Shown: piece by piece, positions 1 through 64,000 of the stretch
Position numbering within the stretch: position 1 is the first letter of the stretch
How the letters are laid out: the number at the start of each line of letters is the position of its first letter
Origin: an uncultured Bacteroidota bacterium
GTDB lineage: Bacteria; Bacteroidota; Bacteroidia; Bacteroidales; JAAUTT01
Length of the DNA stretch: 64,000 nt
Direction of reading: 5' to 3'
NCBI GenBank assembly: GCA_963766305.1
Contig: CAVYAE010000078.1
Span: 6,811 to 70,810, forward strand
Translations under genes and position numbers: made by a program
Notes under the pieces: generated by a model
What the model was told of the DNA's origin: nothing
The model's database searches: none
The model's input: only the letters and a program-made list of their open reading frames with translations

Positions 1-569
1 AGGAGCTAATATATCAGGGTTACAATGTATATGGTATGGAAATAAATGAAGATGCTATTTTAAGTCTAGAAAAAAAAAATTTCATAGTCATAAGGCACGA
101 TATTACACAGCCATTTAATTTGGATGAAAAATTCGAATTGGTATTAATATTGGATGTTTTGGAACACGTTTTTGACCCCGGCGCATTATTGTTACAAGCA
201 AAAAATACCTTATCTGACAATGGGCATATAATAATTTCAGTCCCTGTTTATTTTGACCTTAGGGACAGGTTGCGTATTTTATTTACCGGAAAGGTTATTA
301 GTTATGATAATTTATGTTATGGGAAAAAAATTTATAAACAATTTAGGAGTTTTAATTATGATCACATAAGATTCTTCAGGCCAAAAGATATTTTTGAACT
401 GATAGAGATTCTTAATATGAAAACAATTAGAGTTGAATATCAACCTTTAATTATATTTAATAAATTCATCAGGGCATTATTATTACCACTGATAAATAAA
501 GTTACTGTTAAAATGTTTCCCGGAATTCTGGCACATTCAATGAAGATTGTAGTAAATAACAAAAACTGA
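1..569 (+). CDS. Class I SAM-dependent methyltransferase, 5' end cut by window edge
   Basis: The frame is open from nt 3 (ELIYQGYNVYGMEINE...), so the Met at 36 is probably internal. 'LDVLEHVFDPGALLLQAKNTLSDNGHIIISVP' resembles the distal motifs of type-11/12 methyltransferases. It heads a glycan cluster. Confidence 0.7.
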   Translation, partial: ELIYQGYNVYGMEINEDAILSLEKKNFIVIRHDITQPFNLDEKFELVLILDVLEHVFDPGALLLQAKNTLSDNGHIIISVPVYFDLRDRLRILFTGKVISYDNLCYGKKIYKQFRSFNYDHIRFFRPKDIFELIEILNMKTIRVEYQPLIIFNKFIRALLLPLINKVTVKMFPGILAHSMKIVVNNKN

Positions 570-580
570 TTTTGTTAAAA

Positions 581-1765
581 ATGAGAATAGGTTTTGATTG
601 TACAGCTATCTTACCGGATTATGTAGGAGGTGTAAATACATACAATCTGGGATTAATTAAAGGTTTGGTTGAATTGGATGATGATAATTATCAGTACATT
701 ATTTTTTGTACATCTAAAAATATTAAACTTTTTAGCGGGTTTCAAAATAATTGCCGGATTATTATTTTAGATGAGGCTTCATATTATATAAGAAAAATTT
801 TTAGAATAATTCCATATCTGCTCAATTCCAAATTTCTATGGAAATTATTTTGGAATATCTATACCAGAGTATTTCAAATTAAAACTAAAATAGAGAATCA
901 ATGTGATATACTTTATACAGGCACAACAATTTTAAACATTTATAATTTATCTGTTCCAACTGTACTTTCTCTTCATGATATTCAGGAATACCATTTCCCT
1001 GAATTTTTTACCTGGCATGAACTAAGGCTGAGAAACCTGGCAGTTTACAATAGTGTTAATTCAGCTAATATTATTCAGGTTAGCAGTGAATATATCAAAT
1101 CGGACCTTTTACAGCATTTCAGATTCCTGAAAGAATCGCAGATTTGTGTTATTCCCGAAGGAGTTGATATTTTAAAATTTAACCAGGATTATAAAATAGA
1201 TATTCATGCAAAATATGGTATTCCTGAAAATTTTATTTTTTACCCGGCGCAGTTGTGGAAACATAAAAATCATTTGATATTGCTTCAAACTTTGTATAAT
1301 ATAAACAGGAAGAATGGCATGGAAATACCACTTGTATTAACAGGAGGTAAATACGGTGCTTATAAAACAATTATGGAATACATTGAAAATAAAAAGTTAA
1401 ATAAAGTATTTTACCTTGGAAAAGTACCTATTGAAGATCTTATATCCTTATATAAATCAGCAACATATTTAATTTCAACATCTTTGCATGAATCAAGTTG
1501 TATGCCTGTTTTAGAAGCTGCCGCTGCCGGGTTACCAATTATTGCTTCAAATATAGCCCCAAACATTGAAATGTCAAAAATATTGCAGATTAACTTATTT
1601 GATTTGTCAAATGAACATGACCTGAAAAGAATCCTGGTCAGTTTATGGACGAATCAGAACATAAGAAAAGATCAGATTGCATCAAACAAATTGAATGTTG
1701 AATATTATTCGTGGAAAAACTGTGCCTTACGCTACCTGTCCCTTTTTTCAAAGTTAGCCATATAA
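581..1765 (+). CDS. Glycosyltransferase family 4 (GT-B, GT1 clan)
   Basis: 'MRIGFDCTAI...' start and the C-terminal 'SLHESSCMPVLEAAAAGLPIIASN' (E-x7-E region) are typical of GT4. ATG at 581 is preferred over TTG at 572. Confidence 0.85.
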   Translation: MRIGFDCTAILPDYVGGVNTYNLGLIKGLVELDDDNYQYIIFCTSKNIKLFSGFQNNCRIIILDEASYYIRKIFRIIPYLLNSKFLWKLFWNIYTRVFQIKTKIENQCDILYTGTTILNIYNLSVPTVLSLHDIQEYHFPEFFTWHELRLRNLAVYNSVNSANIIQVSSEYIKSDLLQHFRFLKESQICVIPEGVDILKFNQDYKIDIHAKYGIPENFIFYPAQLWKHKNHLILLQTLYNINRKNGMEIPLVLTGGKYGAYKTIMEYIENKKLNKVFYLGKVPIEDLISLYKSATYLISTSLHESSCMPVLEAAAAGLPIIASNIAPNIEMSKILQINLFDLSNEHDLKRILVSLWTNQNIRKDQIASNKLNVEYYSWKNCALRYLSLFSKLAI

Positions 1766-1789
1766 TTTAATATCGTTGAATAAAAATAC

Positions 1790-3028
1790 ATGAGATTATC
1801 TTTATCCATAAAGAAAGATGCCTTTATATCAATAGGATTAATGTTAATTGTACTTTCAGCGTTTAACTTTTATTTTTTTGATACTTTTTATTTTCACTTT
1901 CTTTGGATTATAATTGTCAGCATTGGTTTTATAATTATTCTTTTAACAATAATACCAAATAAAATTTCGTGGGGTACAATTTTATTAATTATGTACCTTT
2001 TGTATTATACCTACTCAGGATTTATATCGAATTTTTTTAATCAGGAATTCGGTTCAATCATTTTTACCGGAACAGCGTTTATTTTATTTTCAATTTATTT
2101 GGATAGTCTTGAAAATAAAAGACTAATTATTAAGGTATTGGATTGGATAATTAATCTTTTTGTTTTGCTTACAACAATTAGTTTTATAGTTTTTATACTT
2201 TTTACATTAAAGGTACCAATACCGCATGAAATTGCCAACTTAAATGGCAGAGGCTTCCTTTACACTAACTACATGAATTTACTGATAATCTGTAATTATG
2301 TCAATGTCGATATTGGGCATTTTATAATAAGCCGTTTCAATGGAATGTTTATCGAACCCAGCATGCTGGGTATCTATACAGGTTTATTATTAATGATAGA
2401 TTATATTATTTTTCCAAATAAAAAGTTTCGCAAAGGGATTTTGATTTTTCTAAGTTTTTTTAGTTTCTCTTTTTCTTATTTCATTTTCCTATTCTTACTT
2501 ATTATTTACCGTTTATCTTTTAAGCATATCCTTATAATATTAATTTTATTAGCAGGCATTTTTTTTGTGGTTAATTCATTAATACCTCAGGAGTCACAGA
2601 AATATCTGTCTGCATTAACTATAGACCGGTTTAAGGTAAAAAACGGTCAATTGGCTGGAAATACAAGGAATACTGACGAAATTAAATTTAAATATTACCT
2701 TGAACACACATCGTCAAAATATCTTCTTTTTGGAAACGGGAAAGGGAGTAATCAACTTAAAGAAGCATCTTATTCTTCATGGTGCAGTGTATTATATGAA
2801 TCCGGGATCATTGGTTTTATACTATTTTTATTGTTACATATTTATTATCTTATATACCTGCCAATTAAAGCCGGAAAGATTAAAATAATAATTATAGGAA
2901 TATATCCTGTTGCCCTTATATATCCCGGATTAGAGGTTATAAGTTTTTTTACAATTATGTGCTTTGCTGCGATAAAGTTCTATTCAGAGGAATATTTTAA
3001 CAATGTAACAACTAACATTATATTATGA
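1790..3028 (+). CDS. O-antigen polymerase/ligase-like polytopic membrane protein (Wzy-like)
   Basis: 412 aa, extremely hydrophobic multi-span protein with one hydrophilic loop (residues ~265-320), located inside a glycosyltransferase cluster. No sequence motif was recognised beyond this topology. Confidence 0.55.
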   Translation: MRLSLSIKKDAFISIGLMLIVLSAFNFYFFDTFYFHFLWIIIVSIGFIIILLTIIPNKISWGTILLIMYLLYYTYSGFISNFFNQEFGSIIFTGTAFILFSIYLDSLENKRLIIKVLDWIINLFVLLTTISFIVFILFTLKVPIPHEIANLNGRGFLYTNYMNLLIICNYVNVDIGHFIISRFNGMFIEPSMLGIYTGLLLMIDYIIFPNKKFRKGILIFLSFFSFSFSYFIFLFLLIIYRLSFKHILIILILLAGIFFVVNSLIPQESQKYLSALTIDRFKVKNGQLAGNTRNTDEIKFKYYLEHTSSKYLLFGNGKGSNQLKEASYSSWCSVLYESGIIGFILFLLLHIYYLIYLPIKAGKIKIIIIGIYPVALIYPGLEVISFFTIMCFAAIKFYSEEYFNNVTTNIIL

Positions 3029-3810
3029 GTCCTCAACCTTTAATCACAATAATAACGGTTGTTTATAATAATGTTAAACTTATTCAACAGACAATAACCA
3101 GTGTTATTGAACAAACATTTAAAGATTACGAGTATATCATTATAGATGGAGGTTCCGGTGATGGCACTTTAGAGGTTATTAACAAATATGACACCTACAT
3201 TAAAAAATGGATAAGTGAAAAAGATATGGGCATCAGTGATGCTTTTAATAAAGGCATAAACATGTCTGAAGGTAGCTGGATCTGTTTCCTGAATTCAGGC
3301 GATGCCTTTTACAGCAAGGATACTTTAATCGAAGTTTATAAGTTTCTTGAAATTCAGGAGCATAAAATTATTACCGGGTTTGCGGTAATGACCGACGGGC
3401 GTCTGCTCCCGCCTTTTCCACTTAAGAATAGCTTAGCCCTGAATAAAAAAGCTAAAATATCTCACCAGGCAAGTTTTGTTTACCGCGAAGTTTTTAATAA
3501 GTGTGGCTTGTTTTCCATAAATTATAAATACAGAATGGATTATGAATTTTGGTTAAGAGTTTTTAAATTTTATGATTTTTTATTTGTAAATATAAAAATC
3601 GTGACTTACGATATTAACGGTGCTAGTTTTTATAATTTAAGAGAAGCATTTACTGAAGAAATAGCAGCCAACAAGGAGCATTTACCCAACTTTCTTAAAG
3701 TAAATACTATAATTAAGTTAAAGTTGATTCTGTCGGCTCTTATTCCTATAAAATTAATACGAATGGCAGTTACGGTTAAATACTTCATAATAAATAAAAT
3801 AATTAAATGA
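3025..3810 (+). CDS. Glycosyltransferase family 2
   Basis: 'ITIITVVYNN...YEYIIIDGGSGDGT' followed by 'SDAFNKGI' is the classic GT2 N-terminal DxD-type fold signature. It has 4-nt overlaps with both neighbours. Confidence 0.85.
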   Translation: MSPQPLITIITVVYNNVKLIQQTITSVIEQTFKDYEYIIIDGGSGDGTLEVINKYDTYIKKWISEKDMGISDAFNKGINMSEGSWICFLNSGDAFYSKDTLIEVYKFLEIQEHKIITGFAVMTDGRLLPPFPLKNSLALNKKAKISHQASFVYREVFNKCGLFSINYKYRMDYEFWLRVFKFYDFLFVNIKIVTYDINGASFYNLREAFTEEIAANKEHLPNFLKVNTIIKLKLILSALIPIKLIRMAVTVKYFIINKIIK

Positions 3811-4883
3811 AAATTGCTATAGACTGCCGTATGTTAAAACTATCAGGTATCGGGACATATTTGGAAGAAATATTGTTTTATTTAATTAATAATCATGACA
3901 ATGAATATTTATTAATAGGCAATAAAGAAAAGCTCGAAGCTTATCTTATAAATTCAAATGTTACTTGTTTATATACAGATATTCAGCCTTTTTCAATAAA
4001 GGAATTATTTACATTTCCTTTAAAAAAAATAAATAAATATGACCTGTTTTTTACTCCAAACTTTAATATACCAGGCGGAATTAAAATTCCGGTTTTCAGT
4101 GTTATACATGATGTGGTATTTCTTGATGTAAAATGGTTGGTTTCATTACCCGGAGTTATCATCCGCCGGATTTATATATTAAGGGCCTTATCTCTTTCAC
4201 GGGTGGTGTTCACTGTTTCAGCCTTCACAAAAATGAGAATACTGAAACATTTTAATACAAAAAGGAATATCATTGTTACTTATAATGGCATCAAAAATTC
4301 CTTAAACCTATACAGTAAGAACAATAAGGAGGCAAGCCTCCTTAATTTTCCATATATTATATACGTCGGTAATATTAAAAGGCATAAGGGTTTAAAAACC
4401 CTTCTCAACGCATATGCTGAAGCCAGGAAAATGGATTTTGATAAAAAACTTGTAATTGTTGGAAGAAAAGAAAATTTTCACTCAAAGGATAAAGAAGTGG
4501 CTAAGGCACTGGAGAATAATCCTGATATTATTTATACCGGGGAAGTTCCCGACCTGCAGCTTTATAATCTCATTAAATATGCCGATTGTCTTGTTCAGCC
4601 TTCAGAATATGAAGGGTTTGGAATACCACCCTTAGAGGCTTTATACCTTGGAACAAATGTAATAATTTCAGATATACCTGTGTTTAATGAAGTTTATAAG
4701 CATCTTCCCGTTACTTATTTTAAGGTGGGTAACAAAGATGATTTAAAAGAAAAACTATTTAATTTACCTTCTTACAAAATTGAGGTTTGCGACCTTATTA
4801 ACCTAATGTATAATTATGAAAATTCTGCGAAAATTATTTCATGTGAAACGAACATGATTAAGTTTAGACTCAAACACGAATGA
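3807..4883 (+). CDS. Glycosyltransferase family 4
   Basis: 'MKIAIDCR...' start and 'PSEYEGFGIPPLEALYLGTNVIISDIPVFNEV' (GT4 E-x7-E region). Confidence 0.85.
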   Translation: MKIAIDCRMLKLSGIGTYLEEILFYLINNHDNEYLLIGNKEKLEAYLINSNVTCLYTDIQPFSIKELFTFPLKKINKYDLFFTPNFNIPGGIKIPVFSVIHDVVFLDVKWLVSLPGVIIRRIYILRALSLSRVVFTVSAFTKMRILKHFNTKRNIIVTYNGIKNSLNLYSKNNKEASLLNFPYIIYVGNIKRHKGLKTLLNAYAEARKMDFDKKLVIVGRKENFHSKDKEVAKALENNPDIIYTGEVPDLQLYNLIKYADCLVQPSEYEGFGIPPLEALYLGTNVIISDIPVFNEVYKHLPVTYFKVGNKDDLKEKLFNLPSYKIEVCDLINLMYNYENSAKIISCETNMIKFRLKHE

Positions 4884-4905
4884 AATAAATAAACATATAT
4901 ATAAA

Positions 4906-5850
4906 GTGGAGACAATAGAGTATATTATAAAACGCATCTTAATTATAATTAAGCTGTTCAATATAAGAAAATATAAAATTTTCCCTAACCTTTATTATAT
5001 CAAGTATAACGATAAGACAAACTATAAGGTTTTGTTTTATTTTCCCGATCCGGTAATGATGCATCTTGGCGATCACCTCTTTTTTGAGCCGGTATGCAGG
5101 TTATTTATCCGGAATGGATATAATGTGGAAATTGCTCCTACTGATTTAATGGCCGGTTATTTTACAGGTAATAATTATAAGGTTGTAAACTCTGCCAATT
5201 TAGGTAATTATGATTTAATAATTACAAGTACAAGGTTCCTTATAAGTTTAAATAAAATAAAATGTAATATAATTTATGTCAGAACCGAATGCCCTGATAT
5301 AAATAAACCATTAATTAATGACCTGATTGATAAATTTTCGTATTTATTTAAGTTTGAAATGACAGTACCTGCAAAGCCTTTATATTACAAATCGGGTGAA
5401 CCGGTAAGTATTAAAATGGAGAAAAATAAACAATATATTATTTATAATAATTATTTGGTTTCCGGATCATTCAGGGTAAATCCGAAATTATTTTCAAGGC
5501 TGGAACAGTTTATTATAAGGTTTTTGAAGGAAAATCCCGGTTTTGGGGTTATTCATACAGGTACATCCAGGGATCTGGCAAAAGACAAAAAAAGTTATTC
5601 TTTTGTGGATATTGATCTTAGGGGAAAAACATCTGTTAAAGATTTATTTGACCTTTGCAGTGTTGAAAATGTAAGATATTATATTGGTTTCGATGGTTTT
5701 CTCATGCATCTGTTTTTTTTGCAAAATAAAAAAGCATATGTAATGTCCAGGGGCCGGTGGTCCAAAATAGCTGAATACTTCCTTGAAAATTATATCGATC
5801 CTCCTTATTATGTTGAGGATGTATCTGTAATTAAAAAATATATCAGGTAA
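4906..5850 (+). CDS. Hypothetical protein, possibly GT9 (heptosyltransferase-fold) glycosyltransferase
   Basis: GTG start. 'MHLGDHLFFEP' and 'DLRGKTSVKDLFDL...YIGFDGFLMHL' resemble the GT9 'GD..P' and 'L.GKTSL.EL..L....IG.DSG.MHLA' blocks. The similarity is weak and judged by eye. Confidence 0.4.
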   Translation: METIEYIIKRILIIIKLFNIRKYKIFPNLYYIKYNDKTNYKVLFYFPDPVMMHLGDHLFFEPVCRLFIRNGYNVEIAPTDLMAGYFTGNNYKVVNSANLGNYDLIITSTRFLISLNKIKCNIIYVRTECPDINKPLINDLIDKFSYLFKFEMTVPAKPLYYKSGEPVSIKMEKNKQYIIYNNYLVSGSFRVNPKLFSRLEQFIIRFLKENPGFGVIHTGTSRDLAKDKKSYSFVDIDLRGKTSVKDLFDLCSVENVRYYIGFDGFLMHLFFLQNKKAYVMSRGRWSKIAEYFLENYIDPPYYVEDVSVIKKYIR

Positions 5851-5874
5851 TTTCAAATAAAAAAATAATTATTT

Positions 5875-6747
5875 ATGAACTTATGTATCACTGGTTCATC
5901 TGGTTTTATTGGAACTAATTTTATTAAAAACGGACAGGAGTTTAATATTACTGAAGTTAATTTATTAACTCACAAAGTTGAAGATACTGATTTCTCTGGA
6001 TTTGACTGTGTGCTGCACCTTGCAGCTTTGGTTCATCAGATGCAGGGTGCTCATGAAGCTGATTATATGACGGTTAACCGTGATTTGACCGTAGATGTCG
6101 CTTCAAAAGCTAAAGCACAAGGTGTAAAGCATTTTGTTTTTATGAGCTCTGCCAAGGTATTTGGCGAATCCACAACCGGCAGGTATGCCTGGGACGAAAA
6201 TTCTGAATGTAACCCCACCGATCCTTATGGAAAAAGTAAATTGGAGGCGGAAAAGCTTTTACTTGGGTTAGAGGATGAATATTTCAAAGTGGCAGTAATA
6301 CGCTCTCCTCTGGTTTATGGGGCAGGAGTGAAAGCCAATATGTATAACCTTGTTAAACTGGTCAACAGGTTTATATTATTGCCTCTGGGTGGCATACACA
6401 ACTGCAGGTCCTTCGTTTATGCCGGTAATCTCGTTGCCCTTTTAAAACACATAATAAATAAACAGTCTTCCGGTATTTTTATCGCCGGGGACAGGGAATC
6501 ACTTTCCACAACCCGGCTTATACAAATAATTGCAAAGGCAAGCAACAGGAAAATAATATTAATCACTATACCCTCTTTGGCAATGAAGTTGTTGCACGTG
6601 TTAAAACCAACCATTGCCGACAGGTTATTTGGTTCACTGGAACTTAATAACACCACAACGAACACTAAACTAAATTTTTATCCTCCTTTTACGGTTGAAG
6701 AAGGTATTGGTGAGATGGTGTCGTGGTATAAAAATTCTTGTAAATGA
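5875..6747 (+). CDS. NAD-dependent epimerase/dehydratase (UDP-sugar 4-epimerase-like SDR)
   Basis: 'ITGSSGFIGTNF' Rossmann motif and 'PYGKSKLEAE' (YxxxK catalytic motif). Overlaps the downstream WecA-like gene by 4 nt. Confidence 0.85.
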   Translation: MNLCITGSSGFIGTNFIKNGQEFNITEVNLLTHKVEDTDFSGFDCVLHLAALVHQMQGAHEADYMTVNRDLTVDVASKAKAQGVKHFVFMSSAKVFGESTTGRYAWDENSECNPTDPYGKSKLEAEKLLLGLEDEYFKVAVIRSPLVYGAGVKANMYNLVKLVNRFILLPLGGIHNCRSFVYAGNLVALLKHIINKQSSGIFIAGDRESLSTTRLIQIIAKASNRKIILITIPSLAMKLLHVLKPTIADRLFGSLELNNTTTNTKLNFYPPFTVEEGIGEMVSWYKNSCK

Positions 6748-7724
6748 TTTACCTTATTTTATTTTTTGTTCTAGTAGTTTCTTTTATGTTAACCTGGATA
6801 GTCAGGATTATAGCTATCAGACGTTCTATCCTGGATATACCCAATCACAGAAGTTCACATACTATCCCCACTCCCAGGGGAGGCGGGCTGGCAGTTGCTG
6901 TGTCCTGGTTCGCCGGGCTAAGCTTTTTTTACAAATGCGGAATAATTGAGCTCAATTTTTTTTATGCCTTACTATCCGGCTTACCACTTATTATAATAGG
7001 GTTTATTGACGATTTATTCAATATAAAACCACTGTCAAGGTTTGTAGTTCAGTTTATTTGTGCCGCTATGGCCGTGTACTTTTTGGGAGGGTTTCAAAAT
7101 TTACAGGTTGCCACTGTTAACCTTAAGCACATATATGTTCTCACCCCGATTGCTTTTATTGCAATCGTGTGGTCGGTTAACCTGTTCAATTTTCTCGATG
7201 GTATAGATGGGTATATAGGTACGGAGATCGTTTTTATAGGTCTGGCCTTATATTTATTATCAGGTTATTATACAGGTCTCCTGCTGGCGATGGCTACAAC
7301 AGGCTTTCTCATCTGGAACTGGCCCAGGGCTAAAATATTCATGGGCGATGCAGGTAGTACGCTGCTGGGATTTACGGTGGCTGTATTTGCTATTTACTAT
7401 CAGAATAATTTTACTCTTTCAATTTCGGTTTGGTTAATATTAACCTCAGTTTTCTGGTTCGATGCCACCGTTACTATAATCAGAAGGTTATTAAACAAAG
7501 AATATTTAGCCGTTGCTCACCGGAAACATGCATTTCAAAGGATAGTGCAAAGCGGATTCAGCCATGGCAAAACAACGCTGTGGGCTCTGGGATTAAATAT
7601 TTTTGGGTTTACACTTGCAATTCTTGCCAAAGGGTTACCGGAGTTCGATTACCTCTTCCTATTGACTGATCTGATTATCCTGTCTCTGATAATGTTCCGG
7701 ATAGATAAAAAGAATCCCTTTTAA
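6744..7724 (+). CDS. Polyprenyl-phosphate sugar-1-phosphate transferase (MraY/WecA/WbpL family), initiating transferase
   Basis: Multi-span protein with 'IGFIDDLFNIKP', 'NLFNFLDGIDG' and 'IFMGDAGS' motifs, which are diagnostic of the family. Confidence 0.85.
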   Translation: MIYLILFFVLVVSFMLTWIVRIIAIRRSILDIPNHRSSHTIPTPRGGGLAVAVSWFAGLSFFYKCGIIELNFFYALLSGLPLIIIGFIDDLFNIKPLSRFVVQFICAAMAVYFLGGFQNLQVATVNLKHIYVLTPIAFIAIVWSVNLFNFLDGIDGYIGTEIVFIGLALYLLSGYYTGLLLAMATTGFLIWNWPRAKIFMGDAGSTLLGFTVAVFAIYYQNNFTLSISVWLILTSVFWFDATVTIIRRLLNKEYLAVAHRKHAFQRIVQSGFSHGKTTLWALGLNIFGFTLAILAKGLPEFDYLFLLTDLIILSLIMFRIDKKNPF

Positions 7725-7782
7725 ATTTTGATTTTATATTTTTAATTGTATCGTCAAAGCAAATAATCACTTATCAATGTGT

Positions 7783-8862
7783 TCAAAACAATTCCTCCAA
7801 CAGCTGGAGGTTTTTGTAAAAGTCGAACTTGGAGGAAATTTTATTTTTGGCATTTTCTCCCATATCCTTTCGCAGGTCGGGGTTATTTATTAGAAGCATA
7901 ACTTTATCAGCCAGGGCGGTTATATCACCAAAAGGGGTTAAATAGCCTGTAACACCATCATCAACCATTTCAGGCATACTGCTTATATTAAAAGCTACAA
8001 CAGGTTTTCCATGGGCCATGGCTTCAAGGAGGGCATTGGAAAAGCCTTCACTTATAGATGGAAATACAAAAATATCGATCTCTTCATAAAAATTTGAAGT
8101 ATCGTGTAAAAACTCAAGGAATACAATTGAATGTTCGACTTTAAGTTTTTTGGCATAATTATCAAGCTGATGCCGCAATTTACCAATACCGGCAATTCTG
8201 ATTACAAAGTCTGACTGCAGGTTCTTTAGCTGAACGGCAAGATCTATAAGATACTTCTGTCCTTTCTCTTCTATCAGACGCCCGACATTACCAATAACTA
8301 TCCTTTTACCCAGCACATGTTTTCCATCCCTGTAATTTACATTTGAAAAATCTATTCCATTATAAATTACGTGAATATCCGACATTTTCATCAGTGAATG
8401 ATTCCTTACAAGCAAGCTGCGTTTTACTTCTTCAGAATTGGTTATTACCTTGGAAACAATATTCCTGAAATAGAACCTGTTAATAATATTGTTTTTAATA
8501 GGCTTGGCCAAACCACGCCTGTATATAATTTGTCGTACCCCGGCAATCTTTGCAGCCAGTCCTGCAGCTTTTAAATCCTGTGATAATCCTAATATTAAAG
8601 TGTCAATATGGTTTTTTCTGAAAATCCTGTATAAGAAAAATATTTTAACCGGATCGATAAAACTAAGGTTGTAAATTCTGACCCGTATTACAGGAATAGT
8701 TGTTTCTTTAAGCCTTTCATAAAGCCTGCTGGGTTTGTTTGTACATGCAATTATCTTATAATTGTTTTCTGATAAGCTTATGCCAATTTCCAAATACCAT
8801 TTTTCGCCACCACCCCAGGTTACACTGCTATTAAACAGACAAATATTTTTGATTTTGTTCAT
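7783..8862 (-). CDS. Glycosyltransferase family 4
   Basis: 'FPSISEGFSNALLEAMAHGKPVVAFNISSMPEMV' E-x7-E region on a GT-B layout. Confidence 0.85.
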   Translation of the reverse strand: MNKIKNICLFNSSVTWGGGEKWYLEIGISLSENNYKIIACTNKPSRLYERLKETTIPVIRVRIYNLSFIDPVKIFFLYRIFRKNHIDTLILGLSQDLKAAGLAAKIAGVRQIIYRRGLAKPIKNNIINRFYFRNIVSKVITNSEEVKRSLLVRNHSLMKMSDIHVIYNGIDFSNVNYRDGKHVLGKRIVIGNVGRLIEEKGQKYLIDLAVQLKNLQSDFVIRIAGIGKLRHQLDNYAKKLKVEHSIVFLEFLHDTSNFYEEIDIFVFPSISEGFSNALLEAMAHGKPVVAFNISSMPEMVDDGVTGYLTPFGDITALADKVMLLINNPDLRKDMGENAKNKISSKFDFYKNLQLLEELF

Positions 8863-8881
8863 TATATTCCAAATTCAATAT

Positions 8882-10849
8882 CTAATTTGCCTTTACCTTT
8901 TCACTAATCTTGGCCACAGCCTGGTTATCCAATACTTCAAAAATAGAATTCTTGCTCTTATATTCCGGTACCACCTTTTTCATAAGTTTAACTATTTCCA
9001 TATTATTCTGAGCTTTTATCAACCGCTCAAACAAACCCATGAATTCAGAAACAGTATCAAAATCAATTGGTGTTACCTTGGCTATCATTATTTTCGAATG
9101 GTAGGTAGGAAGGTTATTTTCTTTTTTACAGAGCAGTTCTTCAAATAACTTCTCACCCGGTCTCAGCCCTATGTATTTTATCTGGATATCCTTACCAACA
9201 TCCAGACCCGACAAACGAATCATATTTTTAGCCAAATCTGCTACTTTGACGGACTTACCCATGTCAAAAATAAAAATTTCACCGCCTTTCCCCATGCTGC
9301 TGGCCTCAAGAACAAGCTGGCATGCTTCAGGAATGGTCATAAAATACCGGGTAATATCCGGATGGGTAATGGTGACAGGTCCTCCCTGTTCAATTTGTTT
9401 TTTAAACAATGGTATTACTGAGCCGTTTGATCCTAAAACATTTCCAAAACGTGTGGTTATAAAATTAGTTGAAGAAATATTATTTAACGACTGTGTGTAT
9501 ATTTCGGCAATACGCTTGGAAGCCCCCATAATATTGGTTGGGTTTACAGCCTTGTCAGTGGATATCATAATAAACTTACCAACGTTATATTTTACAGCCA
9601 AATCAGCAAGTATTTTTGTACCTATGACATTATTCTGTATGGCTTCGGCAGGGTTAGCCTCCATCATAGGAACATGTTTATAGGCCGCAGCATGGTAAAC
9701 TATATCTATGGCAAAGCGTTCGAAAATCTTGCTCATCCGCATATAATCAGTGATATCTCCTATAATTATTTCACATTCACGGAACTGGAGTCTTTCTGTA
9801 ATTTCAAGTTCCAGATTGTATAAAGGCGTTTCGGCCTGATCTAAAATAATTACCTTGCGGGGAGAGTAATTTGCTATTTGTTTTACAATTTCACTGCCTA
9901 TGGACCCTGCAGCACCTGTAACCAAAACGACCTTATCCTCCAGCTCCTGCAGTATATTTTTTGAATCGAGTAATATGGTTTCCCGTTCAAGCAAATCTTC
10001 AATATTTATCTGTTTTATTTGTCTCGAAGTGAAATCTCCGGTAATCCAGGATTTAATTTTAGGTGCGGTGAGGACTTTTATTTTATAGTTTAAGCATTTT
10101 TCAACTATCTGGTTCTTTTTTGCCGGGTTAACATGATCTTTGGCAATAATCAATGAATTAATATCATTCTTTTCAAGAATTTCTTCAAGTTTATAAACAG
10201 GATAAATGTTAATGCCTTCAATATTTTTCCTGTGATGTTGTTTCTTATCGTCAATGAAAGCTACAACCCTGTACCTCACTTCAGTATCAAGGTCAAGTGC
10301 CCGCTTTGTAGCAATAGCAAGCTCATCGGTTCCAAATATCACCACATTTGAACGTACTTTCGTATTATTATGAAATTCAATAAATATAAATTTAATTAGC
10401 AACCTTATTGCAGGCATTATAGACCCGGCGATAAAAAAATCTATAATTAAAACCGATACAGGTATTAAAACCTTACCATAAACTGATTTAAAAACAATAT
10501 CGGCAATAAAAAGAATAAGGCTTCCTAAAAGAGTAAATATCAACAATTTGGTAACATCTCTTAATCCGGTGTGACGAATTATAATTGAATAGGTTCTACC
10601 TGAAAAAAGGAATACTGCTCTGGTAAACAGAACAATTAATATTACCAGGTTCAGGTTTTTGGAAAATTCACCCGGTATTGCAAAATTAAATCGCAATAAA
10701 TAGGCAAATATTAAGGATATGCCACAAACTAAAATATCCAGATTGAAAATAATCCAGGTTGGAATGGTTGATTTTAAGGACTTTAAAGCTTTGATGAAAT
10801 AAGAATTAACAGCGGTCATTATCATACGTTTAACGTTAAAAGCAATCAA
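8882..10849 (-). CDS. Polysaccharide biosynthesis protein CapD/WbpM/PglF-like (membrane-anchored UDP-sugar 4,6-dehydratase)
   Basis: N-terminal transmembrane segments followed by 'VLVTGAAGSIGSEI', 'VYHAAAYKHVPMME' and 'FIMISTDKAVNPTNIMGASKRIAE', typical of CapD-type extended SDRs. Confidence 0.85.
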   Translation of the reverse strand: MIAFNVKRMIMTAVNSYFIKALKSLKSTIPTWIIFNLDILVCGISLIFAYLLRFNFAIPGEFSKNLNLVILIVLFTRAVFLFSGRTYSIIIRHTGLRDVTKLLIFTLLGSLILFIADIVFKSVYGKVLIPVSVLIIDFFIAGSIMPAIRLLIKFIFIEFHNNTKVRSNVVIFGTDELAIATKRALDLDTEVRYRVVAFIDDKKQHHRKNIEGINIYPVYKLEEILEKNDINSLIIAKDHVNPAKKNQIVEKCLNYKIKVLTAPKIKSWITGDFTSRQIKQINIEDLLERETILLDSKNILQELEDKVVLVTGAAGSIGSEIVKQIANYSPRKVIILDQAETPLYNLELEITERLQFRECEIIIGDITDYMRMSKIFERFAIDIVYHAAAYKHVPMMEANPAEAIQNNVIGTKILADLAVKYNVGKFIMISTDKAVNPTNIMGASKRIAEIYTQSLNNISSTNFITTRFGNVLGSNGSVIPLFKKQIEQGGPVTITHPDITRYFMTIPEACQLVLEASSMGKGGEIFIFDMGKSVKVADLAKNMIRLSGLDVGKDIQIKYIGLRPGEKLFEELLCKKENNLPTYHSKIMIAKVTPIDFDTVSEFMGLFERLIKAQNNMEIVKLMKKVVPEYKSKNSIFEVLDNQAVAKISEKVKAN

Positions 10850-11019
10850 AAGTTAATAATAAATCCTTTAATATGTTGGACTTATGTGTTAAATAATAAT
10901 TAATAATTCTCCCCTTCCCTTTGACGCAGAAATATTATAAAGGTTGCATTTTATATATATTATTTTTATCTTCATGTGTCATGATCTGATTATATTTGCA
11001 TTCATAATTTATCAATTAT

Positions 11020-11394
11020 ATGTTGTATATTGAAAAAACAATAAATACTCCCAAGGTGAAATTTGACAATGGGGTATTGGTAATTTCAGGACGATGCATT
11101 CCTGAAAATGCTATTTTGTTTTTTGAACCTTTATTTAAATATATAGTGGAATATTCGCTCAACCCTTTGCCACTTACTACTGTTAATATTTTTATGGAAT
11201 ATTCAAACAGCAGCACAAACAGATCTTTAATGACAATCTTTACTTTATTTGAAAAATTTTTTGAAAGTGGCAATAAAATAGACATAAACTGGTATTTTGA
11301 AGCGGGTGATGAATTTATGATGGATTTGGGTAATGATTTTAAGTCCATATTAAAAATGCCTTTTATTGTTGAAGAACGTAACCTGCCTCTCTAA
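11020..11394 (+). CDS. SiaC-like / DUF1987 family protein
   Basis: 'TINTPKVKFDNGVLVISGRCIPENAILFFEPLFKYI...' and 'MEYSNSSTNRSLMTIF' match my recollection of the DUF1987 (biofilm regulator SiaC) family. Confidence 0.65.
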   Translation: MLYIEKTINTPKVKFDNGVLVISGRCIPENAILFFEPLFKYIVEYSLNPLPLTTVNIFMEYSNSSTNRSLMTIFTLFEKFFESGNKIDINWYFEAGDEFMMDLGNDFKSILKMPFIVEERNLPL

Positions 11395-12594
11395 TCAGTT
11401 AAGCCTGCTTATAACCAAATCTGCAATGGTTTTTCCAATGGATAAGGAAGCAGTGGCAGCTGGCGAAGGCGCATTTAGTACATTTATTATATTAGGATCT
11501 TCATAAATTAGAAAATCATCTATCAGATTTCCGTCATTAGTGCAAGCCTGAGCTCTTACTCCTGCTCCGGCGGGTATCAAATCATTCTGTTTAATTTCAG
11601 GTAATAATCTTTGCAACGACCTGGTAAAAGCAATTTTATTATAGCTTCTGTAATATTCTCCGAGACCCATTTTCCAATATTTAAACATAACTTTTTGAAA
11701 ACCTCTCCAAAAGAGTGATTCAAATAATTCCGGGAGGTAAATATCTGTTTTGTGGTATCCTTCCTTACGGAAAGCGAAAACCGCATTGGGGCCGGCTTCA
11801 ATGCCTCCTTTAAGTTTTCTTGTAAAATGAACACCTAAGAAAGGAAATGCCGGATCAGGAACAGGGTATATAAGATTATTTACCAGGTTACATTTTTCTT
11901 TTGTAACTTCATAATATTCACCTCTGAAGGGTATTATCCTTACATTAATTCTACGGGTCAGGCTGGCTATTTTGTCTGAATACAAACCGGCTGTGTTCAC
12001 AATCAGCCTTGCTGAACAATTATTTTTATCGGTAATAACTTCACCTATATTTTTTTTAACTTTAATGTCCTGTACTTTATGGTTTAAAAATATTTCACCC
12101 TGGTATTTTTGAGTAAATATTTCTGCATATTTAGCACAGACATCCTTATAATCTATAATTCCGGTGTATGGGACCCATATTCCTGCAATGCCATTAGCAT
12201 TAGGCTCATATTCAGCTATTTCTCCTGCGCCTAACTTCTTTATTTTTGAAAGGCCGTTTTCTAAACCTCTTATAAATAAATTATCCAGTCGTGGCTTTTC
12301 TTCTATTTTAGTTGCAATTATAACCTTTCCGCAAATTTCATAAGGTATATTTTCCCTGTTGCAAAATTCAAGCAATTGCCTGTAACCTGTAATGCAATTA
12401 TTGGCTTTGGCCGAACCTGGCTTATAATATATGCCGGAGTGTATAACACCGCTGTTATTTCCAGTTTGATGACGTGCCAGCCCATTTTCTTTTTCAAGCA
12501 GCAAAACCTTTAAATGCGGATCTGCTTCTTTTATTTTTAAGGCACTGGCTAAGCCAACTACTCCTCCACCAATGATCACAACATCGTATATCAT
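11395..12594 (-). CDS. lhgO: L-2-hydroxyglutarate oxidase (FAD-dependent)
   Basis: 'YDVVIIGGGVVGLASA' FAD motif, 'RHQTGNNSGVIHSGIYYKPGS', 399 aa; LhgO-like throughout. Confidence 0.8.
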   Translation of the reverse strand: MIYDVVIIGGGVVGLASALKIKEADPHLKVLLLEKENGLARHQTGNNSGVIHSGIYYKPGSAKANNCITGYRQLLEFCNRENIPYEICGKVIIATKIEEKPRLDNLFIRGLENGLSKIKKLGAGEIAEYEPNANGIAGIWVPYTGIIDYKDVCAKYAEIFTQKYQGEIFLNHKVQDIKVKKNIGEVITDKNNCSARLIVNTAGLYSDKIASLTRRINVRIIPFRGEYYEVTKEKCNLVNNLIYPVPDPAFPFLGVHFTRKLKGGIEAGPNAVFAFRKEGYHKTDIYLPELFESLFWRGFQKVMFKYWKMGLGEYYRSYNKIAFTRSLQRLLPEIKQNDLIPAGAGVRAQACTNDGNLIDDFLIYEDPNIINVLNAPSPAATASLSIGKTIADLVISRLN

Positions 12595-12969
12595 TAAAAT
12601 TTAATTAATTGCAAATTTTTAATATATAAGTAGCTGGCCTTAAGTAGTAAGTAGTAACGTAATTGCATAATAACATTTTCCAGAACAAATATAATATTTA
12701 ATATTAAACACAAATGCGATTATATAATTTATTGGATGTTGATTTTTAAGTGTTCGTTGTTTATTAATTAACATTCATGTCAAATATTAATACATTAATC
12801 AATTATTTTATTACATTAGTGTAAAGAAAAGAGAAGTTTAAAAATCAACTGCAAATACAGTTTTTAACATCTATATATTAATAATTTAATAATAAAAGTA
12901 AGATAAAATATATTTATCAAACATATTATTTTTATAATCGTATAAGTAGGTAATCATTAAATAAATATC

Positions 12970-13356
12970 ATGGATGATAAACTTATTTTTGTGGTTGATG
13001 ACGATAAAGTAATTCTTAATCTTTTAGAATATACTTTTAAAAGCAGGGAAGGATATGTTGTACATACTTTTAATTCCGGGGAAGAGTGCCTTGCAAATAT
13101 TGGCCTGATACCCGATCTGATAGTGCTGGATCATTTGTTTAGTGTGAATGGCAAGCAAAGTATGTCAGGGCTTGATACGCTGAAAAAATTAAGAAAATTA
13201 AATGTTAAAGTTCCGGTTATAATTCTTTCCGGTCAGGAAGACATTACACTTATAAAGGAATTTATTGGTAATGGTGCTACAAAGTATATTGCAAAGGAAG
13301 ATTATTTTATAGATGTGTTAATTGAGTCAGTTGAAAAAATAATTGCGTACAACTAA
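12970..13356 (+). CDS. Single-domain response regulator (CheY-like receiver)
   Basis: 'IFVVDDD', 'DLIVLDHLF', 'PVIILSGQED' and 'KYIAK' correspond to the receiver DD / D / T(S) / K positions. Preceded by a 375-bp AT-rich intergenic region. Confidence 0.8.
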   Translation: MDDKLIFVVDDDKVILNLLEYTFKSREGYVVHTFNSGEECLANIGLIPDLIVLDHLFSVNGKQSMSGLDTLKKLRKLNVKVPVIILSGQEDITLIKEFIGNGATKYIAKEDYFIDVLIESVEKIIAYN

Positions 13357-15155
13357 TCGTTTTTTATTACACGTTTTCGGTTATTTTCGTTAAGGATAAT
13401 TTTACGTAAGCGGATACTTTTTGGTGTAACTTCTACATATTCATCCTCCTGTATATATTCAAGCGCTTCTTCAAGCGAAAAATTAATTGCCGGTGCTATC
13501 TTCATTTTTTCATCCGATCCGGTGGCACGCATATTAGTCAATTTCTTGGTTTTAGTAATATTCAATCCCAGGTCACCGGAACGTGAATGTTCTCCAACAA
13601 CTTGTCCTTCATAAATTTCCACACCCGGATCCACAAAAAATTTACCTCTGTCCTGCAGTTTGTGTAATGCATATGCTATGGCTGTACCTGTTTCAATAGC
13701 TATGAGAGAACCGTTTACACGTTTTTCTATTTCTCCTTTCCAGGGGGCGTATTCCAAAAAACGGTGTGTCATTATAGCTTCTCCTGCTGTTGCTGTTAAA
13801 ATCTGATTTCTGAGGCCTATTATTCCACGGGATGGGATATTGAATTCGAGATGTAAACGTTCTCCCTTGCGTTCCATTTTCAGTAATTCACCCTTTCTTT
13901 TAGATACCAGTTCAATAGCTTTGCCGGAGGTTTCTTCCGTCATATCAATCGAAAGTACTTCAAAAGGTTCACATTTTTCACCTCCTATATCTTTAACAAT
14001 TACTTTTGGCTGACCAACCTGAAGTTCATAACCTTCGCGCCTCATAGTTTCAATCAATATGGAAAGATGCAGTACACCTCGTCCGAATACAGTGAAAGCA
14101 TCCGCCGAGTCGGTAGGTTCCACTCTCATGGCTACATTCTTTTCAAGTTCCTTATCCAGCCGGTCTTTTATATGCCTAGATGTAACGTATTTACCATCTC
14201 TTCCAAAAAAGGGGGAATTATTAATTGTAAATAACATACTCATCGTAGGCTCATCAATAGCAATTGTTTCCAATGGTTCAGGATTTTCAAAATCCGCGAT
14301 GGAATCTCCTATATTAAATCCTTCTATACCCACCAGAGCACAAATTTCTCCTGAAGATACAGAAGGTACTTTCTTTTTCGCAAAACCTTCGAAAATAAGG
14401 AGCTCCTTAATACGTGTGCGGGCTACCGATAAATCCCTTTTTACCAGTGATACCTGCATACCTTCCTTTAGTTCACCCCTGTGTACTCTTCCTATTGCTA
14501 TCCTTCCCACATACGAGGAATACTCCAGGGAGGTGATCAATAGCTGTGGTGTGCCTTTTAAGGCCCTGGGAGCAGGGATATATTTTATAATACAATCCAG
14601 CAAGGGCACGATGTCTGTAGAAGGTTTTTTCCAGTCATCAGACATCCAGCCTTGTTTGGCAGAACCGTAGATAGTAGGAAAATTGAGCTGATCCTCATTG
14701 GCATCCAGATGGAACATCAGATCGAAAACCTGTTCATGCACTTCTTCAGGTCTGCAGTTAGGCTTGTCAACTTTATTTATAACCACAATAGGTTTTTTCC
14801 CTAATTGCAACGCCTTTTGCAATACAAACCTTGTTTGCGGCATAGTACCCTCAAATGCATCCACCAGCAGCAGTACACCATCTGTCATATTTAAAACCCT
14901 CTCCACCTCACCACCGAAATCAGCGTGACCGGGAGTGTCAATTATGTTGATTTTAACACCTTTATAAATGACGGAAATATTTTTGGCAAGTATAGTAATT
15001 CCCCTTTCCTTTTCAAGTTCATTACTATCCATTATTAATTCACCGGGAATTTCATGATTTTTAAAAAGATTTCCTGATAAAAGTATCTTATCAACCAAAG
15101 TAGTTTTTCCATGGTCGACATGAGCTATTATTGCTATATTTCTTATATTTTGCAT
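13353..15155 (-). CDS. typA: Translational GTPase TypA/BipA
   Basis: 'IRNIAIIAHVDHGKTTLVD', 'DTPGHADFGGEVER', 'NKVDKPN'; 600 aa. Its 3' end overlaps the convergent receiver gene by 4 nt. Confidence 0.95.
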   Translation of the reverse strand: MQNIRNIAIIAHVDHGKTTLVDKILLSGNLFKNHEIPGELIMDSNELEKERGITILAKNISVIYKGVKINIIDTPGHADFGGEVERVLNMTDGVLLLVDAFEGTMPQTRFVLQKALQLGKKPIVVINKVDKPNCRPEEVHEQVFDLMFHLDANEDQLNFPTIYGSAKQGWMSDDWKKPSTDIVPLLDCIIKYIPAPRALKGTPQLLITSLEYSSYVGRIAIGRVHRGELKEGMQVSLVKRDLSVARTRIKELLIFEGFAKKKVPSVSSGEICALVGIEGFNIGDSIADFENPEPLETIAIDEPTMSMLFTINNSPFFGRDGKYVTSRHIKDRLDKELEKNVAMRVEPTDSADAFTVFGRGVLHLSILIETMRREGYELQVGQPKVIVKDIGGEKCEPFEVLSIDMTEETSGKAIELVSKRKGELLKMERKGERLHLEFNIPSRGIIGLRNQILTATAGEAIMTHRFLEYAPWKGEIEKRVNGSLIAIETGTAIAYALHKLQDRGKFFVDPGVEIYEGQVVGEHSRSGDLGLNITKTKKLTNMRATGSDEKMKIAPAINFSLEEALEYIQEDEYVEVTPKSIRLRKIILNENNRKRVIKND

Positions 15156-15239
15156 ATTTTATGTGATTCCAAATCAGGGCTGCAAATGTAACAAAAATTA
15201 TTCCGTTTAATTTTCTTTTTATATTAAGATTAAAATTTA

Positions 15240-15247
15240 TACTTTTG
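15240..15247 (+). promoter_or_regulatory. Candidate Bacteroidota -7 promoter box (TAnnTTTG) for yceD-rpmF-plsX-fabH
   Basis: 'TACTTTTG' lies 17 nt upstream of the TTG start at 15264 and matches the Bacteroidetes sigma-AB -7 consensus TAnnTTTG. Confidence 0.35.
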
Positions 15248-15263
15248 CACCTTTAATTTTATT

Positions 15264-15797
15264 TTGGTGAAGCATAATCGTCAGTTTGTCATCCCGTTTA
15301 AAGGGTTAAAAACAGGTAAACACGATTTTTTGTTCGAAATCGATGAAAAGTTCTTTAATTCTTATGAGGCCAGCGAAATTCACAAGGGGAAGGTTCTGAT
15401 TAAAATTCAGATGAATAAAAACATAACAATGTTAGAGTTGATGTTTACCCTGGAAGGTACGGTTACAGTAATGTGCGATCGTTGCCTTGATGATTTGGAC
15501 CTGCCTGTATCGTACAAAACTAAATTATTTGTAAAGTTTGGTGATACTACAGAGGAACAAACTGATGAGATTCTCATTTTATCATATAATGAATTTGAAT
15601 TGGATGTTTCCCAATATATATATGAATACACTCATTTAAGTCTGCCATATAAACGAATTCATCCTGACAATAATCTTGGAATATCGATGTGCAATAGTGA
15701 AATGATTAAAAAACTTGACGAATACCAGGTTGAATCAAAGGTGAATAATAATGATCCCAGATGGGATAATTTAAAAAATCTTTTTAATAAAAATTAA
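15264..15797 (+). CDS. YceD/DUF177 family protein (large-subunit rRNA accumulation protein)
   Basis: Conserved position directly upstream of rpmF-plsX. 'CDRCLDDLDLPV' Cys motif typical of DUF177. TTG start. Confidence 0.8.
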   Translation: MVKHNRQFVIPFKGLKTGKHDFLFEIDEKFFNSYEASEIHKGKVLIKIQMNKNITMLELMFTLEGTVTVMCDRCLDDLDLPVSYKTKLFVKFGDTTEEQTDEILILSYNEFELDVSQYIYEYTHLSLPYKRIHPDNNLGISMCNSEMIKKLDEYQVESKVNNNDPRWDNLKNLFNKN

Positions 15798-15827
15798 TTA
15801 CTTAACGATTGATTAAACAAATTTGAA

Positions 15828-16013
15828 ATGCCAAATCCTAAAAGAAAACATTCAAAACAAAGAAGAGATAAAAGAAGAACACACGACAAAGCTCTTGTCC
15901 CTACAACTGCCAAGTGCAGTAATTGTAATGCAACAGTTCTATACCACAGAGTTTGTCCTGAATGTGGTTATTACCGAGGTAAGCTTGCTATTGAAAAAGA
16001 AGTTACAGCTTAA
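15828..16013 (+). CDS. rpmF: 50S ribosomal protein L32
   Basis: 'MPNPKRKHSKQRRDKRRTH...C..C......HRVCPECGYYRG' is the L32 signature with a Zn ribbon. Confidence 0.9.
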   Translation: MPNPKRKHSKQRRDKRRTHDKALVPTTAKCSNCNATVLYHRVCPECGYYRGKLAIEKEVTA

Positions 16014-16027
16014 TTTTTTTTTAATAG

Positions 16028-16969
16028 ATGGTTAGGATAGGTTTAGATGTGATGGGCGGAGATTATGCGCCAGATGCCACTCTTTCCGGGGCTGTTCTGG
16101 CATATAACCAATTAAAGGACAATGAAAAAATTGTTCTCATTGGAGATCAGGGCACTATTGAAGCCTATCTTAAAAACAAAAATATAAAAGCCGGAAATTT
16201 TGAAATTATTCATGCTTCTGAAATAATTGAAATGGGTGACCACCCGGCAAAAGCTTACAGTCAAAAACCCAATTCAAGCATATCCATTGGCTTTCAGTTG
16301 CTTGACGAAGGTAAAATAGATGGTTTTGCCAGTGCAGGAAGTACAGGTGCAATGATGGTTGGTGCCATGGTTACCTCTAAAGCTATACCCGGAGTTATAA
16401 GACCTACAATAGCTTCCCCCCTCCCAAAATTAAACGGTGGTTTTACAATAATTTTAGACGTTGGATTAAATGTTGATTGTAAACCGGATGTTTTATATCA
16501 ATATGGTATATTGGGTTCATTATATGCAGAGTATGTATACAATATTAATAAACCTAAAGTTGGCCTGCTGAACATAGGATCGGAGCCTGAAAAAGGTAAC
16601 CTGCTTACCAAAGCCGCCTACCAGTTAATGCTCGACTCCAAAGAGTTTAATTTTATAGGTAATATAGAAGGAAATGAAATTTTTGATGACAAAGCCGATG
16701 TTATAATTTGTGATGGTTTTGTCGGTAATGTTGTTTTAAAGGAAGCCGAGGCATTTTACAATCTGATATTGAAGAAAAACCTGGAAGACGAATATTTTTC
16801 AAAGTTCAATTTTGAATATTACGGAGGAACTCCTGTTTTGGGAATTAATTCCAATGTTACCATAGGTCATGGCATATCAAATGATATAGCCATCAAAAAT
16901 ATGATTATTCATACCATAGGTGTAATTGAAGCCAATTTACCTGCAAAAATTAAAGAATACTTTAAATAA
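16028..16969 (+). CDS. plsX: Phosphate acyltransferase PlsX
   Basis: '[13 protein letters not shown]', 'SAGSTGAMM' and 'GFVGNVVLK' motifs. Confidence 0.95.
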
Positions 16970-17967
16970 TGAGTAATATCAGAGCCGCTATAACTGGTTT
17001 AGATGCATACCTCCCTGAATACAGGCTAACCAATGATGAATTGAGCAAGATGGTCGACACTTCCGATGAGTGGATAATGCAGCGGGTAGGGATTAAAGAA
17101 CGAAGGATACTTAAGGGCGAAGGGCTCGCTACATCTGATATGGGAGCCGAAGCGGTTAAAAGGTTACTGGCCAAGACACATACGGATCCCTCGGAAATAG
17201 AATTGCTTATTGTTGCCACTGTGACACCCGATATGTTTTTTCCCCCGACATCATGCATCATAGCCGATAAAACCGGGATAAAGAATTCCTGGAGTTTTGA
17301 TATAAGTGCTGCATGTTGCGGATTCATTTATTCCTTGCAAACAGCATCACAATTTATTGAAACCGGTCGTTATAAAAAGGTTATTCTTGTAGGTTCGGAT
17401 AAAATGTCTTCCATAACTGATTACACCGACCGGACAACCTGTCCTCTTTTTGGTGATGCTGCCGTAGCTTTGCTTTTGGAACCGTCTTTGGAAGATGTTG
17501 GCATTATAGACCATATTTTTCATGTTGACGGCTCAGGCCGTCATCACCTGTATATGAAAGGCGGAGGATCGCAACGTCCTGCTAACCACGAAACGGTTGA
17601 CAACAGAGAACATTTTATTTTTCAGGAAGGTCAAACGGTATTTAAAGCGGCCGTTTCAAAAATGGCCGATGTAGCCGCAGAAATGATGGAAAAACATAAC
17701 ATATCTGCAGATGATATTGCATGGCTGGTACCTCATCAGGCCAATCTCAGGATAATTGAAGCCACTGCCAGGCGAATGGGATTGTCTAAGGACAAGGTTA
17801 TGATTAATATTGAAAAATACGGAAACACAACAGCAGCAACAATTCCTCTTTGTTTGTGGGACTGGGAAAAAGAATTAAAAAAAGGGGATAACATCATTAT
17901 GGCCGCCTTTGGTGGAGGATATACCTGGGGTTCGTTGTATCTGAAATGGGCTTATGATACGAAATGA
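16969..17967 (+). CDS. fabH: 3-oxoacyl-ACP synthase III
   Basis: '[17 protein letters not shown]', active-site 'AACCGF', '[10 protein letters not shown]', '[10 protein letters not shown]'. Confidence 0.95.
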
Positions 17968-18024
17968 CGAAACCTTAATCAGTCATCATTTCCATAATAA
18001 TTTCAAATTACAAGCAATATTTTC

Positions 18025-18032
18025 TATATTTG
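18025..18032 (+). promoter_or_regulatory. Candidate -7 promoter box (TAnnTTTG) upstream of bactofilin and the atp genes
   Basis: 'TATATTTG' lies 36 nt upstream of the ATG at 18068. Confidence 0.3.
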
Positions 18033-18067
18033 TTAGTATTATTTAAACAAATTAAATTACATATATT

Positions 18068-18454
18068 ATGGCAAAATATATAGAAAGCGAACCTACGTCT
18101 CATAATACTATAAATGCAGGAACCGAAATATTAGGTGACATAGTATCCAATGGTGATATAAGACTTGATGGTGTTTTAAATGGAAATATAAATGCCAAGG
18201 GGAAACTTGTTGTAGGGGAATCAGGAAAGGTTAAGGGTGTTATTAACTGCCGTAATGCTGATATTTTTGGAATGGTTGAAGGTAAACTTAATGTTTCAGA
18301 ATTGTTGTCTCTGAAAGCCAATTCACAAATACTGGGTGACATGGTTACCAGCAGGCTGTCTATTGAACCGGGGTGTAAGTTCACCGGTAATTGTAATATG
18401 ATTGATGAAGCCCATTCCACATATTCGGATACAATTGAAAAAACAAACGACTAA
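18068..18454 (+). CDS. Bactofilin (polymer-forming cytoskeletal protein, DUF583)
   Basis: Repetitive beta-helix pattern 'GDIVSNGDIRLDGVLNGNINAKGKLVVGESGKVKGVINCRNADIFGMVEGKL' typical of bactofilins. Confidence 0.8.
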   Translation: MAKYIESEPTSHNTINAGTEILGDIVSNGDIRLDGVLNGNINAKGKLVVGESGKVKGVINCRNADIFGMVEGKLNVSELLSLKANSQILGDMVTSRLSIEPGCKFTGNCNMIDEAHSTYSDTIEKTND

Positions 18455-18668
18455 TTCAAATAACTCTGACGATTCGCCTTTAAAAAATTATGTCAGGTAT
18501 ACCTCTTTATTTATAGAAATGGCCATAATAATAACCGGAGGAACTATTGGCGGATATTATTTAGATAAATTAATGAGGATTCCCTTTCCTCTGTTTACTA
18601 TAATCTTATCTCTCGGGTCAGTGGCCGGTTCATTGTATTTATTGATAAATGGGAGTAAAAATGTATAA
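18402..18668 (+). CDS. AtpZ/AtpI-family small membrane protein; start uncertain
   Basis: 'YVRYTSLFIEMAIIITGGTIGGYYLDKL...FPLFTIILSLGSVAGSLY' resembles the Bacteroidota AtpZ/AtpI proteins found in front of atpB. The listed ATG overlaps bactofilin by 53 nt. Confidence 0.5.
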   Translation: MMKPIPHIRIQLKKQTTNSNNSDDSPLKNYVRYTSLFIEMAIIITGGTIGGYYLDKLMRIPFPLFTIILSLGSVAGSLYLLINGSKNV

Positions 18669-18704
18669 ACGGAAATATTAACTGCTAACTATCCTAGATA
18701 ATTA

Positions 18705-19088
18705 ATGTCCAGTCCAAATATTAAGTTCATTTTGAGGGCAGTTTTAATAGCTCTTATCTGTTATTTAACCACTGTAATTCTTTCCTTTTTTGTTTTTAAG
18801 AAGTCGTCATTTTTGGAGATATACCTGTTGATCCCATTCATTATGATTGTCACAATCGGCTTTCATGCTCTGCTCATTAAAGCCACAAAATCCAATACCA
18901 CGTTATTTGTAAATAAATACATTGCTTTTTCAGGAATTAAGCTTTTGATATATATCATTACCATACTTATATATTTGATTTTTATAAAATTTGAAGATGT
19001 AATTTTTATGCTTTCATTTTTTATTATATATTTTATATATACAATAGCTGAAATAAGTTCACTTTTACAAATCTTCAAAAAAAGTTGA
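18705..19088 (+). CDS. Hypothetical 4-TM membrane protein in the atp operon leader region
   Basis: Hydrophobic 127-aa ORF lying between the atpZ-like gene and atpB. No motif recognised. Confidence 0.4.
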   Translation: MSSPNIKFILRAVLIALICYLTTVILSFFVFKKSSFLEIYLLIPFIMIVTIGFHALLIKATKSNTTLFVNKYIAFSGIKLLIYIITILIYLIFIKFEDVIFMLSFFIIYFIYTIAEISSLLQIFKKS

Positions 19089-19150
19089 AAGGTTACTTTT
19101 TTAAATAAAATAGTTTTTTAACTTTATATTTACTTTTATTAAGGAGAAAT

Positions 19151-20269
19151 ATGTATAATCATTTTTGCAGGGGTACATTTGTGATGGTGCTGATTTTATT
19201 TGGATTAATTATTAATCAACAAATAATTAAAGCAATACAAAGTGAAGATCATCCCAATGTTTCAAAAGCACCTGAAAAAAGCCATGAAGATTTTAATCCG
19301 GGAGATGTAATTCTTGAACATGTTGGAGATGCTTATAAATGGCATATTTTCGCATATAAGGATTTTGATGTTTCAATTCCCCTCCCGGTAATAATTTATA
19401 GTAAATATACAGGTTTTCATTTATTTAGCGGAACAAAATTTGGCAAGGAAAATGAAAAGACCTATCTTGATTTTCAGATTGCCACAGAAGGAGACAGTAA
19501 GGGAAGAATACTGGAGAAACAACCTGACGGAACCCTGAAACGACCCTTTGACATCTCAATCACTAAAAATGTATTATCCCTTTTTTTTAGCCTGGGGCTC
19601 ATGTTATGGATTTTTATTTCTGTTGCCCGGCGTTATGAAAAGAATCCTGACAAAGCTCCAAAAGGTTTGCAGTCTCTCCTTGAACCTTTGATAGTATTTG
19701 TTAGGGATGACATTGGCATTCCGTCCTTAGGCAAGGACAGGTATGAAAAATTTATGCCATATTTGCTTACAGTATTTTTCTTTATTTTTATAAATAATCT
19801 ATTAGGTTTAATACCCATTTTTCCGGGAGGAGCCAACGTTACAGGAAACATCGCAGTAACCATGGTGCTGGCTCTGATAACTTTTATAGTAACCATGTTC
19901 AGCACAAATAAACATTTTTGGGTGCACATGGTAAACACACCCGGTGTACCCTGGTGGTTAAAATTACCCATACCACTGATGCCGTTTATTGAATTTTCAT
20001 CCAGTATAATTATCAGGCCTTTTGTACTTATGATCCGGCTTTTTGCAAATATTCTTGCCGGTCACATTAATGTATTAAGCTTTATTATGCTGATATTTAT
20101 TTTTGGAGCAATGAAACCTATCGCAGGCTTTGGTTTTTCTCCTTTTTCAATAGCTTTTGTAGTATTTATATATTTCATTGAATTATTGGTAGCCTTTATT
20201 CAGGCATATGTATTTACGCTTTTATCAGCATTATATTTTGGTATGGCAAAAGAAAGTAGTCATCATTAA
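19151..20269 (+). CDS. atpB: F0F1 ATP synthase subunit a
   Basis: 'RLFANILAGH' essential-Arg motif. Multi-span protein with the long N-terminal extension typical of Bacteroidota. Confidence 0.9.
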   Translation: MYNHFCRGTFVMVLILFGLIINQQIIKAIQSEDHPNVSKAPEKSHEDFNPGDVILEHVGDAYKWHIFAYKDFDVSIPLPVIIYSKYTGFHLFSGTKFGKENEKTYLDFQIATEGDSKGRILEKQPDGTLKRPFDISITKNVLSLFFSLGLMLWIFISVARRYEKNPDKAPKGLQSLLEPLIVFVRDDIGIPSLGKDRYEKFMPYLLTVFFFIFINNLLGLIPIFPGGANVTGNIAVTMVLALITFIVTMFSTNKHFWVHMVNTPGVPWWLKLPIPLMPFIEFSSSIIIRPFVLMIRLFANILAGHINVLSFIMLIFIFGAMKPIAGFGFSPFSIAFVVFIYFIELLVAFIQAYVFTLLSALYFGMAKESSHH

Positions 20270-20286
20270 TTTTAAAAATAAAAAAT

Positions 20287-20559
20287 ATGTTAACATTGAC
20301 AGTTATTTTACAGGTAGCAAGCGAAACACTTCAAAATGTTCCATTTGCTAAATTAGGAGCAGGAATCGGAGCAGGTCTGGCTGCTATAGGTGCAGGAAAT
20401 GGTATTGGCGGTATAGGCAGAGGTGCTATGGAAGCAATAGCCCGCCAACCCGAAGCAATTAACGATATTCGTTCCAATATGATTTTACTTGCCGCACTTG
20501 TGGAAGGGGTTGCTTTCTTCTCTATAGTAGTTTGTCTATTAATTCTTTTCATGAAGTAA
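20287..20559 (+). CDS. atpE: F0F1 ATP synthase subunit c
   Basis: Gly-rich helix 'GAGLAAIGAGNGIGGIG', loop 'ARQPE', and the carboxylate in 'LVEGVAFF'. Confidence 0.9.
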   Translation: MLTLTVILQVASETLQNVPFAKLGAGIGAGLAAIGAGNGIGGIGRGAMEAIARQPEAINDIRSNMILLAALVEGVAFFSIVVCLLILFMK

Positions 20560-20573
20560 TAAGAAAAAATCTT

Positions 20574-20605
20574 TTGCAAGTCAGTTAATAATTACTGACT
20601 TGCAA
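20574..20605 (+). promoter_or_regulatory. Perfect 12-bp stem / 8-nt loop hairpin between atpE and atpF
   Basis: TTGCAAGTCAGT-taataatt-ACTGACTTGCAA, 15 nt after the atpE stop. No U-tract follows on the plus strand. Confidence 0.5.
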
Positions 20606-20639
20606 ATAAATAGTATTTAACTTTAAAAATAGATAAGCG

Positions 20640-21134
20640 ATGTTTTTAATTCTTCCGGATCCTGGTTTAATATTTTGGATGATAGTTGCATTTTTGATAG
20701 TATTCTTCATACTGACGAAGTATGCATGGAAACCTATTATCAACGCTTTAAAAAACCGTGAGCGGTCAATTGAAAATGCATTACGGTCGGCCGATAAGGC
20801 TAAAGCTGAAATGGCACGGCTACAGGCAGATAATGAAAAAATTCTTGCAGAAGCCCGTCTTGAAAGGGATAAACTCATAAAAGAAGCCCGTCAGACCAAA
20901 GAGAAAATTATTGAAGATGCAAAAGTGCAGGCTCAGGAAGAAGTGAAAAAACTCATGGAGAGTGCACGTTTGGCAATAATTAATGAGAAAAAAGCTGCAA
21001 TTAACGAAATTAAAGATCAGGTTGCCATATTATCAGTTCTGGTTGCCGAGAAAATTATCCGTGAAAAATTATCCGAAGGTACCAATCAAACAGAGTATAT
21101 CGATCAATTATTGAAGGATATTAAATTAAATTAA
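20640..21134 (+). CDS. atpF: F0F1 ATP synthase subunit b
   Basis: One N-terminal TM segment followed by a long charged coiled coil (AKAEMARLQADNEKILAEARLERDKLIKEAR...). Confidence 0.9.
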   Translation: MFLILPDPGLIFWMIVAFLIVFFILTKYAWKPIINALKNRERSIENALRSADKAKAEMARLQADNEKILAEARLERDKLIKEARQTKEKIIEDAKVQAQEEVKKLMESARLAIINEKKAAINEIKDQVAILSVLVAEKIIREKLSEGTNQTEYIDQLLKDIKLN

Positions 21135-21148
21135 CAAGCTGGTTGGTT

Positions 21149-21691
21149 ATGAATGAAAGTTCAATAGGCGTAAGATATGCCAAGGCATTATTTTTACTTG
21201 CACAGGAAAAAAATATTCTGGAAGAGGTTCATAAAGATATGTTATTGGTAAATATGGTTATGACTGACAATAACAGGTTTGGTCTGTACCTCAACAGCCC
21301 TGTGGTTAGGCCTTCTCAAAAAAGGGAACTTATCAGTAAGGTTTTTCAAAATCAAATACACAGTATAAGCCTTAACTTTCTGGATTTATTAATACAGAAT
21401 AAAAGAGAAAATTACCTTGATGCTATTTTCAGAAGGTTTTTCACTGCTTACAGGGAATATAAAGGTATTAAAACTGCAATGATAACTACCGCAACTGAAA
21501 TTGATCAGCCAACATTTGCAAAAATTAAAGAGTTGGTTTCCAAAATATTTAAATCTGAGATTGATCTCAGGGTTAATTTGGATGCGGCTTTAATCGGAGG
21601 GTATATACTGAGGGTCGAAGACCAGCAATATGATGCCAGCGTTGCAACAAGTCTGAATAGAATTAAGAGAACTTTACTCACCATAAAATGA
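21149..21691 (+). CDS. atpH: F0F1 ATP synthase subunit delta (OSCP)
   Basis: 'RYAKALFLLAQEKN' start and operon position. ATG at 21149 is preferred over TTG at 21143. Confidence 0.85.
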   Translation: MNESSIGVRYAKALFLLAQEKNILEEVHKDMLLVNMVMTDNNRFGLYLNSPVVRPSQKRELISKVFQNQIHSISLNFLDLLIQNKRENYLDAIFRRFFTAYREYKGIKTAMITTATEIDQPTFAKIKELVSKIFKSEIDLRVNLDAALIGGYILRVEDQQYDASVATSLNRIKRTLLTIK

Positions 21692-21792
21692 TGTCTGTAA
21701 ACAAACGCCAAATTTATCATTACGCTCATCAAACTTGGAGTATTCATATCAAACATATAGGAATAGTTTAAATTCAAATTAAAATAATAAAT

Positions 21793-23373
21793 ATGTCGGA
21801 CATTAAGCCTGCAGAAGTATCAGCGATACTAAAAAAGCAGATTGAAGGATTTAAATCCGAAGTTGAATTAGAAGAAGTAGGCACTGTGCTTGAAGTAGGG
21901 GATGGAATAGCCAGAATATACGGATTATCTAATGTTCAATCGAATGAAATGATAGAATTCGAAAACAGCGTTCAGGGTATAGTACTTAACCTTGAAGAAG
22001 ATAATGTCGGGGCCGTTCTTCTGGGATCCTCCGAACTTGTTAAGGAAGGCAGCACCGTCAGAAGAACACAACGAATTGCATCAATTAACGTAGGTGAAGG
22101 ATTGTTAGGTCGTGTGATCAATACCCTGGGTAAGCCTATAGACGGTAAGGGGGCCATTTCAGGAGTAACATATGAAATGCCACTCGAGCGTAAAGCTCCC
22201 GGAGTAATATTCAGACAACCTGTAAAGGAACCTCTGCAGACAGGAATAAAAGCTATAGATGCAATGATTCCTATCGGAAGGGGACAGCGTGAACTTATAA
22301 TAGGTGACAGACAAACAGGTAAAACAGCTATTGCCATTGATACAATTCTGAATCAAAAAGAGTTTTATGAAAAGGGCCAGACAGTTTATTGTATTTATGT
22401 CGCTATAGGCCAGAAAGGATCCACAATTGCGAATATAGCAAATACCCTGGAACGGTTCGGGGCAACACCATATACAGTTATTGTTGCTGCTACAGCCTCT
22501 GATCCTGCCGCCTTGCAGTTTTATGCACCTTTTGCCGGAGCTGCCATTGGTGAGTACTTCCGGGACCGCGGTCTACCTGCTCTGGTAATTTATGACGATT
22601 TATCAAAACAGGCTGTATCCTACCGTGAAGTGTCCTTGCTGCTTCGTCGCCCACCGGGACGTGAAGCGTACCCGGGAGATGTGTTTTACCTGCATTCCCG
22701 TCTTCTGGAAAGATCTGCCAAAATTATTGAATCGGATGAAATAGCAAGGCAAATGAACGACCTTCCTGAAAGTATCAAACATCTGGTTAAAGGTGGTGGA
22801 TCGCTTACAGCTTTGCCTATTATAGAAACACAGGCAGGAGACGTTTCAGCTTATATACCGACGAACGTGATTTCTATCACTGACGGACAGATATTTCTTG
22901 AATCAAACCTTTTCAATGCCGGGGTTCGGCCAGCTATAAATGTTGGTATATCCGTGTCACGTGTTGGAGGTAATGCACAAATTAAATCCATGAAACGAAT
23001 TGCCGGAACCCTCAAGCTCGATCAGGCACAGTTCCGTGAGCTGGAAGCTTTTTCCAAGTTCGGATCCGACCTCGACCCTGCTACCCTGGCTATTCTTGAC
23101 AAAGGATCCAAGAACGTCGAAATATTAAAGCAAGGGCAGTATTCTCCTATTCCAGTTGAAAAACAGATTGCAATTATATATTGCGGAACCAAAGCCTTAC
23201 TTCGTGATATACCGCATCAAAAAGTAAAAGACTTTGAAACCGACTTTATTGAACAATTGGAACTTAAGCATAAAGATGTATTAAAGCAGCTTAGAGAAGG
23301 TGTCTTAAACGATGATATCACTAAAACACTTGAAAAGCTTGCCCAGGATATAGCATCCAGATATAAAAAATAA
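21793..23373 (+). CDS. atpA: F0F1 ATP synthase subunit alpha
   Basis: 'GDRQTGKT' P-loop, '[28 protein letters not shown]'. Confidence 0.97.
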
Positions 23374-23409
23374 AGTTCCGGAATGACAAAACTAATAGAA
23401 GTATAATTA

Positions 23410-24306
23410 ATGGCAAATTTGAAGGAAATACGAAACAGGATAACTTCCGTTTCTTCGATGAGTCAGATTACTAATGCTATGAAAATGGTATCTGCGGCCA
23501 AATTTAAAAAAGCCCAGGATGCCATCGTTCAATTAAGACCCTACGCGGTTAAGTTGCAGGAAATACTTTCAACCTTAAGTGATAGTGATGGTAATAGTTC
23601 CGATAACCCGTATGTAAAAACTACTTTTGGTTCCAAAAAAACATTGATTGTGGTAATTACCTCCAATCGTGGCTTATGCGGAGCATTTAATTCCAATTTG
23701 ATAAAGTATGCCCTGCTGACCGCCAATACCAAATACGGGGATCAGCTTTCCAATGGTAATGTAGTAATTCTTCCTATTGGACGAAAAGCATATGAATATT
23801 TTAACAAAAGAAAGTATCCGGTTATACCTGGTAATTTTAACCATTTAACAGATTCACCAAATTTTGAAAAAATTTTACAAGTTGCAGGGCAGATGATAGA
23901 TTCATTTTTGGATGGAACATACAGTCATATAGAAATTGTATATAATCAGTTTAAAAATGCTGCTGTTCAGATTCCTACATCGGAACAGTTCCTGCCAATT
24001 CCTAAGACTGAGAGTAAAAAAGGAAAAGGTGAAATTAAAACCAAACATTACGATTTTATATTTGAACCATCTAAGGAATCTATAGTAAAGGAATTAATAC
24101 CCCGATCATTACGAATACAGTTATTAAAAGCTTTATTGGATTCCGTTGCTTCTGAGCATGGAGCAAGGATGACAGCAATGCACAAAGCAACAGATAATGC
24201 AAGTGAGCTGGTCAAAGAGTTAAGATTGCAATATAATAAGGCACGTCAGGCTTCTATTACAAACGAAATCCTTGAAATAGTTGGTGGCGCTGAAGCATTG
24301 AAATGA
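23410..24306 (+). CDS. atpG: F0F1 ATP synthase subunit gamma
   Basis: 'MANLKEIRNRITSV.S..QITNAMKMVSAAK' and C-terminal 'QASITNEILEIVGGAEAL'. Confidence 0.95.
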   Translation: MANLKEIRNRITSVSSMSQITNAMKMVSAAKFKKAQDAIVQLRPYAVKLQEILSTLSDSDGNSSDNPYVKTTFGSKKTLIVVITSNRGLCGAFNSNLIKYALLTANTKYGDQLSNGNVVILPIGRKAYEYFNKRKYPVIPGNFNHLTDSPNFEKILQVAGQMIDSFLDGTYSHIEIVYNQFKNAAVQIPTSEQFLPIPKTESKKGKGEIKTKHYDFIFEPSKESIVKELIPRSLRIQLLKALLDSVASEHGARMTAMHKATDNASELVKELRLQYNKARQASITNEILEIVGGAEALK

Positions 24307-24353
24307 TCGCATAATCAAATAAACTAAATATTAAATAAATAGATAAAACTACA

Positions 24354-25571
24354 ATGAAGGATGCAATTGCTATTATGTGTGCAGGCGGGCCTGCACCTGG
24401 AATAAACACGGTTATAAGTTCAGTTACTAAAATTTTCACCAATTACGGATATACTGTATTGGGAATTCATGGAGGCTATAAAAGTTTATTTGCCGATGAG
24501 CCTGATTACGAATATCTTGATTTTGAATATGCAGATAATATCTACACAAGAGGAGGTTCAGCCTTGCGTATGAGCAGGTATAAACCTAAAGATGACGAAT
24601 TTAAAACTACCTTTTTTGAGAAAAATAATATAAAGTTGCTCGTCACTATTGGTGGCGATGACACTGCTTCCACAGCCAACAGACTTTCAAAATACCTGGT
24701 AGATAAAAAGTTAAAAGTAGCCAATATACATGTTCCAAAAACTATAGATAACGATCTTCCCTTACCGGAAGGCTTTCCTACCTTTGGATACCATTCGGCT
24801 AAAGAAGAAGGTTGCCGTATTGCAACCACGATATATGAGGATGCCCGGACAAGCGGGACCTGGTTTGTTTTATCAGCTATGGGGCGTGAAGCAGGGCACC
24901 TTGCATTCGGAATAGGAACAGCCTGTCATTTTCCTATGATAATAATTCCTGAAATGTTTAACAAAACAAAAATTACATTTGATAAAATAACAAATCTTGT
25001 AATTTCTTCGATGGTTAAGCGCAGGTTATTGGGGTTAGATTACGGAGCTGCAATAATTTCTGAAGGGGTGTTCCACTTTATGAGCGACCAGGAAATTATT
25101 GAAACAGGTATTAACTTTACTTACGATGACCATGGGCATCCTGAACTGGGAAATGTTAGCAAGTCCCATATTTTTAATTTGCTGGTGCAGACTAAATTAA
25201 AAGACCTCCAGATTAAAGTAAAGAGCCGGCCCAACGAAATGGGATATGAACTCAGATGTTGCCATCCTATTGCATATGATCTTACATATGCCACACAACT
25301 TGGTCTGGGTGTATATAAGCTTTTCAGCCAGGGTATTACAGGATGCATGGTTACCACGGATCGTAAAGGGGATATCGCTCCTCTGTATTTAAAGGATGTT
25401 GAAGATGAACATGGAAAGGTTAAACCCCGGCTTGTAAATGTTGAGGCAGAAAAAGTTCAGCTCGTATTTGCAAATAATCTTCATTATATAACCAAAGAAG
25501 ATTACCGTGCCGCTAAAAAATATGTCCCTGTTCCTGAAGAATTTGACTTCTACAAAATACTAAACTGGTAA
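24354..25571 (+). CDS. pfp: 6-phosphofructokinase, probably pyrophosphate-dependent
   Basis: 'IGGDDTASTA' (GGDD rather than the GGDG of ATP-dependent enzymes) and 'PKTIDNDL'. Confidence 0.85.
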   Translation: MKDAIAIMCAGGPAPGINTVISSVTKIFTNYGYTVLGIHGGYKSLFADEPDYEYLDFEYADNIYTRGGSALRMSRYKPKDDEFKTTFFEKNNIKLLVTIGGDDTASTANRLSKYLVDKKLKVANIHVPKTIDNDLPLPEGFPTFGYHSAKEEGCRIATTIYEDARTSGTWFVLSAMGREAGHLAFGIGTACHFPMIIIPEMFNKTKITFDKITNLVISSMVKRRLLGLDYGAAIISEGVFHFMSDQEIIETGINFTYDDHGHPELGNVSKSHIFNLLVQTKLKDLQIKVKSRPNEMGYELRCCHPIAYDLTYATQLGLGVYKLFSQGITGCMVTTDRKGDIAPLYLKDVEDEHGKVKPRLVNVEAEKVQLVFANNLHYITKEDYRAAKKYVPVPEEFDFYKILNW

Positions 25572-25575
25572 TAAT

Positions 25576-25609
25576 AAAGCTGGGATAAATTAGTATTCGT
25601 CCCAGCTTT
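25576..25609. terminator. Bidirectional rho-independent terminator shared by pfp and carB
   Basis: AAAGCTGGGA-(14 nt)-TCCCAGCTTT is a 10-bp stem flanked by T-rich (plus strand) and A-rich sequence. Its 3' half lies in the last codons of carB. Confidence 0.65.
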
Positions 25610-28600
25610 TTATTTTAATATCCTCGGTATTTATCCGGCAGATGGCTGTAAGAAAAGCACTGGCCAGTCTGGCATTTGTTAAAAGAGGTATATTATAATC
25701 AACAGCACTTCTCCTTATAGTGTAGTCGTTATTTAGTTCTGTTTTTGACAGATTCTTAGGGATATTCACTACGAGGTCTATTTTCTTTTCCCTTATATAA
25801 TCAAGAGTATTAGGGTATTGAGGTTCATCAGGCCAATGCAGGGTGGTAACCTCAACACCGTTACTTCTGAAAAAGTCAGCTGATCCCATGGTAGCAAAAA
25901 GCTGATAGCCATTCTCAACCAATAATTTTGCAGCAGGTAATATTTCAACCTTGTCCTTCGCAGGGCCTGTAGAAAGAAGTATGTTCTTTTTTGGAATGTT
26001 ATAGCCTACTGACAACATGGATTTTAAAAGTACTTCATAATAATTTTCTCCAATACACCCTACTTCTCCGGTGGAGGCCATTTCGACCCCCAGTACGGGA
26101 TCAGCCTTAAGCAGGCGCTGGAAGGAAAACTGCGGAGCCTTTATTCCTATATAGTCGAGGTCAAATATTGATTTATCGATGCTTTCAACCTTAAGTCCCA
26201 GCATTATTTTAGTGGCCAGATCGATGAGGTTAACTTTTAAGACCTTGGAAACAAATGGCATAGACCGCGAAGCACGCAGGTTACATTCAATTACCTTAAT
26301 GTCATTGTCCTTGGCTAAAAACTGTATGTTAAAAGGTCCCGAAATGTTTAGTTCCTGGGCTATTTTTTTAGATATTCTTTTTATCCTCCTGACAGTTTCG
26401 AAATAAATTTTTTGTGGTGGAAAAACCATTGTGGCATCTCCACTGTGCACGCCGGCAAACTCTATATGTTCTGATATGGCATAAGCCATTACCTCACCTG
26501 AAGAGGCAACAGCATCTATTTCAATCTCCTTGGCATCCTGGATAAATTCTGATACTACAACGGGATATTGTTTAGATACATTGGCAGCTAAATCAAGAAA
26601 ATGTTTTAACTCATCCCCGTTGGATACTACGTTCATGGCAGCACCTGATAAAACATAGGAGGGACGTATTAATACAGGATAGCCTACATATTCGGTAAAT
26701 TCAATAATTTCTTCAACATTTGTAAGTTCCTTCCAGCGGGGCTGGTCAATTTGCAGATTATCACACATCATTGAAAACTTATGGCGGTCTTCAGCCTTGT
26801 CTATAGAAAGGGGGGAGGTGCCTAAGATAGGTATATGCTGGTTGTAAAGGCGAATTGCCAGGTTGTTGGGGATCTGACCTCCGGTAGAAATAATTATTCC
26901 CCGGGGCTGTTCCACATCGGCAATATCCAGAACCCTTTCAAGAGATAATTCATCAAAATACAACCTGTCACATACATCATAATCAGTACTTACTGTTTCC
27001 GGGTTATAGTTGATCATTACTGACCTGAAACCCTCAGCTTTTATTGTGTTCAGGGCGCTGACCCCGCACCAGTCGAATTCAACCGAGCTCCCTATCCTGT
27101 ATGCTCCTGACCCCAATACCACAATGGATTTATTATCATGTTCGAATTGTATATCATTGACGATTCCGTGATAGGTGAGGTAGAGATAGTTTGTTTTTGC
27201 CCGGATATTCTGCAGCCAGGGTATCTATTTGTTTTACTGTGGGTATTATACCATTTGCTTTTCTGAATTTACGCACATTGAGCAGATAATCCTCCATATG
27301 ATCGTTATCTCCTTTTAATACAAACCTGGCTATTTGAAAATCAGAGAATCCCGCGCGTTTTGAGTCACTAAGCAACTCAAGCGGCATTTCTTCCAAGTTA
27401 TTGAACTCCTCCAGCTTGTTCTTCAATTCAAAAATATTCCGAAGCTTGATCAAAAACCATTTGTCGATCTTTGTTAGTTCATGTATCTGATCAACTGTAT
27501 AACCCTTGTCAAATGCACTGGAAATGACAAAAATCCGCATATCGGTAGGCTCAGACAGTTCTTTTTCTATATTATCGATTTTAAGATCTCGATTGCCTAC
27601 AAATCCGTGCATGCTTTGGCCTATCATACGTAATCCTTTTTGTATCACTTCTTCAAAGCTTTTGCCAATAGCCATAACTTCCCCTACACTTTTCATTGAT
27701 GAACCTATTTGACGGGATACTCCTGCAAATTTGCTCATATCCCACCGGGGAATTTTACACACTATATAATCGAGGGCTGGCTCAAAAAAGGCAGGAGTAG
27801 TTTTGGTAATAGAATTCTTTAGTTCGTGCAAACCATAACCAAGTGCCAGCTTTGCAGCCACAAAGGCCAGAGGATATCCCGTTGCCTTTGAAGCCAGGGC
27901 TGAAGAACGGGACAACCTGGCATTAACTTCTATAACCCTGTAATCTTCTAGAATTAGGATCCAGTGCGTACTGGATATTGCATTCTCCTATAATACCTAT
28001 ATGTCTGATAATCTGAATAGCCAGACGTCTTAGTTTATGATATTCACTGTTTGAAAGAGTCTGAGAAGGGGCAACAACAATACTTTCACCGGTATGAATT
28101 CCCAGAGGGTCAAAGTTCTCCATGTTACATACGGTTATGCAATTGTCATACTGATCTCTTACCACCTCATATTCTACCTCCTTCCATCCTTTTAAGGATT
28201 CTTCTACAAGAACCTGGGGAGAATAAGCAAAAGCTTTTGAAGCTAGTTTGTTCAACTCATCCATATTATTGCAAAAACCTGATCCTAACCCGCCCAGGGC
28301 ATAGGCTGCCCTTATAATAACCGGAAACCCGAGTTGTCCGGCAGCAGTAAATGTATCTTCAAGATTTGTAGTAGCAAGGCTTCTTGCCGTGGATACATTA
28401 ATTTCATTTAATTTGTTAACAAAAAGCTTCCGGTCTTCAGTGTCTATGATTGCCTGAATTGGTGTACCTAATACTCTGACATTATATTTTTCAAAGATAT
28501 TTTCCTTATAAAGTGCAATACCACAGTTCAGAGCGGTTTGTCCACCAAAGGCCAGTAAAATTCCATCGGGAGATTCCTTTTGGATAACTTTCTCCACAAA

Positions 28601-28810
28601 ATACGGAGTCACTGGCAGAAAATAAATTTTATCTGCTATTCCTTCAGAGGTTTGCACCGTTGCTATGTTGGGATTAATAAGAACAGTATAAACTCCTTCT
28701 TCCCTTAATGCTTTAAGTGCCTGTGAACCCGAATAGTCAAATTCCCCCGCCTCCCCGATCTTAAGAGCTCCGGAGCCAAGAACCACAACCTTTTTAATGC
28801 TTCTATCCAT
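25590..28810 (-). pseudogene. carB: Carbamoyl-phosphate synthase large subunit, interrupted by two 1-nt frameshifts (three ORF pieces)
   Basis: The three ORFs (295+253+510 aa) are collinear with one ~1073-codon CarB. Break 1 near 27944-27951: '...IQYALDPNS' continues in another frame as '[28 protein letters not shown]'. Break 2 at the T5 run 27194-27198: 'AAEYPGK' continues as 'TNYLYLTYHG...VVLGSGAYRIG' if one base is removed. Confidence 0.9.
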
Positions 28811-28999
28811 TTGTGAATAATAAATTATCCATTAATTTAATTAGTTTTACTAAGAAAATATTTTGCAAAATTTTTCATTACAAAATATTTTAAACGCGAT
28901 AAAGATACAATGTTATTTATTAGAGGGTTCATCCTGTCTTATAAATAAATTATTTTCGGATTAAAAGTTATATTTTTGTGCAATCTAATTATATTGTTT

Positions 29000-29707
29000 A
29001 TGATGTTTTTATCTATATTATTGCAGGTTAGTGAACCGTTAAATAAATTAAGCGTGGGCGATGCAGCAAGCCATCATCTTACTTTTTTTGAATTACTTGT
29101 TAAAGGAGGGGTAATTCTTATACCACTGGGATTATTATCCATTATAGCCATATATCTTATTTCAGAAAAGTATTATGTTATAAATAAAGGAACTAAAGTT
29201 AACACCAATACTATATCCGCTTATAAGAAGCTGCTGAAAAATGGTGAATTGGGTAATTCATTATCGCTGCTTGAAAAGGAAAACGGTGCATATTACACTA
29301 TATTCCGTTATGGCCTTAAGGATACTGACCTTCCTGTAAAGGAAATTGAAAGTGAAATTGAAAATATAAGCAATATAGAAGTAGCAAAACTTTCAATTAA
29401 CATCAATTATTTGGGAATTATTGCCGGTATAGCCCCTATGCTGGGTTTTATAGGTACAATTTCAGGGATTATTAAAATATTTTATAATATTTCTGTTACT
29501 GATAACATAAGTATCGGGGTTATTTCAGGCGGGCTTTATGAAAAAATGATTTCCAGCGGATCAGGCTTAATTGTAGGTATTGTTGCCTACACCGGTTATC
29601 ACGTTTTAAATATGAAACTCGACAGATTTATTTCTTTTATTGAGTCCGAAGCCTTTGAAGTCATCAATATTATAAAGGATAAAAGAAATGTTAATATTCT
29701 CAACTAA
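29000..29707 (+). CDS. exbB: MotA/TolQ/ExbB proton-channel protein
   Basis: 'IAGIAPMLGFIGTISGII' and 'GLIVGIVAY' are typical ExbB/TolQ helices. The ORF track starts at TTG 28976; ATG at 29000 is more plausible. Confidence 0.8.
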   Translation: MMFLSILLQVSEPLNKLSVGDAASHHLTFFELLVKGGVILIPLGLLSIIAIYLISEKYYVINKGTKVNTNTISAYKKLLKNGELGNSLSLLEKENGAYYTIFRYGLKDTDLPVKEIESEIENISNIEVAKLSININYLGIIAGIAPMLGFIGTISGIIKIFYNISVTDNISIGVISGGLYEKMISSGSGLIVGIVAYTGYHVLNMKLDRFISFIESEAFEVINIIKDKRNVNILN

Positions 29708-29825
29708 ATCAACGGGCTATACTTATTAAACCATCTAAACCTTATAGGTATGCCAGATGTTATTATCGCATAGACATTTCAATTTTTAAACAAATCAACT
29801 AATAAACTATAACCTATACCATGGA

Positions 29826-30779
29826 ATGAAGTTAAAGCCAATATTTTTTATTTCTATTTTGATACTATTATTTCAGAATGTGTATTGCCAGGAAATTGTC
29901 CAGTTAAAAGATTATTTGTCAAATAGCTTATATAATATTAACCCTGCAGCTGCAGGTTATAACGGAGGTTTTGTTTCTCAGCTTTCCTATTCCAAATACT
30001 GGACAGACATACCAGGTTCTCCTGAAAGCCAGATCTTTAGTAATAGCATACGCTTGGGAGAAGAAGAGTTTTATGATCCAAAAATGTTTAAAACCAAACC
30101 TATTTTGAACCTCAGCAATCATGTGAGTTTAGGTTTTACAGTTTACAATGAAACCGAAGGTCCCCTGGAGCATACCGGTTTGATGGCAGCATACGCATAT
30201 CACATTTACCTGAACGATTTTCGCTTGTCATTAGGACTGGCGGGATTGATTACCCAGTATAGTTTAAATACACAGCTTTTTAAACCTTATGATACGTATG
30301 ATCCCGAGTTATATACAAACACTTCGGCAACAATACCTGATTTTAATATTGGCGCTATGTTATATAACAGACTGTTTTATATGGGCTTTTCTGTAAATGG
30401 CATCGTTAACTTCAGAAAAATAATGGATCATCAGCAAACCCAGCCAGACAAGGTTTTTTTTGTTGGAAATAAGTATATTATTAATGACAGATTTATGTTC
30501 GAACCTTCATTCTTCATTTGGGATTACGGAGATGGAAGTTTATCCGCAGATATTAATGCCAGGCTTACTTATAAGGATTATAGCTCCCTGCTGGTTGCAT
30601 ATCATGGCACAGGGGAACTTATAATAGGAATAGGAATTGGTTTGATGCGCGGATTACAACTTTGGTACAATTATAATATAAGTACCAACGGACTCTCCTC
30701 CCTGACCGACGGAAGCCAGAACATATCGATTATAGCTAATATTACAGAGCTTAAACAAAAATATAAATACTCCTGGTAA
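29826..30779 (+). CDS. PorP/SprF-family type IX secretion system membrane protein
   Basis: Signal peptide, then 'YNINPAAAGYNGG' (the family's N-terminal NPA motif), with beta-barrel-like alternation to the C-terminus. Immediately followed by a type-B CTD cargo gene. Confidence 0.8.
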   Translation: MKLKPIFFISILILLFQNVYCQEIVQLKDYLSNSLYNINPAAAGYNGGFVSQLSYSKYWTDIPGSPESQIFSNSIRLGEEEFYDPKMFKTKPILNLSNHVSLGFTVYNETEGPLEHTGLMAAYAYHIYLNDFRLSLGLAGLITQYSLNTQLFKPYDTYDPELYTNTSATIPDFNIGAMLYNRLFYMGFSVNGIVNFRKIMDHQQTQPDKVFFVGNKYIINDRFMFEPSFFIWDYGDGSLSADINARLTYKDYSSLLVAYHGTGELIIGIGIGLMRGLQLWYNYNISTNGLSSLTDGSQNISIIANITELKQKYKYSW

Positions 30780-30818
30780 AATAAAACTTAAAAACGACCC
30801 ATACCAATTTTTAAATAA

Positions 30819-33336
30819 ATGAAACAGCTATTAATAATTATATTTTCTGTAATAATTACTAATAATATTTATTCCCAGGTTGGTCCCTATTTTGTAAACT
30901 ATAACACTGCCAACAGCAAAATCGCAGGCCAGACAATTAATGCCATTGCCATTGATAACAACGGGAATAAATGGTTCGGCACAAATGGTAACGGAGTTTC
31001 AAAATTAAACGGGCAAACTTTATGGACAAACTATAATTTACAAAATACAGATTCCATGCCAGGCAGTGGATTAATCAGTAATTTTATTTTTAGCATTTCT
31101 GTTGATAATCGCGACAGTTTATGGTTTGGAACTGACAGGGATGGTATATCAGAATTTAACGGGATTAGAAATTGGGTAACTTACAAATATTTTATCAATG
31201 AACCTGCAGGTTATTCAGTCAATGCAATAGTTCAGGATAATCAGAACAACATGTGGTTTGGTACTACCGGGGACAGTTTGCTTGAATTTGATGGTAAAAA
31301 CTGGCATTACTGGAACATAAAAAATAGCCTTCTAGCCGGTGATACTATCACAGGAATAGCAACAGACAAAAATAATAATATTTGGTTTGTCAGTTTTGGA
31401 TCAGGTATATCAGACTATAACAATGGTTGGCTTAATAAATACAAATTTCCGGTATGGCAATATCGATATGTTCATAGCATTGCAATTGATACTGCCGGGA
31501 ATAAATGGTTTGGAACTTATGCTGTAAATGGCTCTGATGTACTTATAATTAAATTTGATGGAAAAACTACCGCTTCTATACATGGCATATCAACTTCTAT
31601 TCTTTCAATCGATATAGATATCAATAACAAATTATGGATTGGAACTAACGGTAACGGTTTGTTTGAATTTGACTGTAATTCACTTGCTTTGCTTAATAAT
31701 TATAACACCGGCAATAGCAACATAGCAAGTGATACTATAAAATCAGTAAAAGCAGAGGGTTCAAGTAAAGTATGGACCGGCACCGCAAACAAAGGAGTTT
31801 CTGAATTGATTTACTGCGATAGTACATTAGTTACTAAGCCAGATACTGTAACGGTCAATGCAGATTATTTAAAGAAAGATACATTAACTGCCTCATCATT
31901 AAATGGTTTTAACTATGTTTGGCAACCTGCTTCGGAATTTAATCCCGACACCGGAAGAATAAATTACATAACACTTAAACGTTCTGATACAGTAAGTGTT
32001 ACATATAATAATTCGGTTGGTTGCCCTGTCAGGGAAGTAATTATAATTCAGGTTCAATTAAACTGTAAAAACAATGATACAACTGTTATTGATAGCCTCC
32101 AACCAGGGACCCCAATAACTTTAAAAACATGGTTACCAAATGGATCCGACTATCTTTGGGAACCCCGGGATTGCAGCCCAACACAGACACAATGAATTAT
32201 ATTGCAGGCAATCAAACTGTATCACGGTTACATTTAAAGATTCTATAGGATGCCCGGCTGAAGAAACGTTTATTTTAGCAGTTCCTATTGATTGCAATAA
32301 ATTTAGAGATACTACAGTAATAGATTCGATTATACCCGGCACTAACAAAACATTAAAAGCCATTCGTCCGACACAATTTTCAAACTGGCCGGCTTCATTA
32401 ACCTGGCAATGGTCTCCGGTGTCTTTAGTAAGCAGATTCAATGATTCCATTACTACCGCGAAAAATATATCTTTTGATACCATAATTACTGTCACAATGA
32501 ATTATCAGAATAAGTGTCAGTGGACTGATAGCTTTAAAATAGTTAATATCTGTAAACAAGGCTTATATTCGCTTTACCACGGTTTTGATTCATTAGCGTA
32601 TCCCGGATTGTATGTTGTACTGGATTCAGTTCCTGCAGGGGCACTGAATTATTCGTGGCAACCAGCTTCCGGGTTAAGCTGCAGCAATTGTTATAATCCC
32701 GGGGTCACTATAAATAATCCGGTTACTTACACTGTAAGCATTGAAGATAAATATCACTGTATAACAAAAGAGAATTTTGTATTTTCAATTGTCAATTGTG
32801 ATACCGAGTATAATGTTATCAACAGCCCTCTCTTAATGTTAGACACTACCCTTACAGGGATAAGTATAGTTCAGCTTAATGCTTCACAAAGTTATAACGG
32901 ATACCAGTGGAGCCCTTATACCTGGTTAACTTGTGAATGTAATAATACTACAGGCATATATTGTAACTGTGAGAGCCCTTCTGTTAATGCCGAGCGATCG
33001 GTAACATATACTGTAAAACTTGAAGATAAATGGAGATGCGCGTATTCTGAAGAATTTAAAATTATTATGAATTCCCCTGAAGTTATTGTCCCGAATATTA
33101 TTACTCCCGATGCTGGAGGCCCTAACAGGTTTTTAATAATAACCGGCCTGGTTACTCCCAGTACGATTAAGATATTTAATGACAGAGGATCGGAAGTTTA
33201 TTCGAATGATAACTATCTGAATAACTGGTATGGCCTGGATTCGCATGGTAATGAACTACCTGAAGGGACCTACTATTATGTCCTTACTGTTCCCAATGCC
33301 GGAGAATATAAAGGATGGGTGTATTTAAAAAGATGA
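30819..33336 (+). pseudogene. Large T9SS substrate (Reg_prop beta-propeller repeats + Cys-rich repeats + type-B/CHU_C C-terminal sorting domain), split by one frameshift
   Basis: N-terminal repeats 'NKWFGTNGNGVSKLNG / SLWFGTDRDGISEFNG / NMWFGTTGDSLLEFDG ...'. The C-terminus 'VPNIITPDAGGPNRFLIITGL...IKIFNDRGSEVY...GNELPEGTYYYVL...GWVYLKR' is the gliding-motility C-terminal domain. The 32140 ORF continues the repeat register of the 30819 ORF after a 1-nt shift near 32185-32192. Confidence 0.8.
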
Positions 33337-33535
33337 TGATAATAACAATTATAAGCTTGTCAATAATAACAGGTCAAATTTCAAATGTACAGATGTGAAA
33401 ATGATTACGGATTACTGTTGACAGAAGATAACAGAAGGAATATAAATAAGCAAGTATTGGATTAAATAATTCAATATTGTAATCCAGGTATTTTACATTC
33501 ATCATTTCCTAAACTCCTATTAAAATTTTAGAGTT

Positions 33536-33931
33536 ATGAAAATAAAACGGAGACACGATTTTAAGGCAGAAGTAGCAACGGCGTCTTTAAATGACATAAT
33601 GTTTTTTTTATTGTTGTTTTTTCTCATTGTAGCCACTTTTGCCAACCCGAATGTCATTAAACTCATGCTTCCCAAGGCAAGTTCAAGCCAGACAATTTCA
33701 AAAAAGCAGGTTACCCTGTCAGTTACCCTGGATAAGAAATATTATATCGACCAGGTGCAGGTGCCTGCTCAAGATCTGGAGCTGGCGATTACAAATAAAA
33801 AAAAGTTAATTAACGATTTGACAATAATAGTACGAGCTGACCAGAAATTAACTATCCAGGATCTGGTGGATGTCTTAGAAATTGGGAAAAGGGCCGATGT
33901 TAAAATGATACTTGCCACTGAAAAAGAATGA
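33536..33931 (+). CDS. exbD: ExbD/TolR biopolymer transport protein
   Basis: 'SLNDIMFFLLLFFLIVATF' N-terminal TM segment followed by a periplasmic domain (131 aa), typical of ExbD. Confidence 0.85.
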   Translation: MKIKRRHDFKAEVATASLNDIMFFLLLFFLIVATFANPNVIKLMLPKASSSQTISKKQVTLSVTLDKKYYIDQVQVPAQDLELAITNKKKLINDLTIIVRADQKLTIQDLVDVLEIGKRADVKMILATEKE

Positions 33932-33940
33932 GTTAAGATA

Positions 33941-34003
33941 GAAAATTGATTATTGAAAATTGATTATTGAAAATTGATTATTGAAAATTGATTATTGATT
34001 ATA
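33941..34003. repeat. Tandem repeat, 14-bp unit GAAAATTGATTATT x4 plus a partial copy
   Basis: Perfect copies at 33941, 33955, 33969 and 33983, then GATTATA. Begins 10 nt after the exbD stop. One solitary copy of the unit lies at 37127-37140. Confidence 0.95.
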
Positions 34004-34201
34004 AATGTACTATAAGAATATATCTAAATAGGTTATTTAATAAAATTATAGAAATGAGTCTTTTATCTTTAGGCATTGTATCATCAGGGCATAAATCTCA
34101 TAAAAGAACCGATGAATACAACAAGAATGCAGTAACAATTAAAAATGACTTGAAATTAAAATATTCTGAAATGGAAAAGGGGGAAACAAATATTTTCAGA
34201 A

Positions 34202-35500
34202 TTATTGCTTATCCTTTATTTGAAACTTCAGAAAGCTAATCATTACCAGACTAATTATAAAAAACAGGGATAACATCAGAGCGCTGTTACGCATACTGCC
34301 TGTAACCTGGTTGATGAAACCGAAGCTAAACATGCCAAGTACTATGGCAAACTTTTCTGTTATGTCGAAAAAACTGAAATAGGATGCAGTATCTGTTGTA
34401 TCACCAGGAATAAGTTTTGAATAGGTTGAACGGGCCTGGGATTGAATGCCGCCCATGACCATACCGACCAGCGCAGCAAGTACATAAAACTGAACTTCAT
34501 TGGTGATCACATAAGCCGATATGCACACCAGAATCCAGATAATTAGCATAATAATTAGAGATAATTTATTTCCCCATAGGGAGGAGATCTTTCCAAAAAG
34601 CATAGAACCTGCTATACCCAGCACCTGAATAATTAATATGGTTACTATAAGCTTTGAACCTGTTATACCCAGCTCGGAACTTCCAAAGAGGGTAGCAACC
34701 AAAATTATGGTCTGTACACCCATACTAAAGAATAAAAATGCCAGCAGAAAAATACGCATGGTATTTTGTTTACTCACCGACCTGTACACAGAAATAATTT
34801 CCCTGAATCCTTTGGAGAACACACTTGTTTTTAAGGTAAACTTACCTGGATATTCTTTTAAAAAATAAATAGGTATTTGAGCTATCGCCATCCACCATAC
34901 CCCGACTTCAAGAAATGAAAACCTTACAGCGTCCGTTTTTGAGTGGAAGCCAAAAGACTGGAATTTTTCAATTGTTATAAGGTTAAAAATAAGCAGTATC
35001 ATACTTCCGGCATATCCCCATGAAAAACCCCTCGCACTTACCATATCCTGTTTATCGGGAGTGGCTATTATTGGTAAAAAAGAATTATAATATACAAGCG
35101 AGCCGGCATATCCAACCACAGCCAAACCTGCCAATGACAAACCATAATTAATATTAGGGCCTGTAAACCAATACAACCCAAAACAGGATGCCGATCCTAT
35201 AAAAGTGAAGAACTGCATGAAACGTTTCCTGTATCCGCCCAGGTCGGCAATACCCGATAATAAAGGAGTTAAAAATATAATAACAAAATAAGCGGCGGCA
35301 ATAACATATGTGTATATTACATTGTTATTAATTGTTATACCTAAAAACTTTACCATATTTCCGCCAAAAGCATCCCTGGTTGCTGATTCGTAGTAAATAG
35401 GAAAAATTGCCGTTGTGATAATAAGGTTATATGCCGAGTTGGCTATGTCGTATGAACACCACGCGTTTATGACCTTTCTGACGTTTTTTTCAATTATCAT
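34202..35500 (-). CDS. MFS transporter (UMF1/Atg22-like subfamily)
   Basis: 432 aa, about 12 TM segments. 'WCSYDIANSAYNLIITTAIFPIYY' N-terminus is characteristic of the UMF1 family. Confidence 0.75.
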   Translation of the reverse strand: MIIEKNVRKVINAWCSYDIANSAYNLIITTAIFPIYYESATRDAFGGNMVKFLGITINNNVIYTYVIAAAYFVIIFLTPLLSGIADLGGYRKRFMQFFTFIGSASCFGLYWFTGPNINYGLSLAGLAVVGYAGSLVYYNSFLPIIATPDKQDMVSARGFSWGYAGSMILLIFNLITIEKFQSFGFHSKTDAVRFSFLEVGVWWMAIAQIPIYFLKEYPGKFTLKTSVFSKGFREIISVYRSVSKQNTMRIFLLAFLFFSMGVQTIILVATLFGSSELGITGSKLIVTILIIQVLGIAGSMLFGKISSLWGNKLSLIIMLIIWILVCISAYVITNEVQFYVLAALVGMVMGGIQSQARSTYSKLIPGDTTDTASYFSFFDITEKFAIVLGMFSFGFINQVTGSMRNSALMLSLFFIISLVMISFLKFQIKDKQ

Positions 35501-35510
35501 TTTTCGTAGT

Positions 35511-35607
35511 GTTTATACGTTTATTCGTTTATTCGTTAATAGAGTTTATTCGTTAATAAAGTTTATTCGTTTATTCGTTTATTCGTTAATAGAGTTTATT
35601 CGTTTAT
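35511..35607. repeat. Higher-order tandem repeat built from 8-bp CGTTTATT and 17-bp CGTTAATAGAGTTTATT units
   Basis: Pattern A-A-B-B'-A-A-B-A lying directly upstream of the MFS start codon (35500, minus strand). Confidence 0.9.
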
Positions 35608-35688
35608 AATTAATTCTATAAACTTTATCAACCTTATCAAATCATAAACTTCTATTATTGTTCAATAGTATTTTATAGAATTAAAAAG

Positions 35689-37035
35689 CTATATAATCCA
35701 TGCATTGTTCACTAGCGATTTCATTGCTTTCTGAACCTTTTCAAAGTTAAACTGCTTTAAGGTTTTGAAATATTTTTCTTTGATTTCGTTATTGCACAGA
35801 TTGCCAATGCTTCCCTCATGAGTGTGCTTAAGAGTTTTTGAAGGATTGAAGTTCCCTTTTGCAATATTTTCTCCAACTATTTTATAAGCTTCGCGGAATG
35901 GGACTCCCTGTAATACAAGTTTATTTACTTCTTCTACGCTGAAAATATAATTGTATCGCTGGTCTTCTAATATTTTTGTGTTAATAATCAGTTTATCCAT
36001 CATAAAGGCTGCAATATCAATACAGTTGATAATCTCATTAAAAGCAGGGAAAAGTGCTTCTTTCAGAAGTTGGAGATCACGGAAGTACCCTGATGGTAAA
36101 TTCATTAGCATTATAGTGATTGTAGTAGGAAGAGCCTGTATTTTATTGCATTTAGCTCTTATTAATTCAAACACATCAGGATTTTTTTTGTGCGGCATTA
36201 TAGACGAACCTGTTGTGTATTCGTCCGGCAGACTCACAAAAGAAAAGTTCTGGCTCATATACAAACAAACATCTGTTGCAAACCTTGCCAGGGTAGCGGC
36301 GACAGAGGACAAGGCAAAAGCTGTTATTTTTTCTGTTTTACCCCTGCCCATGTGGGCATATACTGAATTATAGCTGAGATCATCAAATCCCAGCAGTTCT
36401 GTCGTTAACCTTCTGTTCAGGGGGAACGATGAGCCTGAGCCGGCAGCAGCACCTAAGGGGTTTTGATTTGCAATTTTATAAGCTGTGTGCAAAAGCAACA
36501 GATCGTCCGCAAAGCTTTCGGCATAAGCACCAAACCACAATCCAAAAGAAGAGGGCATGGCAACCTGCAGATGCGTGTACCCAGGTAAGAGCACTTCCTT
36601 GTATTTTTCACTCTGTGCTATAAGAGAATTAAAAAGTTCAGTAACCGATTCCACGGTTTTTTGTATCTCACTTCTGATAAAAAGCTTACTGTCAACAAGG
36701 ACCTGATCGTTACGTGACCTGCCGCTGTGTACCTTTTTCCCGGCTTCCCCCAGTGTTTTGGTGAGCAAAAGCTCCACCTGGGAATGCACATCTTCAACCT
36801 CTGGTTCAATAAAAAACTTTCCTTTTTTTATTTGGTTGTAAATATTGATTAATTCCTTTTTAAGATCAGGCAATTCCTGAGTAGATATAAGTCCTATAGT
36901 TTCAAGCATAGTTATGTGGGCTATGGTCCCCAATACATCAAATTCTGCCAGATAAATATCCATATCCCTGTCGGTACCTACGGTAAAGGTATCTATCCAC
37001 TGGTTTACCGTAATGCCTTTTTCCCAAAGCTTCAT
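35689..37035 (-). CDS. argH: Argininosuccinate lyase
   Basis: 'HSGRSRNDQV', 'LPGYTHLQVAMP' and 'GSSIMPHKKNPD' signature motifs. Confidence 0.95.
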   Translation of the reverse strand: MKLWEKGITVNQWIDTFTVGTDRDMDIYLAEFDVLGTIAHITMLETIGLISTQELPDLKKELINIYNQIKKGKFFIEPEVEDVHSQVELLLTKTLGEAGKKVHSGRSRNDQVLVDSKLFIRSEIQKTVESVTELFNSLIAQSEKYKEVLLPGYTHLQVAMPSSFGLWFGAYAESFADDLLLLHTAYKIANQNPLGAAAGSGSSFPLNRRLTTELLGFDDLSYNSVYAHMGRGKTEKITAFALSSVAATLARFATDVCLYMSQNFSFVSLPDEYTTGSSIMPHKKNPDVFELIRAKCNKIQALPTTITIMLMNLPSGYFRDLQLLKEALFPAFNEIINCIDIAAFMMDKLIINTKILEDQRYNYIFSVEEVNKLVLQGVPFREAYKIVGENIAKGNFNPSKTLKHTHEGSIGNLCNNEIKEKYFKTLKQFNFEKVQKAMKSLVNNAWII

Positions 37036-37247
37036 GTTAATTGATAATTAATAATTTATTTAATAGGTATTATCGAACTTCCATGATTTTCATAATTGAT
37101 TCATAAGGTATCATGGAACTTTAAATATTGATTATTGAAAAAGGATTTAAATGTAGCAGATTTATTTGTTTCCAACAACTTGCAACCATCAACCAACTAA
37201 TAAATTTCTAAAATTTATACGAAGCTGCTGACTTTTTCTTAGTGAAA

Positions 37248-38522
37248 TTAAACAACTTTGAGAATTTCATTAATTATATCCAGTGTTTTATTCAGATCAG
37301 AGGGTGTATGTGCTAAAGAAATAAAATTAGTTTCGAATTGGGAAGGAGCAAAGAAAAGTCCCCTGGAGAGAGCATTTTTAAAGAATTTCTCAAAACGCAC
37401 TAAATTACTGGATTTTACATTTTCAAAATTATTAACTTCCCCATCCTGGAAAAATAATGTAAACATCGACTTAAACGTATTTACAACTATTCCTTTGTTC
37501 TGGGTTATTTCCTTTAGCGATAATAAAAACGTATCTGAGGTTCGGTTAAGATTATCATAAAACCGGTGTGATTTTAATAGGGATATGGCAGCTATGCCGG
37601 CAGCTACGGCTATAGGATTACCTGAAAGTGTGCCGGCCTGGTAAACTTGTCCTTCAGGGGCTATCATAGACATAATTTCCCTTTTACCCCCATACGCACC
37701 TATAGGAAAGCCACCACCTATAATTTTTCCCAAAGTTGTAATGTCAGGATTAACGCCGAAATATTCCTGGGCTCCTCCTATCTGAGGGCGGAAGCCGGTA
37801 ATAACCTCATCAAATATGAGCAGGGATTGGTTTTTTTGGGTGATGTCCCTCAACATTTGCAGAAATCCTTCTCCTGGTAACACAAGGCCCATGTTAGCAG
37901 GTACCGGCTCAACAATAATCCCGGCTATTTCACTGCCGTATTTATTAAAAATTTCTGCTACCTGATCCTTATTGTTGAAAGGAATACGGAGTGTATGTTG
38001 TACAAATTCATCTGGAACACCGGGTGATGAAGCAATGCCATGGGAGGCTAGACCCGATCCCGCCGATACGAGTAAATAATCGACATGACCATGGTAACAA
38101 CCGTCGAACTTTATTATTTTGTTTTTACCGGTAAAGGCACGGGCGAGGCGTATCGCACTCATAACTGCTTCGGTACCTGAATTTACCAGCCTGACCATAT
38201 CCATTGACGGTACGGAAGATGTAATCAGCTCGGCCAGAACAGTTTCTCCGGGAGTCGGCAGTCCATAGCTTGTGCCGTTCCACAGTACTTTCTCGACTGC
38301 ATTCATAATATTCTTATTAGCATGTCCCGCAATATGGACACCCCACGAAAGGCAATAATCAGTATATTGGTTATCATCCACATCGGTTATAGTCGAACCT
38401 GACGCCTTTTGAATAAATATAGGATCGCTGTTGACATTCTTAAAGGAACGTACAGGGCTGTTCACTCCTCCTGGTATATACATTTTTGCCTTTGCAAATT
38501 CCAAAACAGACTTGTCAATCAT
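37248..38522 (-). CDS. hemL: Glutamate-1-semialdehyde 2,1-aminomutase
   Basis: 'PGGVNSPVRSF', 'NSGTEAVMSAIRLAR', 'FDEVITGFR', 'LGKIIGGGFPIGAYGG'. Confidence 0.95.
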   Translation of the reverse strand: MIDKSVLEFAKAKMYIPGGVNSPVRSFKNVNSDPIFIQKASGSTITDVDDNQYTDYCLSWGVHIAGHANKNIMNAVEKVLWNGTSYGLPTPGETVLAELITSSVPSMDMVRLVNSGTEAVMSAIRLARAFTGKNKIIKFDGCYHGHVDYLLVSAGSGLASHGIASSPGVPDEFVQHTLRIPFNNKDQVAEIFNKYGSEIAGIIVEPVPANMGLVLPGEGFLQMLRDITQKNQSLLIFDEVITGFRPQIGGAQEYFGVNPDITTLGKIIGGGFPIGAYGGKREIMSMIAPEGQVYQAGTLSGNPIAVAAGIAAISLLKSHRFYDNLNRTSDTFLLSLKEITQNKGIVVNTFKSMFTLFFQDGEVNNFENVKSSNLVRFEKFFKNALSRGLFFAPSQFETNFISLAHTPSDLNKTLDIINEILKVV

Positions 38523-38638
38523 TTAACATATTTTTAGGTAAGAATATTAATTACGAAAGTATTGCATATGTCTGCATTAAAATTATAAAAACCTTTTATT
38601 AATTATTTTGTTTAACACAATATGAACTAAAAAAATCT

Positions 38639-39079
38639 ATGAAATCATCAGATTTATCATATATTCTGGTAGTTGACCGGTCACCACTGGAAGTTTTCAA
38701 TGCGATAAATAATGTCCGTGGATGGTGGTCAGGGGATCTTGATGGCGAAACCAACAAACCCGGAGATGAGTTTACGTACAGGTATGAAGATATTCATTAT
38801 TCCAAACACAAAATAACAGAATTAATTCCAGGCAAAAAAGTAGTTTGGCTTGTATTGGATAGTTCCCTGAGTTTTATTCAAAACAAAACAGAATGGAATA
38901 ATACTGAAATTACTTTTGATATTTCCGTGAAGGATAATAAAACTGAAATGCGGTTTACCCATATGGGTTTGTTGCGTGAAAGTGAGTGTTACAATGACTG
39001 TTACGACGCCTGGGGTTTTTATATTAACAATAGTTTGCTGAGATTGATTACAACCGGGAAAGGCGATCCAAACACCTGA
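38639..39079 (+). CDS. SRPBCC-superfamily protein (AHSA1/START-like)
   Basis: 146 aa. 'SPLEVFNAINNVRGWWS' start and overall pattern match the Aha1-like SRPBCC family. Confidence 0.7.
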   Translation: MKSSDLSYILVVDRSPLEVFNAINNVRGWWSGDLDGETNKPGDEFTYRYEDIHYSKHKITELIPGKKVVWLVLDSSLSFIQNKTEWNNTEITFDISVKDNKTEMRFTHMGLLRESECYNDCYDAWGFYINNSLLRLITTGKGDPNT

Positions 39080-39087
39080 GATGTAAT

Positions 39088-40074
39088 TCAGTGTAATGGT
39101 GAACCGATATTTAGCCTTGCAAACTCTTTTGCAAAATATGAAATAATATAATCAGCTCCGGCCCTTTTAATGGCTGTAAGTGTTTCAACCATCGCATTGT
39201 TTAAATCCATATAACCTGCCTCTGCAGCTGCTTTAATCATCATAAATTCTCCTGAAACCTGATATGCTACAAGGGTTCTTCCTGGAAAGGTTGTTTTTAC
39301 CCTTTGAATAATGTCCAGATAGGTATGGGCCGGCTTAACCATTACCCAGTGTGCACCTTCGTCGATAGCTGCAGCTATTGACTCAACAGGTTGATTTATT
39401 GTACGGAAATCCATCTGGTAACTTTTCCTGTCGCCAAAAGAAGGGGCCGAGTGGGCAGCATCCCTGAAAGGACCATAAAAAGCCGAAGCAAATTTAGCTG
39501 AATAGGACAAAATTTTGGTATTGACATATCCTCCAGCAGTTAATCGTTCACGAATAGCTTCTACCTGTCCGTCCATCATTGCTGAAGGTGCTACAAAATC
39601 TGCCCCGGCACGGGCATGTGTAACTGCCATTTCAGCCAGTAAAGGCAGGGAGGCGTCATTGTTTATTTCATTATTGTCAATCAAGCCACAGTGGCCATGA
39701 GAGGTATAACCACACAGGCATACGTCAGTAAAAACCTGTAATGTAGGGTATTGTTGTTTAATAGTCCTTACAGCCCTTTCTATCAGGTTATTGGGAGCGT
39801 ATGCTGCAGTTCCTCTTAAATCCTTTAAATTTTCATCTATTACTCCAAAAAGTAAAATTTTATTAATGCCATTAGATATTATATCTTTTAAATCGGATAC
39901 CAATTCATCTGTTGTGAACCGGTATATACCATCCAGTGTAGAAATAGGCTGGCGCAATCCGTGACCGTCTATAACAAAATACGGATAAATAAAATCATTG
40001 GCATTCAGCTTATTTACTTCCGAGTATTTATCACGGGTTTCTATATCTTTTCTGAACTGATGGAATCGTTGCAT
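39088..40074 (-). CDS. hemB: Porphobilinogen synthase (delta-aminolevulinate dehydratase)
   Basis: 'DVCLCGYTSHGHCG' metal site, 'APSAMMDGQV', 'VKPAHTYLDII' (Schiff-base Lys), 'YQVSGEF'. Confidence 0.95.
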   Translation of the reverse strand: MQRFHQFRKDIETRDKYSEVNKLNANDFIYPYFVIDGHGLRQPISTLDGIYRFTTDELVSDLKDIISNGINKILLFGVIDENLKDLRGTAAYAPNNLIERAVRTIKQQYPTLQVFTDVCLCGYTSHGHCGLIDNNEINNDASLPLLAEMAVTHARAGADFVAPSAMMDGQVEAIRERLTAGGYVNTKILSYSAKFASAFYGPFRDAAHSAPSFGDRKSYQMDFRTINQPVESIAAAIDEGAHWVMVKPAHTYLDIIQRVKTTFPGRTLVAYQVSGEFMMIKAAAEAGYMDLNNAMVETLTAIKRAGADYIISYFAKEFARLNIGSPLH

Positions 40075-40097
40075 TATTTAGGATTGAAATACAAAAT

Positions 40098-41474
40098 TTA
40101 TACTGGCTGGGTTAATTCAAAATATTCTTTGGTAAGAATATTTCTATCATTAAAATTGTAATTTTTTAAAATCTTCATGGTTTGAGGACCCCTAACTATA
40201 AATTTTTGATTTGTAAACATACTGTTATCATTGGGAATAAAAAAATTTTCTACACAGGATGGCGAATTAAAAACAATATAATCGTACTGTCCAGGATTTA
40301 TTTCAGGTAAATTATCGGGTACTGTATTTTCATAAATTGTAAGAGTGGTAACTTTGTTCCCCAATTGCTTCAATCCGTCAGGTAAAAGAGGAAGGGCAAT
40401 ATTTGAACGTGGGATAAGTATCTCGTTGTTTATAATGTTTTCTCCTGAAAAGAGTTCTATCAAACCTTCTGATGATTCATCTTCAGATTGCAGTTCAGGG
40501 TAAATTCCATATTCAGATAATTCACTTGTAGTGGTTTTACCTATGGAAGCTATGTTTATGACAGCAAGGGTTCTCAAATCTTTTTTGAATGTCAGGAGGG
40601 CCTTAAAAAAATATCTCACTGCATATCTGCTTGTAAATACAATCCAGTTAAATTTTTGCAGGTTATCTATAACCGGTTGTACGTGTTCATAATTTTCCAG
40701 TTGTTTAATACATATAAAAGGCAGGTGATGAACCTTACCATATTTTGAAAATGAACCTGTACTTGTTCCGGTAACGAGGAAAAGTGGTTTTTTTATTTCC
40801 TCTGCCAGCTTGTATTTTAATTTAATTACCTCACCAATAAGAATAATTACAGGTGTTTTTACAAACGGTTCATTAGCAGACGCATCCCTTAATGTAGTAA
40901 TACTTTCTTCCTGATTTTCAAGTGAAACATTATATACCGACAATACAGGAGTGTCCGGATTCCATCCTTTATTTATAAAAGCTTCGGATATCAAACGGAG
41001 GTTCGACCCTCCCATATAAACAACTATAGTCCCGCTACAGGGAATATTTAAATCTTTCACAGAGTGTCCCGACAGGAAGGTAACTGAGGAAGAAACATCC
41101 CTGTGGGTAAGAGGAATTTTAGTTAGCGAGGATGTTGCAAGGGCTGCAGTTATACCTGGCACCACATCTACATCTACAAGGTTTTGAAGGAGATATTCAG
41201 TCTCTTCTCCACCGTGGGCAAATAGCATGGGATCGCCTCCTTTAAGACGCACTGTATTTTTACCAGCTATAGCTGAAACATAAATGAGTTTGTTTATTTC
41301 AATCTGACTGTGGCTGTGGTTATTTTTCCTCTTGCCTGTATATATTTTCTCTGCTTTAAAGTTGGCAAGATATTCCTTATTGGTTAAATCATCATAATAA
41401 ATGATATCTGCCAGCTGCAACTTTTCCAATCCATTAACAGTTAATAGACCGGGATCACCAGGACCAAAACCCAC
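40098..41474 (-). CDS. cobA: Bifunctional uroporphyrinogen-III C-methyltransferase / uroporphyrinogen-III synthase (CobA-HemD fusion); true 5' end unresolved
   Basis: N-terminal half: 'GFGPGDPGLLT', 'LKGGDPMLFAHGGEE', 'VVPGITAALA' (SUMT). C-terminal half is HemD-like ('FTSRYAVRYFF'). The GTG at 41474 removes the first beta-strand; the frame stays open upstream ('...KKYGRVSLVGFGPGDPG') into the hemC 3' end. Confidence 0.8.
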   Translation of the reverse strand: MGFGPGDPGLLTVNGLEKLQLADIIYYDDLTNKEYLANFKAEKIYTGKRKNNHSHSQIEINKLIYVSAIAGKNTVRLKGGDPMLFAHGGEETEYLLQNLVDVDVVPGITAALATSSLTKIPLTHRDVSSSVTFLSGHSVKDLNIPCSGTIVVYMGGSNLRLISEAFINKGWNPDTPVLSVYNVSLENQEESITTLRDASANEPFVKTPVIILIGEVIKLKYKLAEEIKKPLFLVTGTSTGSFSKYGKVHHLPFICIKQLENYEHVQPVIDNLQKFNWIVFTSRYAVRYFFKALLTFKKDLRTLAVINIASIGKTTTSELSEYGIYPELQSEDESSEGLIELFSGENIINNEILIPRSNIALPLLPDGLKQLGNKVTTLTIYENTVPDNLPEINPGQYDYIVFNSPSCVENFFIPNDNSMFTNQKFIVRGPQTMKILKNYNFNDRNILTKEYFELTQPV

Positions 41475-41527
41475 CAGCGATACTCTGCCATATTTTTTAC
41501 GAATATCTTTATCCCCGAATAATGTCT

Positions 41528-42154
41528 TCAGACCATTATTTTTTTTGACACTATGGCCAGGTTTCCTTGCAAAGGGTGTGTCTCATAAGATAAAATTTCA
41601 GCCACAAGGTGAGCCAGATTTAGCCTTTTAAGTGCGCAGGAGGCAATTATTACTGCATCTATGGTGCCTTCGTGAACCTGCATTATGCGTTCTTCTATAG
41701 TACCACGGATACTAACTATTTGAATATCATCCCTTATCTTTAGCAGTTCTTCTTTACGTAAAAGGGAACTTGTTCCAACTCTCGGATATGGTGGCAGTTC
41801 TGAAAGTTTTTTATTATTTCTTGTTACAAGAGAATCTGTTTTGTCAAAAGCTTCGAGGAGAGATATGATTTCAAGCTGCTCATTTAATGGCCAGGGCAGA
41901 TCTTTGGCAGAATGTATGGCTATGTCGGCCTGGTTATTTAATAATGCTTCATCTAGTTCACGTGTGAAGAAATCCTTAATTTTATTATCTATGAGAGGAA
42001 TGTTCTTATTTTTATCTCCATAAGAATTAATTTTAATAACCTGATAATTAAATCCTTGATATAAATCAAATACTTCTTCAACCTGCTTTAATGCAAGATT
42101 GCTTGCACGGGTAGCAACTCTAAGGACTTTATTTTGCCATACCTCATTCTTCAT
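41528..42154 (-). CDS. hemC: Hydroxymethylbilane synthase homologue lacking the C-terminal (cofactor-Cys) domain
   Basis: 'LRVATRASNLALKQ', 'ADIAIHSAKDLP', 'VGTSSLLRKEEL', 'IRGTIEERI', 'LKRLNL' and 'LQGNLAIV' align with E. coli HemC domains 1-2. The ORF stops at 208 aa, whereas the family is ~300 aa. Confidence 0.75.
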   Translation of the reverse strand: MKNEVWQNKVLRVATRASNLALKQVEEVFDLYQGFNYQVIKINSYGDKNKNIPLIDNKIKDFFTRELDEALLNNQADIAIHSAKDLPWPLNEQLEIISLLEAFDKTDSLVTRNNKKLSELPPYPRVGTSSLLRKEELLKIRDDIQIVSIRGTIEERIMQVHEGTIDAVIIASCALKRLNLAHLVAEILSYETHPLQGNLAIVSKKIMV

Positions 42155-42237
42155 TTAGTTTGATATTACTAAATCTTTATTCTTTAAATTAAAATATCTT
42201 TAATTAAATCTTCATTACGTCATTTGTCATCAGTCTT

Positions 42238-42265
42238 CAGTCAACATCCATCAGTCAACATCCAT
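42238..42265. repeat. 14-bp tandem duplication CAGTCAACATCCAT x2 in the cysI-hemC spacer
   Basis: Perfect copies at 42238 and 42252, flanked by related CATC/AGTC words. Confidence 0.9.
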
Positions 42266-42281
42266 CATCTGCCAACAACTG

Positions 42282-43979
42282 CTATTCATGAAACTTACGT
42301 CCTTCTGTAGTAGCTCTGACGTAGCCTTTGCGGATTACGAAGTTTCCTAGGTGTTCATTAACTTCCCGGTTTTTTGCAAAATCTACGAATATGGGCGTAA
42401 GAACATCCAGAATCTCCGCTTCAGAAATATTTTCCTTATAAAGTTTATTAAGTCTTTCACCTGCAAATCCTGCACCCAGGTACAGATTGTACTTACCGGG
42501 CGATTTTCCTACAAATCCGATTTCACCTAGATACGGACGGGCACATCCGTTGGGACAACCAGTCATTCTTATAACTATTGGGACCTTCTCAAGATTATTT
42601 GAGATTATTATTTTATCAAGCTTGTCGATAAGATAAGGCAGGTATCTTTCTGCTTCTGCAAATGCCAGTCCGCACGTATTGAGAGCAACACAGGCCAGAG
42701 AATTAATTCGTAAGCCTGTCAGGGTCTTGTCAGGCCATACTTTGTAATGAAGTAAGAGATCGGTTATTTTTTTTTTATCTGAAGTTGGTATATTGGCAAT
42801 AATCAGGTTCTGATTTCCAGTGAGTCGAAAATCTCCGGTATGTTTTTCAGCTATTTCTTTAAGGGCCGATTTAAGCTTTATTTCCGGTGTGTCTTTAACC
42901 CTTCCCCCTTCAATGAATAAAGTCAGATGCCAGTTTTTTCCTGTTCCCTTCACCCAACCATACTCATCTCCGTTGGAGGTAAATTGAAATGGTCTGGCTT
43001 CTTCGAGGGAATACCCCAGTCTTTTATGCAGCTCAGTTTTAAAGGCTTCAGTGCCCATATTATCAATGGTATATTTAAGACGGGCATTCTTTCTGTCAGA
43101 GCGGTTTCCAAAATCACGCTGAATAATAACAATTTTTTCTACCACCTCCAATACCTTATCTTTACCAATATAACCTATTAAGTCAGCTAATCGCGGATAG
43201 GTGCCAGGATTGCCGAATGTCATACCCATTCCTCCTCCTGCAGCAACATTAAAACCTGAAAGTGTATTATTTTCACCTATTGCAATCAACCCTATATCAT
43301 TAGCAAATATATCACAGTCATTATTCGGAGGTATGGAAATAGCAATCTTGAACTTACGGGGCAAATATGTTTTACCGTATATAGGTTCCTCGTCCTTCTC
43401 CCCGCCTGATACTAGTTTTTTATCCATCCAGATTTCATAATAGGCGCTTGTTTTTGGAGTAAGATGATTACTTATGAGCCTTGCAAATTCATAGGCTTCC
43501 ACATGCAAGACGGATTGGTTGGGATTAGGGTTACACATTACATTCCTGTTAACGTCTCCACAGGCAGCAATGGTATCCATAAGTGCGAGGTTTATTTCAT
43601 TTATTGATTTCTTGAGCCTGGGTTTATATATACCATGAAGCTGAAATGCCTGCCTTGTAGTTAGTTTAAAGGTTCCATTACCATATTTATCTGATAGTTC
43701 ATCAATTACTAACCATTGTTTTGAAGAAGCTATCCCTCCCGGCAACCTGACTCTTATCATGAATGAATAAAGAGGCTCAAGTTTTTGTTTTTTGCGTTCG
43801 CTTTCCAGATCACGGTCCGACTGCTGATATGAACCATGAAACTTTATAAGGTTGGTATCGGATGGTGAAATGGCTCCTGTTGTTTCATCATCCAGCCCTT
43901 CGGCTATTGTTCCTCTGAGATAGTTGCTTTTTTCTTTTATTATTTCTACCTCGGACAGGTTATTATTGGGTTCACTCAT
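42282..43979 (-). CDS. cysI: Assimilatory sulfite reductase (NADPH) hemoprotein beta-component
   Basis: 565 aa. 'FKLTTRQAFQLHG', 'CGDVNRNVMC' and 'TGCPNGCARPYLGEIG' (siroheme-[4Fe-4S] Cys cluster). Confidence 0.9.
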   Translation of the reverse strand: MSEPNNNLSEVEIIKEKSNYLRGTIAEGLDDETTGAISPSDTNLIKFHGSYQQSDRDLESERKKQKLEPLYSFMIRVRLPGGIASSKQWLVIDELSDKYGNGTFKLTTRQAFQLHGIYKPRLKKSINEINLALMDTIAACGDVNRNVMCNPNPNQSVLHVEAYEFARLISNHLTPKTSAYYEIWMDKKLVSGGEKDEEPIYGKTYLPRKFKIAISIPPNNDCDIFANDIGLIAIGENNTLSGFNVAAGGGMGMTFGNPGTYPRLADLIGYIGKDKVLEVVEKIVIIQRDFGNRSDRKNARLKYTIDNMGTEAFKTELHKRLGYSLEEARPFQFTSNGDEYGWVKGTGKNWHLTLFIEGGRVKDTPEIKLKSALKEIAEKHTGDFRLTGNQNLIIANIPTSDKKKITDLLLHYKVWPDKTLTGLRINSLACVALNTCGLAFAEAERYLPYLIDKLDKIIISNNLEKVPIVIRMTGCPNGCARPYLGEIGFVGKSPGKYNLYLGAGFAGERLNKLYKENISEAEILDVLTPIFVDFAKNREVNEHLGNFVIRKGYVRATTEGRKFHE

Positions 43980-44009
43980 ATTATTATTTTCGTAAGTTAT
44001 AATCAGGGA

Positions 44010-44228
44010 TTTGACCTGTCATTATTAATTTATTTGGTCAGGTCGAATTCGCATTTATAGTTTATAGTATTGGTGATGCTCATTTGACCTGTTATTATCT
44101 ATTTTAATGGTCAGGTCGAATTCGCGTTTATGTCATATCTTATTTGTGACGCTCATTTGACCTGTAATTATTTATTTATTTGGTCAGGTCGAATTCGCGT
44201 TTATAGTTTATTGCATTGGTGACGCTCA
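44010..44228. repeat. 73-bp tandem repeat x3 filling the cysJ-cysI intercistronic spacer
   Basis: Units start at 44010, 44083 and 44156 (each TTTGACCTG...). Conserved blocks are TTTGACCTGT, GGTCAGGTCGAATTCGC and GTGA(C/T)GCTCA. Each unit contains a TTTGACCTG/CAGGTCGAA 9-bp inverted repeat and a CGAATTCG palindrome. Confidence 0.95.
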
Positions 44229-44251
44229 TTTGCAAATATTCCTCATCCACT

Positions 44252-46111
44252 TTAATAAACATCCACCTGATATCTTTTTGCTTTTTTCATCTGGTGGAGA
44301 TATTCCTCGGCCTTACCGGTGCTCATTCCACCCTCCTGTGAAATAATTTTTATAAGAGTCTGATTTACATCGTTCCACATATTTTTCATATCTCCACATA
44401 CATAAAAATATGCTCCGTTTTCAAGCCAGGAATAAAGCTCCTTTGAATGTTGCTGCATTTTATGCTGTACATATATTTTATTCGGAGTATCACGGGAAAA
44501 GGCAACGCTTAAATTTGTAAGCAGTCCTTTCTTATAAAAACTCTGGAATTCGGTCTGGTACAAAAAGTCATTCGTAAAATTCCAGTTTCCAAAAAACAGC
44601 CAGTTCCTGCCTTTGGCACCTATAGCAGCCCGTTCTTCAAGAAAAGCACGGAAAGGAGCTATTCCGGTTCCGGGACCTACCATAATTACCGGAGCATCTG
44701 TATTTGACGGCAATTTAAATTCAGGATTCTTCTCAGTGAATATTAGTATTTTATCATTATCAGTTATCCTGTCAGATAAAAAAGTTGAACATACCCCTTC
44801 CTTGTATCTTCCGTTGGTATATCTTACCGCAGCTATAGTCAAATGAACTTCTTCAGGGTGTGTCTTTAAACTTGACGATATAGAATATAACCGTGGCTGC
44901 AGCTTCCGTAAAATACCCAGTAATATCACCGGCGATAGTTTAGCGGGATATTTATAAATTAAATCGACAACATCCCTGCCATATATATAATCCTTTAACT
45001 TTGAATTATCTGCCAATATCTCTTCCAGTTCCTTACTTTTTACTATGTTGTTATATTTTTTTATTACATCAGGGTTTATGGAAGATAATTCAAAATAACG
45101 TGATAACGCATCTTCAAGTGTAGTCGTAGTATTTGACACTTCAACAGTTTCCTCAGGATTGAGTTTTAAAAGATCTGTTACTTCTTTAACTATCCTGGGG
45201 GAGTTAATGGGGTAAACTCCCAGGGAATCTCCTGGTTCGAAGGTTAACCCGGAATTTTCGAGTGACAGCTCAAAGTGATAGGTTTCTTTTGCAGAACCTC
45301 GTCCGTTAAGTTTAATTTTATTAATCAGCAGAGCCTGATAAGGGTTAAGTTTGTTATAGCTGCTGACATTTGAAAGATTATTTGAGTTGGAATTGTTTAC
45401 TTTAACTTCCTGCTTATCATTTTGCAGGTTCATTAAAACCTCCTTGAACCATGATAATGCATCGGAATTAAAATCCACATCACAGTCAACCCTGTTACAA
45501 ACTCGCTCACCACCAAGTTCTTCAAGGCGCTTATCTATATCTGCACCTGTTTTACAAAAATTTATATAGGAACGGTCACCCAGAGCTAAAACTGAAAATT
45601 TTAACCCATTTAATTTCGGTGCCCTTTTACTATGTATAAATTCATAAAATTCCTCCGCTGCCACGGGTGGTATACCTTCCCCGTGAGTACTGACAATAAC
45701 TAAAAGTATCTTTTCTTCTTTAAGGTTATTTAAAGGATAATCATTCATGTCCTTCACATCTACATGAATTCCTTTGTTTTGAGTAATTTCTTTAATCTGG
45801 TTGGCAACATACTGTCCGTTTCCTGTCCGGGTACCAAATAATACCGTAATGCCCTTAATATCTATATTCGCATGTTCAGATGAGGATTTGCCAGCACCAG
45901 TAACTTCTTTATTTGCTGGTTCTGCAGCAGGCACAGCGTTACCGGATGAGTCAAGTATCCTGGTATTTAACGATAGAGGTAAAGTAATTCCCGTCAGATA
46001 ACCTGCCAGCCAGGTAAGCTGCTTGTCATTAAAAGCTGTAAGAATTGTTTCAACCAGTTTTTTTTGATCGTTGTCAAATGGAATTATATTTGTCAATCCT
46101 GTTTGTTTCAT
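44252..46111 (-). CDS. cysJ: Assimilatory sulfite reductase (NADPH) flavoprotein alpha-component
   Basis: Flavodoxin-like 'ITVLFGTRTGNG', FAD site 'RLYSISSS', NADPH site 'VIMVGPGTGIAPFRAF', C-terminal 'YQVDVY'. Confidence 0.9.
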   Translation of the reverse strand: MKQTGLTNIIPFDNDQKKLVETILTAFNDKQLTWLAGYLTGITLPLSLNTRILDSSGNAVPAAEPANKEVTGAGKSSSEHANIDIKGITVLFGTRTGNGQYVANQIKEITQNKGIHVDVKDMNDYPLNNLKEEKILLVIVSTHGEGIPPVAAEEFYEFIHSKRAPKLNGLKFSVLALGDRSYINFCKTGADIDKRLEELGGERVCNRVDCDVDFNSDALSWFKEVLMNLQNDKQEVKVNNSNSNNLSNVSSYNKLNPYQALLINKIKLNGRGSAKETYHFELSLENSGLTFEPGDSLGVYPINSPRIVKEVTDLLKLNPEETVEVSNTTTTLEDALSRYFELSSINPDVIKKYNNIVKSKELEEILADNSKLKDYIYGRDVVDLIYKYPAKLSPVILLGILRKLQPRLYSISSSLKTHPEEVHLTIAAVRYTNGRYKEGVCSTFLSDRITDNDKILIFTEKNPEFKLPSNTDAPVIMVGPGTGIAPFRAFLEERAAIGAKGRNWLFFGNWNFTNDFLYQTEFQSFYKKGLLTNLSVAFSRDTPNKIYVQHKMQQHSKELYSWLENGAYFYVCGDMKNMWNDVNQTLIKIISQEGGMSTGKAEEYLHQMKKAKRYQVDVY

Positions 46112-46251
46112 TTTTTATTGAATTTGCAACATCCTTTTTAAGAGATTTTGCATTAATCTACATTTTATACCAGTATGGTTTTTTGATATATAAGCTTAAG
46201 ATTAGAATATAATTTGTCAATCTCAAAACTACTATTGCATTAACTGCATTG

Positions 46252-46294
46252 AAATACCATGTTCTTGGTATTTTATATACCTAAAAGTAGGGAT
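46252..46294. promoter_or_regulatory. Paired palindromic operator candidates in the divergent cysJ / ABC-module promoter region
   Basis: AAATACCA-tgttct-TGGTATTT (core ATACC 46254-58, GGTAT 46267-71). A second site, ATACC-N8-GGGAT at 46277-46294, lies 23 bp away centre to centre. Confidence 0.6.
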
Positions 46295-46438
46295 AATTTT
46301 ATTTACATCAGGTTTTGATAAGTCATTTATAAATACACATTTATAAATTGCACTAAGTAGTTATGCACCATAAATTATAAGTATAAAATCCGATATAAAT
46401 TACGTTTTAATACTCTTTAAATCAGGGTTAATAAGTAA

Positions 46439-46446
46439 TATGTTTG
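46439..46446 (+). promoter_or_regulatory. Candidate -7 promoter box (TAnnTTTG) for the ABC/GTPase/NifS/Fe-S/LarE-like module
   Basis: 'TATGTTTG' lies 49 nt upstream of the ATG at 46495. Confidence 0.3.
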
Positions 46447-46494
46447 TATTAATATTTACTACAAAGGTAATCTAAATGTTTTAATACTAAATCC

Positions 46495-47280
46495 ATGGAA
46501 ATTAAGAAAATAACTATTCTTGGAGGAAATGGTAAGGATAGCTGTGAAGAAATGGTAAAAAAAGTTGATTTAACAATGGGTAATATAATTAGTATAGTAG
46601 GTCCAACCGGATGCGGGAAAACTACACTGATTAATGACATTGAGCTGTTCGCAAATCATAACACTCCTTCAAACCGTCAGGTGCTGATTAATGATGAACC
46701 CATACCAGATGACTTTACTTTCGATCCGTCAAAGCATCCTATAGCAATGATTTCACAGCATACTAATTTTTTAAGCGACCTTCCTGTTGGGGAATTCCTG
46801 ACAATACATGCCACAGTTCGCGGAGCTGCGGATATAGACAAGGTTGTGGAAGAAACTGTTCAGTTTGCCAACCAACTCACAGGTGAAGCAATTAACAAAG
46901 AAACTGCCATGACAGAACTCTCAGGGGGGCAAACCCGTTCATTACTGATAGCTGATGCCGTTATTATTGGTAATTCTCCTATTATACTTCTTGACGAAAT
47001 TGAAAATGCAGGTATTAATAAAACAAAAGCTCTGGAATTATTGAAGTACTATGAAAAGATCTTCGTTTTCGTTACTCATGACCCTACTATAGCATTGCTT
47101 TCAGACATGCGTATAATAATGAAAAACGGAGCTATGCAAAAACTGGTCACCTCCAACCCTGAAGAAAAAAATGTTGCCGGAGAGTTAATGAAAATTGATA
47201 ATATAATACTTCATTTTCGCGGTTTGATACGAACAGGTGAGGATATTACCCGTGAGCAGCTTTTACAGATTTCTGAATGA
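46495..47280 (+). CDS. Orphan ABC-type ATPase (no permease partner in the window)
   Basis: Walker A 'GPTGCGKTTL', signature 'LSGGQTR', Walker B 'ILLDEIE', H-loop 'VTHD'. Confidence 0.75.
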   Translation: MEIKKITILGGNGKDSCEEMVKKVDLTMGNIISIVGPTGCGKTTLINDIELFANHNTPSNRQVLINDEPIPDDFTFDPSKHPIAMISQHTNFLSDLPVGEFLTIHATVRGAADIDKVVEETVQFANQLTGEAINKETAMTELSGGQTRSLLIADAVIIGNSPIILLDEIENAGINKTKALELLKYYEKIFVFVTHDPTIALLSDMRIIMKNGAMQKLVTSNPEEKNVAGELMKIDNIILHFRGLIRTGEDITREQLLQISE

Positions 47281-47331
47281 CAATTTAAAATATTGGTAAT
47301 AATATATACAAAATTAATCAATTATAAACAG

Positions 47332-48033
47332 ATGAAATTAGTAATTTTTGCCGGCCCGCCAACTTGTGGAAAAACAACTGTTATCCGTCAGGTAATAAAA
47401 AGAATAATTGCTAAAAACCTTAAACCGGCTTACATTAAAATAGATGTATTGTATGCTGATGAGGACCATACTTTGAAAAAGGAATTTGGTATCCCCACAA
47501 GAAAAATTTATTCGGGGGAGCTGTGTCCCGATCACTGCAATGTGGTTGTATTGGATGAAGCTGTCGAATGGGCTGAAAAAACAGGTTCTGATTATTTATT
47601 TGTCGAAACTGCGGGATTGTGTTTACGTTGTTCGCCTTATGTTGAGAACTCTCTGGGAATAGTAGTACTTGAAGCCACCAGCGGCATGAATCTGCCCCGC
47701 AAGATAGGGCCTATGCTAACCCTGGCTGATATTTCCGTAATTACTAAAATTGACCTCATCTCACAGGCTGAGCGCGAAGTGTTCCGTTACCGGGTTCTGG
47801 AATCGGCTAAAAACATTACTGTTGTGGAAAGCAATGCATTATATGGAATAGGTATTGACCCTATAGTAAAACACATACTAAAAACAGAAGATGTTGTTTT
47901 TCCTATGTACCTGCGTGGAAATCCTCCAGTGGGGACATGCACAATTTGTGTCGGGAAAAAGGAAATAGGAGCAAAAAACCATTTTGGTGTATTGAGGACC
48001 ATGGATCAGGAACTTTATTATGTTGGTGAATAA
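47332..48033 (+). CDS. P-loop GTPase of the G3E (HypB/UreG/CobW-like) type with C-terminal Cys motif
   Basis: 'FAGPPTCGKTT' P-loop, 'VETAGLCLRCSPY' (compare HypB 'ENVGNLVCP'), 'ITKIDL' (NKxD-like), C-terminal 'GTCTICVGKKE'. ATG at 47332 is preferred over TTG at 47293. Confidence 0.55.
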   Translation: MKLVIFAGPPTCGKTTVIRQVIKRIIAKNLKPAYIKIDVLYADEDHTLKKEFGIPTRKIYSGELCPDHCNVVVLDEAVEWAEKTGSDYLFVETAGLCLRCSPYVENSLGIVVLEATSGMNLPRKIGPMLTLADISVITKIDLISQAEREVFRYRVLESAKNITVVESNALYGIGIDPIVKHILKTEDVVFPMYLRGNPPVGTCTICVGKKEIGAKNHFGVLRTMDQELYYVGE

Positions 48034-48041
48034 CATTGAGC

Positions 48042-49202
48042 ATGGGAAAAACTGTATATTTTGATTACGCGGCAACTACCTGTGTTGATACGAGAGTATT
48101 GGAAACCATGCTACCCTGGTTTTCAACTTATTTTGGAAATGCGTCAAGTCTCCACCGGTCAGGTACTGAAGCAAGGGAAATACTGAACCATTCCAGGGCC
48201 CGGATTGCAAATTGCATAGGAGCCCAACCTGATGAAATTATATTTACATCCGGAGGAACAGAAGCTAATAACTTCGCATTAAAAGGTATTGCTTTCGCCA
48301 ATAAGACGAAAGGTAACCATATAATTGTTTCTTCCATTGAGCATGATTGCGTGCTTAACTCGTGTAAATGGCTTGAAGAACAGGGATTCTATGTTTCCTA
48401 CCTACCGGTTGACAGCGCCGGATTGATTGATATCGAATATTTAAAAAGAATAATAAACAACAAAACCATTCTGGTTTCAATTATGTTCGCTAACAATGAA
48501 ATAGGTACCATAGAACCGATAGAAGACATAGGTAAAATATGCCGGCAAAATGAGGTTTATTTTCATTCTGATGCCTGCCAGAGCTTTGGCAAGATTCCAA
48601 TAGATGTTAATAAAATGAATATTGATTTGCTTACTATAAATTCTCATAAAATTTATGGACCAAAAGGTGTTGGTGCGCTATACATCCGTAAGGGTACCAA
48701 TATCACACCTCTTTTACACGGAGGAGGGCAGGAAGGAGGCCAACGTTCCTCAACAGAAAATATTCCCGGTGTAGTGGGGTTTGCCAAGGCTGCTGAACTA
48801 TGTTTGTCTGAAATGAATGATGAATATGAAAGGCTTACTCACCTAAGACAAAAACTAACATACTTCCTGCTAAATACTTATGAAGGTGTTTACATAAACG
48901 GGCATACAGAGAAACGTTTACCTGGTCATCTTAGTTTTAGTTTGCATGGTATGGAAGGCGAAACTATCCGGTTGTTACTATTGCTTGATGAGATGGGTAT
49001 TGCCGTTTCTGCAGGTTCGGCGTGTTCCTCAAATCATGGTAACAGCGCTTCTCATGTTTTACAGGCAATAGGCTTAAACCCTTTTGAAGCCAGAGGAGCC
49101 ATCAGGGTAAGTTTTGGCAGGTATACCACAGAAAAAGACATAGATCTGTTAACCAATGCTCTTAGTACTACTATTATGCAATTAAATTCAATATTTTCTT
49201 AA
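48042..49202 (+). CDS. Cysteine desulfurase, NifS/IscS (class I) family
   Basis: 'YFDYAATT', 'FTSGGTEANN', 'TINSHKIYGPKG' (PLP Lys), 'SAGSACSS' (active-site Cys loop). Confidence 0.9.
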   Translation: MGKTVYFDYAATTCVDTRVLETMLPWFSTYFGNASSLHRSGTEAREILNHSRARIANCIGAQPDEIIFTSGGTEANNFALKGIAFANKTKGNHIIVSSIEHDCVLNSCKWLEEQGFYVSYLPVDSAGLIDIEYLKRIINNKTILVSIMFANNEIGTIEPIEDIGKICRQNEVYFHSDACQSFGKIPIDVNKMNIDLLTINSHKIYGPKGVGALYIRKGTNITPLLHGGGQEGGQRSSTENIPGVVGFAKAAELCLSEMNDEYERLTHLRQKLTYFLLNTYEGVYINGHTEKRLPGHLSFSLHGMEGETIRLLLLLDEMGIAVSAGSACSSNHGNSASHVLQAIGLNPFEARGAIRVSFGRYTTEKDIDLLTNALSTTIMQLNSIFS

Positions 49203-49214
49203 AAAATTTAATAA

Positions 49215-49907
49215 ATGGAAACTTTAACATCGCCTAAAACCCCAACAAATGAATTGCTGCCAGGTCTTAATTGCGGAGCTTGTGGCTACAAAACCTGCAA
49301 TGAATTTGCAATTGCTGTTGATAACGCTGAAACTGAACTGAAAAAATGTATTCATGCCAAACAATTAGTAAAAGAGCCGGTTAAAATTAACAAATGCCGG
49401 ACATGCCTTGAGAGTGAAAACCTGGGAGATAAGCTAGGCTGGGTCGACAGCCTTAGCCGTGAGTTTGATTTTATCCTGGATGTCTTTGAAGGTGAACCGG
49501 GACCCAAAGAAACGATATTGCCGTATAACCCGTCTTTAGTTAGTGAATTAGGGGTGAAAAAAGGAGATGTCATGATTGGCCGTCCTATGGGTATGTCATG
49601 CGGATGCCCCGTCACCCATTGCGGAGTAGTGTCTGAGGTGGATGCACGTAACGGCGTTATTCACTGGAACGTAACCGGACCATTACGTCCCCGTATGGAA
49701 GGGTTTATAGATATAGGCTATTATGTTTCCCAGGCATATGAAGGAGTTATAAAAGAATCGAAAGAAGAAATAAAATTAGGCAGGCGTTACTGGTTTTTGC
49801 CCCGCAGGTGTATGTTACAGTGGAGGCACAGCGGATTGGTTAATGCAGTTACAAAAATGAAAGACAGCAGTTATAAAGTCCGCATAGAAGGGTTATTTAT
49901 AGGTTGA
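49215..49907 (+). CDS. Fe-S-binding protein (RnfB-type N-terminal 4Fe-4S domain + uncharacterised Cys-containing C-terminal domain)
   Basis: 'LPGLNCGACGYKTCNEFA...KKC' matches the CxxCx4C...C motif of the RnfB N-terminal Fe-S domain. A second cluster 'MSCGCPVTHCG' follows. The rest is unrecognised. Confidence 0.55.
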   Translation: METLTSPKTPTNELLPGLNCGACGYKTCNEFAIAVDNAETELKKCIHAKQLVKEPVKINKCRTCLESENLGDKLGWVDSLSREFDFILDVFEGEPGPKETILPYNPSLVSELGVKKGDVMIGRPMGMSCGCPVTHCGVVSEVDARNGVIHWNVTGPLRPRMEGFIDIGYYVSQAYEGVIKESKEEIKLGRRYWFLPRRCMLQWRHSGLVNAVTKMKDSSYKVRIEGLFIG

Positions 49908-49990
49908 ATTTCACTACATCCGGAAATTTATTATTTTAATATTAATTTAATCGTTAAATTAGCCAGAAAGATAATTTATACCGGACTTTA

Positions 49991-50806
49991 ATGAACATTG
50001 ACGATAAATATATATCCCTGATCAAATATATAAAATCAACACAAAGCCTGACAGTAGCTTTTTCAGGAGGAATTGACAGCGCTTTTCTTTTGTTTGCTGC
50101 CAGGGAGGCATTAGGCAAGAAGAATGTTTTAGCTGTTACGATAAAAACGCTTTATTTTCCTGAGAGGGATTTAAAGGACGCACTTGAATTCAGTAAAAAA
50201 CTTTCTGTAAAGCATCAGGTTATTGATCATATAGTACCCGATAATTTAAGGCCAAACCCTGTTGACAGATGTTACTACTGTAAAAAGTTTGAATTTTCTG
50301 TTATTATAAACAAGTCCAGAGAGTACAATATAAGCAATGTAGCTGCAGGATTAAATGCAGATGACCCCTCTGACTACAGACCAGGAATATCTGCCATGAA
50401 TGAACTTAACGTACTTTTCCCTTTACAGGAGGTTAACCTGAGTAAAAAAGAAATAAGGGAACTGGCAAGGAAATTTAACCTGAAACTATGGAATAAGCCC
50501 GCCAATGCTTGTATCCTTTCCCGTATCCCATATGGTGATTTTATTACCGATGAAACGATTAAACGTATACAGGAGGCAGAGATTATTCTGCAAAAAGAAG
50601 GATTTGTAAACCCACGTGTACGTACCTACGGTACTACTGCAAGTATCGAAGTTGAACAAAATGAAATAACCAGGTTTTCGGATGATGAGCTCACTTCCAG
50701 AGTTTATTCAGCTATAAAATTACTTGGATATGAAGCTATTACTATAGACAAAAAAGGTTATAGGACAGGAAGCCTTAATGAAGGGGTTGTAACGCCGGTA
50801 AAATAA
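49991..50806 (+). CDS. LarE-like PP-loop ATP pyrophosphatase / sulfur transferase (TIGR00268-like), three-Cys ([4Fe-4S]-type) variant
   Basis: PP-loop 'AFSGGIDSAF', 'DRCYYCKKFEF' (CxxC) and 'ANACILSRIPYG' (third Cys, at the position of the sacrificial Cys in L. plantarum LarE). Confidence 0.75.
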   Translation: MNIDDKYISLIKYIKSTQSLTVAFSGGIDSAFLLFAAREALGKKNVLAVTIKTLYFPERDLKDALEFSKKLSVKHQVIDHIVPDNLRPNPVDRCYYCKKFEFSVIINKSREYNISNVAAGLNADDPSDYRPGISAMNELNVLFPLQEVNLSKKEIRELARKFNLKLWNKPANACILSRIPYGDFITDETIKRIQEAEIILQKEGFVNPRVRTYGTTASIEVEQNEITRFSDDELTSRVYSAIKLLGYEAITIDKKGYRTGSLNEGVVTPVK

Positions 50807-50848
50807 ATACAGTTATATAGCTATTAAAATATACCATAAACAAGGTAT
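50807..50848. promoter_or_regulatory. Paired palindromic operator candidates upstream of the LuxR-type regulator
   Basis: Perfect ATACC-ataaacaa-GGTAT at 50831-50848. A degenerate ATACA-N8-GCTAT at 50807-50824 lies 24 bp away centre to centre. Confidence 0.5.
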
Positions 50849-51085
50849 TTTATTTTAATAACATAATTATCATTTTTGTATACCATATATAATATCCAAA
50901 GGATTGATTCAAATACTCCAAAATATTAACTTTTTGAGAATAAACAGATATTCCTGTTGTTGTAGTTGGTGAAATCAACTTTAACATAAGTAAAACATTC
51001 TGTTTCTTATTATACTTCCTGTTGATTTCACCCAAGCTCATCCCTTTATTTTTAGTTTTTACAAATAAAATTAATTCCAGGTAAA

Positions 51086-51748
51086 ATGGAAAATATTAAT
51101 ATTTTATTGGCAGATAATCAACCGTTCACACGAATTGGCATAACCTCCGTACTATCAGGTTATTTTAACAAGCAAATTATTGTAGATCATGCGACTAACA
51201 GAGAAGAGCTTCATGAAAAATTACATCTTAATAATTCGCATGTATTAATAATTGATTATGAATTATTCGACTTTAACAATATAAATGAATTATCAGAAAT
51301 AAGGACCATTTCCCCCGGAATTGGCATACTGGTTATAACAGATAACCGTAATCCTGACAATGTTATTAAAGTCCTTAATTCCGGAATAACGAATTACATT
51401 CTAAAGTCAGCCAATGAGCAGGAACTTATAGATGCCTTCAATGCTACGGTAAATAACAGGAAATATTTTAGCAGTGAAATACTGGATGTACTGCTTGAGA
51501 AAAAAAATAATTCCCGGAATGGACATGCCTCACGCGGACAGATTACCCCTTCTGAAATAGATATTGTCAAATTAATTACACAGGGTTTAACAACAAAAGA
51601 AATAGCATCTCAGAAAAAACTCAGTTACCATACAATAATTACACACCGGAAGAATATTTTCCGAAAAGTTGGAATAAACAATACCTCAGAACTTATAATG
51701 TATGCAATGCGAACCGGAATAGTTGATTCTACAGAATATTTTATTTAA
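51086..51748 (+). CDS. NarL/FixJ (LuxR-HTH) family response regulator
   Basis: Receiver domain ('ILLADNQP', 'VLIIDYEL', 'ILVITDN', 'NYILKS') plus C-terminal 'ITPSEIDIVKLITQGLTTKEIASQKKLSYHTIITHRKNIFRKVG' LuxR-type HTH. Confidence 0.85.
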   Translation: MENINILLADNQPFTRIGITSVLSGYFNKQIIVDHATNREELHEKLHLNNSHVLIIDYELFDFNNINELSEIRTISPGIGILVITDNRNPDNVIKVLNSGITNYILKSANEQELIDAFNATVNNRKYFSSEILDVLLEKKNNSRNGHASRGQITPSEIDIVKLITQGLTTKEIASQKKLSYHTIITHRKNIFRKVGINNTSELIMYAMRTGIVDSTEYFI

Positions 51749-51806
51749 AAAATAAATTATCTTGCACTATAGAAATACTTCTGCATTATAAATAAATAAT
51801 TAAATA

Positions 51807-52984
51807 ATGAATAAAAGTTTTGGATCGCAACTGATTCACTTGGGAGAAACGAACCCGGAATCGATATCAAAGCCAAAATCCTTACCTATTTCGTTGACTT
51901 CAGTTTATGTTTTTGATGATATGGAATCCCTGGATGAGATATATTCAGGAGAGTCTAAAGGTTTTATATACACCAGGAACGGGAACCCGGTTCATGATGC
52001 GTTGAAGGAAATTATGGTAAACATAGAAGAAGGTGAAGATGCTCAGGTATTTTCATCCGGAATGGCTGCTATTGTCCTGAGTATAATTTCTCAGGTAAAG
52101 GCAGGTGATCATATAATTGCTGCAAATGTGCTTTACGGGATCAGTTATTTGTTTCTAAAATCGGAACTTTCAAGATTTAATGTTGACGTCACTTTTGCTG
52201 ACGTTATAAATGAAGATATTACGCCTTATTTTAAACCCAATACAAAGCTGGTTTATGTTGAAACCATTTCAAACCCCCTAATGGAGGTTATTGATATAGC
52301 AACAATCGCCAAGGCAGCTCATGCCAATAATGCAAAACTGATAGTTGATAATACCTTTGCCACACCTGTTATTTGTCAGCCATTATTACTCGGAGCTGAT
52401 ATTGTTGTCTACAGTGCAACAAAATACCTAAGCGGTCACAGTGATGTAACAGCAGGAATAGTTGTTTCCAATCTGGAAACCATTAAAGATATTTATACAA
52501 AGGGAATACTTTACGGACCAACCTTGAGCCCTTTTGATTCCTGGCTTATCATCCGAAGTCTGAGAACCCTGGAGTTAAGGATTAAGCAGCATTCGGACAA
52601 TGCTTTAAAATTAGCAACTTACCTTCAAACCAGCCCTAAAATAAAAAAGGTATATTATCCTGGTTTACAATCATCGTCAAGTTACGGATTAGCCGGCAGG
52701 ATTTTCAATAACGGATTATATGGAGGTATGCTGAGTATCGATCTGACAGGGGGGAAAAAAGTGCATATGCATTATTACGGTTGCTGACCACAATTAAGTT
52801 GGTGCCAAGTCTTGCAGGTGTTTCAACTTCGACCTCTTACCCTGCAAAAATATCTCACAGGGCGTTGAATGACCAGGAGCTTGAAAAAGCAAACATCTCC
52901 AAAGGATTAATTCGTGTTTCAGTGGGTCTTGAAAATGCCGATGATATTATTGCTGAATTTGAACAGGCTTTAATTAACCTTTAA
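51807..52984 (+). pseudogene. Trans-sulfuration PLP enzyme (cystathionine gamma-synthase/lyase family), one frameshift at a G6A6 run
   Basis: 'YTRNGNPV', 'FSSGMAAI', 'YSATKYLSGHSDVTAGIVV' (PLP Lys). The C-terminal 'SLAGVSTSTSYPAKISHRAL...LIRVSVGLENADDII' is in another frame. Adding one base in GGGGGGAAAAAA (52749-52760) restores '...DLTGGKKSAYALLRLLTTIKLVPSLAGV...'. Confidence 0.8.
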
Positions 52985-53104
52985 AGGTATTTTTTTTAAA
53001 TAAGCCTTCTTAATATCATATCCCTTATTTTTTCCCATATTGTGTTTCGTTTTCTTCTGCTATTATAGGGCTTTTGTCCGCGAAAAAAAACGCCGTATAA
53101 CCTA

Positions 53105-53145
53105 ATACCTCAAATTAGGTATATAAGATACCAACAATGAGGGAT
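53105..53145. promoter_or_regulatory. Paired palindromic operator candidates upstream of cysK
   Basis: Perfect ATACC-tcaaatta-GGTAT at 53105-53122. ATACC-N8-GGGAT at 53128-53145 lies 23 bp away centre to centre. The pair sits 63-103 nt upstream of the cysK ATG. Confidence 0.6.
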
Positions 53146-53207
53146 TTTATTAATTTAAAATGTTCCTCACCTTTGAAAAATAATGTAATATTCAAATTAT
53201 TAAAATA

Positions 53208-54143
53208 ATGGCTGGTATTGCTAAAACATTGACCGACCTCATTGGGAACACTCCTTTAATGGAACTGGCAAATATTGAGAGAACCTTTAAATTACATGCC
53301 ACAGTTATTGCTAAACTGGAATTATATAATCCCGCAAGAAGTGTTAAGGACAGGATAGGTTTTGCGATGATAAAAGCAGGTGAAAACCAGGGTCTGATAA
53401 ATAAGAATACAACTATAATTGAACCAACAAGCGGTAACACGGGTATTGCTTTAGCTTTTGTTGCAGCAGCCAGAAATTACAAGCTTATACTTATAATGCC
53501 TGAAACCATGAGTATTGAGCGTCGGAACCTTTTGACTGCCCTGGGTGCACAGATAGTTTTAACACCGGGACATGAAGGTATGGGAGGTGCTGTGAGGAAG
53601 GCTGAAGAACTGCATGCCAAAACGCCAAATTCCTTTATCCCCCAGCAATTTAAAAACGCCGCTAATCCTGAAATTCACAGGACTACCACAGCAGAAGAAA
53701 TCTGGAACGATACAGATGGTGATATTGATATTTTTGTTTCAGGCGTTGGCACAGGAGGTACCATTACAGGAGTGGGTGAGGTCCTTAAAAAAAGAAAGCC
53801 CGACATAAAAATTGTGGCGGTGGAACCTTTCGACTCCCCTGTTTTATCGGAAGGCCGACCAGGACCACATAAAATACAGGGTATAGGTGCCGGATTTGTG
53901 CCTGAAGTATTAAACAGGAATGTTATAGATGAAATCATTAAGGTCAAAAATGATGAAGCATTTCAGACAGGAAGGGACCTGGCACGTTTTGAAGGGCTCC
54001 TGGTAGGAATATCTTCCGGAGCTGCCGTTTATGCAGCTGTTCATTTAGCAAAACGTCAGGAGAATAAAGGGAAAAAAATAGTTGTAGTTGTTCCGGATAC
54101 AGGGGAAAGATATATATCTACTTTATTGTATAATAAGGAATAA
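53208..54143 (+). CDS. cysK: Cysteine synthase A (O-acetylserine sulfhydrylase)
   Basis: '[10 protein letters not shown]', '[11 protein letters not shown]' (PLP Lys), '[12 protein letters not shown]', '[10 protein letters not shown]', 'GISSGAA'. Confidence 0.95.
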
Positions 54144-54374
54144 AGGGACTAAATCTCAGGAAGAAATAACTACATAATAGTAATCAACACCTGACATAAA
54201 AATTCAGATAAAAATTAACTCCGTATGCAAAACAGTCAGAAAAATAAATTACACCGTGCTCAAAATATTCAGTATAATGATTAACTCTTGACAAAAAACT
54301 TTCACCATAATAATAAACTTCAGACATCAAATCTTCAGAATAGTAATTAAAACAAAACATAATAAGACAATCAT

Positions 54375-55058
54375 ATGCAAATTAAAGTAAATGGTAAAGA
54401 ACAGAAAATTGAACAGAACCCTTTATTATTGCTCGATCTGATCAAACAAAATAATGTCAGGCAACCTGATATGGTATCCGTTCAGCTTAATGGAAATTTT
54501 GTCCAAAGGGGAGATTTTGACAATACTGCAATAAAAGAAGGGGATGAGGTTGAATTCCTTTACTTTATGGGTGGAGGTCAAGGCGATAGGAAAAAATTGT
54601 CTATTATAAGTTTTAGTGGAGATTTTGATAAACTTGTAGCCGCGTTTACCTTGGCTACCGGCTCAGCTGCAGTCGGATTGGATGTATTTATATTTTTTAC
54701 TTTCTGGGGTTTAAATGTTATTAAAAAGGAACGCGGAAGAAAAGCCTTAGGTAAGGGGTTTCTTGCCAAATTCTTTGTATTTCTGCAGGGAGGAAGGAAT
54801 AATTTACCTTTAAGCAGATTAAATTTTGGCGGCATAAGTCCCAAACTAATGACACATATGATGCGCCAGAGGAATGTTGCTACACTTGATGAACTTATTG
54901 ATGCGGCTATTGCTCTTGATGTTAAACTTTATGCATGCGAAATGTCCGGGGTAATTCTCGGTTTGGACAAGGATACTTATATCCCTGAAGTAAAAGAGGT
55001 AATAGGAGTGGCTAAATTCCTTGAGCTCTCTGAAGGCGGCGACAGGATTTTCATTTAA
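54375..55058 (+). CDS. Fusion protein: ThiS/MoaD-type sulfur carrier (residues 1-68, ending ...FMGGG) + DsrE/DsrF/DrsH-like domain
   Basis: N-terminus 'MQIKVNGKEQKIE...VQLNGNFVQRGDFDNTAIKEGDEVEFLYFMGGG' is a complete ThiS ending in the Gly-Gly(-Gly) terminus. The remainder, 'KLSIISFSGDFDKLVAAFTLATGSAAVGLDVFIFFTFWGLNVI...LYACEMSGVILGL', matches the COG2210/DrsE_2 family, including the conserved Cys. Confidence 0.75.
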   Translation: MQIKVNGKEQKIEQNPLLLLDLIKQNNVRQPDMVSVQLNGNFVQRGDFDNTAIKEGDEVEFLYFMGGGQGDRKKLSIISFSGDFDKLVAAFTLATGSAAVGLDVFIFFTFWGLNVIKKERGRKALGKGFLAKFFVFLQGGRNNLPLSRLNFGGISPKLMTHMMRQRNVATLDELIDAAIALDVKLYACEMSGVILGLDKDTYIPEVKEVIGVAKFLELSEGGDRIFI

Positions 55059-55083
55059 TAGTTTAAATTATATATAAATATTT

Positions 55084-56520
55084 ATGTCTGAAGATTTTAC
55101 AACACGAAGCGTAACTACAGTCATTGCCCGCAACCTGGCGAATACAACCAAGACGGTTCCTCAAATGGGGTCTATAACCCCAAGGTATTTACTTAAACTG
55201 CTGCCATGGGTGCATGTGGCATCCGGTACATACAGGGTCAACAGGACTAAAGTTGAGCTTAAGAAAGCCGACCGTATTGAAATAGATTACAGGGAAGGTT
55301 CAGCTTCATTTCAGTCCGAAGCTTTAAAAAGCATACCACTGTTTTCATCACTCGAAGAGGATATCCTTGAACGAATTGCAACACGCTTTACCACAGAAGA
55401 AGCAGATCTGGGAAGCAACCTTATTCTTGAAGGCGAAGACAGGCATAAGTTTTTTATAATTGCACACGGTCAGGTGGAGGTCTTAAGTAAGGGACTCCAC
55501 GGGGAAGAACTCAGGATTGCACTTTTATCGGAAGGGGAATATTTCGGTGAGGAAGATTTTATCACAGACAGGCCATCAGACGTTACAGTAAGGGCAATAA
55601 CCCATGGGGTATTTCTAACCTTATCTGGAAAGGATCTGGAGGCAATTTTCAGTGAAATCCCAAATTCACGCAAGAAATTTGAAAAAGCCAGGGAAGATTA
55701 TGCTAGATTAAGATCTTCGGTGAACAAACACGGAGAACGACATATAGACCTGGTATCAGGTTTAGAGGAAGACCATGTAATACCTGAAACTTATGTGGAT
55801 TATGCAGTAAAACCCAAGGAATATTCACTAAATGCTATTCAAACCATTGTGAGGGTCCATACCAGAGTATCCGACCTTTACAACGATCCCCACAACCAGC
55901 TGGAACAACAAATGCGGCTGACCATTGAAGGCATGAAAGAAAAGCAGGAATGGGAACTAATTAATAACAAGGAATTTGGATTGTTACATGCTGTAGATCC
56001 CAGCCAGCGAATAAGCACACGTTATGGAGCACCTACCCCTGACGATCTGGATGAGTTACTTGCTCTCGTTTGGAAAAAACCAGCTTTCTTTTTGGCACAT
56101 CCCAAAGCTATAGCTGCTTTTGAACGTGAGTGTACCTGGAGAGGAGTACCGCCGGTTACTATTCAGCTATTTGGAAGTCCTATAGTAACATGGAGGGGTG
56201 TTCCATTAATCCCGAATGACAAGCTTGAAGTAAGGGGACATTTATCCAGCCGTGGTCTTGGTACTACCAATATATTACTTATAAGGGTAGGAGAGGATGA
56301 GCAGGGGGTAGTGGGTCTGCACCAGGCAGGAATTCCGGGGGAAATTTCTCCCAGCCTTTCTGCACGTCTGATGGGATTGGACCGCCTGGGTGTTGCTTCT
56401 TACCTGTTAACCCAGTATTTTTCATTGGCCGTACTTACGGATGATGCATTGGCAGTTCTTGAAAATGTAGAAGTGGGATATTATCACGATTATCAGCACA
56501 GAATTCCAAAAGTAAAATGA
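55084..56520 (+). CDS. Family 2B encapsulin nanocompartment shell protein (HK97 fold with inserted cNMP-binding domain)
   Basis: 'ARNLANTTKTVPQMGSITPRYLLKLLPW', 'IPETYVDYAVKPKEYSLNAIQTIVRVHTRVSDLYN', 'YGAPTPDDLDELLALVWKKPAFFLAHPKAIAAFERECTWRGVPP', 'WRGVPLIP' and 'LAVLTDDALAVLENVEV' match my memory of SrpI-type Family 2 shells. Residues ~85-200 ('IPLFSSL...FGEEDF...RPSDVTVRA') form a CRP-like cNMP-binding domain. Confidence 0.85.
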   Translation: MSEDFTTRSVTTVIARNLANTTKTVPQMGSITPRYLLKLLPWVHVASGTYRVNRTKVELKKADRIEIDYREGSASFQSEALKSIPLFSSLEEDILERIATRFTTEEADLGSNLILEGEDRHKFFIIAHGQVEVLSKGLHGEELRIALLSEGEYFGEEDFITDRPSDVTVRAITHGVFLTLSGKDLEAIFSEIPNSRKKFEKAREDYARLRSSVNKHGERHIDLVSGLEEDHVIPETYVDYAVKPKEYSLNAIQTIVRVHTRVSDLYNDPHNQLEQQMRLTIEGMKEKQEWELINNKEFGLLHAVDPSQRISTRYGAPTPDDLDELLALVWKKPAFFLAHPKAIAAFERECTWRGVPPVTIQLFGSPIVTWRGVPLIPNDKLEVRGHLSSRGLGTTNILLIRVGEDEQGVVGLHQAGIPGEISPSLSARLMGLDRLGVASYLLTQYFSLAVLTDDALAVLENVEVGYYHDYQHRIPKVK

Positions 56521-56553
56521 TTATACAAATACACAAAATATACAAAATAATAT

Positions 56554-58299
56554 ATGTCAGAAAACAATGCAACTTTTGAACCACCTATTGGTGATGAATT
56601 ATTGAATCCTGCAATAATTGCCCAAATAGCAAGCAGAATTTATAATGAAATACCTGGTGTTTCAGGAATACCTGTTAATCTTGCTGAGGCTTCAAAAACA
56701 CCCTCGGAGTACAGTGATCCCGGAGAGTTGTTGAATTATAATACCTCAATTGATGAACCGGCTATTGCTGATTTTAGTTTTTTAAAGAATATATTGGGCC
56801 TGGAATCAGGTGCTGGTTGCATAGCTAAAGTATTAAGAGTAGAAAATACAAAACAAAGTGATTTTTCAGGGAAATTGCTGGGAGGATATATACCTGATTA
56901 TTACTTTCTTAAAAACAGTAATATTCAGGAAGATAAACAATTATTAGAGCATACGGATAACCTGGTAAATCAGCAAACCCTGACGGGAGACACTGCCGGA
57001 GCATCCAGTTTGAAACAATATGTTCAAAAGGTTCGGTCAGTAAATGGTGGCTTCTCAGAGAAAAGCCGGGATAATTCAATTTTTGATGTTAACCGTATCA
57101 GGAAGGATTTTCCCGTTCTTAACCAGTATGTGCACGGGAAGCCTTTAATATGGTTTGATAATGCAGCAACGACACAAAAACCCGGAAGTGTAATAGATTC
57201 CTTGTCCAGGTTTTACAGTCATGATAATTCAAACATACACCGGGGAGCACATTCCCTGGCAGCGAGGGCTACTGATGGCTATGAAGGTACAAGGGAGAAT
57301 GTAAGGCGTTTTCTGGGAGCGGGGTCCGTGTCTGAAATTGTATTTGTAAGGGGAACCACAGAAGCTATTAATCTGGTAGCTCAGACCTGGGGAAGGAAAA
57401 ACATTCTTCCTGGTGATGAGATACTTGTTACTATACTGGAACATCATGCAAATATTGTACCCTGGCAAATGCTGGCAAAGGAAAAAGGGGCAATCCTCCG
57501 TCCCATACCTGTAAATGACAGGGGTGAGATTTTACTTGATGATTACAGCAGGTTGCTTACGCCGCATACAAAATTGGTAGCTCTTACACATGCTTCGAAC
57601 AGCATTGGTACCATTTTGCCTGTTAAGGAAATGATACAGCTCGCCAAACGATATGATACAAAGGTATTGGTAGACGGAGCACAGTCTGTGGCTCACATAC
57701 CTGTCAACGTCCAGGACCTGGATGCTGATTTCTTCGTATTTTCAGGCCATAAAATATTTGCTCCTACCGGTATAGGTATTTTGTTCGGTAAAAAGGAAAT
57801 ATTGGAAAATATGCCTCCATGGCAGGGTGGGGGAAATATGATTAAGGATGTCACCTTCGGAGAAACTATTTTTAATAAAGTACCGGATAAATTTGAAGCA
57901 GGTACACCAAGTATTGGTGACGCAATAGGTTTAGGCGCTGCACTGGATTATGTAAATAAAGTTGGTCTGCATAATATTGCCGCTTACGAGCACAAACTTA
58001 CTGATTATGCAACCGGGCTGTTAAGGCAAATTCCAGGGGTAAGACTTATAGGCTTACCTGGAGAAAAAGTAGGAGTTATATCTTTAGTATTAAACAATAT
58101 TAATAGTGAACAGGCAGGCCGGTACCTCGACCAGGAAGGGATTGCCCTGCGTACGGGACATCATTGTGCTCAGCCAGCCCTGAGAAGGTTTGGAGTAGAA
58201 AGTACCATAAGACCTTCATTTTCATTTTATAATACCTTTGATGAGATTGACTGTTTTGTTGCAGCCATTAAGAAAATTGCCCAGGGGAAATTACTATAA
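56554..58299 (+). CDS. SufS/CsdA-type (class II) cysteine desulfurase with ~175-aa N-terminal extension; predicted encapsulin cargo
   Basis: The core starts at 'IRKDFPVLNQYVHGKPLIWFDNAATTQKP' and includes 'HRGAHSLA', 'FSGHKIFAPTGIG' (PLP Lys) and 'RTGHHCAQP' (active-site Cys). The N-terminal ~175 aa are low-complexity and contain 'LNPAIIAQIASRIYNEIPG', reminiscent of the cargo-loading motif of Family 2 desulfurases. Confidence 0.85.
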   Translation: MSENNATFEPPIGDELLNPAIIAQIASRIYNEIPGVSGIPVNLAEASKTPSEYSDPGELLNYNTSIDEPAIADFSFLKNILGLESGAGCIAKVLRVENTKQSDFSGKLLGGYIPDYYFLKNSNIQEDKQLLEHTDNLVNQQTLTGDTAGASSLKQYVQKVRSVNGGFSEKSRDNSIFDVNRIRKDFPVLNQYVHGKPLIWFDNAATTQKPGSVIDSLSRFYSHDNSNIHRGAHSLAARATDGYEGTRENVRRFLGAGSVSEIVFVRGTTEAINLVAQTWGRKNILPGDEILVTILEHHANIVPWQMLAKEKGAILRPIPVNDRGEILLDDYSRLLTPHTKLVALTHASNSIGTILPVKEMIQLAKRYDTKVLVDGAQSVAHIPVNVQDLDADFFVFSGHKIFAPTGIGILFGKKEILENMPPWQGGGNMIKDVTFGETIFNKVPDKFEAGTPSIGDAIGLGAALDYVNKVGLHNIAAYEHKLTDYATGLLRQIPGVRLIGLPGEKVGVISLVLNNINSEQAGRYLDQEGIALRTGHHCAQPALRRFGVESTIRPSFSFYNTFDEIDCFVAAIKKIAQGKLL

Positions 58300-58336
58300 A
58301 GGAACATGTTACCTAATTAGTTTTTGTTTTGTAAAT

Positions 58337-58364
58337 CCCGGTGTTTGCGAAAATCCCGGGTTTT
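58337..58364. terminator. Possible terminator hairpin between the convergent desulfurase and JAMM genes
   Basis: CCCGG-(14 nt)-CCGGG followed by TTTT. The stem is only 5 bp. Confidence 0.35.
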
Positions 58365-58445
58365 ACATTTTATCCTTTTTTAATCAATATTGCACAGTAT
58401 TTATCATCAATCATTATAAAGATGATGAAATGTGTCTGGTAATAA

Positions 58446-58844
58446 TTAATTTATAATCTTGATCTCTTCATTCAAAGCGATGCCATTGACAATGCGAAAT
58501 GACTTTACCACCGGTTCTTTTTCTGCAAGGGAAATAATTATATAGCTGATATCCGGATCATAGGCAAGACGTATGTCTTCCTGTGAAGGTCGTGAAGGAG
58601 TTGATGGATGGCTGTGGTAATTTGCAATAATATTTAAGCCTTTATTACGGGCTTCTTTTACAGTTTTAAACTGTTCTGACGGATCGAATGAAAAATGTTC
58701 AGGGCTATGGTCAGTATTAGTAAGCTCATAGGCCGTTGTTATAACACCGTCCTCTCCCGCAAGATAACCACATGCTTCATCCGGCAGGTCTTTTTTAGCA
58801 TGTGCTATAATCTGATCTAATATACCACTTGATATTGAAATCAT
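58446..58844 (-). CDS. JAMM/MPN+ metalloprotease (Mec+/HcyD/QbsD-like)
   Basis: 'EACGYL' and 'HSHPSTPSRPSQED' (E...HxH...S..D JAMM motif). The start overlaps the TusA-like stop by 4 nt. Confidence 0.85.
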   Translation of the reverse strand: MISISSGILDQIIAHAKKDLPDEACGYLAGEDGVITTAYELTNTDHSPEHFSFDPSEQFKTVKEARNKGLNIIANYHSHPSTPSRPSQEDIRLAYDPDISYIIISLAEKEPVVKSFRIVNGIALNEEIKIIN

Positions 58845-59065
58845 TTTTCAATAGTTATTTTGTGTACAGAATCTTTCACATGCTGAATATTCAAAACCTT
58901 ATATCCCTGTTCAGTGGCGCTCTTAGGCACATTCTCCAATGGCTCACCTTCTGTAAGTAAAACTTCAAGGATATCTCCATTATTAAGTTTTGACAATTCA
59001 ATTTTAGTTTTTACAAATGTCATCGGACAATGTTCTTTTGTAATATCAAGTTGTTTAGTTGCCAT
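58841..59065 (-). CDS. TusA/SirA-family sulfurtransferase
   Basis: 74 aa. 'LDITKEHCPMTFVKTKIELSKL..GDILEVL' carries the conserved Cys, in CPMT rather than the canonical CPxP. Confidence 0.7.
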   Translation of the reverse strand: MATKQLDITKEHCPMTFVKTKIELSKLNNGDILEVLLTEGEPLENVPKSATEQGYKVLNIQHVKDSVHKITIEK

Positions 59066-59080
59066 AATATTTAAGTTTCA

Positions 59081-59911
59081 TTATTTATGATGTTCATTTT
59101 CTGTAATCGGCGGTGTTTCGCAAACTGGCAGGTCATAGGTTTGTAATTCAGTTATCGTAGGATGTTCACCGCAGATGGGGCATTGTTTGTTTCTGTTAAA
59201 TGTTATATTACGAAATTCCATGGATAATGCATTAAATGTCAGCAAACGGTTTGTCAACAGTTCACCCGTTCCTGTAAAATACTTCAGCACTTCGGTAGCT
59301 TGTATAGTTCCGAGCATCCCTGCAATCGATCCCAATACTCCTGCCTGCGAACATGTAGGCACAGCATCGGGTGGTGGCGGACTGTTGAAGGCACACCTGT
59401 AACAAGCGTTGTCAGGAGTATGGGTAAATGTTTGTCCTTCAAAACGAAGGATACCTCCATGTGAGAATGGTTTACCCGATATTACACAAGCATCATTAAT
59501 CAGGAATTTTGTAGGAAAGTTGTCTGTACCATCAATTACAAAATCGTAGTTTTTTATAATATCAAATATATTATAGGATGACAGTAAATCCTGGTAAGCA
59601 ATTACATATACATCCGGGTTGAGCTTATTTATTTTTTCTTTTGCGGAGTTCACCTTTGGTTTATTGACGTCTTCGGTATAATGTATGACCTGTCTCTGGA
59701 GGTTGGTCAGATCAACTACATCGGCATCTATTATTCCAATTGTCCCCACACCTGCTGCAGCAAGGTAAAGAGCAGCAGGTGAACCAAGTCCGCCTGCCCC
59801 GACTATGAGTACCTTACCTTCCATAATTTTTTGCTGTCCTTCAACACCCACATTCTGAAGGATTATATGCCTGCTGTAACGTTCAATTTGGGAATCTGTA
59901 AATTCTATCAT
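59081..59911 (-). CDS. ThiF/MoeB/HesA-family E1-like adenylyltransferase (HcyF/MoeZ-like, no rhodanese domain)
   Basis: 'RYSRHIIL..VG.EGQQKI....VLIVGAGGLGSPAALYLAAAGVG', 'DLTNLQRQ', and the Zn motifs 'CYRC' and 'CPICG'. Confidence 0.9.
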   Translation of the reverse strand: MIEFTDSQIERYSRHIILQNVGVEGQQKIMEGKVLIVGAGGLGSPAALYLAAAGVGTIGIIDADVVDLTNLQRQVIHYTEDVNKPKVNSAKEKINKLNPDVYVIAYQDLLSSYNIFDIIKNYDFVIDGTDNFPTKFLINDACVISGKPFSHGGILRFEGQTFTHTPDNACYRCAFNSPPPPDAVPTCSQAGVLGSIAGMLGTIQATEVLKYFTGTGELLTNRLLTFNALSMEFRNITFNRNKQCPICGEHPTITELQTYDLPVCETPPITENEHHK

Positions 59912-59984
59912 AAAGATACCTTGTCCTTCTTAATTGTTTTAAATAATCAGCCATAATTAAATGGTAATCCGTGTACGTCATCGT

Positions 59985-60040
59985 TAATCAGTTATCAATC
60001 ATCTGTCGTCCATAATCAGTCGTCAATCATCTGTCCTCAG
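59985..60040. repeat. 28-bp tandem repeat x2 in the metY - E1 spacer
   Basis: TAATCAGTTATCAATCATCTGTCGTCCA / TAATCAGTCGTCAATCATCTGTCCTCAG. The second copy overlaps the metY stop codon (60037-60039). Confidence 0.85.
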
Positions 60041-61269
60041 ACTAAAGCTGATTCAATATCTGTTAATAAATCATTAATATCTTCTATTCCTGCTGATAAT
60101 CTCAATAATGTATCCGGTACTCCTATTTTCTGGCGTGTTTCGAAACCAAAATCACAATATATTGTCGAAGCAGGATGAATAATTACTGATTTGTTATCGT
60201 AAATATTTGTTGCACGCCGGATTAATTTCAGATTATTAATAAAATCAAAACTTTCCTGCTTTGTTTCGAAATTTATTGTAAGCATGGCTCCAGGGTATTT
60301 ACCAAACTGCTTAAGGCCGATATTGTAAAATGGTGAGCCGGGTAAACCCGGATAATTCACATTTTTTATGCCTGGTTTATCCAGAAGATATTCAGCTATG
60401 GACAGACAATTACTTACCGATTTGTCAAAACGAAGTGCAAGGGATTCAAGCCCCACACTCTGAAGGTAAGCATTGAATGGTGACAGGCAGGCACCTAAGT
60501 TTCTTTGTATTTCTCTTCTAAGCTTGACTTTTAGTACCCAGGGTCCGAATTTAGAAGATAAATTGGAAAGCTTTTTGTTGTACGACCAATCATAAGTGCC
60601 ATAGTCTACTATAATCCCTCCGACTGAGGTAGCCCCTCCTGAAATTATTTTAGTACTGGATATTACTTCAATATTTATACCAAAATCTGAAGCCCGGAAT
60701 ATATTAGGCGGAGTAAGGGTGGTATCGGCAATTAATAATAAATGATGCTCTTTGGCAACCCCTGATAAAGGGCTAATATCAGCAATTTCAAGTTGAGGAT
60801 TTGTAATGGTTTCAATATATATTGCCACGGTATCCCCATCTATATTTTGTTGTACTTCTTCAATATTGTTTAAGTCACAAAACCTGACTTCAACACCAAA
60901 AGGTTCCAGAGTAGATGTAAAAAAGGAATAAGTGTTCCCAAACAGGTGCCTCGAGGCAATTATATTGCTGCCAGCCTGGCATATGGCTAAAAATATATTC
61001 GAAATGGCAGCCATGCCTGAGCCTAGTGCAGAAACAGCTATGCCTCCTGTAACCGATAATATCCGTCTTTCGAGGTTTTCTACTGTAGGGTTTGAAATAC
61101 GGGTATAGATATGGTCAGGATGATGCCCAAGAAATGCCTCTTCCATGTATTCAGCAGATTCAAATTCAAAGGCAGCATTGCTGTATATTGGCATTTGAAG
61201 TGCATTGTGAGCATCGTTTCTGGCATAGCCGGTATGAATTATTTTAGTAGAAAACCCTTCCAGTTCCAT
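60037..61269 (-). CDS. metY: O-acetylhomoserine sulfhydrylase-like PLP enzyme (MetY family)
   Basis: 'YTRISNPTV', 'LGSGMAAI', 'SSTKIISGGATSVGGIIVDYGTYDWS' (PLP Lys and the OAHS-type insertion), C-terminal 'LLRLSAGIEDINDLLTDIESAL'. Confidence 0.8.
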   Translation of the reverse strand: MELEGFSTKIIHTGYARNDAHNALQMPIYSNAAFEFESAEYMEEAFLGHHPDHIYTRISNPTVENLERRILSVTGGIAVSALGSGMAAISNIFLAICQAGSNIIASRHLFGNTYSFFTSTLEPFGVEVRFCDLNNIEEVQQNIDGDTVAIYIETITNPQLEIADISPLSGVAKEHHLLLIADTTLTPPNIFRASDFGINIEVISSTKIISGGATSVGGIIVDYGTYDWSYNKKLSNLSSKFGPWVLKVKLRREIQRNLGACLSPFNAYLQSVGLESLALRFDKSVSNCLSIAEYLLDKPGIKNVNYPGLPGSPFYNIGLKQFGKYPGAMLTINFETKQESFDFINNLKLIRRATNIYDNKSVIIHPASTIYCDFGFETRQKIGVPDTLLRLSAGIEDINDLLTDIESALV

Positions 61270-61319
61270 CCTTCCATTTTTGTTAACTGCAAAGATGCAA
61301 CCATATGGTTTTACTTTAA

Positions 61320-61360
61320 ATACCTATGATTTGGTATATTTCGTACCGTTATTTAGGTAT
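61320..61360. promoter_or_regulatory. Paired palindromic operator candidates upstream of metY
   Basis: Perfect ATACC-tatgattt-GGTAT at 61320-61337. GTACC-gttattta-GGTAT at 61343-61360 lies 23 bp away centre to centre. The pair sits 51-91 nt upstream of the metY ATG (61269, minus strand). Confidence 0.6.
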
Positions 61361-61519
61361 AAGGATTGATTTTGATATATCGTAGCTGATTGGTTATTGT
61401 AAACTGTACGCGATTGATTATGATATGTTGACCTTAATTTATTTATTGTATTGTAAACAATATCTTCAAGATGATTGATTAACCATGTTTAAGAATTCTG
61501 TCAAAGTATCACTTTTCAC

Positions 61520-62596
61520 CTACAAAATAAGCTTGTCCATTAACCTGATGTAAACATCTATTCCATTTTTGATTTCGTCGAGACCGATGTATTCATCAGC
61601 TGTATGTGAGCGGGCAGAATCGCCGGGTCCTATTTTTATAGAAGTGCAACCGATTACAGCCTGATCGGAGGTAGTAGGAGAACCATAGGTTGATAAGCCT
61701 GTCTCAATTCCACGTTTGACAATTGGATGTTCAATTGAAATACTGGATGAATTATGATCCAGGGAACGAGGAACAATGGTTGAGTACTTCATATGGCTTC
61801 TAATGATTTCAAGAGCCTGTTCATTTAAATAATGTTCATTGGTGCGCACATCCACTGTATAATTACAATTGTCAGGTACAACATTGTGCTGCGATCCTGC
61901 ATTAATTATTGTAACAGACATTTTAACCTTACCATTTATTTCTGATTCTTTTGGAAACTGAAATTCCTGGAACCATTTAATATCTTCAATTGCCTTATAT
62001 ATTGCGTTTATACCTTCATTTCGCGCAGCGTGACCTGATTTTCCAGCAGTTTTACAATCAAGCACCATAAGTCCTTTTTCAGCAACAGCCATTTGCATTT
62101 GAGTAGGCTCACCGACTATGGCAAGATCTATTTTACCCAAATCGTCAATTATACTTTTAACTCCATTAATACCTGTGTTTTCTTCTTCACCTGTGGCGCT
62201 GTATATGAGGTTATACTTACGGTCAGACTTTTGAGAAAGGTAATAAAAAGCCATCATCATACAAACCAACGGACCACCTGCATCATTGCTTCCAAGACCA
62301 AATAGTTTACCGTCCTTCTCAACAGGTGTAAAAGGATCAACTGTCCAGGACGATGAAGGTTTTACCGTATCATGATGTGAATTAAGTAAAATAGTTGGCA
62401 ATTTATCTGATAAGAAGGAGCTCACCCAGACATTGTTGTTTTTACGGTTAGTTGTAAACCCGTCCGATTTTAAAAAACCTTCTATCAGATCAGCAGTTTT
62501 ATGTTCCTGGGTGCTAATTGAAGGAATAGAAATCATTTGTTTAAGAAGGTTTAACGCTTTAAGGTAGTATTTTTCCAACCGGACGGATTGTTCCAT
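61520..62596 (-). CDS. M20-family deacylase (ArgE-like acetyl/succinyl-ornithine deacylase)
   Basis: 'LLNSHHDTV', 'LFGLGSNDAGG', 'ATGEEE' and 'GHAAR' are M20 metal-site motifs. Sits next to argF'. Confidence 0.75.
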   Translation of the reverse strand: MEQSVRLEKYYLKALNLLKQMISIPSISTQEHKTADLIEGFLKSDGFTTNRKNNNVWVSSFLSDKLPTILLNSHHDTVKPSSSWTVDPFTPVEKDGKLFGLGSNDAGGPLVCMMMAFYYLSQKSDRKYNLIYSATGEEENTGINGVKSIIDDLGKIDLAIVGEPTQMQMAVAEKGLMVLDCKTAGKSGHAARNEGINAIYKAIEDIKWFQEFQFPKESEINGKVKMSVTIINAGSQHNVVPDNCNYTVDVRTNEHYLNEQALEIIRSHMKYSTIVPRSLDHNSSSISIEHPIVKRGIETGLSTYGSPTTSDQAVIGCTSIKIGPGDSARSHTADEYIGLDEIKNGIDVYIRLMDKLIL

Positions 62597-62729
62597 TTTA
62601 ATTTTGTTTTTTTAGCGAATATATTTAAAGTACTATGAATACTGATTAAGGAATTGTTAAGATTAATAGGATAGTTCAAATGCGGGTTAAGATTTTAAAT
62701 ACTAAAATCTAAGATCAACATTGACGTTC

Positions 62730-63689
62730 CTACTTTCCGGTTTCCAAACTTTCAAGTATAGTCTTTAATACAGTCTGTGCAGAGTATATCCTGTTTTCAG
62801 CTTCGTCGATAATTACAGAATCCCTGCTGTCTATGACCTCATCTGAAACAATCATATTTCTGCGTACCGGCAGACAATGCATAAATTTAGCACTATTGGT
62901 CAGTTTCATTTTTTCAGCGGTTACAGTCCAGTTGCGGTCAACGCTAAGTACTTTTCCATAATCCAGATAATTAGACCAGTTTTTCGCATATATAAAATCC
63001 GCTCCTTCGAATGCTTTTAACTGGTTATATTCAATTTTTGTCCCTTTAGTATATTTTTCATCCAGCTGGTAGCCCTCCGGATGGGTAACAATAACATCGT
63101 ACCCTGCTGCAACAGACCATTCCAGAAAGGAATTTGGTACTGCCTGAGGAGTGGCCTTGGGGTTTGGCGCCCAGGTCAACACTACTTTAGGGCGTTTAAC
63201 TTTTTTATATTCTTCTATTGTAAGAATATCGGCAAAACTTTGCAAAGGATGTCCTGTAGCTGCTTCCAGGCTGACAATGGGAACCCCTGAATATTTAACA
63301 AACTGACTTATTACATTTTCATTATAATCAAACTCCCTGTCAACAAGTCTTGCAAAAGATCTTATTCCTATTATATCGCAATACCTTCCGATAACGGCTG
63401 CAGCTTCCTTTATATGTTCTGATTTATCACTATCCATAATAACACCAAATTCAGTTTCCAATTTCCACCCTTCTTCATTGATGTTAAAAACTATAGTTCT
63501 CATGCCAAGATTTTCAGCAGCCCGCTGGGTGCTGATACGAGTTCGTAAACTTGAATTGAAAAATAATAAACAAATATTTTTGTGTTTACCCAAATGTTCA
63601 TATTTGTATGGATTTTTTTTTATCTCAAAAGCTGTTTTTATTAATTCACCTAAGTCGTCTACATCCGTTATAGATAAGAAATTCTTCAT
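62730..63689 (-). CDS. argF': N-succinyl-L-ornithine carbamoyltransferase
   Basis: Close, collinear resemblance to the Bacteroides fragilis enzyme as I remember it: 'FFNSSLRTRISTQ', 'GWKLETEFGVIMD', 'HPLQSFADILTIEEYKK', 'WAPNPKATPQAVPNSF', 'FMHCLPVRRN'. Confidence 0.9.
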   Translation of the reverse strand: MKNFLSITDVDDLGELIKTAFEIKKNPYKYEHLGKHKNICLLFFNSSLRTRISTQRAAENLGMRTIVFNINEEGWKLETEFGVIMDSDKSEHIKEAAAVIGRYCDIIGIRSFARLVDREFDYNENVISQFVKYSGVPIVSLEAATGHPLQSFADILTIEEYKKVKRPKVVLTWAPNPKATPQAVPNSFLEWSVAAGYDVIVTHPEGYQLDEKYTKGTKIEYNQLKAFEGADFIYAKNWSNYLDYGKVLSVDRNWTVTAEKMKLTNSAKFMHCLPVRRNMIVSDEVIDSRDSVIIDEAENRIYSAQTVLKTILESLETGK

Positions 63690-63833
63690 TGTTGTTATAT
63701 ATTATATTAAAAATACTATTTCATTTCTTTTTGTAAGAAAAAGAAACGGGCATCGCAATTTAATTCAATTTAATGCGAGTTCGACCATACCTTTTAAAAA
63801 ATATTTGGTCAAACGAAATAAGAAGAAGTTTTT

Positions 63834-63943
63834 GGCGGGCCGAACGCGCACCCGGGGCTTCACTTGGACAGCGCCCCGCCTGTATGGTGGATTGTTTATG
63901 TGCCCCCTGCGGATTTACCTGGAAGTACCGCATACGGTATAGC
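63834..63943. other. GC-rich (~60%) patch in AT-rich intergenic DNA; candidate structured RNA or foreign fragment, unidentified
   Basis: My hand count gives 68 G+C in 110 nt (38 of the first 50). It contains GGCGGG...CCCGCC and TACCG-cata-CGGTA pairings. A second GC-rich stretch runs to the window edge (63971-64000). Confidence 0.3.
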
Positions 63944-64000
63944 TAATATATTATAATAATAAGCATTATTCCCTGATTTGACCGGAACCCCTGACTACCC

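Follow-up and report, generated by a model that had tools for sequence, protein, structure and literature searches.

Paired palindromes phased to the −7 promoter box mark a probable sulfur-assimilation regulon in Bacteroidota

In a 64-kb stretch of DNA from an uncultured Bacteroidota bacterium (hereafter, the window), the palindrome ATACC-N8-GGTAT occurs in closely spaced pairs upstream of sulfur-metabolism genes. We consider it likely that these pairs serve as the operator for a regulon of sulfur assimilation found widely among Bacteroidota, with a NarL/FixJ-type response regulator (RR) encoded in the window as both binder and activator. How sulfur assimilation is regulated is well documented for Proteobacteria (CysB), Firmicutes (CymR), and Actinobacteria; for Bacteroidota, no description was found in the searchable literature. 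If the RR is the binder, it would be a previously undescribed Bacteroidota master switch for sulfur uptake, the encapsulin included.

Four perfect copies of ATACC-N8-GGTAT were found in the window, at 46254, 50831, 53105, and 61320, against 0.08 expected, and none of 100 shuffled sequences reached this number. Three companion sites, at 46277, 53128, and 61343, carry one mismatch and lie exactly +23 bp from the perfect copies. The fourth, at 50807, has two mismatches, lies 24 bp upstream of the copy at 50831, and begins at the base that follows the stop codon of a LarE-like gene. The original prediction had placed the perfect copies at the same positions, with companions 23–24 bp away and an intergenic excess over about 0.07 expected copies, and all three statements were confirmed. 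When a pair was defined as two sites 22–24 bp apart with at most four arm mismatches in total, the window contained exactly four pairs, all of them intergenic, compared with 0.07 in Markov shuffles. Pair 1 (ATACCATGTTCTTGGTAT and ATACCTAAAAGTAGGGAT; 46254..46294, − strand; centres 23 bp apart) was assigned to the cysJ promoter. Pair 2 combines a weak distal site, ATACAGTTATATAGCTAT, with a perfect proximal site, ATACCATAAACAAGGTAT (50807..50848, + strand; 24 bp), at the RR promoter. Pair 3 (ATACCTCAAATTAGGTAT and ATACCAACAATGAGGGAT; 53105..53145, + strand; 23 bp) was assigned to the cysK promoter, and pair 4, which reads ATACCTAAATAACGGTAC and ATACCAAATCATAGGTAT on the − strand (61320..61360; 23 bp), to the metY promoter.

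Each window pair has the tetranucleotide TTTG exactly 26 nt past its end, on one side only. The −7 consensus of Bacteroidetes promoters is TAnnTTTG (PMC7366714), and by sequence the phased TTTG is a match to this Bacteroidota −7 box. Its presence on a single side of each pair therefore indicates the direction which that pair serves. The predicted −7 box of the cysJ promoter, TAGTTTTG, conforms to TAnnTTTG and lies 22 nt from pair 1 (46224..46231, − strand), and only in the − direction does pair 1 have a TTTG at offset 26. The other predicted boxes are CATTTTTG (50871..50878, + strand), followed by a leader of about 200 nt, for the transcript of the RR and a PLP enzyme; CACCTTTG (53168..53175, + strand) for cysK; and CATCTTTG (61290..61297, − strand) for metY. 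In loci selected for an RR orthologue, TTTG stood at exactly offset 26 in 14 of 17 distinct pairs (P ~6e-23, with a background TTTG frequency of 0.0082 per position); it was missing at the pairs of locus L001, the RR promoter of L002, and the PALP gene of L007. A logo of 41 unique metagenome promoters showed an invariant A in the −7 box and a CA at +35 from the pair, and both results place the pairs at a fixed position relative to core promoter elements. The first position of the box was C in 26 of these 41 promoters, a departure from the consensus (CAnCTTTG instead of TAnnTTTG). The spacing between pair and −7 box was constant over non-homologous promoters, namely those of cysK, metY, cysJ, RR, ThiS-DsrE, and transporter genes.

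The genes behind these promoters are largely devoted to sulfur metabolism. According to Pfam matches, target operon 1 (39088..46111, − strand) comprises cysJ, cysI, and the siroheme/haem-precursor genes hemC-like, cobA-hemD, and hemB, whose common strand suggests co-transcription. The RR gene is followed by a Cys/Met-metabolism PLP enzyme gene (51807..52985, + strand), the reading frame of which is interrupted near 52750–52790. Target operon 3 (53208..58299, + strand) encodes CysK, a ThiS-DsrE2 fusion, a family 2B encapsulin shell, and a cysteine desulfurase cargo; in locus L002, a pair precedes genes in this same order (cysK, ThiS-DsrE2, encapsulin, desulfurase). Target operon 4 (58446..61269, − strand) encodes a MetY-like O-acetylhomoserine sulfhydrylase, a ThiF/MoeB-type E1, and a JAMM peptidase, which suggest a thiocarboxylate route. 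The predicted control of the sulfite reductase, cysK–encapsulin, and metY/ThiF/JAMM thiocarboxylate genes was supported. The original prediction had also placed under this control a five-gene module (46495..50806, + strand) encoding an ABC-type ATPase, a CobW/HypB-like GTPase, NifS, an FeS-domain protein, and LarE, but the phased box of the pair at 46254 points to cysJ on the − strand instead. The module has a perfect TAnnTTTG box of its own, TATGTTTG, at 46439–46446; no pair accompanies it in L001 or L010, and in the metagenome set it was never the downstream gene of a pair. Although adjacent, the module is therefore probably not under the paired operator.

Conservation beyond the window was assessed in two sets of loci. 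Among 10 independent loci carrying RR orthologues (39–72% identity), in which pairs were counted at a spacing of 22–24 bp, a phased pair adjoined the RR gene in nine, and sulfur genes were variously arranged (cysK–encapsulin, metY, cysJI, cysDNH, and others). In L009, a lone perfect site lies between a HAD gene and the RR gene. A metagenome scan for perfect pairs returned at least 48 low-GC, Bacteroidota-like promoters with a phased TTTG. In 35 of those 48, the first open reading frame of at least 90 amino acids encoded a homologue of a sulfur protein from the window (cysK 20, metY 7, cysJ 4, ThiS-DsrE 2, ThiF 1, cysI-like 1), and one further first open reading frame was CysD/PAPS-reductase-like. 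With 20 loci, cysK was the commonest gene behind phased pairs in metagenomes; phased pairs also preceded metY in L005, L012, and 7 metagenome loci, cysJ in L008, L011, L057, L071, L075, and L124, and ThiF in L055. The pairs are thus conserved before orthologues in other genomes in which gene order is rearranged. This is the outcome that the original prediction of a regulon operator called for in orthologous upstream regions, and it is joined by the −7 phasing and by linkage to the RR gene. The bare pattern was also found in tandem repeats (L029, L034/L076, and L128).

The candidate binder is encoded at 51086..51748 (+ strand) and was identified from Pfam matches, orthologue alignment, and linkage to the pairs. 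It has the NarL/FixJ architecture, with a receiver domain (PF00072, 2.1e-13) and a GerE helix-turn-helix domain (PF00196, 6.6e-13), and its best sequence matches in the PDB are VraR (1.4e-22), NarL, and RcsB. It scored 115 bits against the NCBIfam model for MctR (cutoff 300) and 82 against that for NarL (cutoff 250), and by sequence it belongs to an unnamed subfamily. Among 15 orthologues and NarL, D57 and K107 are invariant and T/S85 is conserved (Asp57, Thr85, and Lys107 in the RR itself). D10 is also kept, but position 11, the counterpart of NarL D14, is occupied by Asn in 13 of the 15 orthologues and by Cys or Ser in the remaining two; the Mg2+-binding acidic pair (DD or ED) is therefore lacking, as position 11 is never Asp or Glu in these 15. 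No kinase gene, whether for a HisKA_3-type histidine kinase or another, adjoins the RR gene in the window or in the 12 loci that have gene tables, although a kinase may be encoded elsewhere. The Asn at this pocket position, together with the lack of a linked kinase gene, suggests that control of the RR may be atypical. The recognition helix HT[IV]ITHRKNIFRKL is near-invariant across the orthologues, paralleling the invariant motif arms, and the orthologues share a conserved C-terminal tail, GIIDTTEYYI. As RR-selected loci are biased toward RR linkage, the loci selected by motif alone (n = 56) form the unbiased set; 14–15 of them carry an RR orthologue, usually abutting the pair.

The arrangement TACC-N8-GGTA consists of inverted heptamers with 2 bp between them and TAC at the outer ends, the 7-2-7 geometry of NarL sites. 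Escherichia coli NarL and NarP share the receiver–GerE architecture of the RR, and the high-affinity 7-2-7 site of NarL, TACCCCTAAAGGGGTA (PMC4549865), has the arms and spacing seen here. NarL acts as an activator at napF and yeaR, where the 7-2-7 sites have their centres near −44 and −42 (PMC4549865). The inner heptamer bases, however, are not conserved in the window motif, and in the window two 18-mers with a spacing of 23 bp keep a fixed register with a Bacteroidota sigma-A −7 box. The NarL regulon serves nitrate respiration rather than sulfur assimilation, and, unlike NarL, the RR has no linked NarX-type kinase gene, carries Asn in place of the second pocket Asp, and ends in the GIIDTTEYYI tail. 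The base-contacting positions in NarL–DNA structures, which we take to be K188, V189, and K192, correspond to I185, T186, and K189 of the RR, so that only K192 is kept. The closest solved structures are those of VraR/LiaR-type members of the NarL family. These regulators bind adjacent primary and secondary sites as dimers and oligomerise on phosphorylation; they differ from the RR in their cell-envelope stress regulons, half-sites, and cognate kinases.

These features suggest a model in which each 18-mer (A-TACC-N8-GGTA-T) would accommodate one RR dimer, bound through the GerE/LuxR helix-turn-helix domain as at a 7-2-7-type site. Two RR dimers would then sit 23 bp apart, the promoter-proximal one ending 22 nt ahead of the −7 box. 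Were transcription to start at the conserved CA 35 nt downstream of the pair, the two sites would be centred at about −43.5 and −66.5, a geometry like that of a class II activator. The RR would most likely bring RNA polymerase to these promoters, with their slightly non-consensus −7 box (CAnCTTTG). In this way, it would turn on sulfite reduction and siroheme synthesis, cysteine synthase together with the encapsulin that stores sulfur, the thiocarboxylate route to homocysteine, and its own gene, presumably when reduced sulfur is scarce. A bolder version, which we hold only tentatively and think doubtful, is that the RR is an orphan, kinase-independent atypical regulator and the master activator of Bacteroidota sulfur assimilation. 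Its receiver, without the Mg2+-binding Asp (Asn11 is conserved in the family), would respond to sulfur status directly, by way of a metabolite or partner protein, and its action on the encapsulin operon would be the one case known so far of transcriptional control over a sulfur-storing family 2 encapsulin.

A repressor role for the RR would explain part of the same evidence. By analogy with CymR-type logic, the RR might bind the pairs when sulfur is plentiful and occlude the −33 region; the proximal palindrome spans about −52 to −35, the stretch that sigma region 4 is expected to contact, and NarL represses some promoters via 7-2-7 sites (PMC4549865). Some Bacteroidetes, such as Flavobacterium johnsoniae, have no recognisable −33 element (PMC7366714), so its absence at these promoters is not diagnostic. 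The invariant distance from pair to −7 box across non-homologous promoters, however, is better explained by a stereospecific contact with RNA polymerase than by occlusion alone, and the prevalence of C at the first −7 position is typical of activator-dependent promoters. The Gram-negative sulfur-assimilation regulons known to us, such as that of CysB, are also activator-driven, and we consider repression unlikely.

It is similarly improbable, in our judgement, that the pairs are a genuine sulfur operator bound by a different LuxR-type regulator or an unlinked factor, with the RR a mere regulon member. Such a member would be expected to be preceded by a pair or single site, as the RR gene is in the window, L002, and L007, and no RR gene was seen in 41 of the 56 motif-selected loci (75%). 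Given loci this short (median of a few kb) and several pairs per genome for a single RR gene, however, linkage of about 25% is roughly what a true regulator would show. In L020, a second NarL-type regulator (25% identity to the RR) lies beside an identical phased pair, as does a TPR protein in L024, and the arms may therefore be common to several LuxR-type regulators. Against another binder, no other regulator family recurs beside the pairs, the motif geometry matches the NarL family specifically, and conservation of the recognition helix parallels that of the motif. Rrf2 genes gave no tblastn match in the window or in any of the 56 motif-selected loci; matches occurred only in L001, L002, and L010, where they flank the ABC/GTPase/NifS/FeS module or Fe-S genes, not the pairs. 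As for a chance pattern or repeat element of no regulatory meaning, the bare pattern does recur in tandem repeats and in an unrelated TetR system, but the excess over expectation, the intergenic placement in phase with a promoter box, and the retention before orthologous genes in dozens of unrelated contigs effectively refute such an origin, to which we assign a negligible likelihood.

With the RR as candidate activator, the results define a concrete, testable regulon, with an operator consensus and a predicted promoter architecture kept in many environmental Bacteroidota, and they supply a rule for spotting sulfur-regulated promoters in metagenomes. Expression of the cysteine-desulfurase encapsulin, a sulfur-storage compartment, would be tied to the cysteine/methionine regulon. 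The promoters would also be a clear predicted example of activator placement at a non-canonical Bacteroidota promoter. On the bolder version above, LuxR-type activators might more generally use TACC-N8-GGTA dimers in tandem, in fixed register with the −7 box, at the unusual sigma-A promoters of Bacteroidota.

The same outline also occurs elsewhere. In high-GC soil and peat bacteria (group B), ATACC-N8-GGTAT is found twice, 23 bp apart, as an autoregulatory TetR-family operator, so the pattern alone is not diagnostic. Unlike the window motif, the group B operator has a conserved N8 (AACyrGTT), and its pair is flanked by a TTGACA −35 element on one side and by a leaderless TetR gene (Pfam TetR_N) on the other. 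This layout is that of a repressor, and the bacteria belong to another phylum. CymR is the Rrf2-family master regulator of cysteine and sulfur metabolism genes in Firmicutes, and Rrf2 genes do lie near some loci (L001, L002, and L010), but the window and the 56 motif-selected loci are without them. CysB, a LysR-type regulator of Proteobacteria, would be a functional analogue from an unrelated protein family, with known effectors (N-acetylserine, sulfide, and thiosulfate). No LysR-type gene was present among the window open reading frames scanned (19–64 kb), and, when the sequence was read directly, no symmetric base pair of the motif showed the spacing of a T-N11-A box. Sulfate reduction, cysK, and related genes are under the common control of this one factor, which acts as a multimer over two adjacent sites and activates from positions immediately upstream of the −35 region.

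Annotation of the window with Pfam and NCBIfam placed cysJ and cysI, followed by the siroheme-route genes hemC-like, cobA/hemD and hemB, at 39088–46111 (minus strand); a five-gene module encoding an ABC-type ATPase, a CobW/HypB-like GTPase, NifS, an FeS-domain protein and LarE at 46495–50806 (plus strand); a NarL/FixJ-type response regulator (REC and GerE HTH domains; hereafter RR) at 51086–51748 (plus strand); and a frame-disrupted Cys/Met PLP enzyme gene at 51807–52985 (plus strand). These are followed by cysK, a ThiS-DsrE2 fusion, a family 2B encapsulin and its cysteine-desulfurase cargo (53208–58299, plus strand), and by a metY-like sulfhydrylase, a ThiF/MoeB-type E1 and a JAMM peptidase (58446–61269, minus strand). 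The original prediction held that the palindrome ATACC-N8-GGTAT occurs here in four perfect intergenic copies, each with a weaker companion 23 or 24 bp away. Perfect copies were found to start at 46254, 50831, 53105 and 61320, against a dinucleotide-shuffle expectation of 0.08, and no shuffle reached four. When one mismatch was allowed, three extra copies appeared (46277, 53128, and 61343), in each case with a perfect copy exactly 23 bp upstream; in the fourth pair the companion (50807) carries two mismatches and precedes the perfect site by 24 bp. A search for pairs as units (two sites, 22–24 bp spacing from centre to centre, and no more than four arm mismatches over both sites) returned exactly four in the window versus 0.07 in Markov shuffles, and all four are intergenic. 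As the coordinates, companions, pair statistics and intergenic location were all reproduced, the description was accurate. No further single or weak promoter-phased sites were detected in the window, including upstream of the ThiS-DsrE, ThiF and JAMM genes and the ABC module.

The pairs were then oriented toward their neighbouring genes, which revealed a TTTG at exactly 26–29 nt past the gene-proximal end of the pair. This phased TTTG was present at all four window pairs, each on a single side, facing cysJ (minus strand), the RR gene (plus), cysK (plus) and metY (minus). Across the window and the loci selected via RR orthologues, it accompanied 14 of 17 distinct pairs (P ~6e-23, given a TTTG background of 0.0082 per position). 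The 8-mers ending in the phased TTTG in the window are TAGTTTTG, CATTTTTG, CACCTTTG, and CATCTTTG; judged by sequence, they represent TAnnTTTG, the −7 element of sigma-A promoters in Bacteroidetes (PMC7366714). The promoter type, together with T9SS genes upstream in the window, identifies the host as a member of the Bacteroidota; a sigma-70 promoter scan was discarded as irrelevant to this phylum. The logo of 41 unique metagenome promoters reads ATACC-tAAwwTwA-GGTAT-AyAAT-ATACC-N8-GGTAT-TT-N20-(C/T)AnCTTTG-N3-CA. The A of the box is kept in 40 of the 41, the −7 box departs slightly from consensus at its first position (C in 26/41), and a CA dinucleotide lies 35 nt past the pair. If transcription starts at the A of this CA, the proximal palindrome would be centred at −43.5, covering approximately −52 to −35, and the distal palindrome at −66.5.

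Using the RR as query, the species-representative genome collection yielded a single locus, in a Bacteroidales MAG (RR 39% identical), with the order ABC/GTPase/NifS/FeS module, RR gene, one-mismatch pair (23 bp), and metY-like gene. The protein database contained a large family of RR orthologues, and DNA was fetched around eleven of them. The RR gene always lay amid sulfur genes, although in differing arrangements: with cysK-ThiS/DsrE-encapsulin (L002), a cysK/metY/homoserine acetyltransferase cluster (L004), metY (L005), a PALP enzyme (L007 and L010), or cysJI (L008 and L011), while in L012 it follows cysH-cysD-cysN and a cystathionine synthase gene and precedes metY-cysE-cysK. At the locus of orthologue P0085, which is outside the ten loci with DNA, it accompanies a sulfate ABC transporter, cysDN and cysH. 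Pairs with 22–24 bp spacing precede sulfur genes, and in some cases the RR gene itself, in nine of ten independent loci with DNA (one to three pairs per locus), confirming conservation of the motif upstream of orthologous sulfur genes. The tenth, L009, has a single perfect site only, between a HAD gene and the RR gene. Phased pairs were also observed before Porin_O_P and PBP_like_2 genes and a TonB-dependent receptor/SusD pair (L004 5893–6002 and L007 10069–10533), which suggests that sulfur-compound uptake systems are regulon members in some genomes.

A metagenome collection was also scanned for the perfect–perfect pair without reference to any protein, giving at least 120 stretches; those among the matches listed formed two populations, group A of low GC and group B of high GC. 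Group A (GC 0.34–0.47) comprised 48 loci among the matches listed, all with the phased TTTG. The first ORF of at least 90 aa was homologous to a sulfur protein of the window in 35 of these 48 listed matches (cysK 20, metY 7, cysJ 4, ThiS-DsrE 2, ThiF 1, and cysI-like 1), which upholds the association of the motif with sulfur genes; one further first ORF among the listed group A matches was CysD/PAPS-reductase-like. Group B (GC 0.55–0.70), from peat and soil, has the conserved core ATACCAACyrGTTGGTAT in both palindromes and the layout TTGACA-nn-ATACCAACyrGTnGGTAT-N5-ATACCAACyrGTnGGTAT directly 5' of a leaderless TetR-family gene, so that the pair sits between the TTGACA −35 element and that gene (L014, 5584–6281; L019, L025, L030, L039, and about 55 others among the matches listed). 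Group B is a different, widespread system, in which an autoregulated TetR repressor operator mimics the sulfur pattern; outside its phylum, the pattern on its own thus has no diagnostic value. In Bacteroidota-like DNA, the perfect pair marks sulfur promoters. A box shifted by one base (offset 25) was seen behind perfect pairs in the low-GC contigs L022, L036, L052, L073, L080 and L099 (marine), and L035, L116 and L126; their downstream ORFs measure 62–150 aa, with no Pfam match among the ORFs scanned. A divergent 323-aa gene lies across the pair in L022, L036, L052, L073 and L080 and is cut by the contig end in L099. These contigs may represent further regulon members in marine Bacteroidota.

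The original prediction also placed the five-gene module under operator control, a claim that was not sustained. The pair at 46254–46294 is phased toward cysJ, and the TTTG toward the ABC module is out of phase (offset 19). The module has its own perfect box, TATGTTTG, at 46439–46446, 49 nt 5' of the ATG; no pair lies upstream of it in the related loci L001 or L010, and no module gene was found downstream of any pair among the metagenome matches listed. Therefore, the module is a neighbour and probably not a target. As for cysJ, it recurs as the first gene after pairs in L008, L011, L057, L071, L075 and L124. The module adjoins the RR gene in three distant genomes (window 46495–50806, L001 6489–9920, and L010 6391–9791) and consists of an ABC-type ATPase without a permease, the CobW/HypB-like GTPase, NifS and an RnfB-type FeS-domain protein, with LarE also present in the window. 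An Rrf2 gene encoding a Cys-rich motif lies nearby in L001 and L010, and the module may serve as a maturation system that inserts sulfur or metal, under its own IscR-like control.

Two kinds of regulator were weighed as binder of the pairs. A tblastn search of 56 motif-selected low-GC loci (322 kb; among the matches listed) located an RR orthologue in 14–15 of them, mostly adjoining a pair; in L047, L051 and L060 the RR stop codon is ~10 nt from the distal site. Since there are several pairs per genome but a single RR gene, and the loci mostly span a few kb, linkage in about a quarter is close to the expectation for the true regulator. L001, L002 and L010 have an Rrf2-family gene in the vicinity of the RR gene, beside the five-gene module or Fe-S genes; no such gene was found in the 56 low-GC loci among the matches listed or in the window, so an Rrf2 protein was ruled out as binder on co-occurrence. 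The RR recognition helix, HT[IV]ITHRKNIFRKL, is nearly invariant at 36% to 72% overall identity, paralleling the invariant motif arms; a variant, HTVNTHRKN, occurs in orthologues P0108 and P0119. The TACC-N8-GGTA of the pairs has the 7-2-7 arrangement of NarL sites, for which the engineered high-affinity sequence is TACCCCTAAAGGGGTA (PMC4549865). Taken together, gene linkage, Rrf2 absence, helix conservation and NarL geometry make the local RR the best candidate, and quite likely the actual binder, and we classify the finding as a putative NarL-family regulon with 7-2-7-type sites. The local LuxR-type regulator, put forward in the original prediction as the protein to test for binding, thus gained support from linkage, helix and geometry, but its specificity is clouded by two loci. 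In L020 (5459–5499), a perfect phased pair lies beside a different NarL-type regulator (25% identity, canonical DD pocket) before non-sulfur genes, and in L024 (1272–1312) one lies beside a TPR protein; both have the spacer GCCAT, TGACA after the pair, and small downstream ORFs without a Pfam match. These pairs may belong to a second regulon with the same arms, and a broader group of LuxR-type regulators in the phylum may share them.

The constant distance from pair to −7 box at non-homologous promoters, the proximal centre near −43.5, and the off-consensus first position of the −7 box favour a class II-type activator, the more plausible mode on sequence grounds; repression appears unlikely. 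NarL acts as an activator at napF and yeaR, where its 7-2-7 sites have their centres near −44 and −42 (PMC4549865). A separation of 23 bp (2.2 helical turns) would place two bound dimers on almost the same face of the DNA, an arrangement compatible with a dimer of dimers on each pair. The RR receiver keeps D10, D57, T85 and K107. The position of NarL D14, which we take to be a Mg2+-binding residue by homology to CheY D13, is Asn in 13 of 15 RR orthologues, the remaining two having Cys or Ser. The family also shares a conserved C-terminal tail, G-I-I-D-T-T-E-Y-Y-I (orthologue alignment A1), that NarL lacks. No histidine kinase gene was linked to the RR gene at any locus; given this and the replaced pocket Asp, the input to the RR may be atypical.

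The RR scores below every NCBIfam equivalog cutoff, the best being MctR (115 bits versus 300). In the full-text literature, whose coverage is incomplete so that absence there is absence of evidence, we found neither such a sulfur regulon or regulator described for Bacteroidota nor response-regulator control of desulfurase encapsulins. The putative regulon would fill a gap at the level of the phylum and can be put to the test at once.

Rfam returned no family in the window at gathering scores or in 46100–53300 at E up to 1, and thus no SAM riboswitch; in 12 related loci it returned nothing except an unrelated DUF805 RNA in L020. Riboswitch or leader control of the sulfur operons was therefore dropped. 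The RR gene has a leader of ~200 nt in which a 12-bp stem (GGTGAAATCAAC … GTTGATTTCACC) at 50968–51032 precedes a T-rich tract. This stem is only modestly more stable than shuffled sequences (z = −2) and is not shared by L002, L007 or L009, and it was rejected as a control element.

At 54375–58299, a fusion of ThiS with a DsrE2-like sulfur-carrier domain immediately precedes the family 2B (cNMP-binding) encapsulin with its cysteine-desulfurase cargo; L002 shows the same gene order, and several metagenome loci have a separate phased pair for the ThiS-DsrE gene. The frame of the Cys/Met PLP enzyme is broken at 52700–52988, where the conserved C-terminus (…SLAGVSTSTSYPAKISH…VSVGLEN…) runs on in another frame to 52985, reflecting either a sequencing indel or a pseudogene. 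Similarly, the large subunit of carbamoyl-phosphate synthase (25590–28810, minus strand) is split into three successive ORFs (25590–27122, 27154–27915, and 27923–28810), which suggests assembly indel errors or gene decay.

Follow-up and report, generated by a model that had tools for sequence, protein, structure and literature searches.

Conserved linkage of a family 2B desulfurase encapsulin with a protein-thiocarboxylate carrier unit in Bacteroidota

Gene content and layout of the locus

The window, a stretch of 64,000 nucleotides from an uncultured Bacteroidota bacterium, contains eight genes at 53208-61269 that bring together an encapsulin shell, a cysteine desulfurase and a protein-thiocarboxylate carrier set (Table 1). 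An ORF check and family profile searches confirmed all eight genes as placed by the first-pass annotation, together with the 4-nt overlap of the tusA and JAMM genes and the paired ATACC-N8-GGTAT sites it had noted. The plus-strand and minus-strand gene sets are convergent across a 146-nt gap (58300-58445), with the encapsulin half and the main carrier half on opposite strands. A single plus-strand transcript is only putative, because 231 nt separate cysK from the ThiS-DsrE-like fusion gene.

Table 1. Genes and candidate regulatory sites, in window positions
Feature	Position	Strand	Family match or detail
Orphan NarL/LuxR-family response regulator	51086..51748	+	candidate palindrome binder
cysK, O-acetylserine sulfhydrylase A	53208..54143	+	TIGR01139
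ThiS-DsrE-like fusion	54375..55058	+	ThiS part 54375-54578, PF13686 part 54579-55058
Family 2B encapsulin shell	55084..56520	+	NF041163; PF19307 + PF00027
Cargo cysteine desulfurase, SufS-type	56554..58299	+	TIGR01979; loading domain 56554-57081
JAMM/Prok-JAB metalloprotease	58446..58844	-	PF14464, 97.6 bits
TusA-family persulfide carrier	58841..59065	-	PF01206, 75 bits
ThiF/MoeB-type E1 adenylyltransferase	59081..59911	-	PF00899
MetY-like PLP sulfhydrylase (Cys_Met_Meta_PP family)	60037..61269	-	PF01053
Paired ATACC-N8-GGTAT	46254..46294	.	starts 46254/46277; between cysJ and divergent NifS/LarE operon
Paired ATACC-N8-GGTAT	53105..53145	.	53105-53122 exact, 53128-53145 with 1 mismatch; 103 and 80 nt upstream of cysK
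Paired ATACC-N8-GGTAT	61320..61360	.	starts 61320/61343; upstream of metY

Judged by their sequences, cysK, the shell gene and the N-terminally tagged SufS-type cargo gene together form a desulfurase encapsulin unit of family 2B. The CysK assignment is clear (468 bits; TIGR01139 cutoff 351), and in four phyla (Bacteroidota, Chlorobi, Planctomycetota and Spirochaetota) the gene adjoins those for shell and cargo. As it does so in the last three of these, whose loci lack the carrier unit, we place it in the encapsulin unit and no longer, as first annotated, among the partners of the carrier pathway. The shell (NF041163, 582 bits, cutoff 400) has an HK97-fold SrpI-like domain with a CBD-fold domain inserted at residues 110-190, and matches the solved family 2B shells 9bje, 9bhu and 9bix over its full length (E 1e-107 to 1e-117) as well as SrpI (6x8m). 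The inserted domain had been read as a cNMP signalling input. Such an input is unlikely, because a conserved serine replaces the phosphate-binding arginine; a solved family 2B shell also shows no cAMP binding (PMC11550324). In the desulfurase (TIGR01979, 545 bits, cutoff 475; best PDB match 8kg1), a loading domain of some 176 residues that contains IAQIASRIYNEIPG and IPDYYFLKN precedes the SufS-type catalytic core, which starts at about residue 176. Both loading motifs published for SrpI-type desulfurases, LARLANEFFS and AASPYYFLDG, thus have their counterpart here, which bears out its reading as encapsulin cargo.

On the carrier side, the fusion protein combines ThiS (residues 3-68, ending FLYFMGGG; PDB match 2k5p) with a PF13686 DrsE_2 domain (residues 72-220; 3pnx), an arrangement found in about 36 fusion clusters. 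Cys188 of the DsrE-like domain is invariant in 120/120 homologs; as a DsrE2 equivalog the domain fails (66 bits, cutoff 210). In all ThiS sequences compared, the FMGGG end is followed by 0-25 residues or by a whole DsrE-like domain. An extension after GGG on every ThiS explains the presence of the JAMM protease, whose E...HSHPSTPSRPSQED motif is intact in the translation, and agrees with its annotation as carrier trimmer. TusA has a CPMT cysteine motif, and the translations of TusA and the DsrE-like protein lack a loading-domain extension. The E1 matches PF00899 over residues 12-245, with a GxGxxG loop, two CxxC pairs and a cross-over-loop cysteine; family profile searches found no other domain and, specifically, no rhodanese. 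Rhodanese-less E1 proteins are always accompanied by SirA/TusA (PMC1779556). The MetY-like enzyme falls below every NCBIfam equivalog cutoff (TIGR01326, 358 bits against 495), and homologs with 58-65% identity adjoin ThiS in carrier-only loci; by sequence it is a divergent subfamily associated with the ThiS unit.

The whole 39-61 kb region of the window is a sulfur-assimilation island, which means that shared regulation alone could explain the proximity of the two units. Its sulfate and sulfite assimilation genes include cysJ and cysI (both products above their equivalog cutoffs), siroheme genes and a NifS/LarE operon. The palindromes occur as three pairs, each spaced by 23 nt, and lie upstream of both gene sets as annotated before. 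At ≤1 mismatch the window holds eight matches against 2.5 expected, a number reached in 0/100 shuffles. A site 80-122 nt upstream of cysK recurs in 9/14 Bacteroidota and 23/30 Chlorobi loci and is absent in 14/14 Planctomycetota loci. We regard the palindromes as candidate regulator-binding sites; the third pair, near cysJ, appears to mark a common sulfur regulon with both gene sets. The NarL/LuxR-family regulator is a candidate binder, and in Chlorobi loci a homolog immediately precedes the palindrome and cysK.

Linkage across genomes

Co-localisation in related genomes, set beforehand as a refuting test of the annotation, is conserved: among loci found with the shell, carrier genes adjoin the shell gene in 17 of 18 informative Bacteroidota loci. 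Most linked loci form one co-directional operon, cysK-ThiS-(MetY)-E1-DsrE-like-TusA-JAMM-shell-cargo, in which two genes of the encapsulin unit, cysK and the shell gene, enclose the carrier genes. The linkage takes at least five gene orders (window; L002/L004; L027; L033/L034/L040; L058/L072). Immediately 5' of the shell gene lies a TusA or JAMM gene, TusA in L002, L003, L004, L052, L058, L065, L069 and L072. Searches with the DsrE-like domain added at least 10 linked loci from metagenomes. In a neighbour-joining tree of the E1, shell-linked and unlinked sequences are interspersed.

Each unit also occurs alone. Among the loci found with the shell in Chlorobi, Planctomycetota and Spirochaetota, 60 in all, not one has the carrier unit. 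Twelve Chlorobium-clade loci encode ThiS-ThiG-ThiH-ThiF 3' of the shell and cargo genes, a second ThiS/ThiF association with the encapsulin unit. The carrier unit in turn is widespread without a shell: among some 31 loci with enough flank, sampled from the carrier side, about 5 are shell-linked, about 10 have only a sulfite reductase-TusA fusion and about 16 have neither. This fusion, a sulfur donor, often follows JAMM where the carrier unit stands alone, and several shell-linked loci have it too. Partners are thus joined by fusion twice, ThiS with the DsrE-like domain and sulfite reductase with TusA; DsrE-like/TusA gene pairs also stand alone, for example in Dethiobacter. Because the carrier set is common without a shell and often lies beside sulfite reductase-TusA, the desulfurase need not be its sulfur source; judging from these neighbourhoods, the carrier unit clearly has sources other than the encapsulin.

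Comparison with described systems

Family 2A desulfurase encapsulins are known from Synechococcus elongatus (SrpI; Nichols 2021, PMC8049743) and, as a sulfur-storage system, from Acinetobacter baumannii (Benisch 2024, PMC10836720). The present locus shares with them the SrpI-like HK97-fold shell (PF19307; PDB 6x8m and 8t6r, E ~1e-106 to 1e-109), a SufS-type cargo whose poorly conserved N-terminal loading domain has LARLANEFFS-like and YYFL motifs, and sulfur-assimilation surroundings. It differs by its CBD-fold insertion, the mark of family 2B, and by its accessory genes: cysK, ThiS, E1, TusA, DsrE-like, JAMM and MetY are present, whereas the locus has neither the rhodanese nor the serine acetyltransferase that family 2A is reported to have. 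The 2024 operon survey left out family 2B. Terpene-cargo family 2B encapsulins such as Streptomyces griseus EshA/Sg Enc (PMC11550324) share the shell architecture over its full length, including a CBD-fold domain displayed on the outside, and likewise lack the phosphate-binding arginine. There, however, the position is a tryptophan and not a conserved serine, and the cargo is 2-methylisoborneol synthase instead of a cysteine desulfurase; the single shell gene is a further difference of the present locus.

Protein-thiocarboxylate amino-acid synthesis was reportedly described for HcyS/HcyF/HcyD/MetY of Wolinella succinogenes by Krishnamoorthy and Begley in 2011, and for CysO/MoeZ/Mec+/CysM of M. 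tuberculosis by Burns et al. in 2005. Our carrier set resembles these systems, and matches neighbourhood type 4e of Iyer, Burroughs and Aravind 2006 (PMC1779556), in its ThiS-like carrier extended past GG, JAMM protease, rhodanese-less E1 paired with SirA/TusA, O-acylhomoserine sulfhydrylase-like MetY and nearby sulfite reductase; it is therefore not the new pathway first proposed. What sets it apart is an extra DsrE-like protein, conserved without exception and fused to ThiS in the window, and the conserved operonic linkage to encapsulin and desulfurase. Unlike in carrier-only relatives, the sulfite reductase of the window is of the CysJI type, 7-15 kb off, with no adjacent sulfite reductase-TusA fusion. 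Relays from TusA to DsrE-family proteins operate in E. coli (IscS-TusA-TusBCD-TusE) and in sulfur oxidisers (Rhd-TusA-DsrE2/DsrEFH-DsrC). As in these, desulfurase, TusA and a conserved-cysteine DsrE-fold protein are encoded together; here, however, the desulfurase is encapsulated, the DsrE-like protein scores under the DsrE2 equivalog cutoff, and the sulfur would end up on a ThiS acyl-adenylate rather than on tRNA or DsrC.

Possible routes of sulfur

Our leading reading, to which we give somewhat less than an even chance, treats the locus as a variant, found in Bacteroidota, of the family 2B desulfurase encapsulin operon that is genetically joined to, and probably co-regulated with, an HcyS/'type 4e'-like thiocarboxylate unit. 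We infer all of what follows: each biochemical step, how sulfur gets out of the shell and which way it flows. CysK would make cysteine, and within the shell the encapsulated desulfurase would turn its sulfur into sulfane sulfur, either enzyme-bound or stored. TusA would take up the sulfane sulfur leaving the shell and pass it to the cysteine of the DsrE-like protein. JAMM would cut off the C-terminal extension of ThiS, here the whole DsrE-like domain, exposing the GG end for adenylation by E1; the persulfide relay could then convert the adenylate to ThiS-COSH, MetY would condense this with O-acylhomoserine, and JAMM would release homocysteine.

A hand-off across the shell has to be weighed against family 2A, where pores of ≤~6 Å exclude proteins and glutathione and the cargo needs no acceptor (PMC10836720; PMC12746231); by analogy, such pores would speak against it. 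Also counting against it are the missing loading-domain extensions of TusA and the DsrE-like protein, the position of the two halves on opposite strands in the window, and the sulfite reductase fusion present in several shell-linked loci. The narrow pores fit a possible, less probable account in which two independent sulfur-assimilation modules answer to one regulator without any dedicated hand-off, the carrier drawing on sulfite reductase or free sulfide and the encapsulin storing cysteine-derived sulfur alone. The frequent occurrence of either unit without the other, the sulfite reductase-TusA fusions beside the carrier unit and the palindrome shared with the cysJ, cysI, siroheme and NifS/LarE genes all point the same way, but common regulation does not readily account for carrier genes nested from cysK to shell in one operon in many genomes, for adjacency that persists through at least five rearrangements, for a linkage near-universal on the Bacteroidota encapsulin side, or for the second ThiS/ThiF system in Chlorobium.

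Sulfur might also flow the other way, which we consider unlikely: ThiS-COSH, charged from sulfite reductase or sulfide via TusA and the DsrE-like protein, would donate to CysK and MetY, after the model of CysO and CysM in M. tuberculosis, and the encapsulated desulfurase would store surplus cysteine sulfur. Consistent with this, cysK is directly 5' of ThiS in most linked operons and also in carrier-only loci L111, L119, L134, L142 and L148, rows 4c and 4d of Iyer et al. include cysteine synthase in ThiS/E1/JAB neighbourhoods (PMC1779556), and encapsulated desulfurases accumulate sulfur without an acceptor (PMC10836720; PMC12746231). Across phyla, however, cysK co-varies with the shell and not with the carrier unit, and its product scores 468 bits as CysK against 280-295 bits as CysM; moreover, TusA and DsrE-like proteins carry sulfane sulfur, a desulfurase product, and in several loci their genes are immediate neighbours of the shell gene. 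A role in another thio-cofactor, tRNA thiolation or selenium pathway is very improbable: the best NCBIfam match of TusA is the selenium-linked YedF (48.6 bits, below cutoff), SufS-type enzymes double as selenocysteine lyases and the Chlorobium set is of thiazole type, but MetY belongs integrally to the carrier unit and is conserved in it, the neighbouring genes serve sulfate and sulfite assimilation, and profile searches found no selD, thiG, tRNA thiolase or cofactor synthase gene in the locus.

Taken as a whole, the first-pass reading holds for the co-localisation and the identities of the parts, not for the carrier's novelty or the cNMP input. Its 'undescribed system' narrows in the same way: each unit is of known type, and the new element is their linkage, for which the literature searched contained no precedent. 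That literature likewise had no TusA in an encapsulin context, apart from a passing co-mention in an Asgard archaeon preprint. Published work itself treats the remobilisation of stored sulfur as unsolved, a rhodanese being the sole proposal so far (PMC10836720). The linkage described here offers a testable candidate route by which sulfur stored in encapsulin shells may be used, toward homocysteine.

Gene content and sequence features of the locus

The locus joins an encapsulin unit (cysK, a family 2B shell and its cargo, a SufS-type desulfurase with an N-terminal loading domain) to a carrier unit consisting of ThiS, an E1 without rhodanese domain, TusA, a DsrE-like protein, a JAMM protease and MetY. 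All genes named in the first-pass annotation were recovered at the same coordinates from an ORF list and Pfam/NCBIfam scans, and sequence matches to solved structures already fix the folds. The translations contain an intact metal-ligand motif E...HSH-x7-S-x2-D in the JAMM protease, GxGxxG with two CxxC pairs and a loop cysteine in the E1, CPMT in TusA, and SGHK and GHHCAQP in the desulfurase. An Rfam scan of 45500-62000 returned zero riboswitch or other RNA families, leaving SAM-riboswitch control of metY unsupported. A promoter and terminator scan of 52900-61600 gave counts at or below shuffle expectation; its consensus is unlike Bacteroidota promoters and it is uninformative on operon boundaries.

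Coordinates of features in the window and, for the numbered loci of relatives found with the shell or the DsrE-like domain, within each locus
Feature	Position	Strand	Assignment or content
cysK	53208-54143	+	TIGR01139, 468 bits (cutoff 351)
ThiS-DsrE-like fusion	54375-55058	+	ThiS residues 3-68 ending FLYFMGGG; PF13686 residues 72-220
Family 2B shell	55084-56520	+	NF041163, 582 bits (cutoff 400); PF19307 and PF00027
CBD-fold insertion in shell	55384-55653		Residues about 101-190; PF00027 over residues 110-190, 51 bits (cutoff 27.5)
SufS-type desulfurase	56554-58299	+	TIGR01979, 545 bits; ~176 additional N-terminal residues
JAMM protease	58446-58844	-	PF14464, 97.6 bits
TusA	58841-59065	-	PF01206; overlaps JAMM gene by 4 nt
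E1	59081-59911	-	PF00899 only, 276 aa; without rhodanese domain
MetY-like	60037-61269	-	PF01053; under all equivalog cutoffs
ATACC-N8-GGTAT sites	53105-53145; 61320-61360; 46254-46294; 50831-50848		
NifS/LarE operon	46254-50806		Paired palindromes in front
Split Cys_Met_Meta_PP gene	51807-52984	+	326-aa and 67-aa ORFs
G6A6 homopolymer run	52750-52761		Frameshift of the split gene
L046, Schlesneria MAG	6678-13178		Divergent Rrf2 regulator, cysK, two tandem 2B shell genes, cargo
L007, Chlorobium ferrooxidans	5334-17875		Chlorobium order: OAH-sulfhydrylase, HPr-like, LuxR-type regulator, cysK, cysE, 2B shell, cargo, CGS-like, ThiS, ThiG, ThiH, ThiF
L084, sulfite reductase-TusA fusion	4899-7226	-	775 aa; two NIR_SIR repeats and C-terminal TusA domain
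L081, Dethiobacter-like	10001-10804		DsrE-like/TusA pair

The shell has the SrpI-like HK97 fold (PF19307, 385 bits) and matches the solved shells 9bje and 6x8m. It carries an internal CBD-fold (cNMP-binding-like) insertion, the feature that separates family 2B from family 2A. Judged from the genes, shell and cargo have the sequence-level hallmarks of a family 2B desulfurase encapsulin. The insertion had initially been read as a cNMP signalling input, a role that found no support: in the window cassette FGEEDFITDRPSDVTV a serine is aligned to the phosphate-binding arginine of PKG/PKA, and the Streptomyces 2B shell Sg Enc shows no cAMP binding (PMC11550324). Among 87 shell ORFs the cassette is readable in 75, with serine in 71, alanine in 4 and arginine in none. 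Most sampled relatives keep K/R-P-S-x-V-T-V at the serine position. The window domain is closer to canonical PKG/PKA-type domains (E ~1e-15) than to the Streptomyces 2B domain (1e-9).

The N-terminal extension of the cargo is poorly conserved and ranges from about 108 to 344 residues in relatives. It includes a motif, LNPxxIAQIASRIYNEIPG, that occurs across Bacteroidota, Chlorobi and Planctomycetota; a loose IAQIASRIYNE pattern is present in 64 of 77 cargo proteins and YYFL in 33 of 77, the window included. These two motifs correspond to LARLANEFFS and AASPYYFLDG, respectively, of the SrpI cargo (PMC8049743). TusA and the DsrE-like protein are devoid of a loading-type extension, so co-encapsulation is not indicated for them.

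The window ThiS scores 57 bits against TIGR01683 (cutoff 37). In all loci examined its C-terminus reads FLYFMGGG, followed by 0-25 residues or by the entire DsrE-like domain. The GGG end is masked by this extension and has to be freed by trimming, a need that accounts for the conservation of the JAMM protease. The DsrE-like domain belongs to PF13686 (140 bits), with 3pnx as nearest solved relative, and its cysteine (YACEMS, Cys188) is invariant in 120/120 homologs; against the DsrE2 equivalog NF047629 it reaches 66 bits, below the cutoff of 210. Among relatives of the fusion, ~36 clusters are fusions as well, and many others are DsrE-like proteins standing alone, which are 158-183 aa long and share 68-79% identity with the window domain. 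DsrE-like/TusA pairs ~70% identical to the window domain also occur alone, without ThiS, E1 and JAMM (L081, L109, L110, L124, L125), and the pair is accordingly an older, self-standing unit. An E1 without rhodanese domain goes with a SirA/TusA protein (PMC1779556), and the window E1, which adjoins TusA, fits this pairing. The carrier genes are linked to a PLP sulfhydrylase and to sulfite assimilation: the MetY-like gene lies in the same operon, and CysJ and CysI, with the same palindrome, lie 7-15 kb away. Since the MetY-like protein stays below every equivalog cutoff, its substrate is putative.

Linkage of encapsulin and carrier units among relatives

A scan with the shell protein across GTDB, each species represented by a single genome, gave 517 relatives, and the loci of the best 80, at least 69% identical, were screened by tblastn with all window proteins. 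Bacteroidota contribute 20 of these best 80 loci, 18 with usable upstream sequence, and carrier-unit genes adjoin the shell in 17 of the 18; the co-localisation noticed at first reading is conserved in this phylum. Its usual form is a single co-directional operon, cysK-ThiS-(MetY)-E1-DsrE-like-TusA-JAMM-shell-cargo, and at least five gene orders exist, represented by the window, L002/L004, L027, L033/L034/L040 and L058/L072. In L002 and L004 the fusion and TusA are upstream of the shell; L002 has both the E1 and JAMM downstream of the cargo, and L004 has the E1 upstream of cysK. L058 and L072 have cysK internal to the operon.

Among the best 80, the tblastn screen detected the carrier unit in 0/60 loci from Chlorobi, Planctomycetota or Spirochaetota; cysK accompanies shell and cargo in all of those with enough flank. 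cysK is part of the encapsulin unit, to which Bacteroidota add the HcyS-type carrier unit. The Planctomycetota version is represented by the Schlesneria MAG locus, near which a sulfate-type binding protein is also encoded. In a Chlorobium clade of 12 loci (that of Chlorobium ferrooxidans and 11 related ones) ThiS, ThiG, ThiH and ThiF are found downstream of the cargo, which constitutes a second, independent link of the encapsulin to a ThiS/ThiF system, here the thiazole sulfur-carrier.

The linkage looks different from the carrier side. A metagenome scan with the DsrE-like domain yielded 80 loci, about 31 of which had the carrier unit and at least 2.5 kb downstream; ~5 of these run into shell and cargo, ~10 have the sulfite reductase fusion only and ~16 neither. 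Further shell-linked cases come from short fusion-bearing contigs (L089, L091, L096, L097). One Bacteroidales MAG has the five genes ThiS-ThiF-DsrE-like-TusA-JAB in a separate operon; MetY, a sulfite reductase-TusA fusion and siroheme genes run divergently from it, and a shell gene is absent within 10 kb. Homologs of the sulfite reductase-TusA fusion of L084 (L085-L087, L100-L106, L114-L117, L119, L123, L134) adjoin carrier units without shell; through this fusion, sulfite reduction is connected to the persulfide relay. The idea that the encapsulin replaces this fusion is weakened by several loci that hold both. In its occurrence MetY follows the carrier unit, and cysK follows the shell. Together, the counts from both sides reveal an asymmetric dependence: the Bacteroidota encapsulin almost always occurs with a carrier unit, the carrier unit usually without an encapsulin. 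In a neighbour-joining tree of the E1, a single 270-residue protein for which some "unlinked" contigs are short, shell-linked and unlinked units are interspersed, which argues for repeated gain or loss.

Shared palindromes and the sulfur-assimilation island

Pairs of the palindrome ATACC-N8-GGTAT, with a spacing of 23 nt, precede both cysK and metY, and a third pair separates cysJ from a divergent operon. The window holds 8 matches against 2.5 expected, a number reached in 0/100 shuffles. Upstream of cysK, at a distance of 80-122 nt, the palindrome is present in 9/14 Bacteroidota, 23/30 Chlorobi and 0/14 Planctomycetota loci, and in carrier-only loci it sits in the MetY/ThiS divergent region. 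Its TACC-N10-GGTA core has the 7-2-7 form of NarL sites. The conserved neighbour is a NarL/LuxR-type response regulator, a candidate for binding the palindrome; its gene immediately precedes the palindrome in Chlorobium and lies 1.5 kb before it in the window.

A sulfur-assimilation island ends on the right with this locus. The island contains CysI and CysJ (both above equivalog cutoffs), siroheme genes, a NifS/LarE operon, the response regulator and the gene of a Cys/Met PLP enzyme with a frameshift; beyond 61.5 kb arginine-synthesis genes follow. The NifS/LarE operon encodes a permease-less ABC-type ATPase, a CobW/HypB-like GTPase, a NifS-type cysteine desulfurase, a 230-aa PF04060 'FeS' protein and LarE, an ATP-dependent sacrificial sulfur transferase, and appears to be a second desulfurase-based sulfur-transfer set of the same regulon. 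The frameshifted gene, a Cys_Met_Meta_PP enzyme resembling methionine gamma-lyase or cystathionine gamma-synthase, is split at a homopolymer run, which is probably an assembly error; otherwise it would be a pseudogene.

A proposed sulfur route and its implications

The carrier unit corresponds to the Wolinella HcyS pathway. In Iyer, Burroughs and Aravind 2006 (PMC1779556) its counterpart is neighbourhood type 4e. Andreas and Giessen counted 199 family 2B desulfurase operons and left their accessory genes undescribed, a 2024 survey left out family 2B, and the accessory genes published for desulfurase encapsulins encode a rhodanese and a serine acetyltransferase (PMC10836720 among the sources). 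Of these components, the Nichols 2021 supplement tables list only PALP (PF00291) as an enriched neighbour and do not give ThiF, ThiS, TusA, JAB or DrsE_2 as enriched; absence from the accessible part of the Andreas and Giessen 2021 supplement is weak evidence. In the open-access and bioRxiv papers searched, "encapsulin" never appears together with "thiocarboxylate" or "sulfur carrier protein", and with "TusA" only in an Asgard archaeon preprint that mentions TusA a single time. Within this literature, the linkage is undescribed as the first-pass annotation supposed, and it is real and conserved. That interpretation is partly supported; each half belongs to a known kind, and the carrier half often occurs alone.

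The best-supported reading is that the encapsulin and carrier units form one sulfur-trafficking system. CysK would supply cysteine, whose sulfur the encapsulated desulfurase would convert to sulfane sulfur within the shell; outside, TusA and the DsrE-like protein would collect it. JAMM would expose the GG end of ThiS for adenylation by the E1, a persulfide relay would yield ThiS-COSH, and MetY together with JAMM would form homocysteine. Gene identities, motifs, linkage and the shared cis-element are observed; these chemical steps, as well as the transit of sulfur across the shell, we infer. A serious rival is that the two units have only their regulator in common. Another is a reversed flow, in which the carrier unit feeds CysK and the shell acts as a sulfur sink. 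A selenium or cofactor role was considered and given low weight.

Family 2A offers a physical constraint on any such route, as its shell pores measure at most about 6 A (PMC10836720) and its cargo stores sulfur without an acceptor (PMC10836720; PMC12746231); any hand-off would thus need small sulfur species or a docking not yet seen. In this context, we put forward as a tentative and rather improbable specification of the single-system reading that the Bacteroidota desulfurase encapsulin is a dedicated sulfane-sulfur reservoir of the protein-thiocarboxylate pathway, with TusA and the DsrE-like protein as the long-sought acceptors drawing its sulfur for ThiS-AMP. Docking of the acceptors might take place on the CBD-fold domains, which are displayed externally and are canonically cNMP-incompetent. 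A reservoir of this kind would allow homocysteine to be made from cysteine or stored sulfur independently of cystathionine, and thiazole synthesis would have its parallel in the ThiS-ThiG-ThiH-ThiF linkage of Chlorobium.

To our knowledge, family 2B encapsulins have so far been studied only with terpene cargo, and the Bacteroidota operon extends their accessory repertoire. For the remobilisation and destination of encapsulin-stored sulfur, an acknowledged question of the field, only a co-encoded rhodanese has been proposed (PMC10836720). The operon names alternative partners, namely TusA, the DsrE-like protein and the ThiS/E1/JAMM carrier system, and a product, homocysteine via MetY, which makes the question testable with few small soluble proteins. 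The thiocarboxylate amino-acid pathway in turn gains a conserved DsrE-like component and a ThiS fusion, and a cis-regulatory palindrome of sulfur genes common to Bacteroidota and Chlorobi is revealed. As several gut or rumen Prevotella and Parabacteroides MAGs are among its carriers, the system may bear on the sulfur economy of host-associated anaerobes.

What the first reader, a model, noticed from the sequence alone, without database searches (positions are those of the whole stretch)
54375..55058. ThiS-type sulfur carrier translationally fused, through its Gly-Gly terminus, to a DsrE-like domain
**Seen in sequence.**
- Residues 1-68 are a full ThiS/MoaD beta-grasp ending '...EVEFLYFMGGG'.
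- They are followed directly by 'QGDRKKLSIISFSGDFDKL...FFTFWGL...LYACEMSG...', a DsrE/DsrF/DrsH-like (COG2210) domain that retains the conserved Cys.

**Established knowledge.**
- Sulfur carriers need a free C-terminal Gly-Gly for adenylation.
- Carriers with C-terminal extensions (HcyS, QbsE, some MoaD fusions) are matured by a JAMM protease.
- DsrE-type proteins carry persulfides in TusA/DsrE relays.

**Inference.**
- The JAMM protein encoded opposite (58446-58844) would cleave after GG(G). That would release stoichiometric amounts of carrier and of its putative persulfide donor.
- Alternatively, the fusion could act as an intramolecular sulfur relay before cleavage.
- I do not know of a described ThiS-DsrE fusion.
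Basis: partly seen in the sequence, partly recalled or inferred. Interest (0 to 1): 0.8.

Follow-up and report, generated by a model that had tools for sequence, protein, structure and literature searches.

The report
Sulfur-carrier protein fused to DsrE sulfurtransferase
One gene in a Bacteroidales sulfur-assimilation cluster joins a small ThiS/HcyS-type sulfur carrier, through its Gly-Gly-Gly tail, to a DsrE-type sulfur-transfer domain; it is most likely a precursor that a neighbouring JAMM protease cuts in two, and it links DsrE2-like proteins and a sulfur-storing encapsulin to cysteine and methionine synthesis.

Summary
ORF 54375-55058 (+, 227 aa) is an uninterrupted ThiS domain (residues 3-68, ending FMGGG), a 3-4 residue linker, and a DrsE_2 domain (72-220) that keeps the family's cysteine (Cys188).

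It is not an assembly artefact. About 36 protein clusters and 16 independent contigs carry the same fusion, all from Bacteroidales/Marinilabiliales.

Sister lineages encode the two parts separately within the same ThiS-ThiF-DsrE-TusA-JAMM module. Nearly every unfused carrier of this subfamily (all 79 in one sample, 118 of 120 in another) has 1-25 extra residues after GGG, and a JAMM gene usually lies nearby. The DsrE domain is therefore best read as an unusually long C-terminal propeptide.

Precedents exist: MoaX and the Deinococcus MoaD-MoaE fusion are cleaved after Gly-Gly, the latter by a JAMM protease.

The likely role is thiocarboxylate-dependent cysteine/homocysteine synthesis of the HcyS/CysO type, with TusA and DsrE as the persulfide relay. 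The cluster's ThiF has no rhodanese domain. Cleavage and sulfur transfer are inferred, not shown.

The fusion usually sits directly upstream of a family 2B encapsulin and its cysteine desulfurase cargo. The encapsulin papers I read do not mention this link.

Verdict: new variant of a known kind, moderate interest.

The parts
54375..54578 (+). ThiS/HcyS-type beta-grasp sulfur-carrier domain, residues 1-68, ending FMGGG (Gly codons 54570-54578)
   Evidence: Pfam ThiS 3-68 and NCBIfam thiS above cut-off. Foldseek match to ThiS 3cwi, TM 0.87. FMGGG is invariant in all fused copies.
54579..54590 (+). Linker QGDR, residues 69-72; predicted JAMM cleavage site lies at its start (GGG|Q)
   Evidence: pLDDT is below 50 for residues 64-69. 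The linker shows a 2-residue indel and free variation among fused copies, apart from Q69. Unfused Bacteroidales ThiS end GGGQ* or GGGQVYV*.
54591..55058 (+). DsrE2B-like (DrsE_2) sulfurtransferase domain, residues 73-227 plus stop; active-site candidate Cys188 at 54936-54938
   Evidence: Pfam DrsE_2 E 5.7e-41. PDB 3pnx E 9e-24 and 2qs7. Foldseek TM 0.81 and 0.75. Cys188 is invariant in 46 sequences.
53208..54143 (+). Cysteine synthase (CysK-type PLP enzyme), candidate user of the carrier thiocarboxylate
   Evidence: NCBIfam cysK TIGR01139 468 bits, above cut-off. It lies upstream of the fusion in most fused loci.
55084..56520 (+). Family 2B encapsulin shell protein with cNMP-binding insertion; starts 25 bp after the fusion's stop codon
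   Evidence: NCBIfam encap_f2b 582 bits (cut-off 400); Pfam SrpI-like plus cNMP_binding.
56554..58299 (+). SufS-type cysteine desulfurase with an N-terminal extension of about 180 aa (encapsulin cargo type)
   Evidence: Pfam Aminotran_5 at 199-567. NCBIfam f2_encap_cargo1 760 bits, just below its 800 cut-off. sufS subfamily above cut-off.
58446..58844 (-). JAMM/MPN+ metalloprotease (HcyD/Mec+-like), proposed to cut the fusion after GGG and to release Cys/Hcy from the carrier
   Evidence: Prok-JAB E 5e-28. Glu23 and H77SHx7Sx2D are intact. Related to PDB 2kks and to P. furiosus JAMM1 5ld9.
58841..59065 (-). TusA-family sulfur carrier (single Cys13, motif CPMT)
   Evidence: Pfam TusA E 3e-21; sequence read.
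59081..59911 (-). ThiF/MoeB-type E1 adenylyltransferase without a rhodanese domain
   Evidence: Pfam reports ThiF only, 12-245 of 276 aa. GAGGLG, two CxxC pairs and Cys187 are present.
60037..61269 (-). O-acetylhomoserine sulfhydrylase-like PLP enzyme (MetY-type)
   Evidence: Pfam Cys_Met_Meta_PP E 9e-96. Best NCBIfam match is OAH_OAS_sulfhy, below its cut-off.

Best explanation
The gene encodes a precursor polyprotein. An HcyS/CysO-type sulfur carrier (residues 1-68, 7.7 kDa) is made with a DsrE2B-like sulfurtransferase (residues 69-227, 17.5 kDa) as its C-terminal extension.

Proposed steps, all inferred:
1. The cluster's JAMM metalloprotease cuts after Gly68. This exposes the carrier's C-terminal glycine and frees the DsrE protein, which probably forms trimers like its relatives.
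2. ThiF adenylates the carrier.
3. Because this ThiF has no rhodanese domain, sulfur arrives as a persulfide on TusA and/or DsrE Cys188. Its source is a cysteine desulfurase or the encapsulin's sulfur store. The product is the carrier thiocarboxylate.
4. CysK and MetY use the thiocarboxylate to make carrier-bound cysteine and homocysteine.
5. JAMM releases the amino acids, as in the M. tuberculosis CysO/Mec+ and W. succinogenes HcyS/HcyD pathways.

Shown here: the architecture, its conservation, the gene neighbourhood, and the family-wide C-terminal extensions. Inferred: cleavage, the direction of sulfur flow, and the end products.
For: **Architecture and folds.**

**Fusion recurrence.** It recurs in about 36 clusters and 16 contigs and is under purifying selection in both halves.

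**Unfused orthologues sit in one module.**
- ThiS-ThiF-DsrE-TusA-JAMM in L001-L004.
- ThiS-MetY-ThiF-DsrE-TusA-JAMM in L091, L104, L105 and L109.
- CysK-ThiS-ThiF-DsrE-TusA-JAMM-Enc2B-CD in L013, L014 and L016.

**Fused loci.** They lack separate ThiS and DsrE genes but keep ThiF, TusA and JAMM.

**C-terminal extensions.**
- All 79 unfused carriers in the genome loci have 1-25 residues after GGG.
- 118 of the 120 nearest database homologues also have an extension.
- Of the 79 genome loci with a ThiS homologue, 70 have JAMM and 73 have ThiF within the fetched flank.

**Linker and protease.** The linker 64-69 is predicted disordered. The JAMM motif is intact.

**No rhodanese on ThiF.** Pfam finds only the ThiF domain in the 276-aa protein.

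**Other N-terminal partners of this DsrE domain are sulfur-relay proteins.**
- TusA-DsrE fusions.
- Rhodanese-TusA-DsrE in Lachnospiraceae.

**Precedents.**
- MoaX is cleaved between G82 and S83, and cleavage is required for activity (PMC4326299).
- DRJAMM cleaves MoaD-MoaE, and HvJAMM1 cleaves linear SAMP1 fusions (PMC8832034).
- Thiocarboxylate-dependent Cys and Met synthesis is cited in PMC6225789 and PMC5764234.
- The HcyS-Ala/HcyD/HcyF/MetY details come from my memory of Krishnamoorthy & Begley 2011, which I could not open.

**Wider window.** It also holds sulfite reductase CysJI, siroheme synthesis genes, a NifS-like desulfurase and LarE. No thiamin or molybdopterin genes were seen among the ORFs I scanned.
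Against: - No experiment or proteomic evidence for cleavage was available.
- Characterised DsrE2B from M. cuprina did not react with any sulfur compound tested, and the role of DsrE2 is called unclear (PMC4175335, PMC11094781). A donor role for the DsrE part is therefore a guess.
- In W. succinogenes the sulfur source for HcyS was free bisulfide from sulfite reductase (my memory of the 2011 paper). This window also encodes CysJI, so a persulfide relay may not be needed.
- Using a cysteine desulfurase to make cysteine would be a futile cycle. The route only makes sense for homocysteine, or for drawing on stored sulfur.
- The TusA here has CPMT instead of the canonical CPxP motif.
- JAMM and ThiF were not found within 10 kb of the fusion in L008.
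- The model's inter-domain geometry is not confident (pTM 0.59).
Confidence: 0.62

Rival explanations
1. The protein is cleaved as proposed, but the DsrE part does not feed sulfur to the carrier. It would serve the adjacent encapsulin/desulfurase system (loading or mobilising stored sulfur, or detoxifying persulfide), or accept sulfur downstream of the thiocarboxylate. On this reading the fusion only ensures co-expression.
For: - The fusion lies directly upstream of Enc2B-CD in 8 loci with enough downstream DNA: the window, L005, L008, L011, L093, L096, L098 and L100.
- Only 14 of 79 ThiS-module genome loci contain a DsrE gene, so the carrier pathway works without it in most lineages.
- W. succinogenes HcyS uses bisulfide (own knowledge).
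Against: - DsrE also occurs inside ThiS-ThiF-DsrE-TusA-JAMM operons that have no encapsulin nearby (L001-L004, L091, L104-L105, L109-L111).
- Fused operons without an encapsulin exist (L006/L007; the P0025 locus).
Confidence: 0.2
2. The fusion is not cleaved. The ThiS-like domain would be a non-activatable beta-grasp adaptor that docks the DsrE domain onto ThiF, CysK/MetY or the encapsulin, while another ThiS encoded elsewhere is the true carrier.
For: - Beta-grasp domains do serve as adaptors in other proteins (general knowledge).
- I could not examine the whole genome for a second carrier gene.
- JAMM has a second possible job, releasing Cys/Hcy from the carrier, that would explain its presence.
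Against: - No other ThiS homologue exists in the 64-kb window or in the flanks of any fused locus.
- GGG is strictly kept at the junction with synonymous codon changes.
- The ThiS domain is 58-75% identical to stand-alone carriers of the same modules.
- The junction sits exactly where those carriers are extended and presumably processed.
Confidence: 0.1
3. It is an ordinary thiamin-pathway ThiS that happens to be fused to an unrelated DsrE protein. Database names ('thiamine biosynthesis protein ThiS') would then be right.
For: - The NCBIfam thiS equivalog model is passed.
- JGI names the homologues ThiS.
Against: - No ThiG, ThiH, ThiC or ThiE was found among the window ORFs scanned.
- The neighbours are CysK, MetY, JAMM, TusA, sulfite reductase and desulfurases.
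- Related loci have ThiS next to MetY or CysK in 52 and 24 of 79 cases.
- Thiamin ThiS proteins end at GG and need no JAMM (established knowledge).
Confidence: 0.04
4. The fusion is a sequencing or assembly artefact, or a decaying pseudogene formed by loss of a stop codon.
For: The window does contain one apparent frameshift in a nearby gene (51807-52787 and 52781-52984).
Against: - The same 225-227 aa product occurs in about 36 clusters from JGI, ENA, NCBI and Logan assemblies.
- It occurs on 16 contigs with three operon layouts.
- dN is far below dS in both halves.
Confidence: 0.02

Closest known systems
MoaD-MoaE fusions: M. tuberculosis MoaX, and D. radiodurans DR2607 cleaved by DRJAMM (PMC4326299, PMC8832034)
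   Same: A ThiS/MoaD-family carrier sits N-terminal to a pathway partner and is joined through its Gly-Gly. Cleavage after the last Gly is required for activity. A stand-alone JAMM/MPN+ protease does the cutting in Deinococcus.
   Different: The carrier here belongs to the HcyS/CysO-like amino-acid branch, not the molybdopterin branch. The fused partner is a DsrE-fold persulfide carrier (a presumed sulfur donor) rather than the enzyme that consumes the thiocarboxylate. Cleavage here is untested.
HcyS-Ala/HcyD/HcyF/MetY of Wolinella succinogenes and CysO/Mec+/MoeZ/CysM of M. tuberculosis (cited in PMC6225789 and PMC5764234; details from own knowledge)
   Same: The gene set matches: a ThiS-like carrier with residues after the Gly-Gly, a JAMM protease, an E1, MetY and/or cysteine synthase, and sulfite reductase nearby. 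The same module occurs in 79 related genome loci.
   Different: The extension is 159 residues forming a folded, conserved domain, instead of one alanine. TusA and DsrE are added. ThiF lacks the rhodanese domain that MoeZ carries. An encapsulated cysteine desulfurase lies in the operon.
DsrE2B / DrsE_2 proteins (S. solfataricus SSO1126, PDB 2qs7; S. wolfei Swol_2425, PDB 3pnx; M. cuprina DsrE2B, PMC4175335)
   Same: Same fold, same single conserved cysteine, and the same genetic pairing with TusA.
   Different: There is no Dsr or sHdr sulfur-oxidation system nearby. The NCBIfam DsrE2 equivalog score is 66 bits against a 210 cut-off. The context is assimilatory, not dissimilatory.
TusA-DsrE and rhodanese-TusA-DsrE fusion proteins
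   Same: The same DrsE_2 domain takes a sulfur-relay partner on its N-terminal side.
   Different: Those partners carry persulfides on cysteine and need no cleavage. ThiS carries sulfur on its C-terminal carboxylate, so this fusion has to be cut to work.
Family 2 cysteine-desulfurase encapsulins (S. elongatus SrpI, A. baumannii; PMC8049743, PMC10836720, PMC8346489)
   Same: The downstream shell gene and the SufS-type cargo with a long N-terminal extension.
   Different: The accessory genes named in those papers are serine acetyltransferase and rhodanese. Here, and in Lachnospiraceae, the accessory set is ThiS/ThiF/JAMM/TusA with or without DsrE.

Membership tests
ThiS/MoaD sulfur-carrier family (PF02597, TIGR01683) | Beta-grasp fold of about 65-70 residues | tested here: met
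   Pfam 3-68 and NCBIfam thiS above cut-off. Foldseek matches 3cwi (TM 0.87) and 1zud ThiS (0.85).
ThiS/MoaD sulfur-carrier family (PF02597, TIGR01683) | Gly-Gly at the C-terminal end of the domain | tested here: met
   FMGGG at residues 64-68, invariant in all fused and unfused relatives.
ThiS/MoaD sulfur-carrier family (PF02597, TIGR01683) | Free C-terminal carboxylate available for adenylation | tested here: not met
   The primary translation product continues for 159 residues after Gly68. The feature can be met only after proteolysis, which cannot be tested with these tools.
ThiS/MoaD sulfur-carrier family (PF02597, TIGR01683) | Cognate E1-type adenylyltransferase | tested here: met
   ThiF gene at 59081-59911, with the ATP loop and Zn-binding cysteines.
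JAMM-processed precursor carriers (HcyS, CysO, QbsE type) | Extra residues after the terminal Gly-Gly in the gene product | tested here: met
   The extension here is 159 residues. Relatives carry 1-25 residues in all 79 unfused genome-locus carriers and in 118 of 120 database homologues.
JAMM-processed precursor carriers (HcyS, CysO, QbsE type) | JAMM/MPN+ protease with an intact metal site encoded in the cluster | tested here: met
   Gene at 58446-58844: Prok-JAB, Glu23 and HSHx7Sx2D. JAMM is present in 70 of 79 related genome loci.
JAMM-processed precursor carriers (HcyS, CysO, QbsE type) | PLP enzyme that uses the thiocarboxylate (MetY or CysM/CysK) in the cluster | tested here: met
   CysK at 53208-54143 and a MetY-like gene at 60037-61269. 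Whether they accept a thiocarboxylate was not tested.
JAMM-processed precursor carriers (HcyS, CysO, QbsE type) | Demonstrated cleavage after Gly-Gly and thiocarboxylate formation | not testable with these tools
   This needs protein expression and mass spectrometry.
DsrE2 sulfur carriers of dissimilatory sulfur oxidation (NF047629; Liu et al. 2014 grouping) | DsrE fold with the conserved active-site cysteine | tested here: met
   PF13686 E 5.7e-41. 3pnx and 2qs7 match by sequence and by fold. Cys188 aligns with their cysteine.
DsrE2 sulfur carriers of dissimilatory sulfur oxidation (NF047629; Liu et al. 2014 grouping) | Score above the NCBIfam equivalog cut-off | tested here: not met
   66 bits against a cut-off of 210.
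DsrE2 sulfur carriers of dissimilatory sulfur oxidation (NF047629; Liu et al. 2014 grouping) | Genetic linkage to Dsr or sHdr systems (PMC4175335) | tested here: not met
   No dsr or hdr genes were found among the window ORFs scanned or in related loci. The neighbours are assimilatory.
Carrier-partner fusions cleaved by JAMM (MoaX / DR MoaD-MoaE type) | Carrier N-terminal, Gly-Gly at the junction, folded partner C-terminal | tested here: met
Carrier-partner fusions cleaved by JAMM (MoaX / DR MoaD-MoaE type) | The partner is the MoaE subunit of molybdopterin synthase | tested here: not met
   The partner is DrsE_2, with no MoaE match. The gene is therefore an analogue of this class, not a member.

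The most novel reading that the evidence does not exclude
In anaerobic Bacteroidales and Lachnospiraceae, the ThiS/ThiF/JAMM/TusA(/DsrE) module would be the physiological outlet of the cysteine-desulfurase encapsulin. Sulfur released or stored by the encapsulated desulfurase would pass as persulfide through TusA and the DsrE2-like protein onto a ubiquitin-like carrier thiocarboxylate, and from there into homocysteine and cysteine. The ThiS-DsrE fusion would then be the 'Rosetta stone' that pins DsrE2-like proteins, whose function is still called unclear, to thiocarboxylate formation.
Probability: 0.3. Interest if true: 0.75.

Novelty: new variant of a known kind. Interest (0 to 1): 0.55.

Why it matters
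- **A candidate job for DsrE2-like proteins.** Their role is described as unclear in the sulfur-oxidation literature (PMC11094781, PMC4175335). A natural fusion to a ThiS-type carrier, set against separate genes in the same operon elsewhere, is a classic gene-fusion argument for a direct functional partnership. It points to a testable role: donating persulfide for protein thiocarboxylate formation when the E1 has no rhodanese domain.
- **A wider range of JAMM substrates in bacteria.** The known cases run from one- or two-residue tails and MoaD-MoaE fusions. This would add a new carrier-partner pair.
- **A clue to an open question about encapsulins.** How sulfur leaves a desulfurase encapsulin, and where it goes, is not settled. 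Here the fusion, and in other lineages the unfused module, sits in the same operon as a family 2B desulfurase encapsulin. That suggests a concrete acceptor pathway that can be reconstituted in vitro.
- **An annotation fix.** These proteins are currently labelled 'thiamine biosynthesis protein ThiS'.

Tried and rejected
- **Rfam scan of the whole window:** no riboswitch or other RNA family at gathering threshold.
- **Sigma-70 promoter and terminator scan of 52900-61600:** counts were no higher than in shuffles, and the method is unsuitable for Bacteroidota promoters, so operon limits rest on gene spacing only.
- **Search of 1.84 billion representative proteins with the full fusion:** none of the best 150 hits covers the ThiS part, so I found no independent ThiS-DsrE fusion in other lineages. 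The fused clade itself is hidden behind unfused representatives. Longer hits checked by Pfam were TusA-DsrE or carried unannotated N-termini.
- **L026 (Omnitrophota):** a tblastn match to residues 1-132 looked like a second fusion. It is ThiS (ending GGGR) overlapping the start of MetY.
- **NJ tree of DsrE domains:** fused forms fall into three groups interleaved with unfused ones, each group with its own operon layout. Without support values I cannot tell whether this reflects repeated fusion, fission, recombination or poor resolution.
- **Literature:**
  - Combinations of thiocarboxylate/DsrE/TusA, DsrE2/ThiS/ThiF and PF13686/DrsE_2/DsrE3 returned nothing relevant.
  - Two early searches were spoiled because 'ThiS' matches the word 'this' and 'HcyS' matches homocysteine abbreviations.
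  - The key W. succinogenes paper could not be opened by DOI or by PMC id, so its content is cited from memory.
- **dN/dS:** dS is saturated at about 2, so the ratios are only qualitative.
Full report
**1. What is there**

ORF 54375-55058 on the + strand is one uninterrupted 227-codon frame.
- Pfam finds ThiS (PF02597) at residues 3-68 and DrsE_2 (PF13686) at residues 72-220 (E 5.7e-41). NCBIfam's thiS equivalog model is passed.
- The junction reads ...EVEFLYFMGGG-QGDR-KKLSIISFSGDFDKL.
- The protein has a single cysteine, Cys188, in YACEMS. It aligns with the cysteine of the two closest solved DsrE-family structures, 3pnx and 2qs7. It is invariant in an alignment of 46 fused and unfused homologues.
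- An AlphaFold2 model (mean pLDDT 79.8) has two well-folded halves. They match DsrE-fold structures (3pnx TM 0.81, 2qs7 0.75) and ThiS structures (3cwi TM 0.87).
- Residues 64-69 (FMGGGQ) have pLDDT below 50 and pTM is 0.59. The tail and linker are therefore predicted to be flexible, and no fixed inter-domain packing is predicted.

**2. It is real and conserved, but phylogenetically narrow**

- A search of 5.8 billion proteins returned about 36 clusters with the same architecture. They are 225-227 aa long and 70-100% identical. The next hits are stand-alone DrsE_2 proteins of about 160 aa, up to 79% identical to the DsrE half.
- Scans of genome and metagenome contigs gave 16 contigs with the fusion. 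The named ones are Bacteroidales and a Breznakibacter (Marinilabiliales) MAG.
- The window itself has 36% G+C and type IX secretion genes, so it is from Bacteroidota.
- A search of 1.84 billion representatives found no ThiS-DsrE fusion outside this group among its best 150 hits.
- Across 12 fused genes the three Gly codons change synonymously while GGG-Q never changes. The linker shows a two-residue indel. dN is far below dS in both halves: about 0.14 for ThiS and 0.02 for DsrE, with dS saturated.

**3. The comparative context explains it**

In sister lineages the two halves are separate genes within one module:
- ThiS-ThiF-DsrE-TusA-JAMM beside MetY and a sulfite reductase-TusA fusion (L001-L004).
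- ThiS-MetY-ThiF-DsrE-TusA-JAMM (L091, L104, L105, L109).
- CysK-ThiS-ThiF-DsrE-TusA-JAMM-encapsulin-desulfurase in Muribaculum, Bacteroidaceae and Parabacteroides MAGs (L013, L014, L016).

Fused loci never have a separate ThiS or DsrE gene nearby, but they keep ThiF, TusA and JAMM. The 64-kb window has no second ThiS or DsrE.

The unfused carriers of this subfamily are not made with a free Gly-Gly end.
- In the genome loci, all 79 unfused carriers have 1-25 extra residues after GGG (R, Q, AF, SY, KYLFF and others). The scan pattern fixed the EVEFLYFM motif but not the tail.
- In an independent sample of the 120 closest database homologues, 118 have such a tail.
- JAMM lies within the fetched flank in 70 of the 79 genome loci with a ThiS homologue, and ThiF in 73.

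Removal of a C-terminal extension therefore looks like a general feature of the subfamily. The DsrE domain is simply the longest extension known for it.

**4. Mechanism proposed**

The JAMM protein encoded at 58446-58844 has Glu23 and an intact H77-S-H-x7-S-x2-D motif. It is related to P. furiosus JAMM1, which has been solved with its ubiquitin-like substrate.

I propose the following steps.
1. JAMM cuts after Gly68, giving a 7.7 kDa carrier and a 17.5 kDa DsrE protein (masses).
2. ThiF (59081-59911) adenylates the carrier. This ThiF has no rhodanese domain, so a separate persulfide donor is needed unless free sulfide is used.
3. TusA (58841-59065) and DsrE Cys188 are the obvious candidate donors.
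4. CysK (53208-54143) and the MetY-like enzyme (60037-61269) would consume the thiocarboxylate.
5. JAMM would release the amino acid, as in the CysO/Mec+ and HcyS/HcyD pathways. Those pathways are cited in PMC6225789 and PMC5764234. The details are from my memory of Krishnamoorthy & Begley 2011, which I could not open.

Elsewhere the same DsrE domain is fused at its N-terminus to TusA, or to rhodanese plus TusA. Its fusion partners are thus consistently sulfur-relay proteins.

Steps 1-5 are inference. Only the gene content, motifs and conservation are shown.

**5. Precedents**

- M. tuberculosis MoaX, a MoaD-MoaE fusion, must be cleaved between Gly82 and Ser83 to work (PMC4326299).
- D. radiodurans DRJAMM cleaves its MoaD-MoaE fusion to expose the C-terminal Gly. 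HvJAMM1 cleaves linear SAMP1 fusions (PMC8832034).

The present gene is the same logic with a different carrier branch and a different partner.

**6. What weakens the story**

- DsrE2B from M. cuprina reacted with none of the sulfur compounds tested, and DsrE2 function is called unclear.
- This DsrE domain fails the NCBIfam DsrE2 equivalog cut-off (66 against 210 bits) and is not linked to Dsr or sHdr genes.
- Only 14 of 79 related ThiS modules contain a DsrE gene, so it is an optional accessory.
- The window also encodes sulfite reductase CysJI and siroheme synthesis, so free sulfide could be the sulfur source.
- Making cysteine from desulfurase-derived sulfur would be a futile cycle. The route makes sense for homocysteine, or for drawing on stored sulfur.

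**7. The encapsulin link**

The stop codon of the fusion is followed 25 bp later by a family 2B encapsulin (55084-56520). That is followed by a SufS-type desulfurase with a long N-terminal extension (56554-58299).
- The layout CysK-fusion-(TusA)-(SAT)-encapsulin-desulfurase recurs in L005, L008, L011, L093, L096, L098 and L100.
- Unfused ThiS/ThiF/JAMM/TusA modules flank encapsulin-desulfurase pairs in 25 of the 79 ThiS-containing genome loci, including many Lachnospiraceae.
- The four encapsulin papers I read name serine acetyltransferase and rhodanese as accessory genes. None mentions ThiS, ThiF, TusA or DsrE.
- My sample is biased because it was seeded on this protein, so the strength of the association still needs an unbiased count.

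**8. Verdict**

The interpretation, a JAMM-processed precursor that releases a carrier and a sulfurtransferase, is supported by comparative evidence and by precedent but is untested.

It is a new variant of a known kind: carrier-partner fusions and JAMM-matured sulfur carriers. I found no description of it in the literature I could search, and database entries label it only as ThiS.

Interest is moderate. The fusion is a useful functional clue for DsrE2-like proteins and for the fate of encapsulin sulfur, but it is not a new principle.

Noticed in passing
window 55084-58299 with 53208-55058 and 58446-61269; loci L013, L014, L016, L021-L024, L051, L057, L059, L070-L088: A family 2B desulfurase encapsulin is embedded in a ThiS/ThiF/JAMM/TusA(/DsrE) plus CysK/MetY cluster. 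The same pairing recurs in Bacteroidales and in many Lachnospiraceae/Eubacterium MAGs (25 of the 79 ThiS-containing genome loci). The encapsulin papers I read list only serine acetyltransferase and rhodanese as accessory genes.
   Followed up: partly
window 51807-52787 and 52781-52984 (+): A methionine gamma-lyase/cystathionine synthase-like gene (Cys_Met_Meta_PP) is split into two overlapping frames. This is either a frameshift (pseudogene) or a sequencing error.
   Followed up: no
L015 9338-10456, L021 9362-10477, L017 101-811: In Lachnospiraceae the DsrE domain of this module is fused to rhodanese plus TusA (about 370 aa, with a CPGP motif), or to TusA alone. These are different solutions to joining the relay partners.
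   Followed up: partly
L050, L051, L072, L076, L087 (ORFs starting near 4566, 11042, 1185, 11138 and 11022): JAMM and TusA homologies fall in a single open reading frame. This suggests JAMM-TusA fusion proteins in some Lachnospiraceae/Eubacterium MAGs.
   Followed up: no
Proteins P0271-P0390; L001 6949-7170: The tails after GGG in unfused carriers are not random. SRC is the commonest (21 of 120) and several tails end in Cys. A few hydrophobic tails (KYLFF, SRTLIYI, SRALIYI, SARFTI) resemble the DsrE C-terminus GG(R/Q/D)TLFI. They could be vestiges of a fusion that lost the DsrE domain, or chance resemblance.
   Followed up: no
NJ tree of DsrE domains; P0022/P0025/P0028; L005/L011/P0035: Fused proteins fall into three groups interleaved with unfused DsrE proteins. 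Each group has its own operon layout, for example fusion-MetY-ThiF-TusA-JAMM-sulfite reductase for P0025. Repeated fusion, fission and recombination could not be told apart.
   Followed up: partly
window 39088-50806: A broader sulfur-assimilation island lies upstream. It holds HemB, a siroheme synthase/HemD fusion, sulfite reductase CysI and flavoprotein CysJ, an ABC ATPase, a CobW-like GTPase, a NifS-like desulfurase (48030-49199), a small Fe-S protein and a LarE-type PP-loop sulfur transferase (49991-50806).
   Followed up: partly
window 58841-59065 (-): The TusA homologue has CPMT where TusA proteins normally have the CPxP active-site motif.
   Followed up: no
L001-L005 and the P0025 locus: A sulfite reductase of about 775 aa, with duplicated NIR_SIR modules and a C-terminal TusA domain, accompanies the ThiS module in several Bacteroidales loci.
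   Followed up: no
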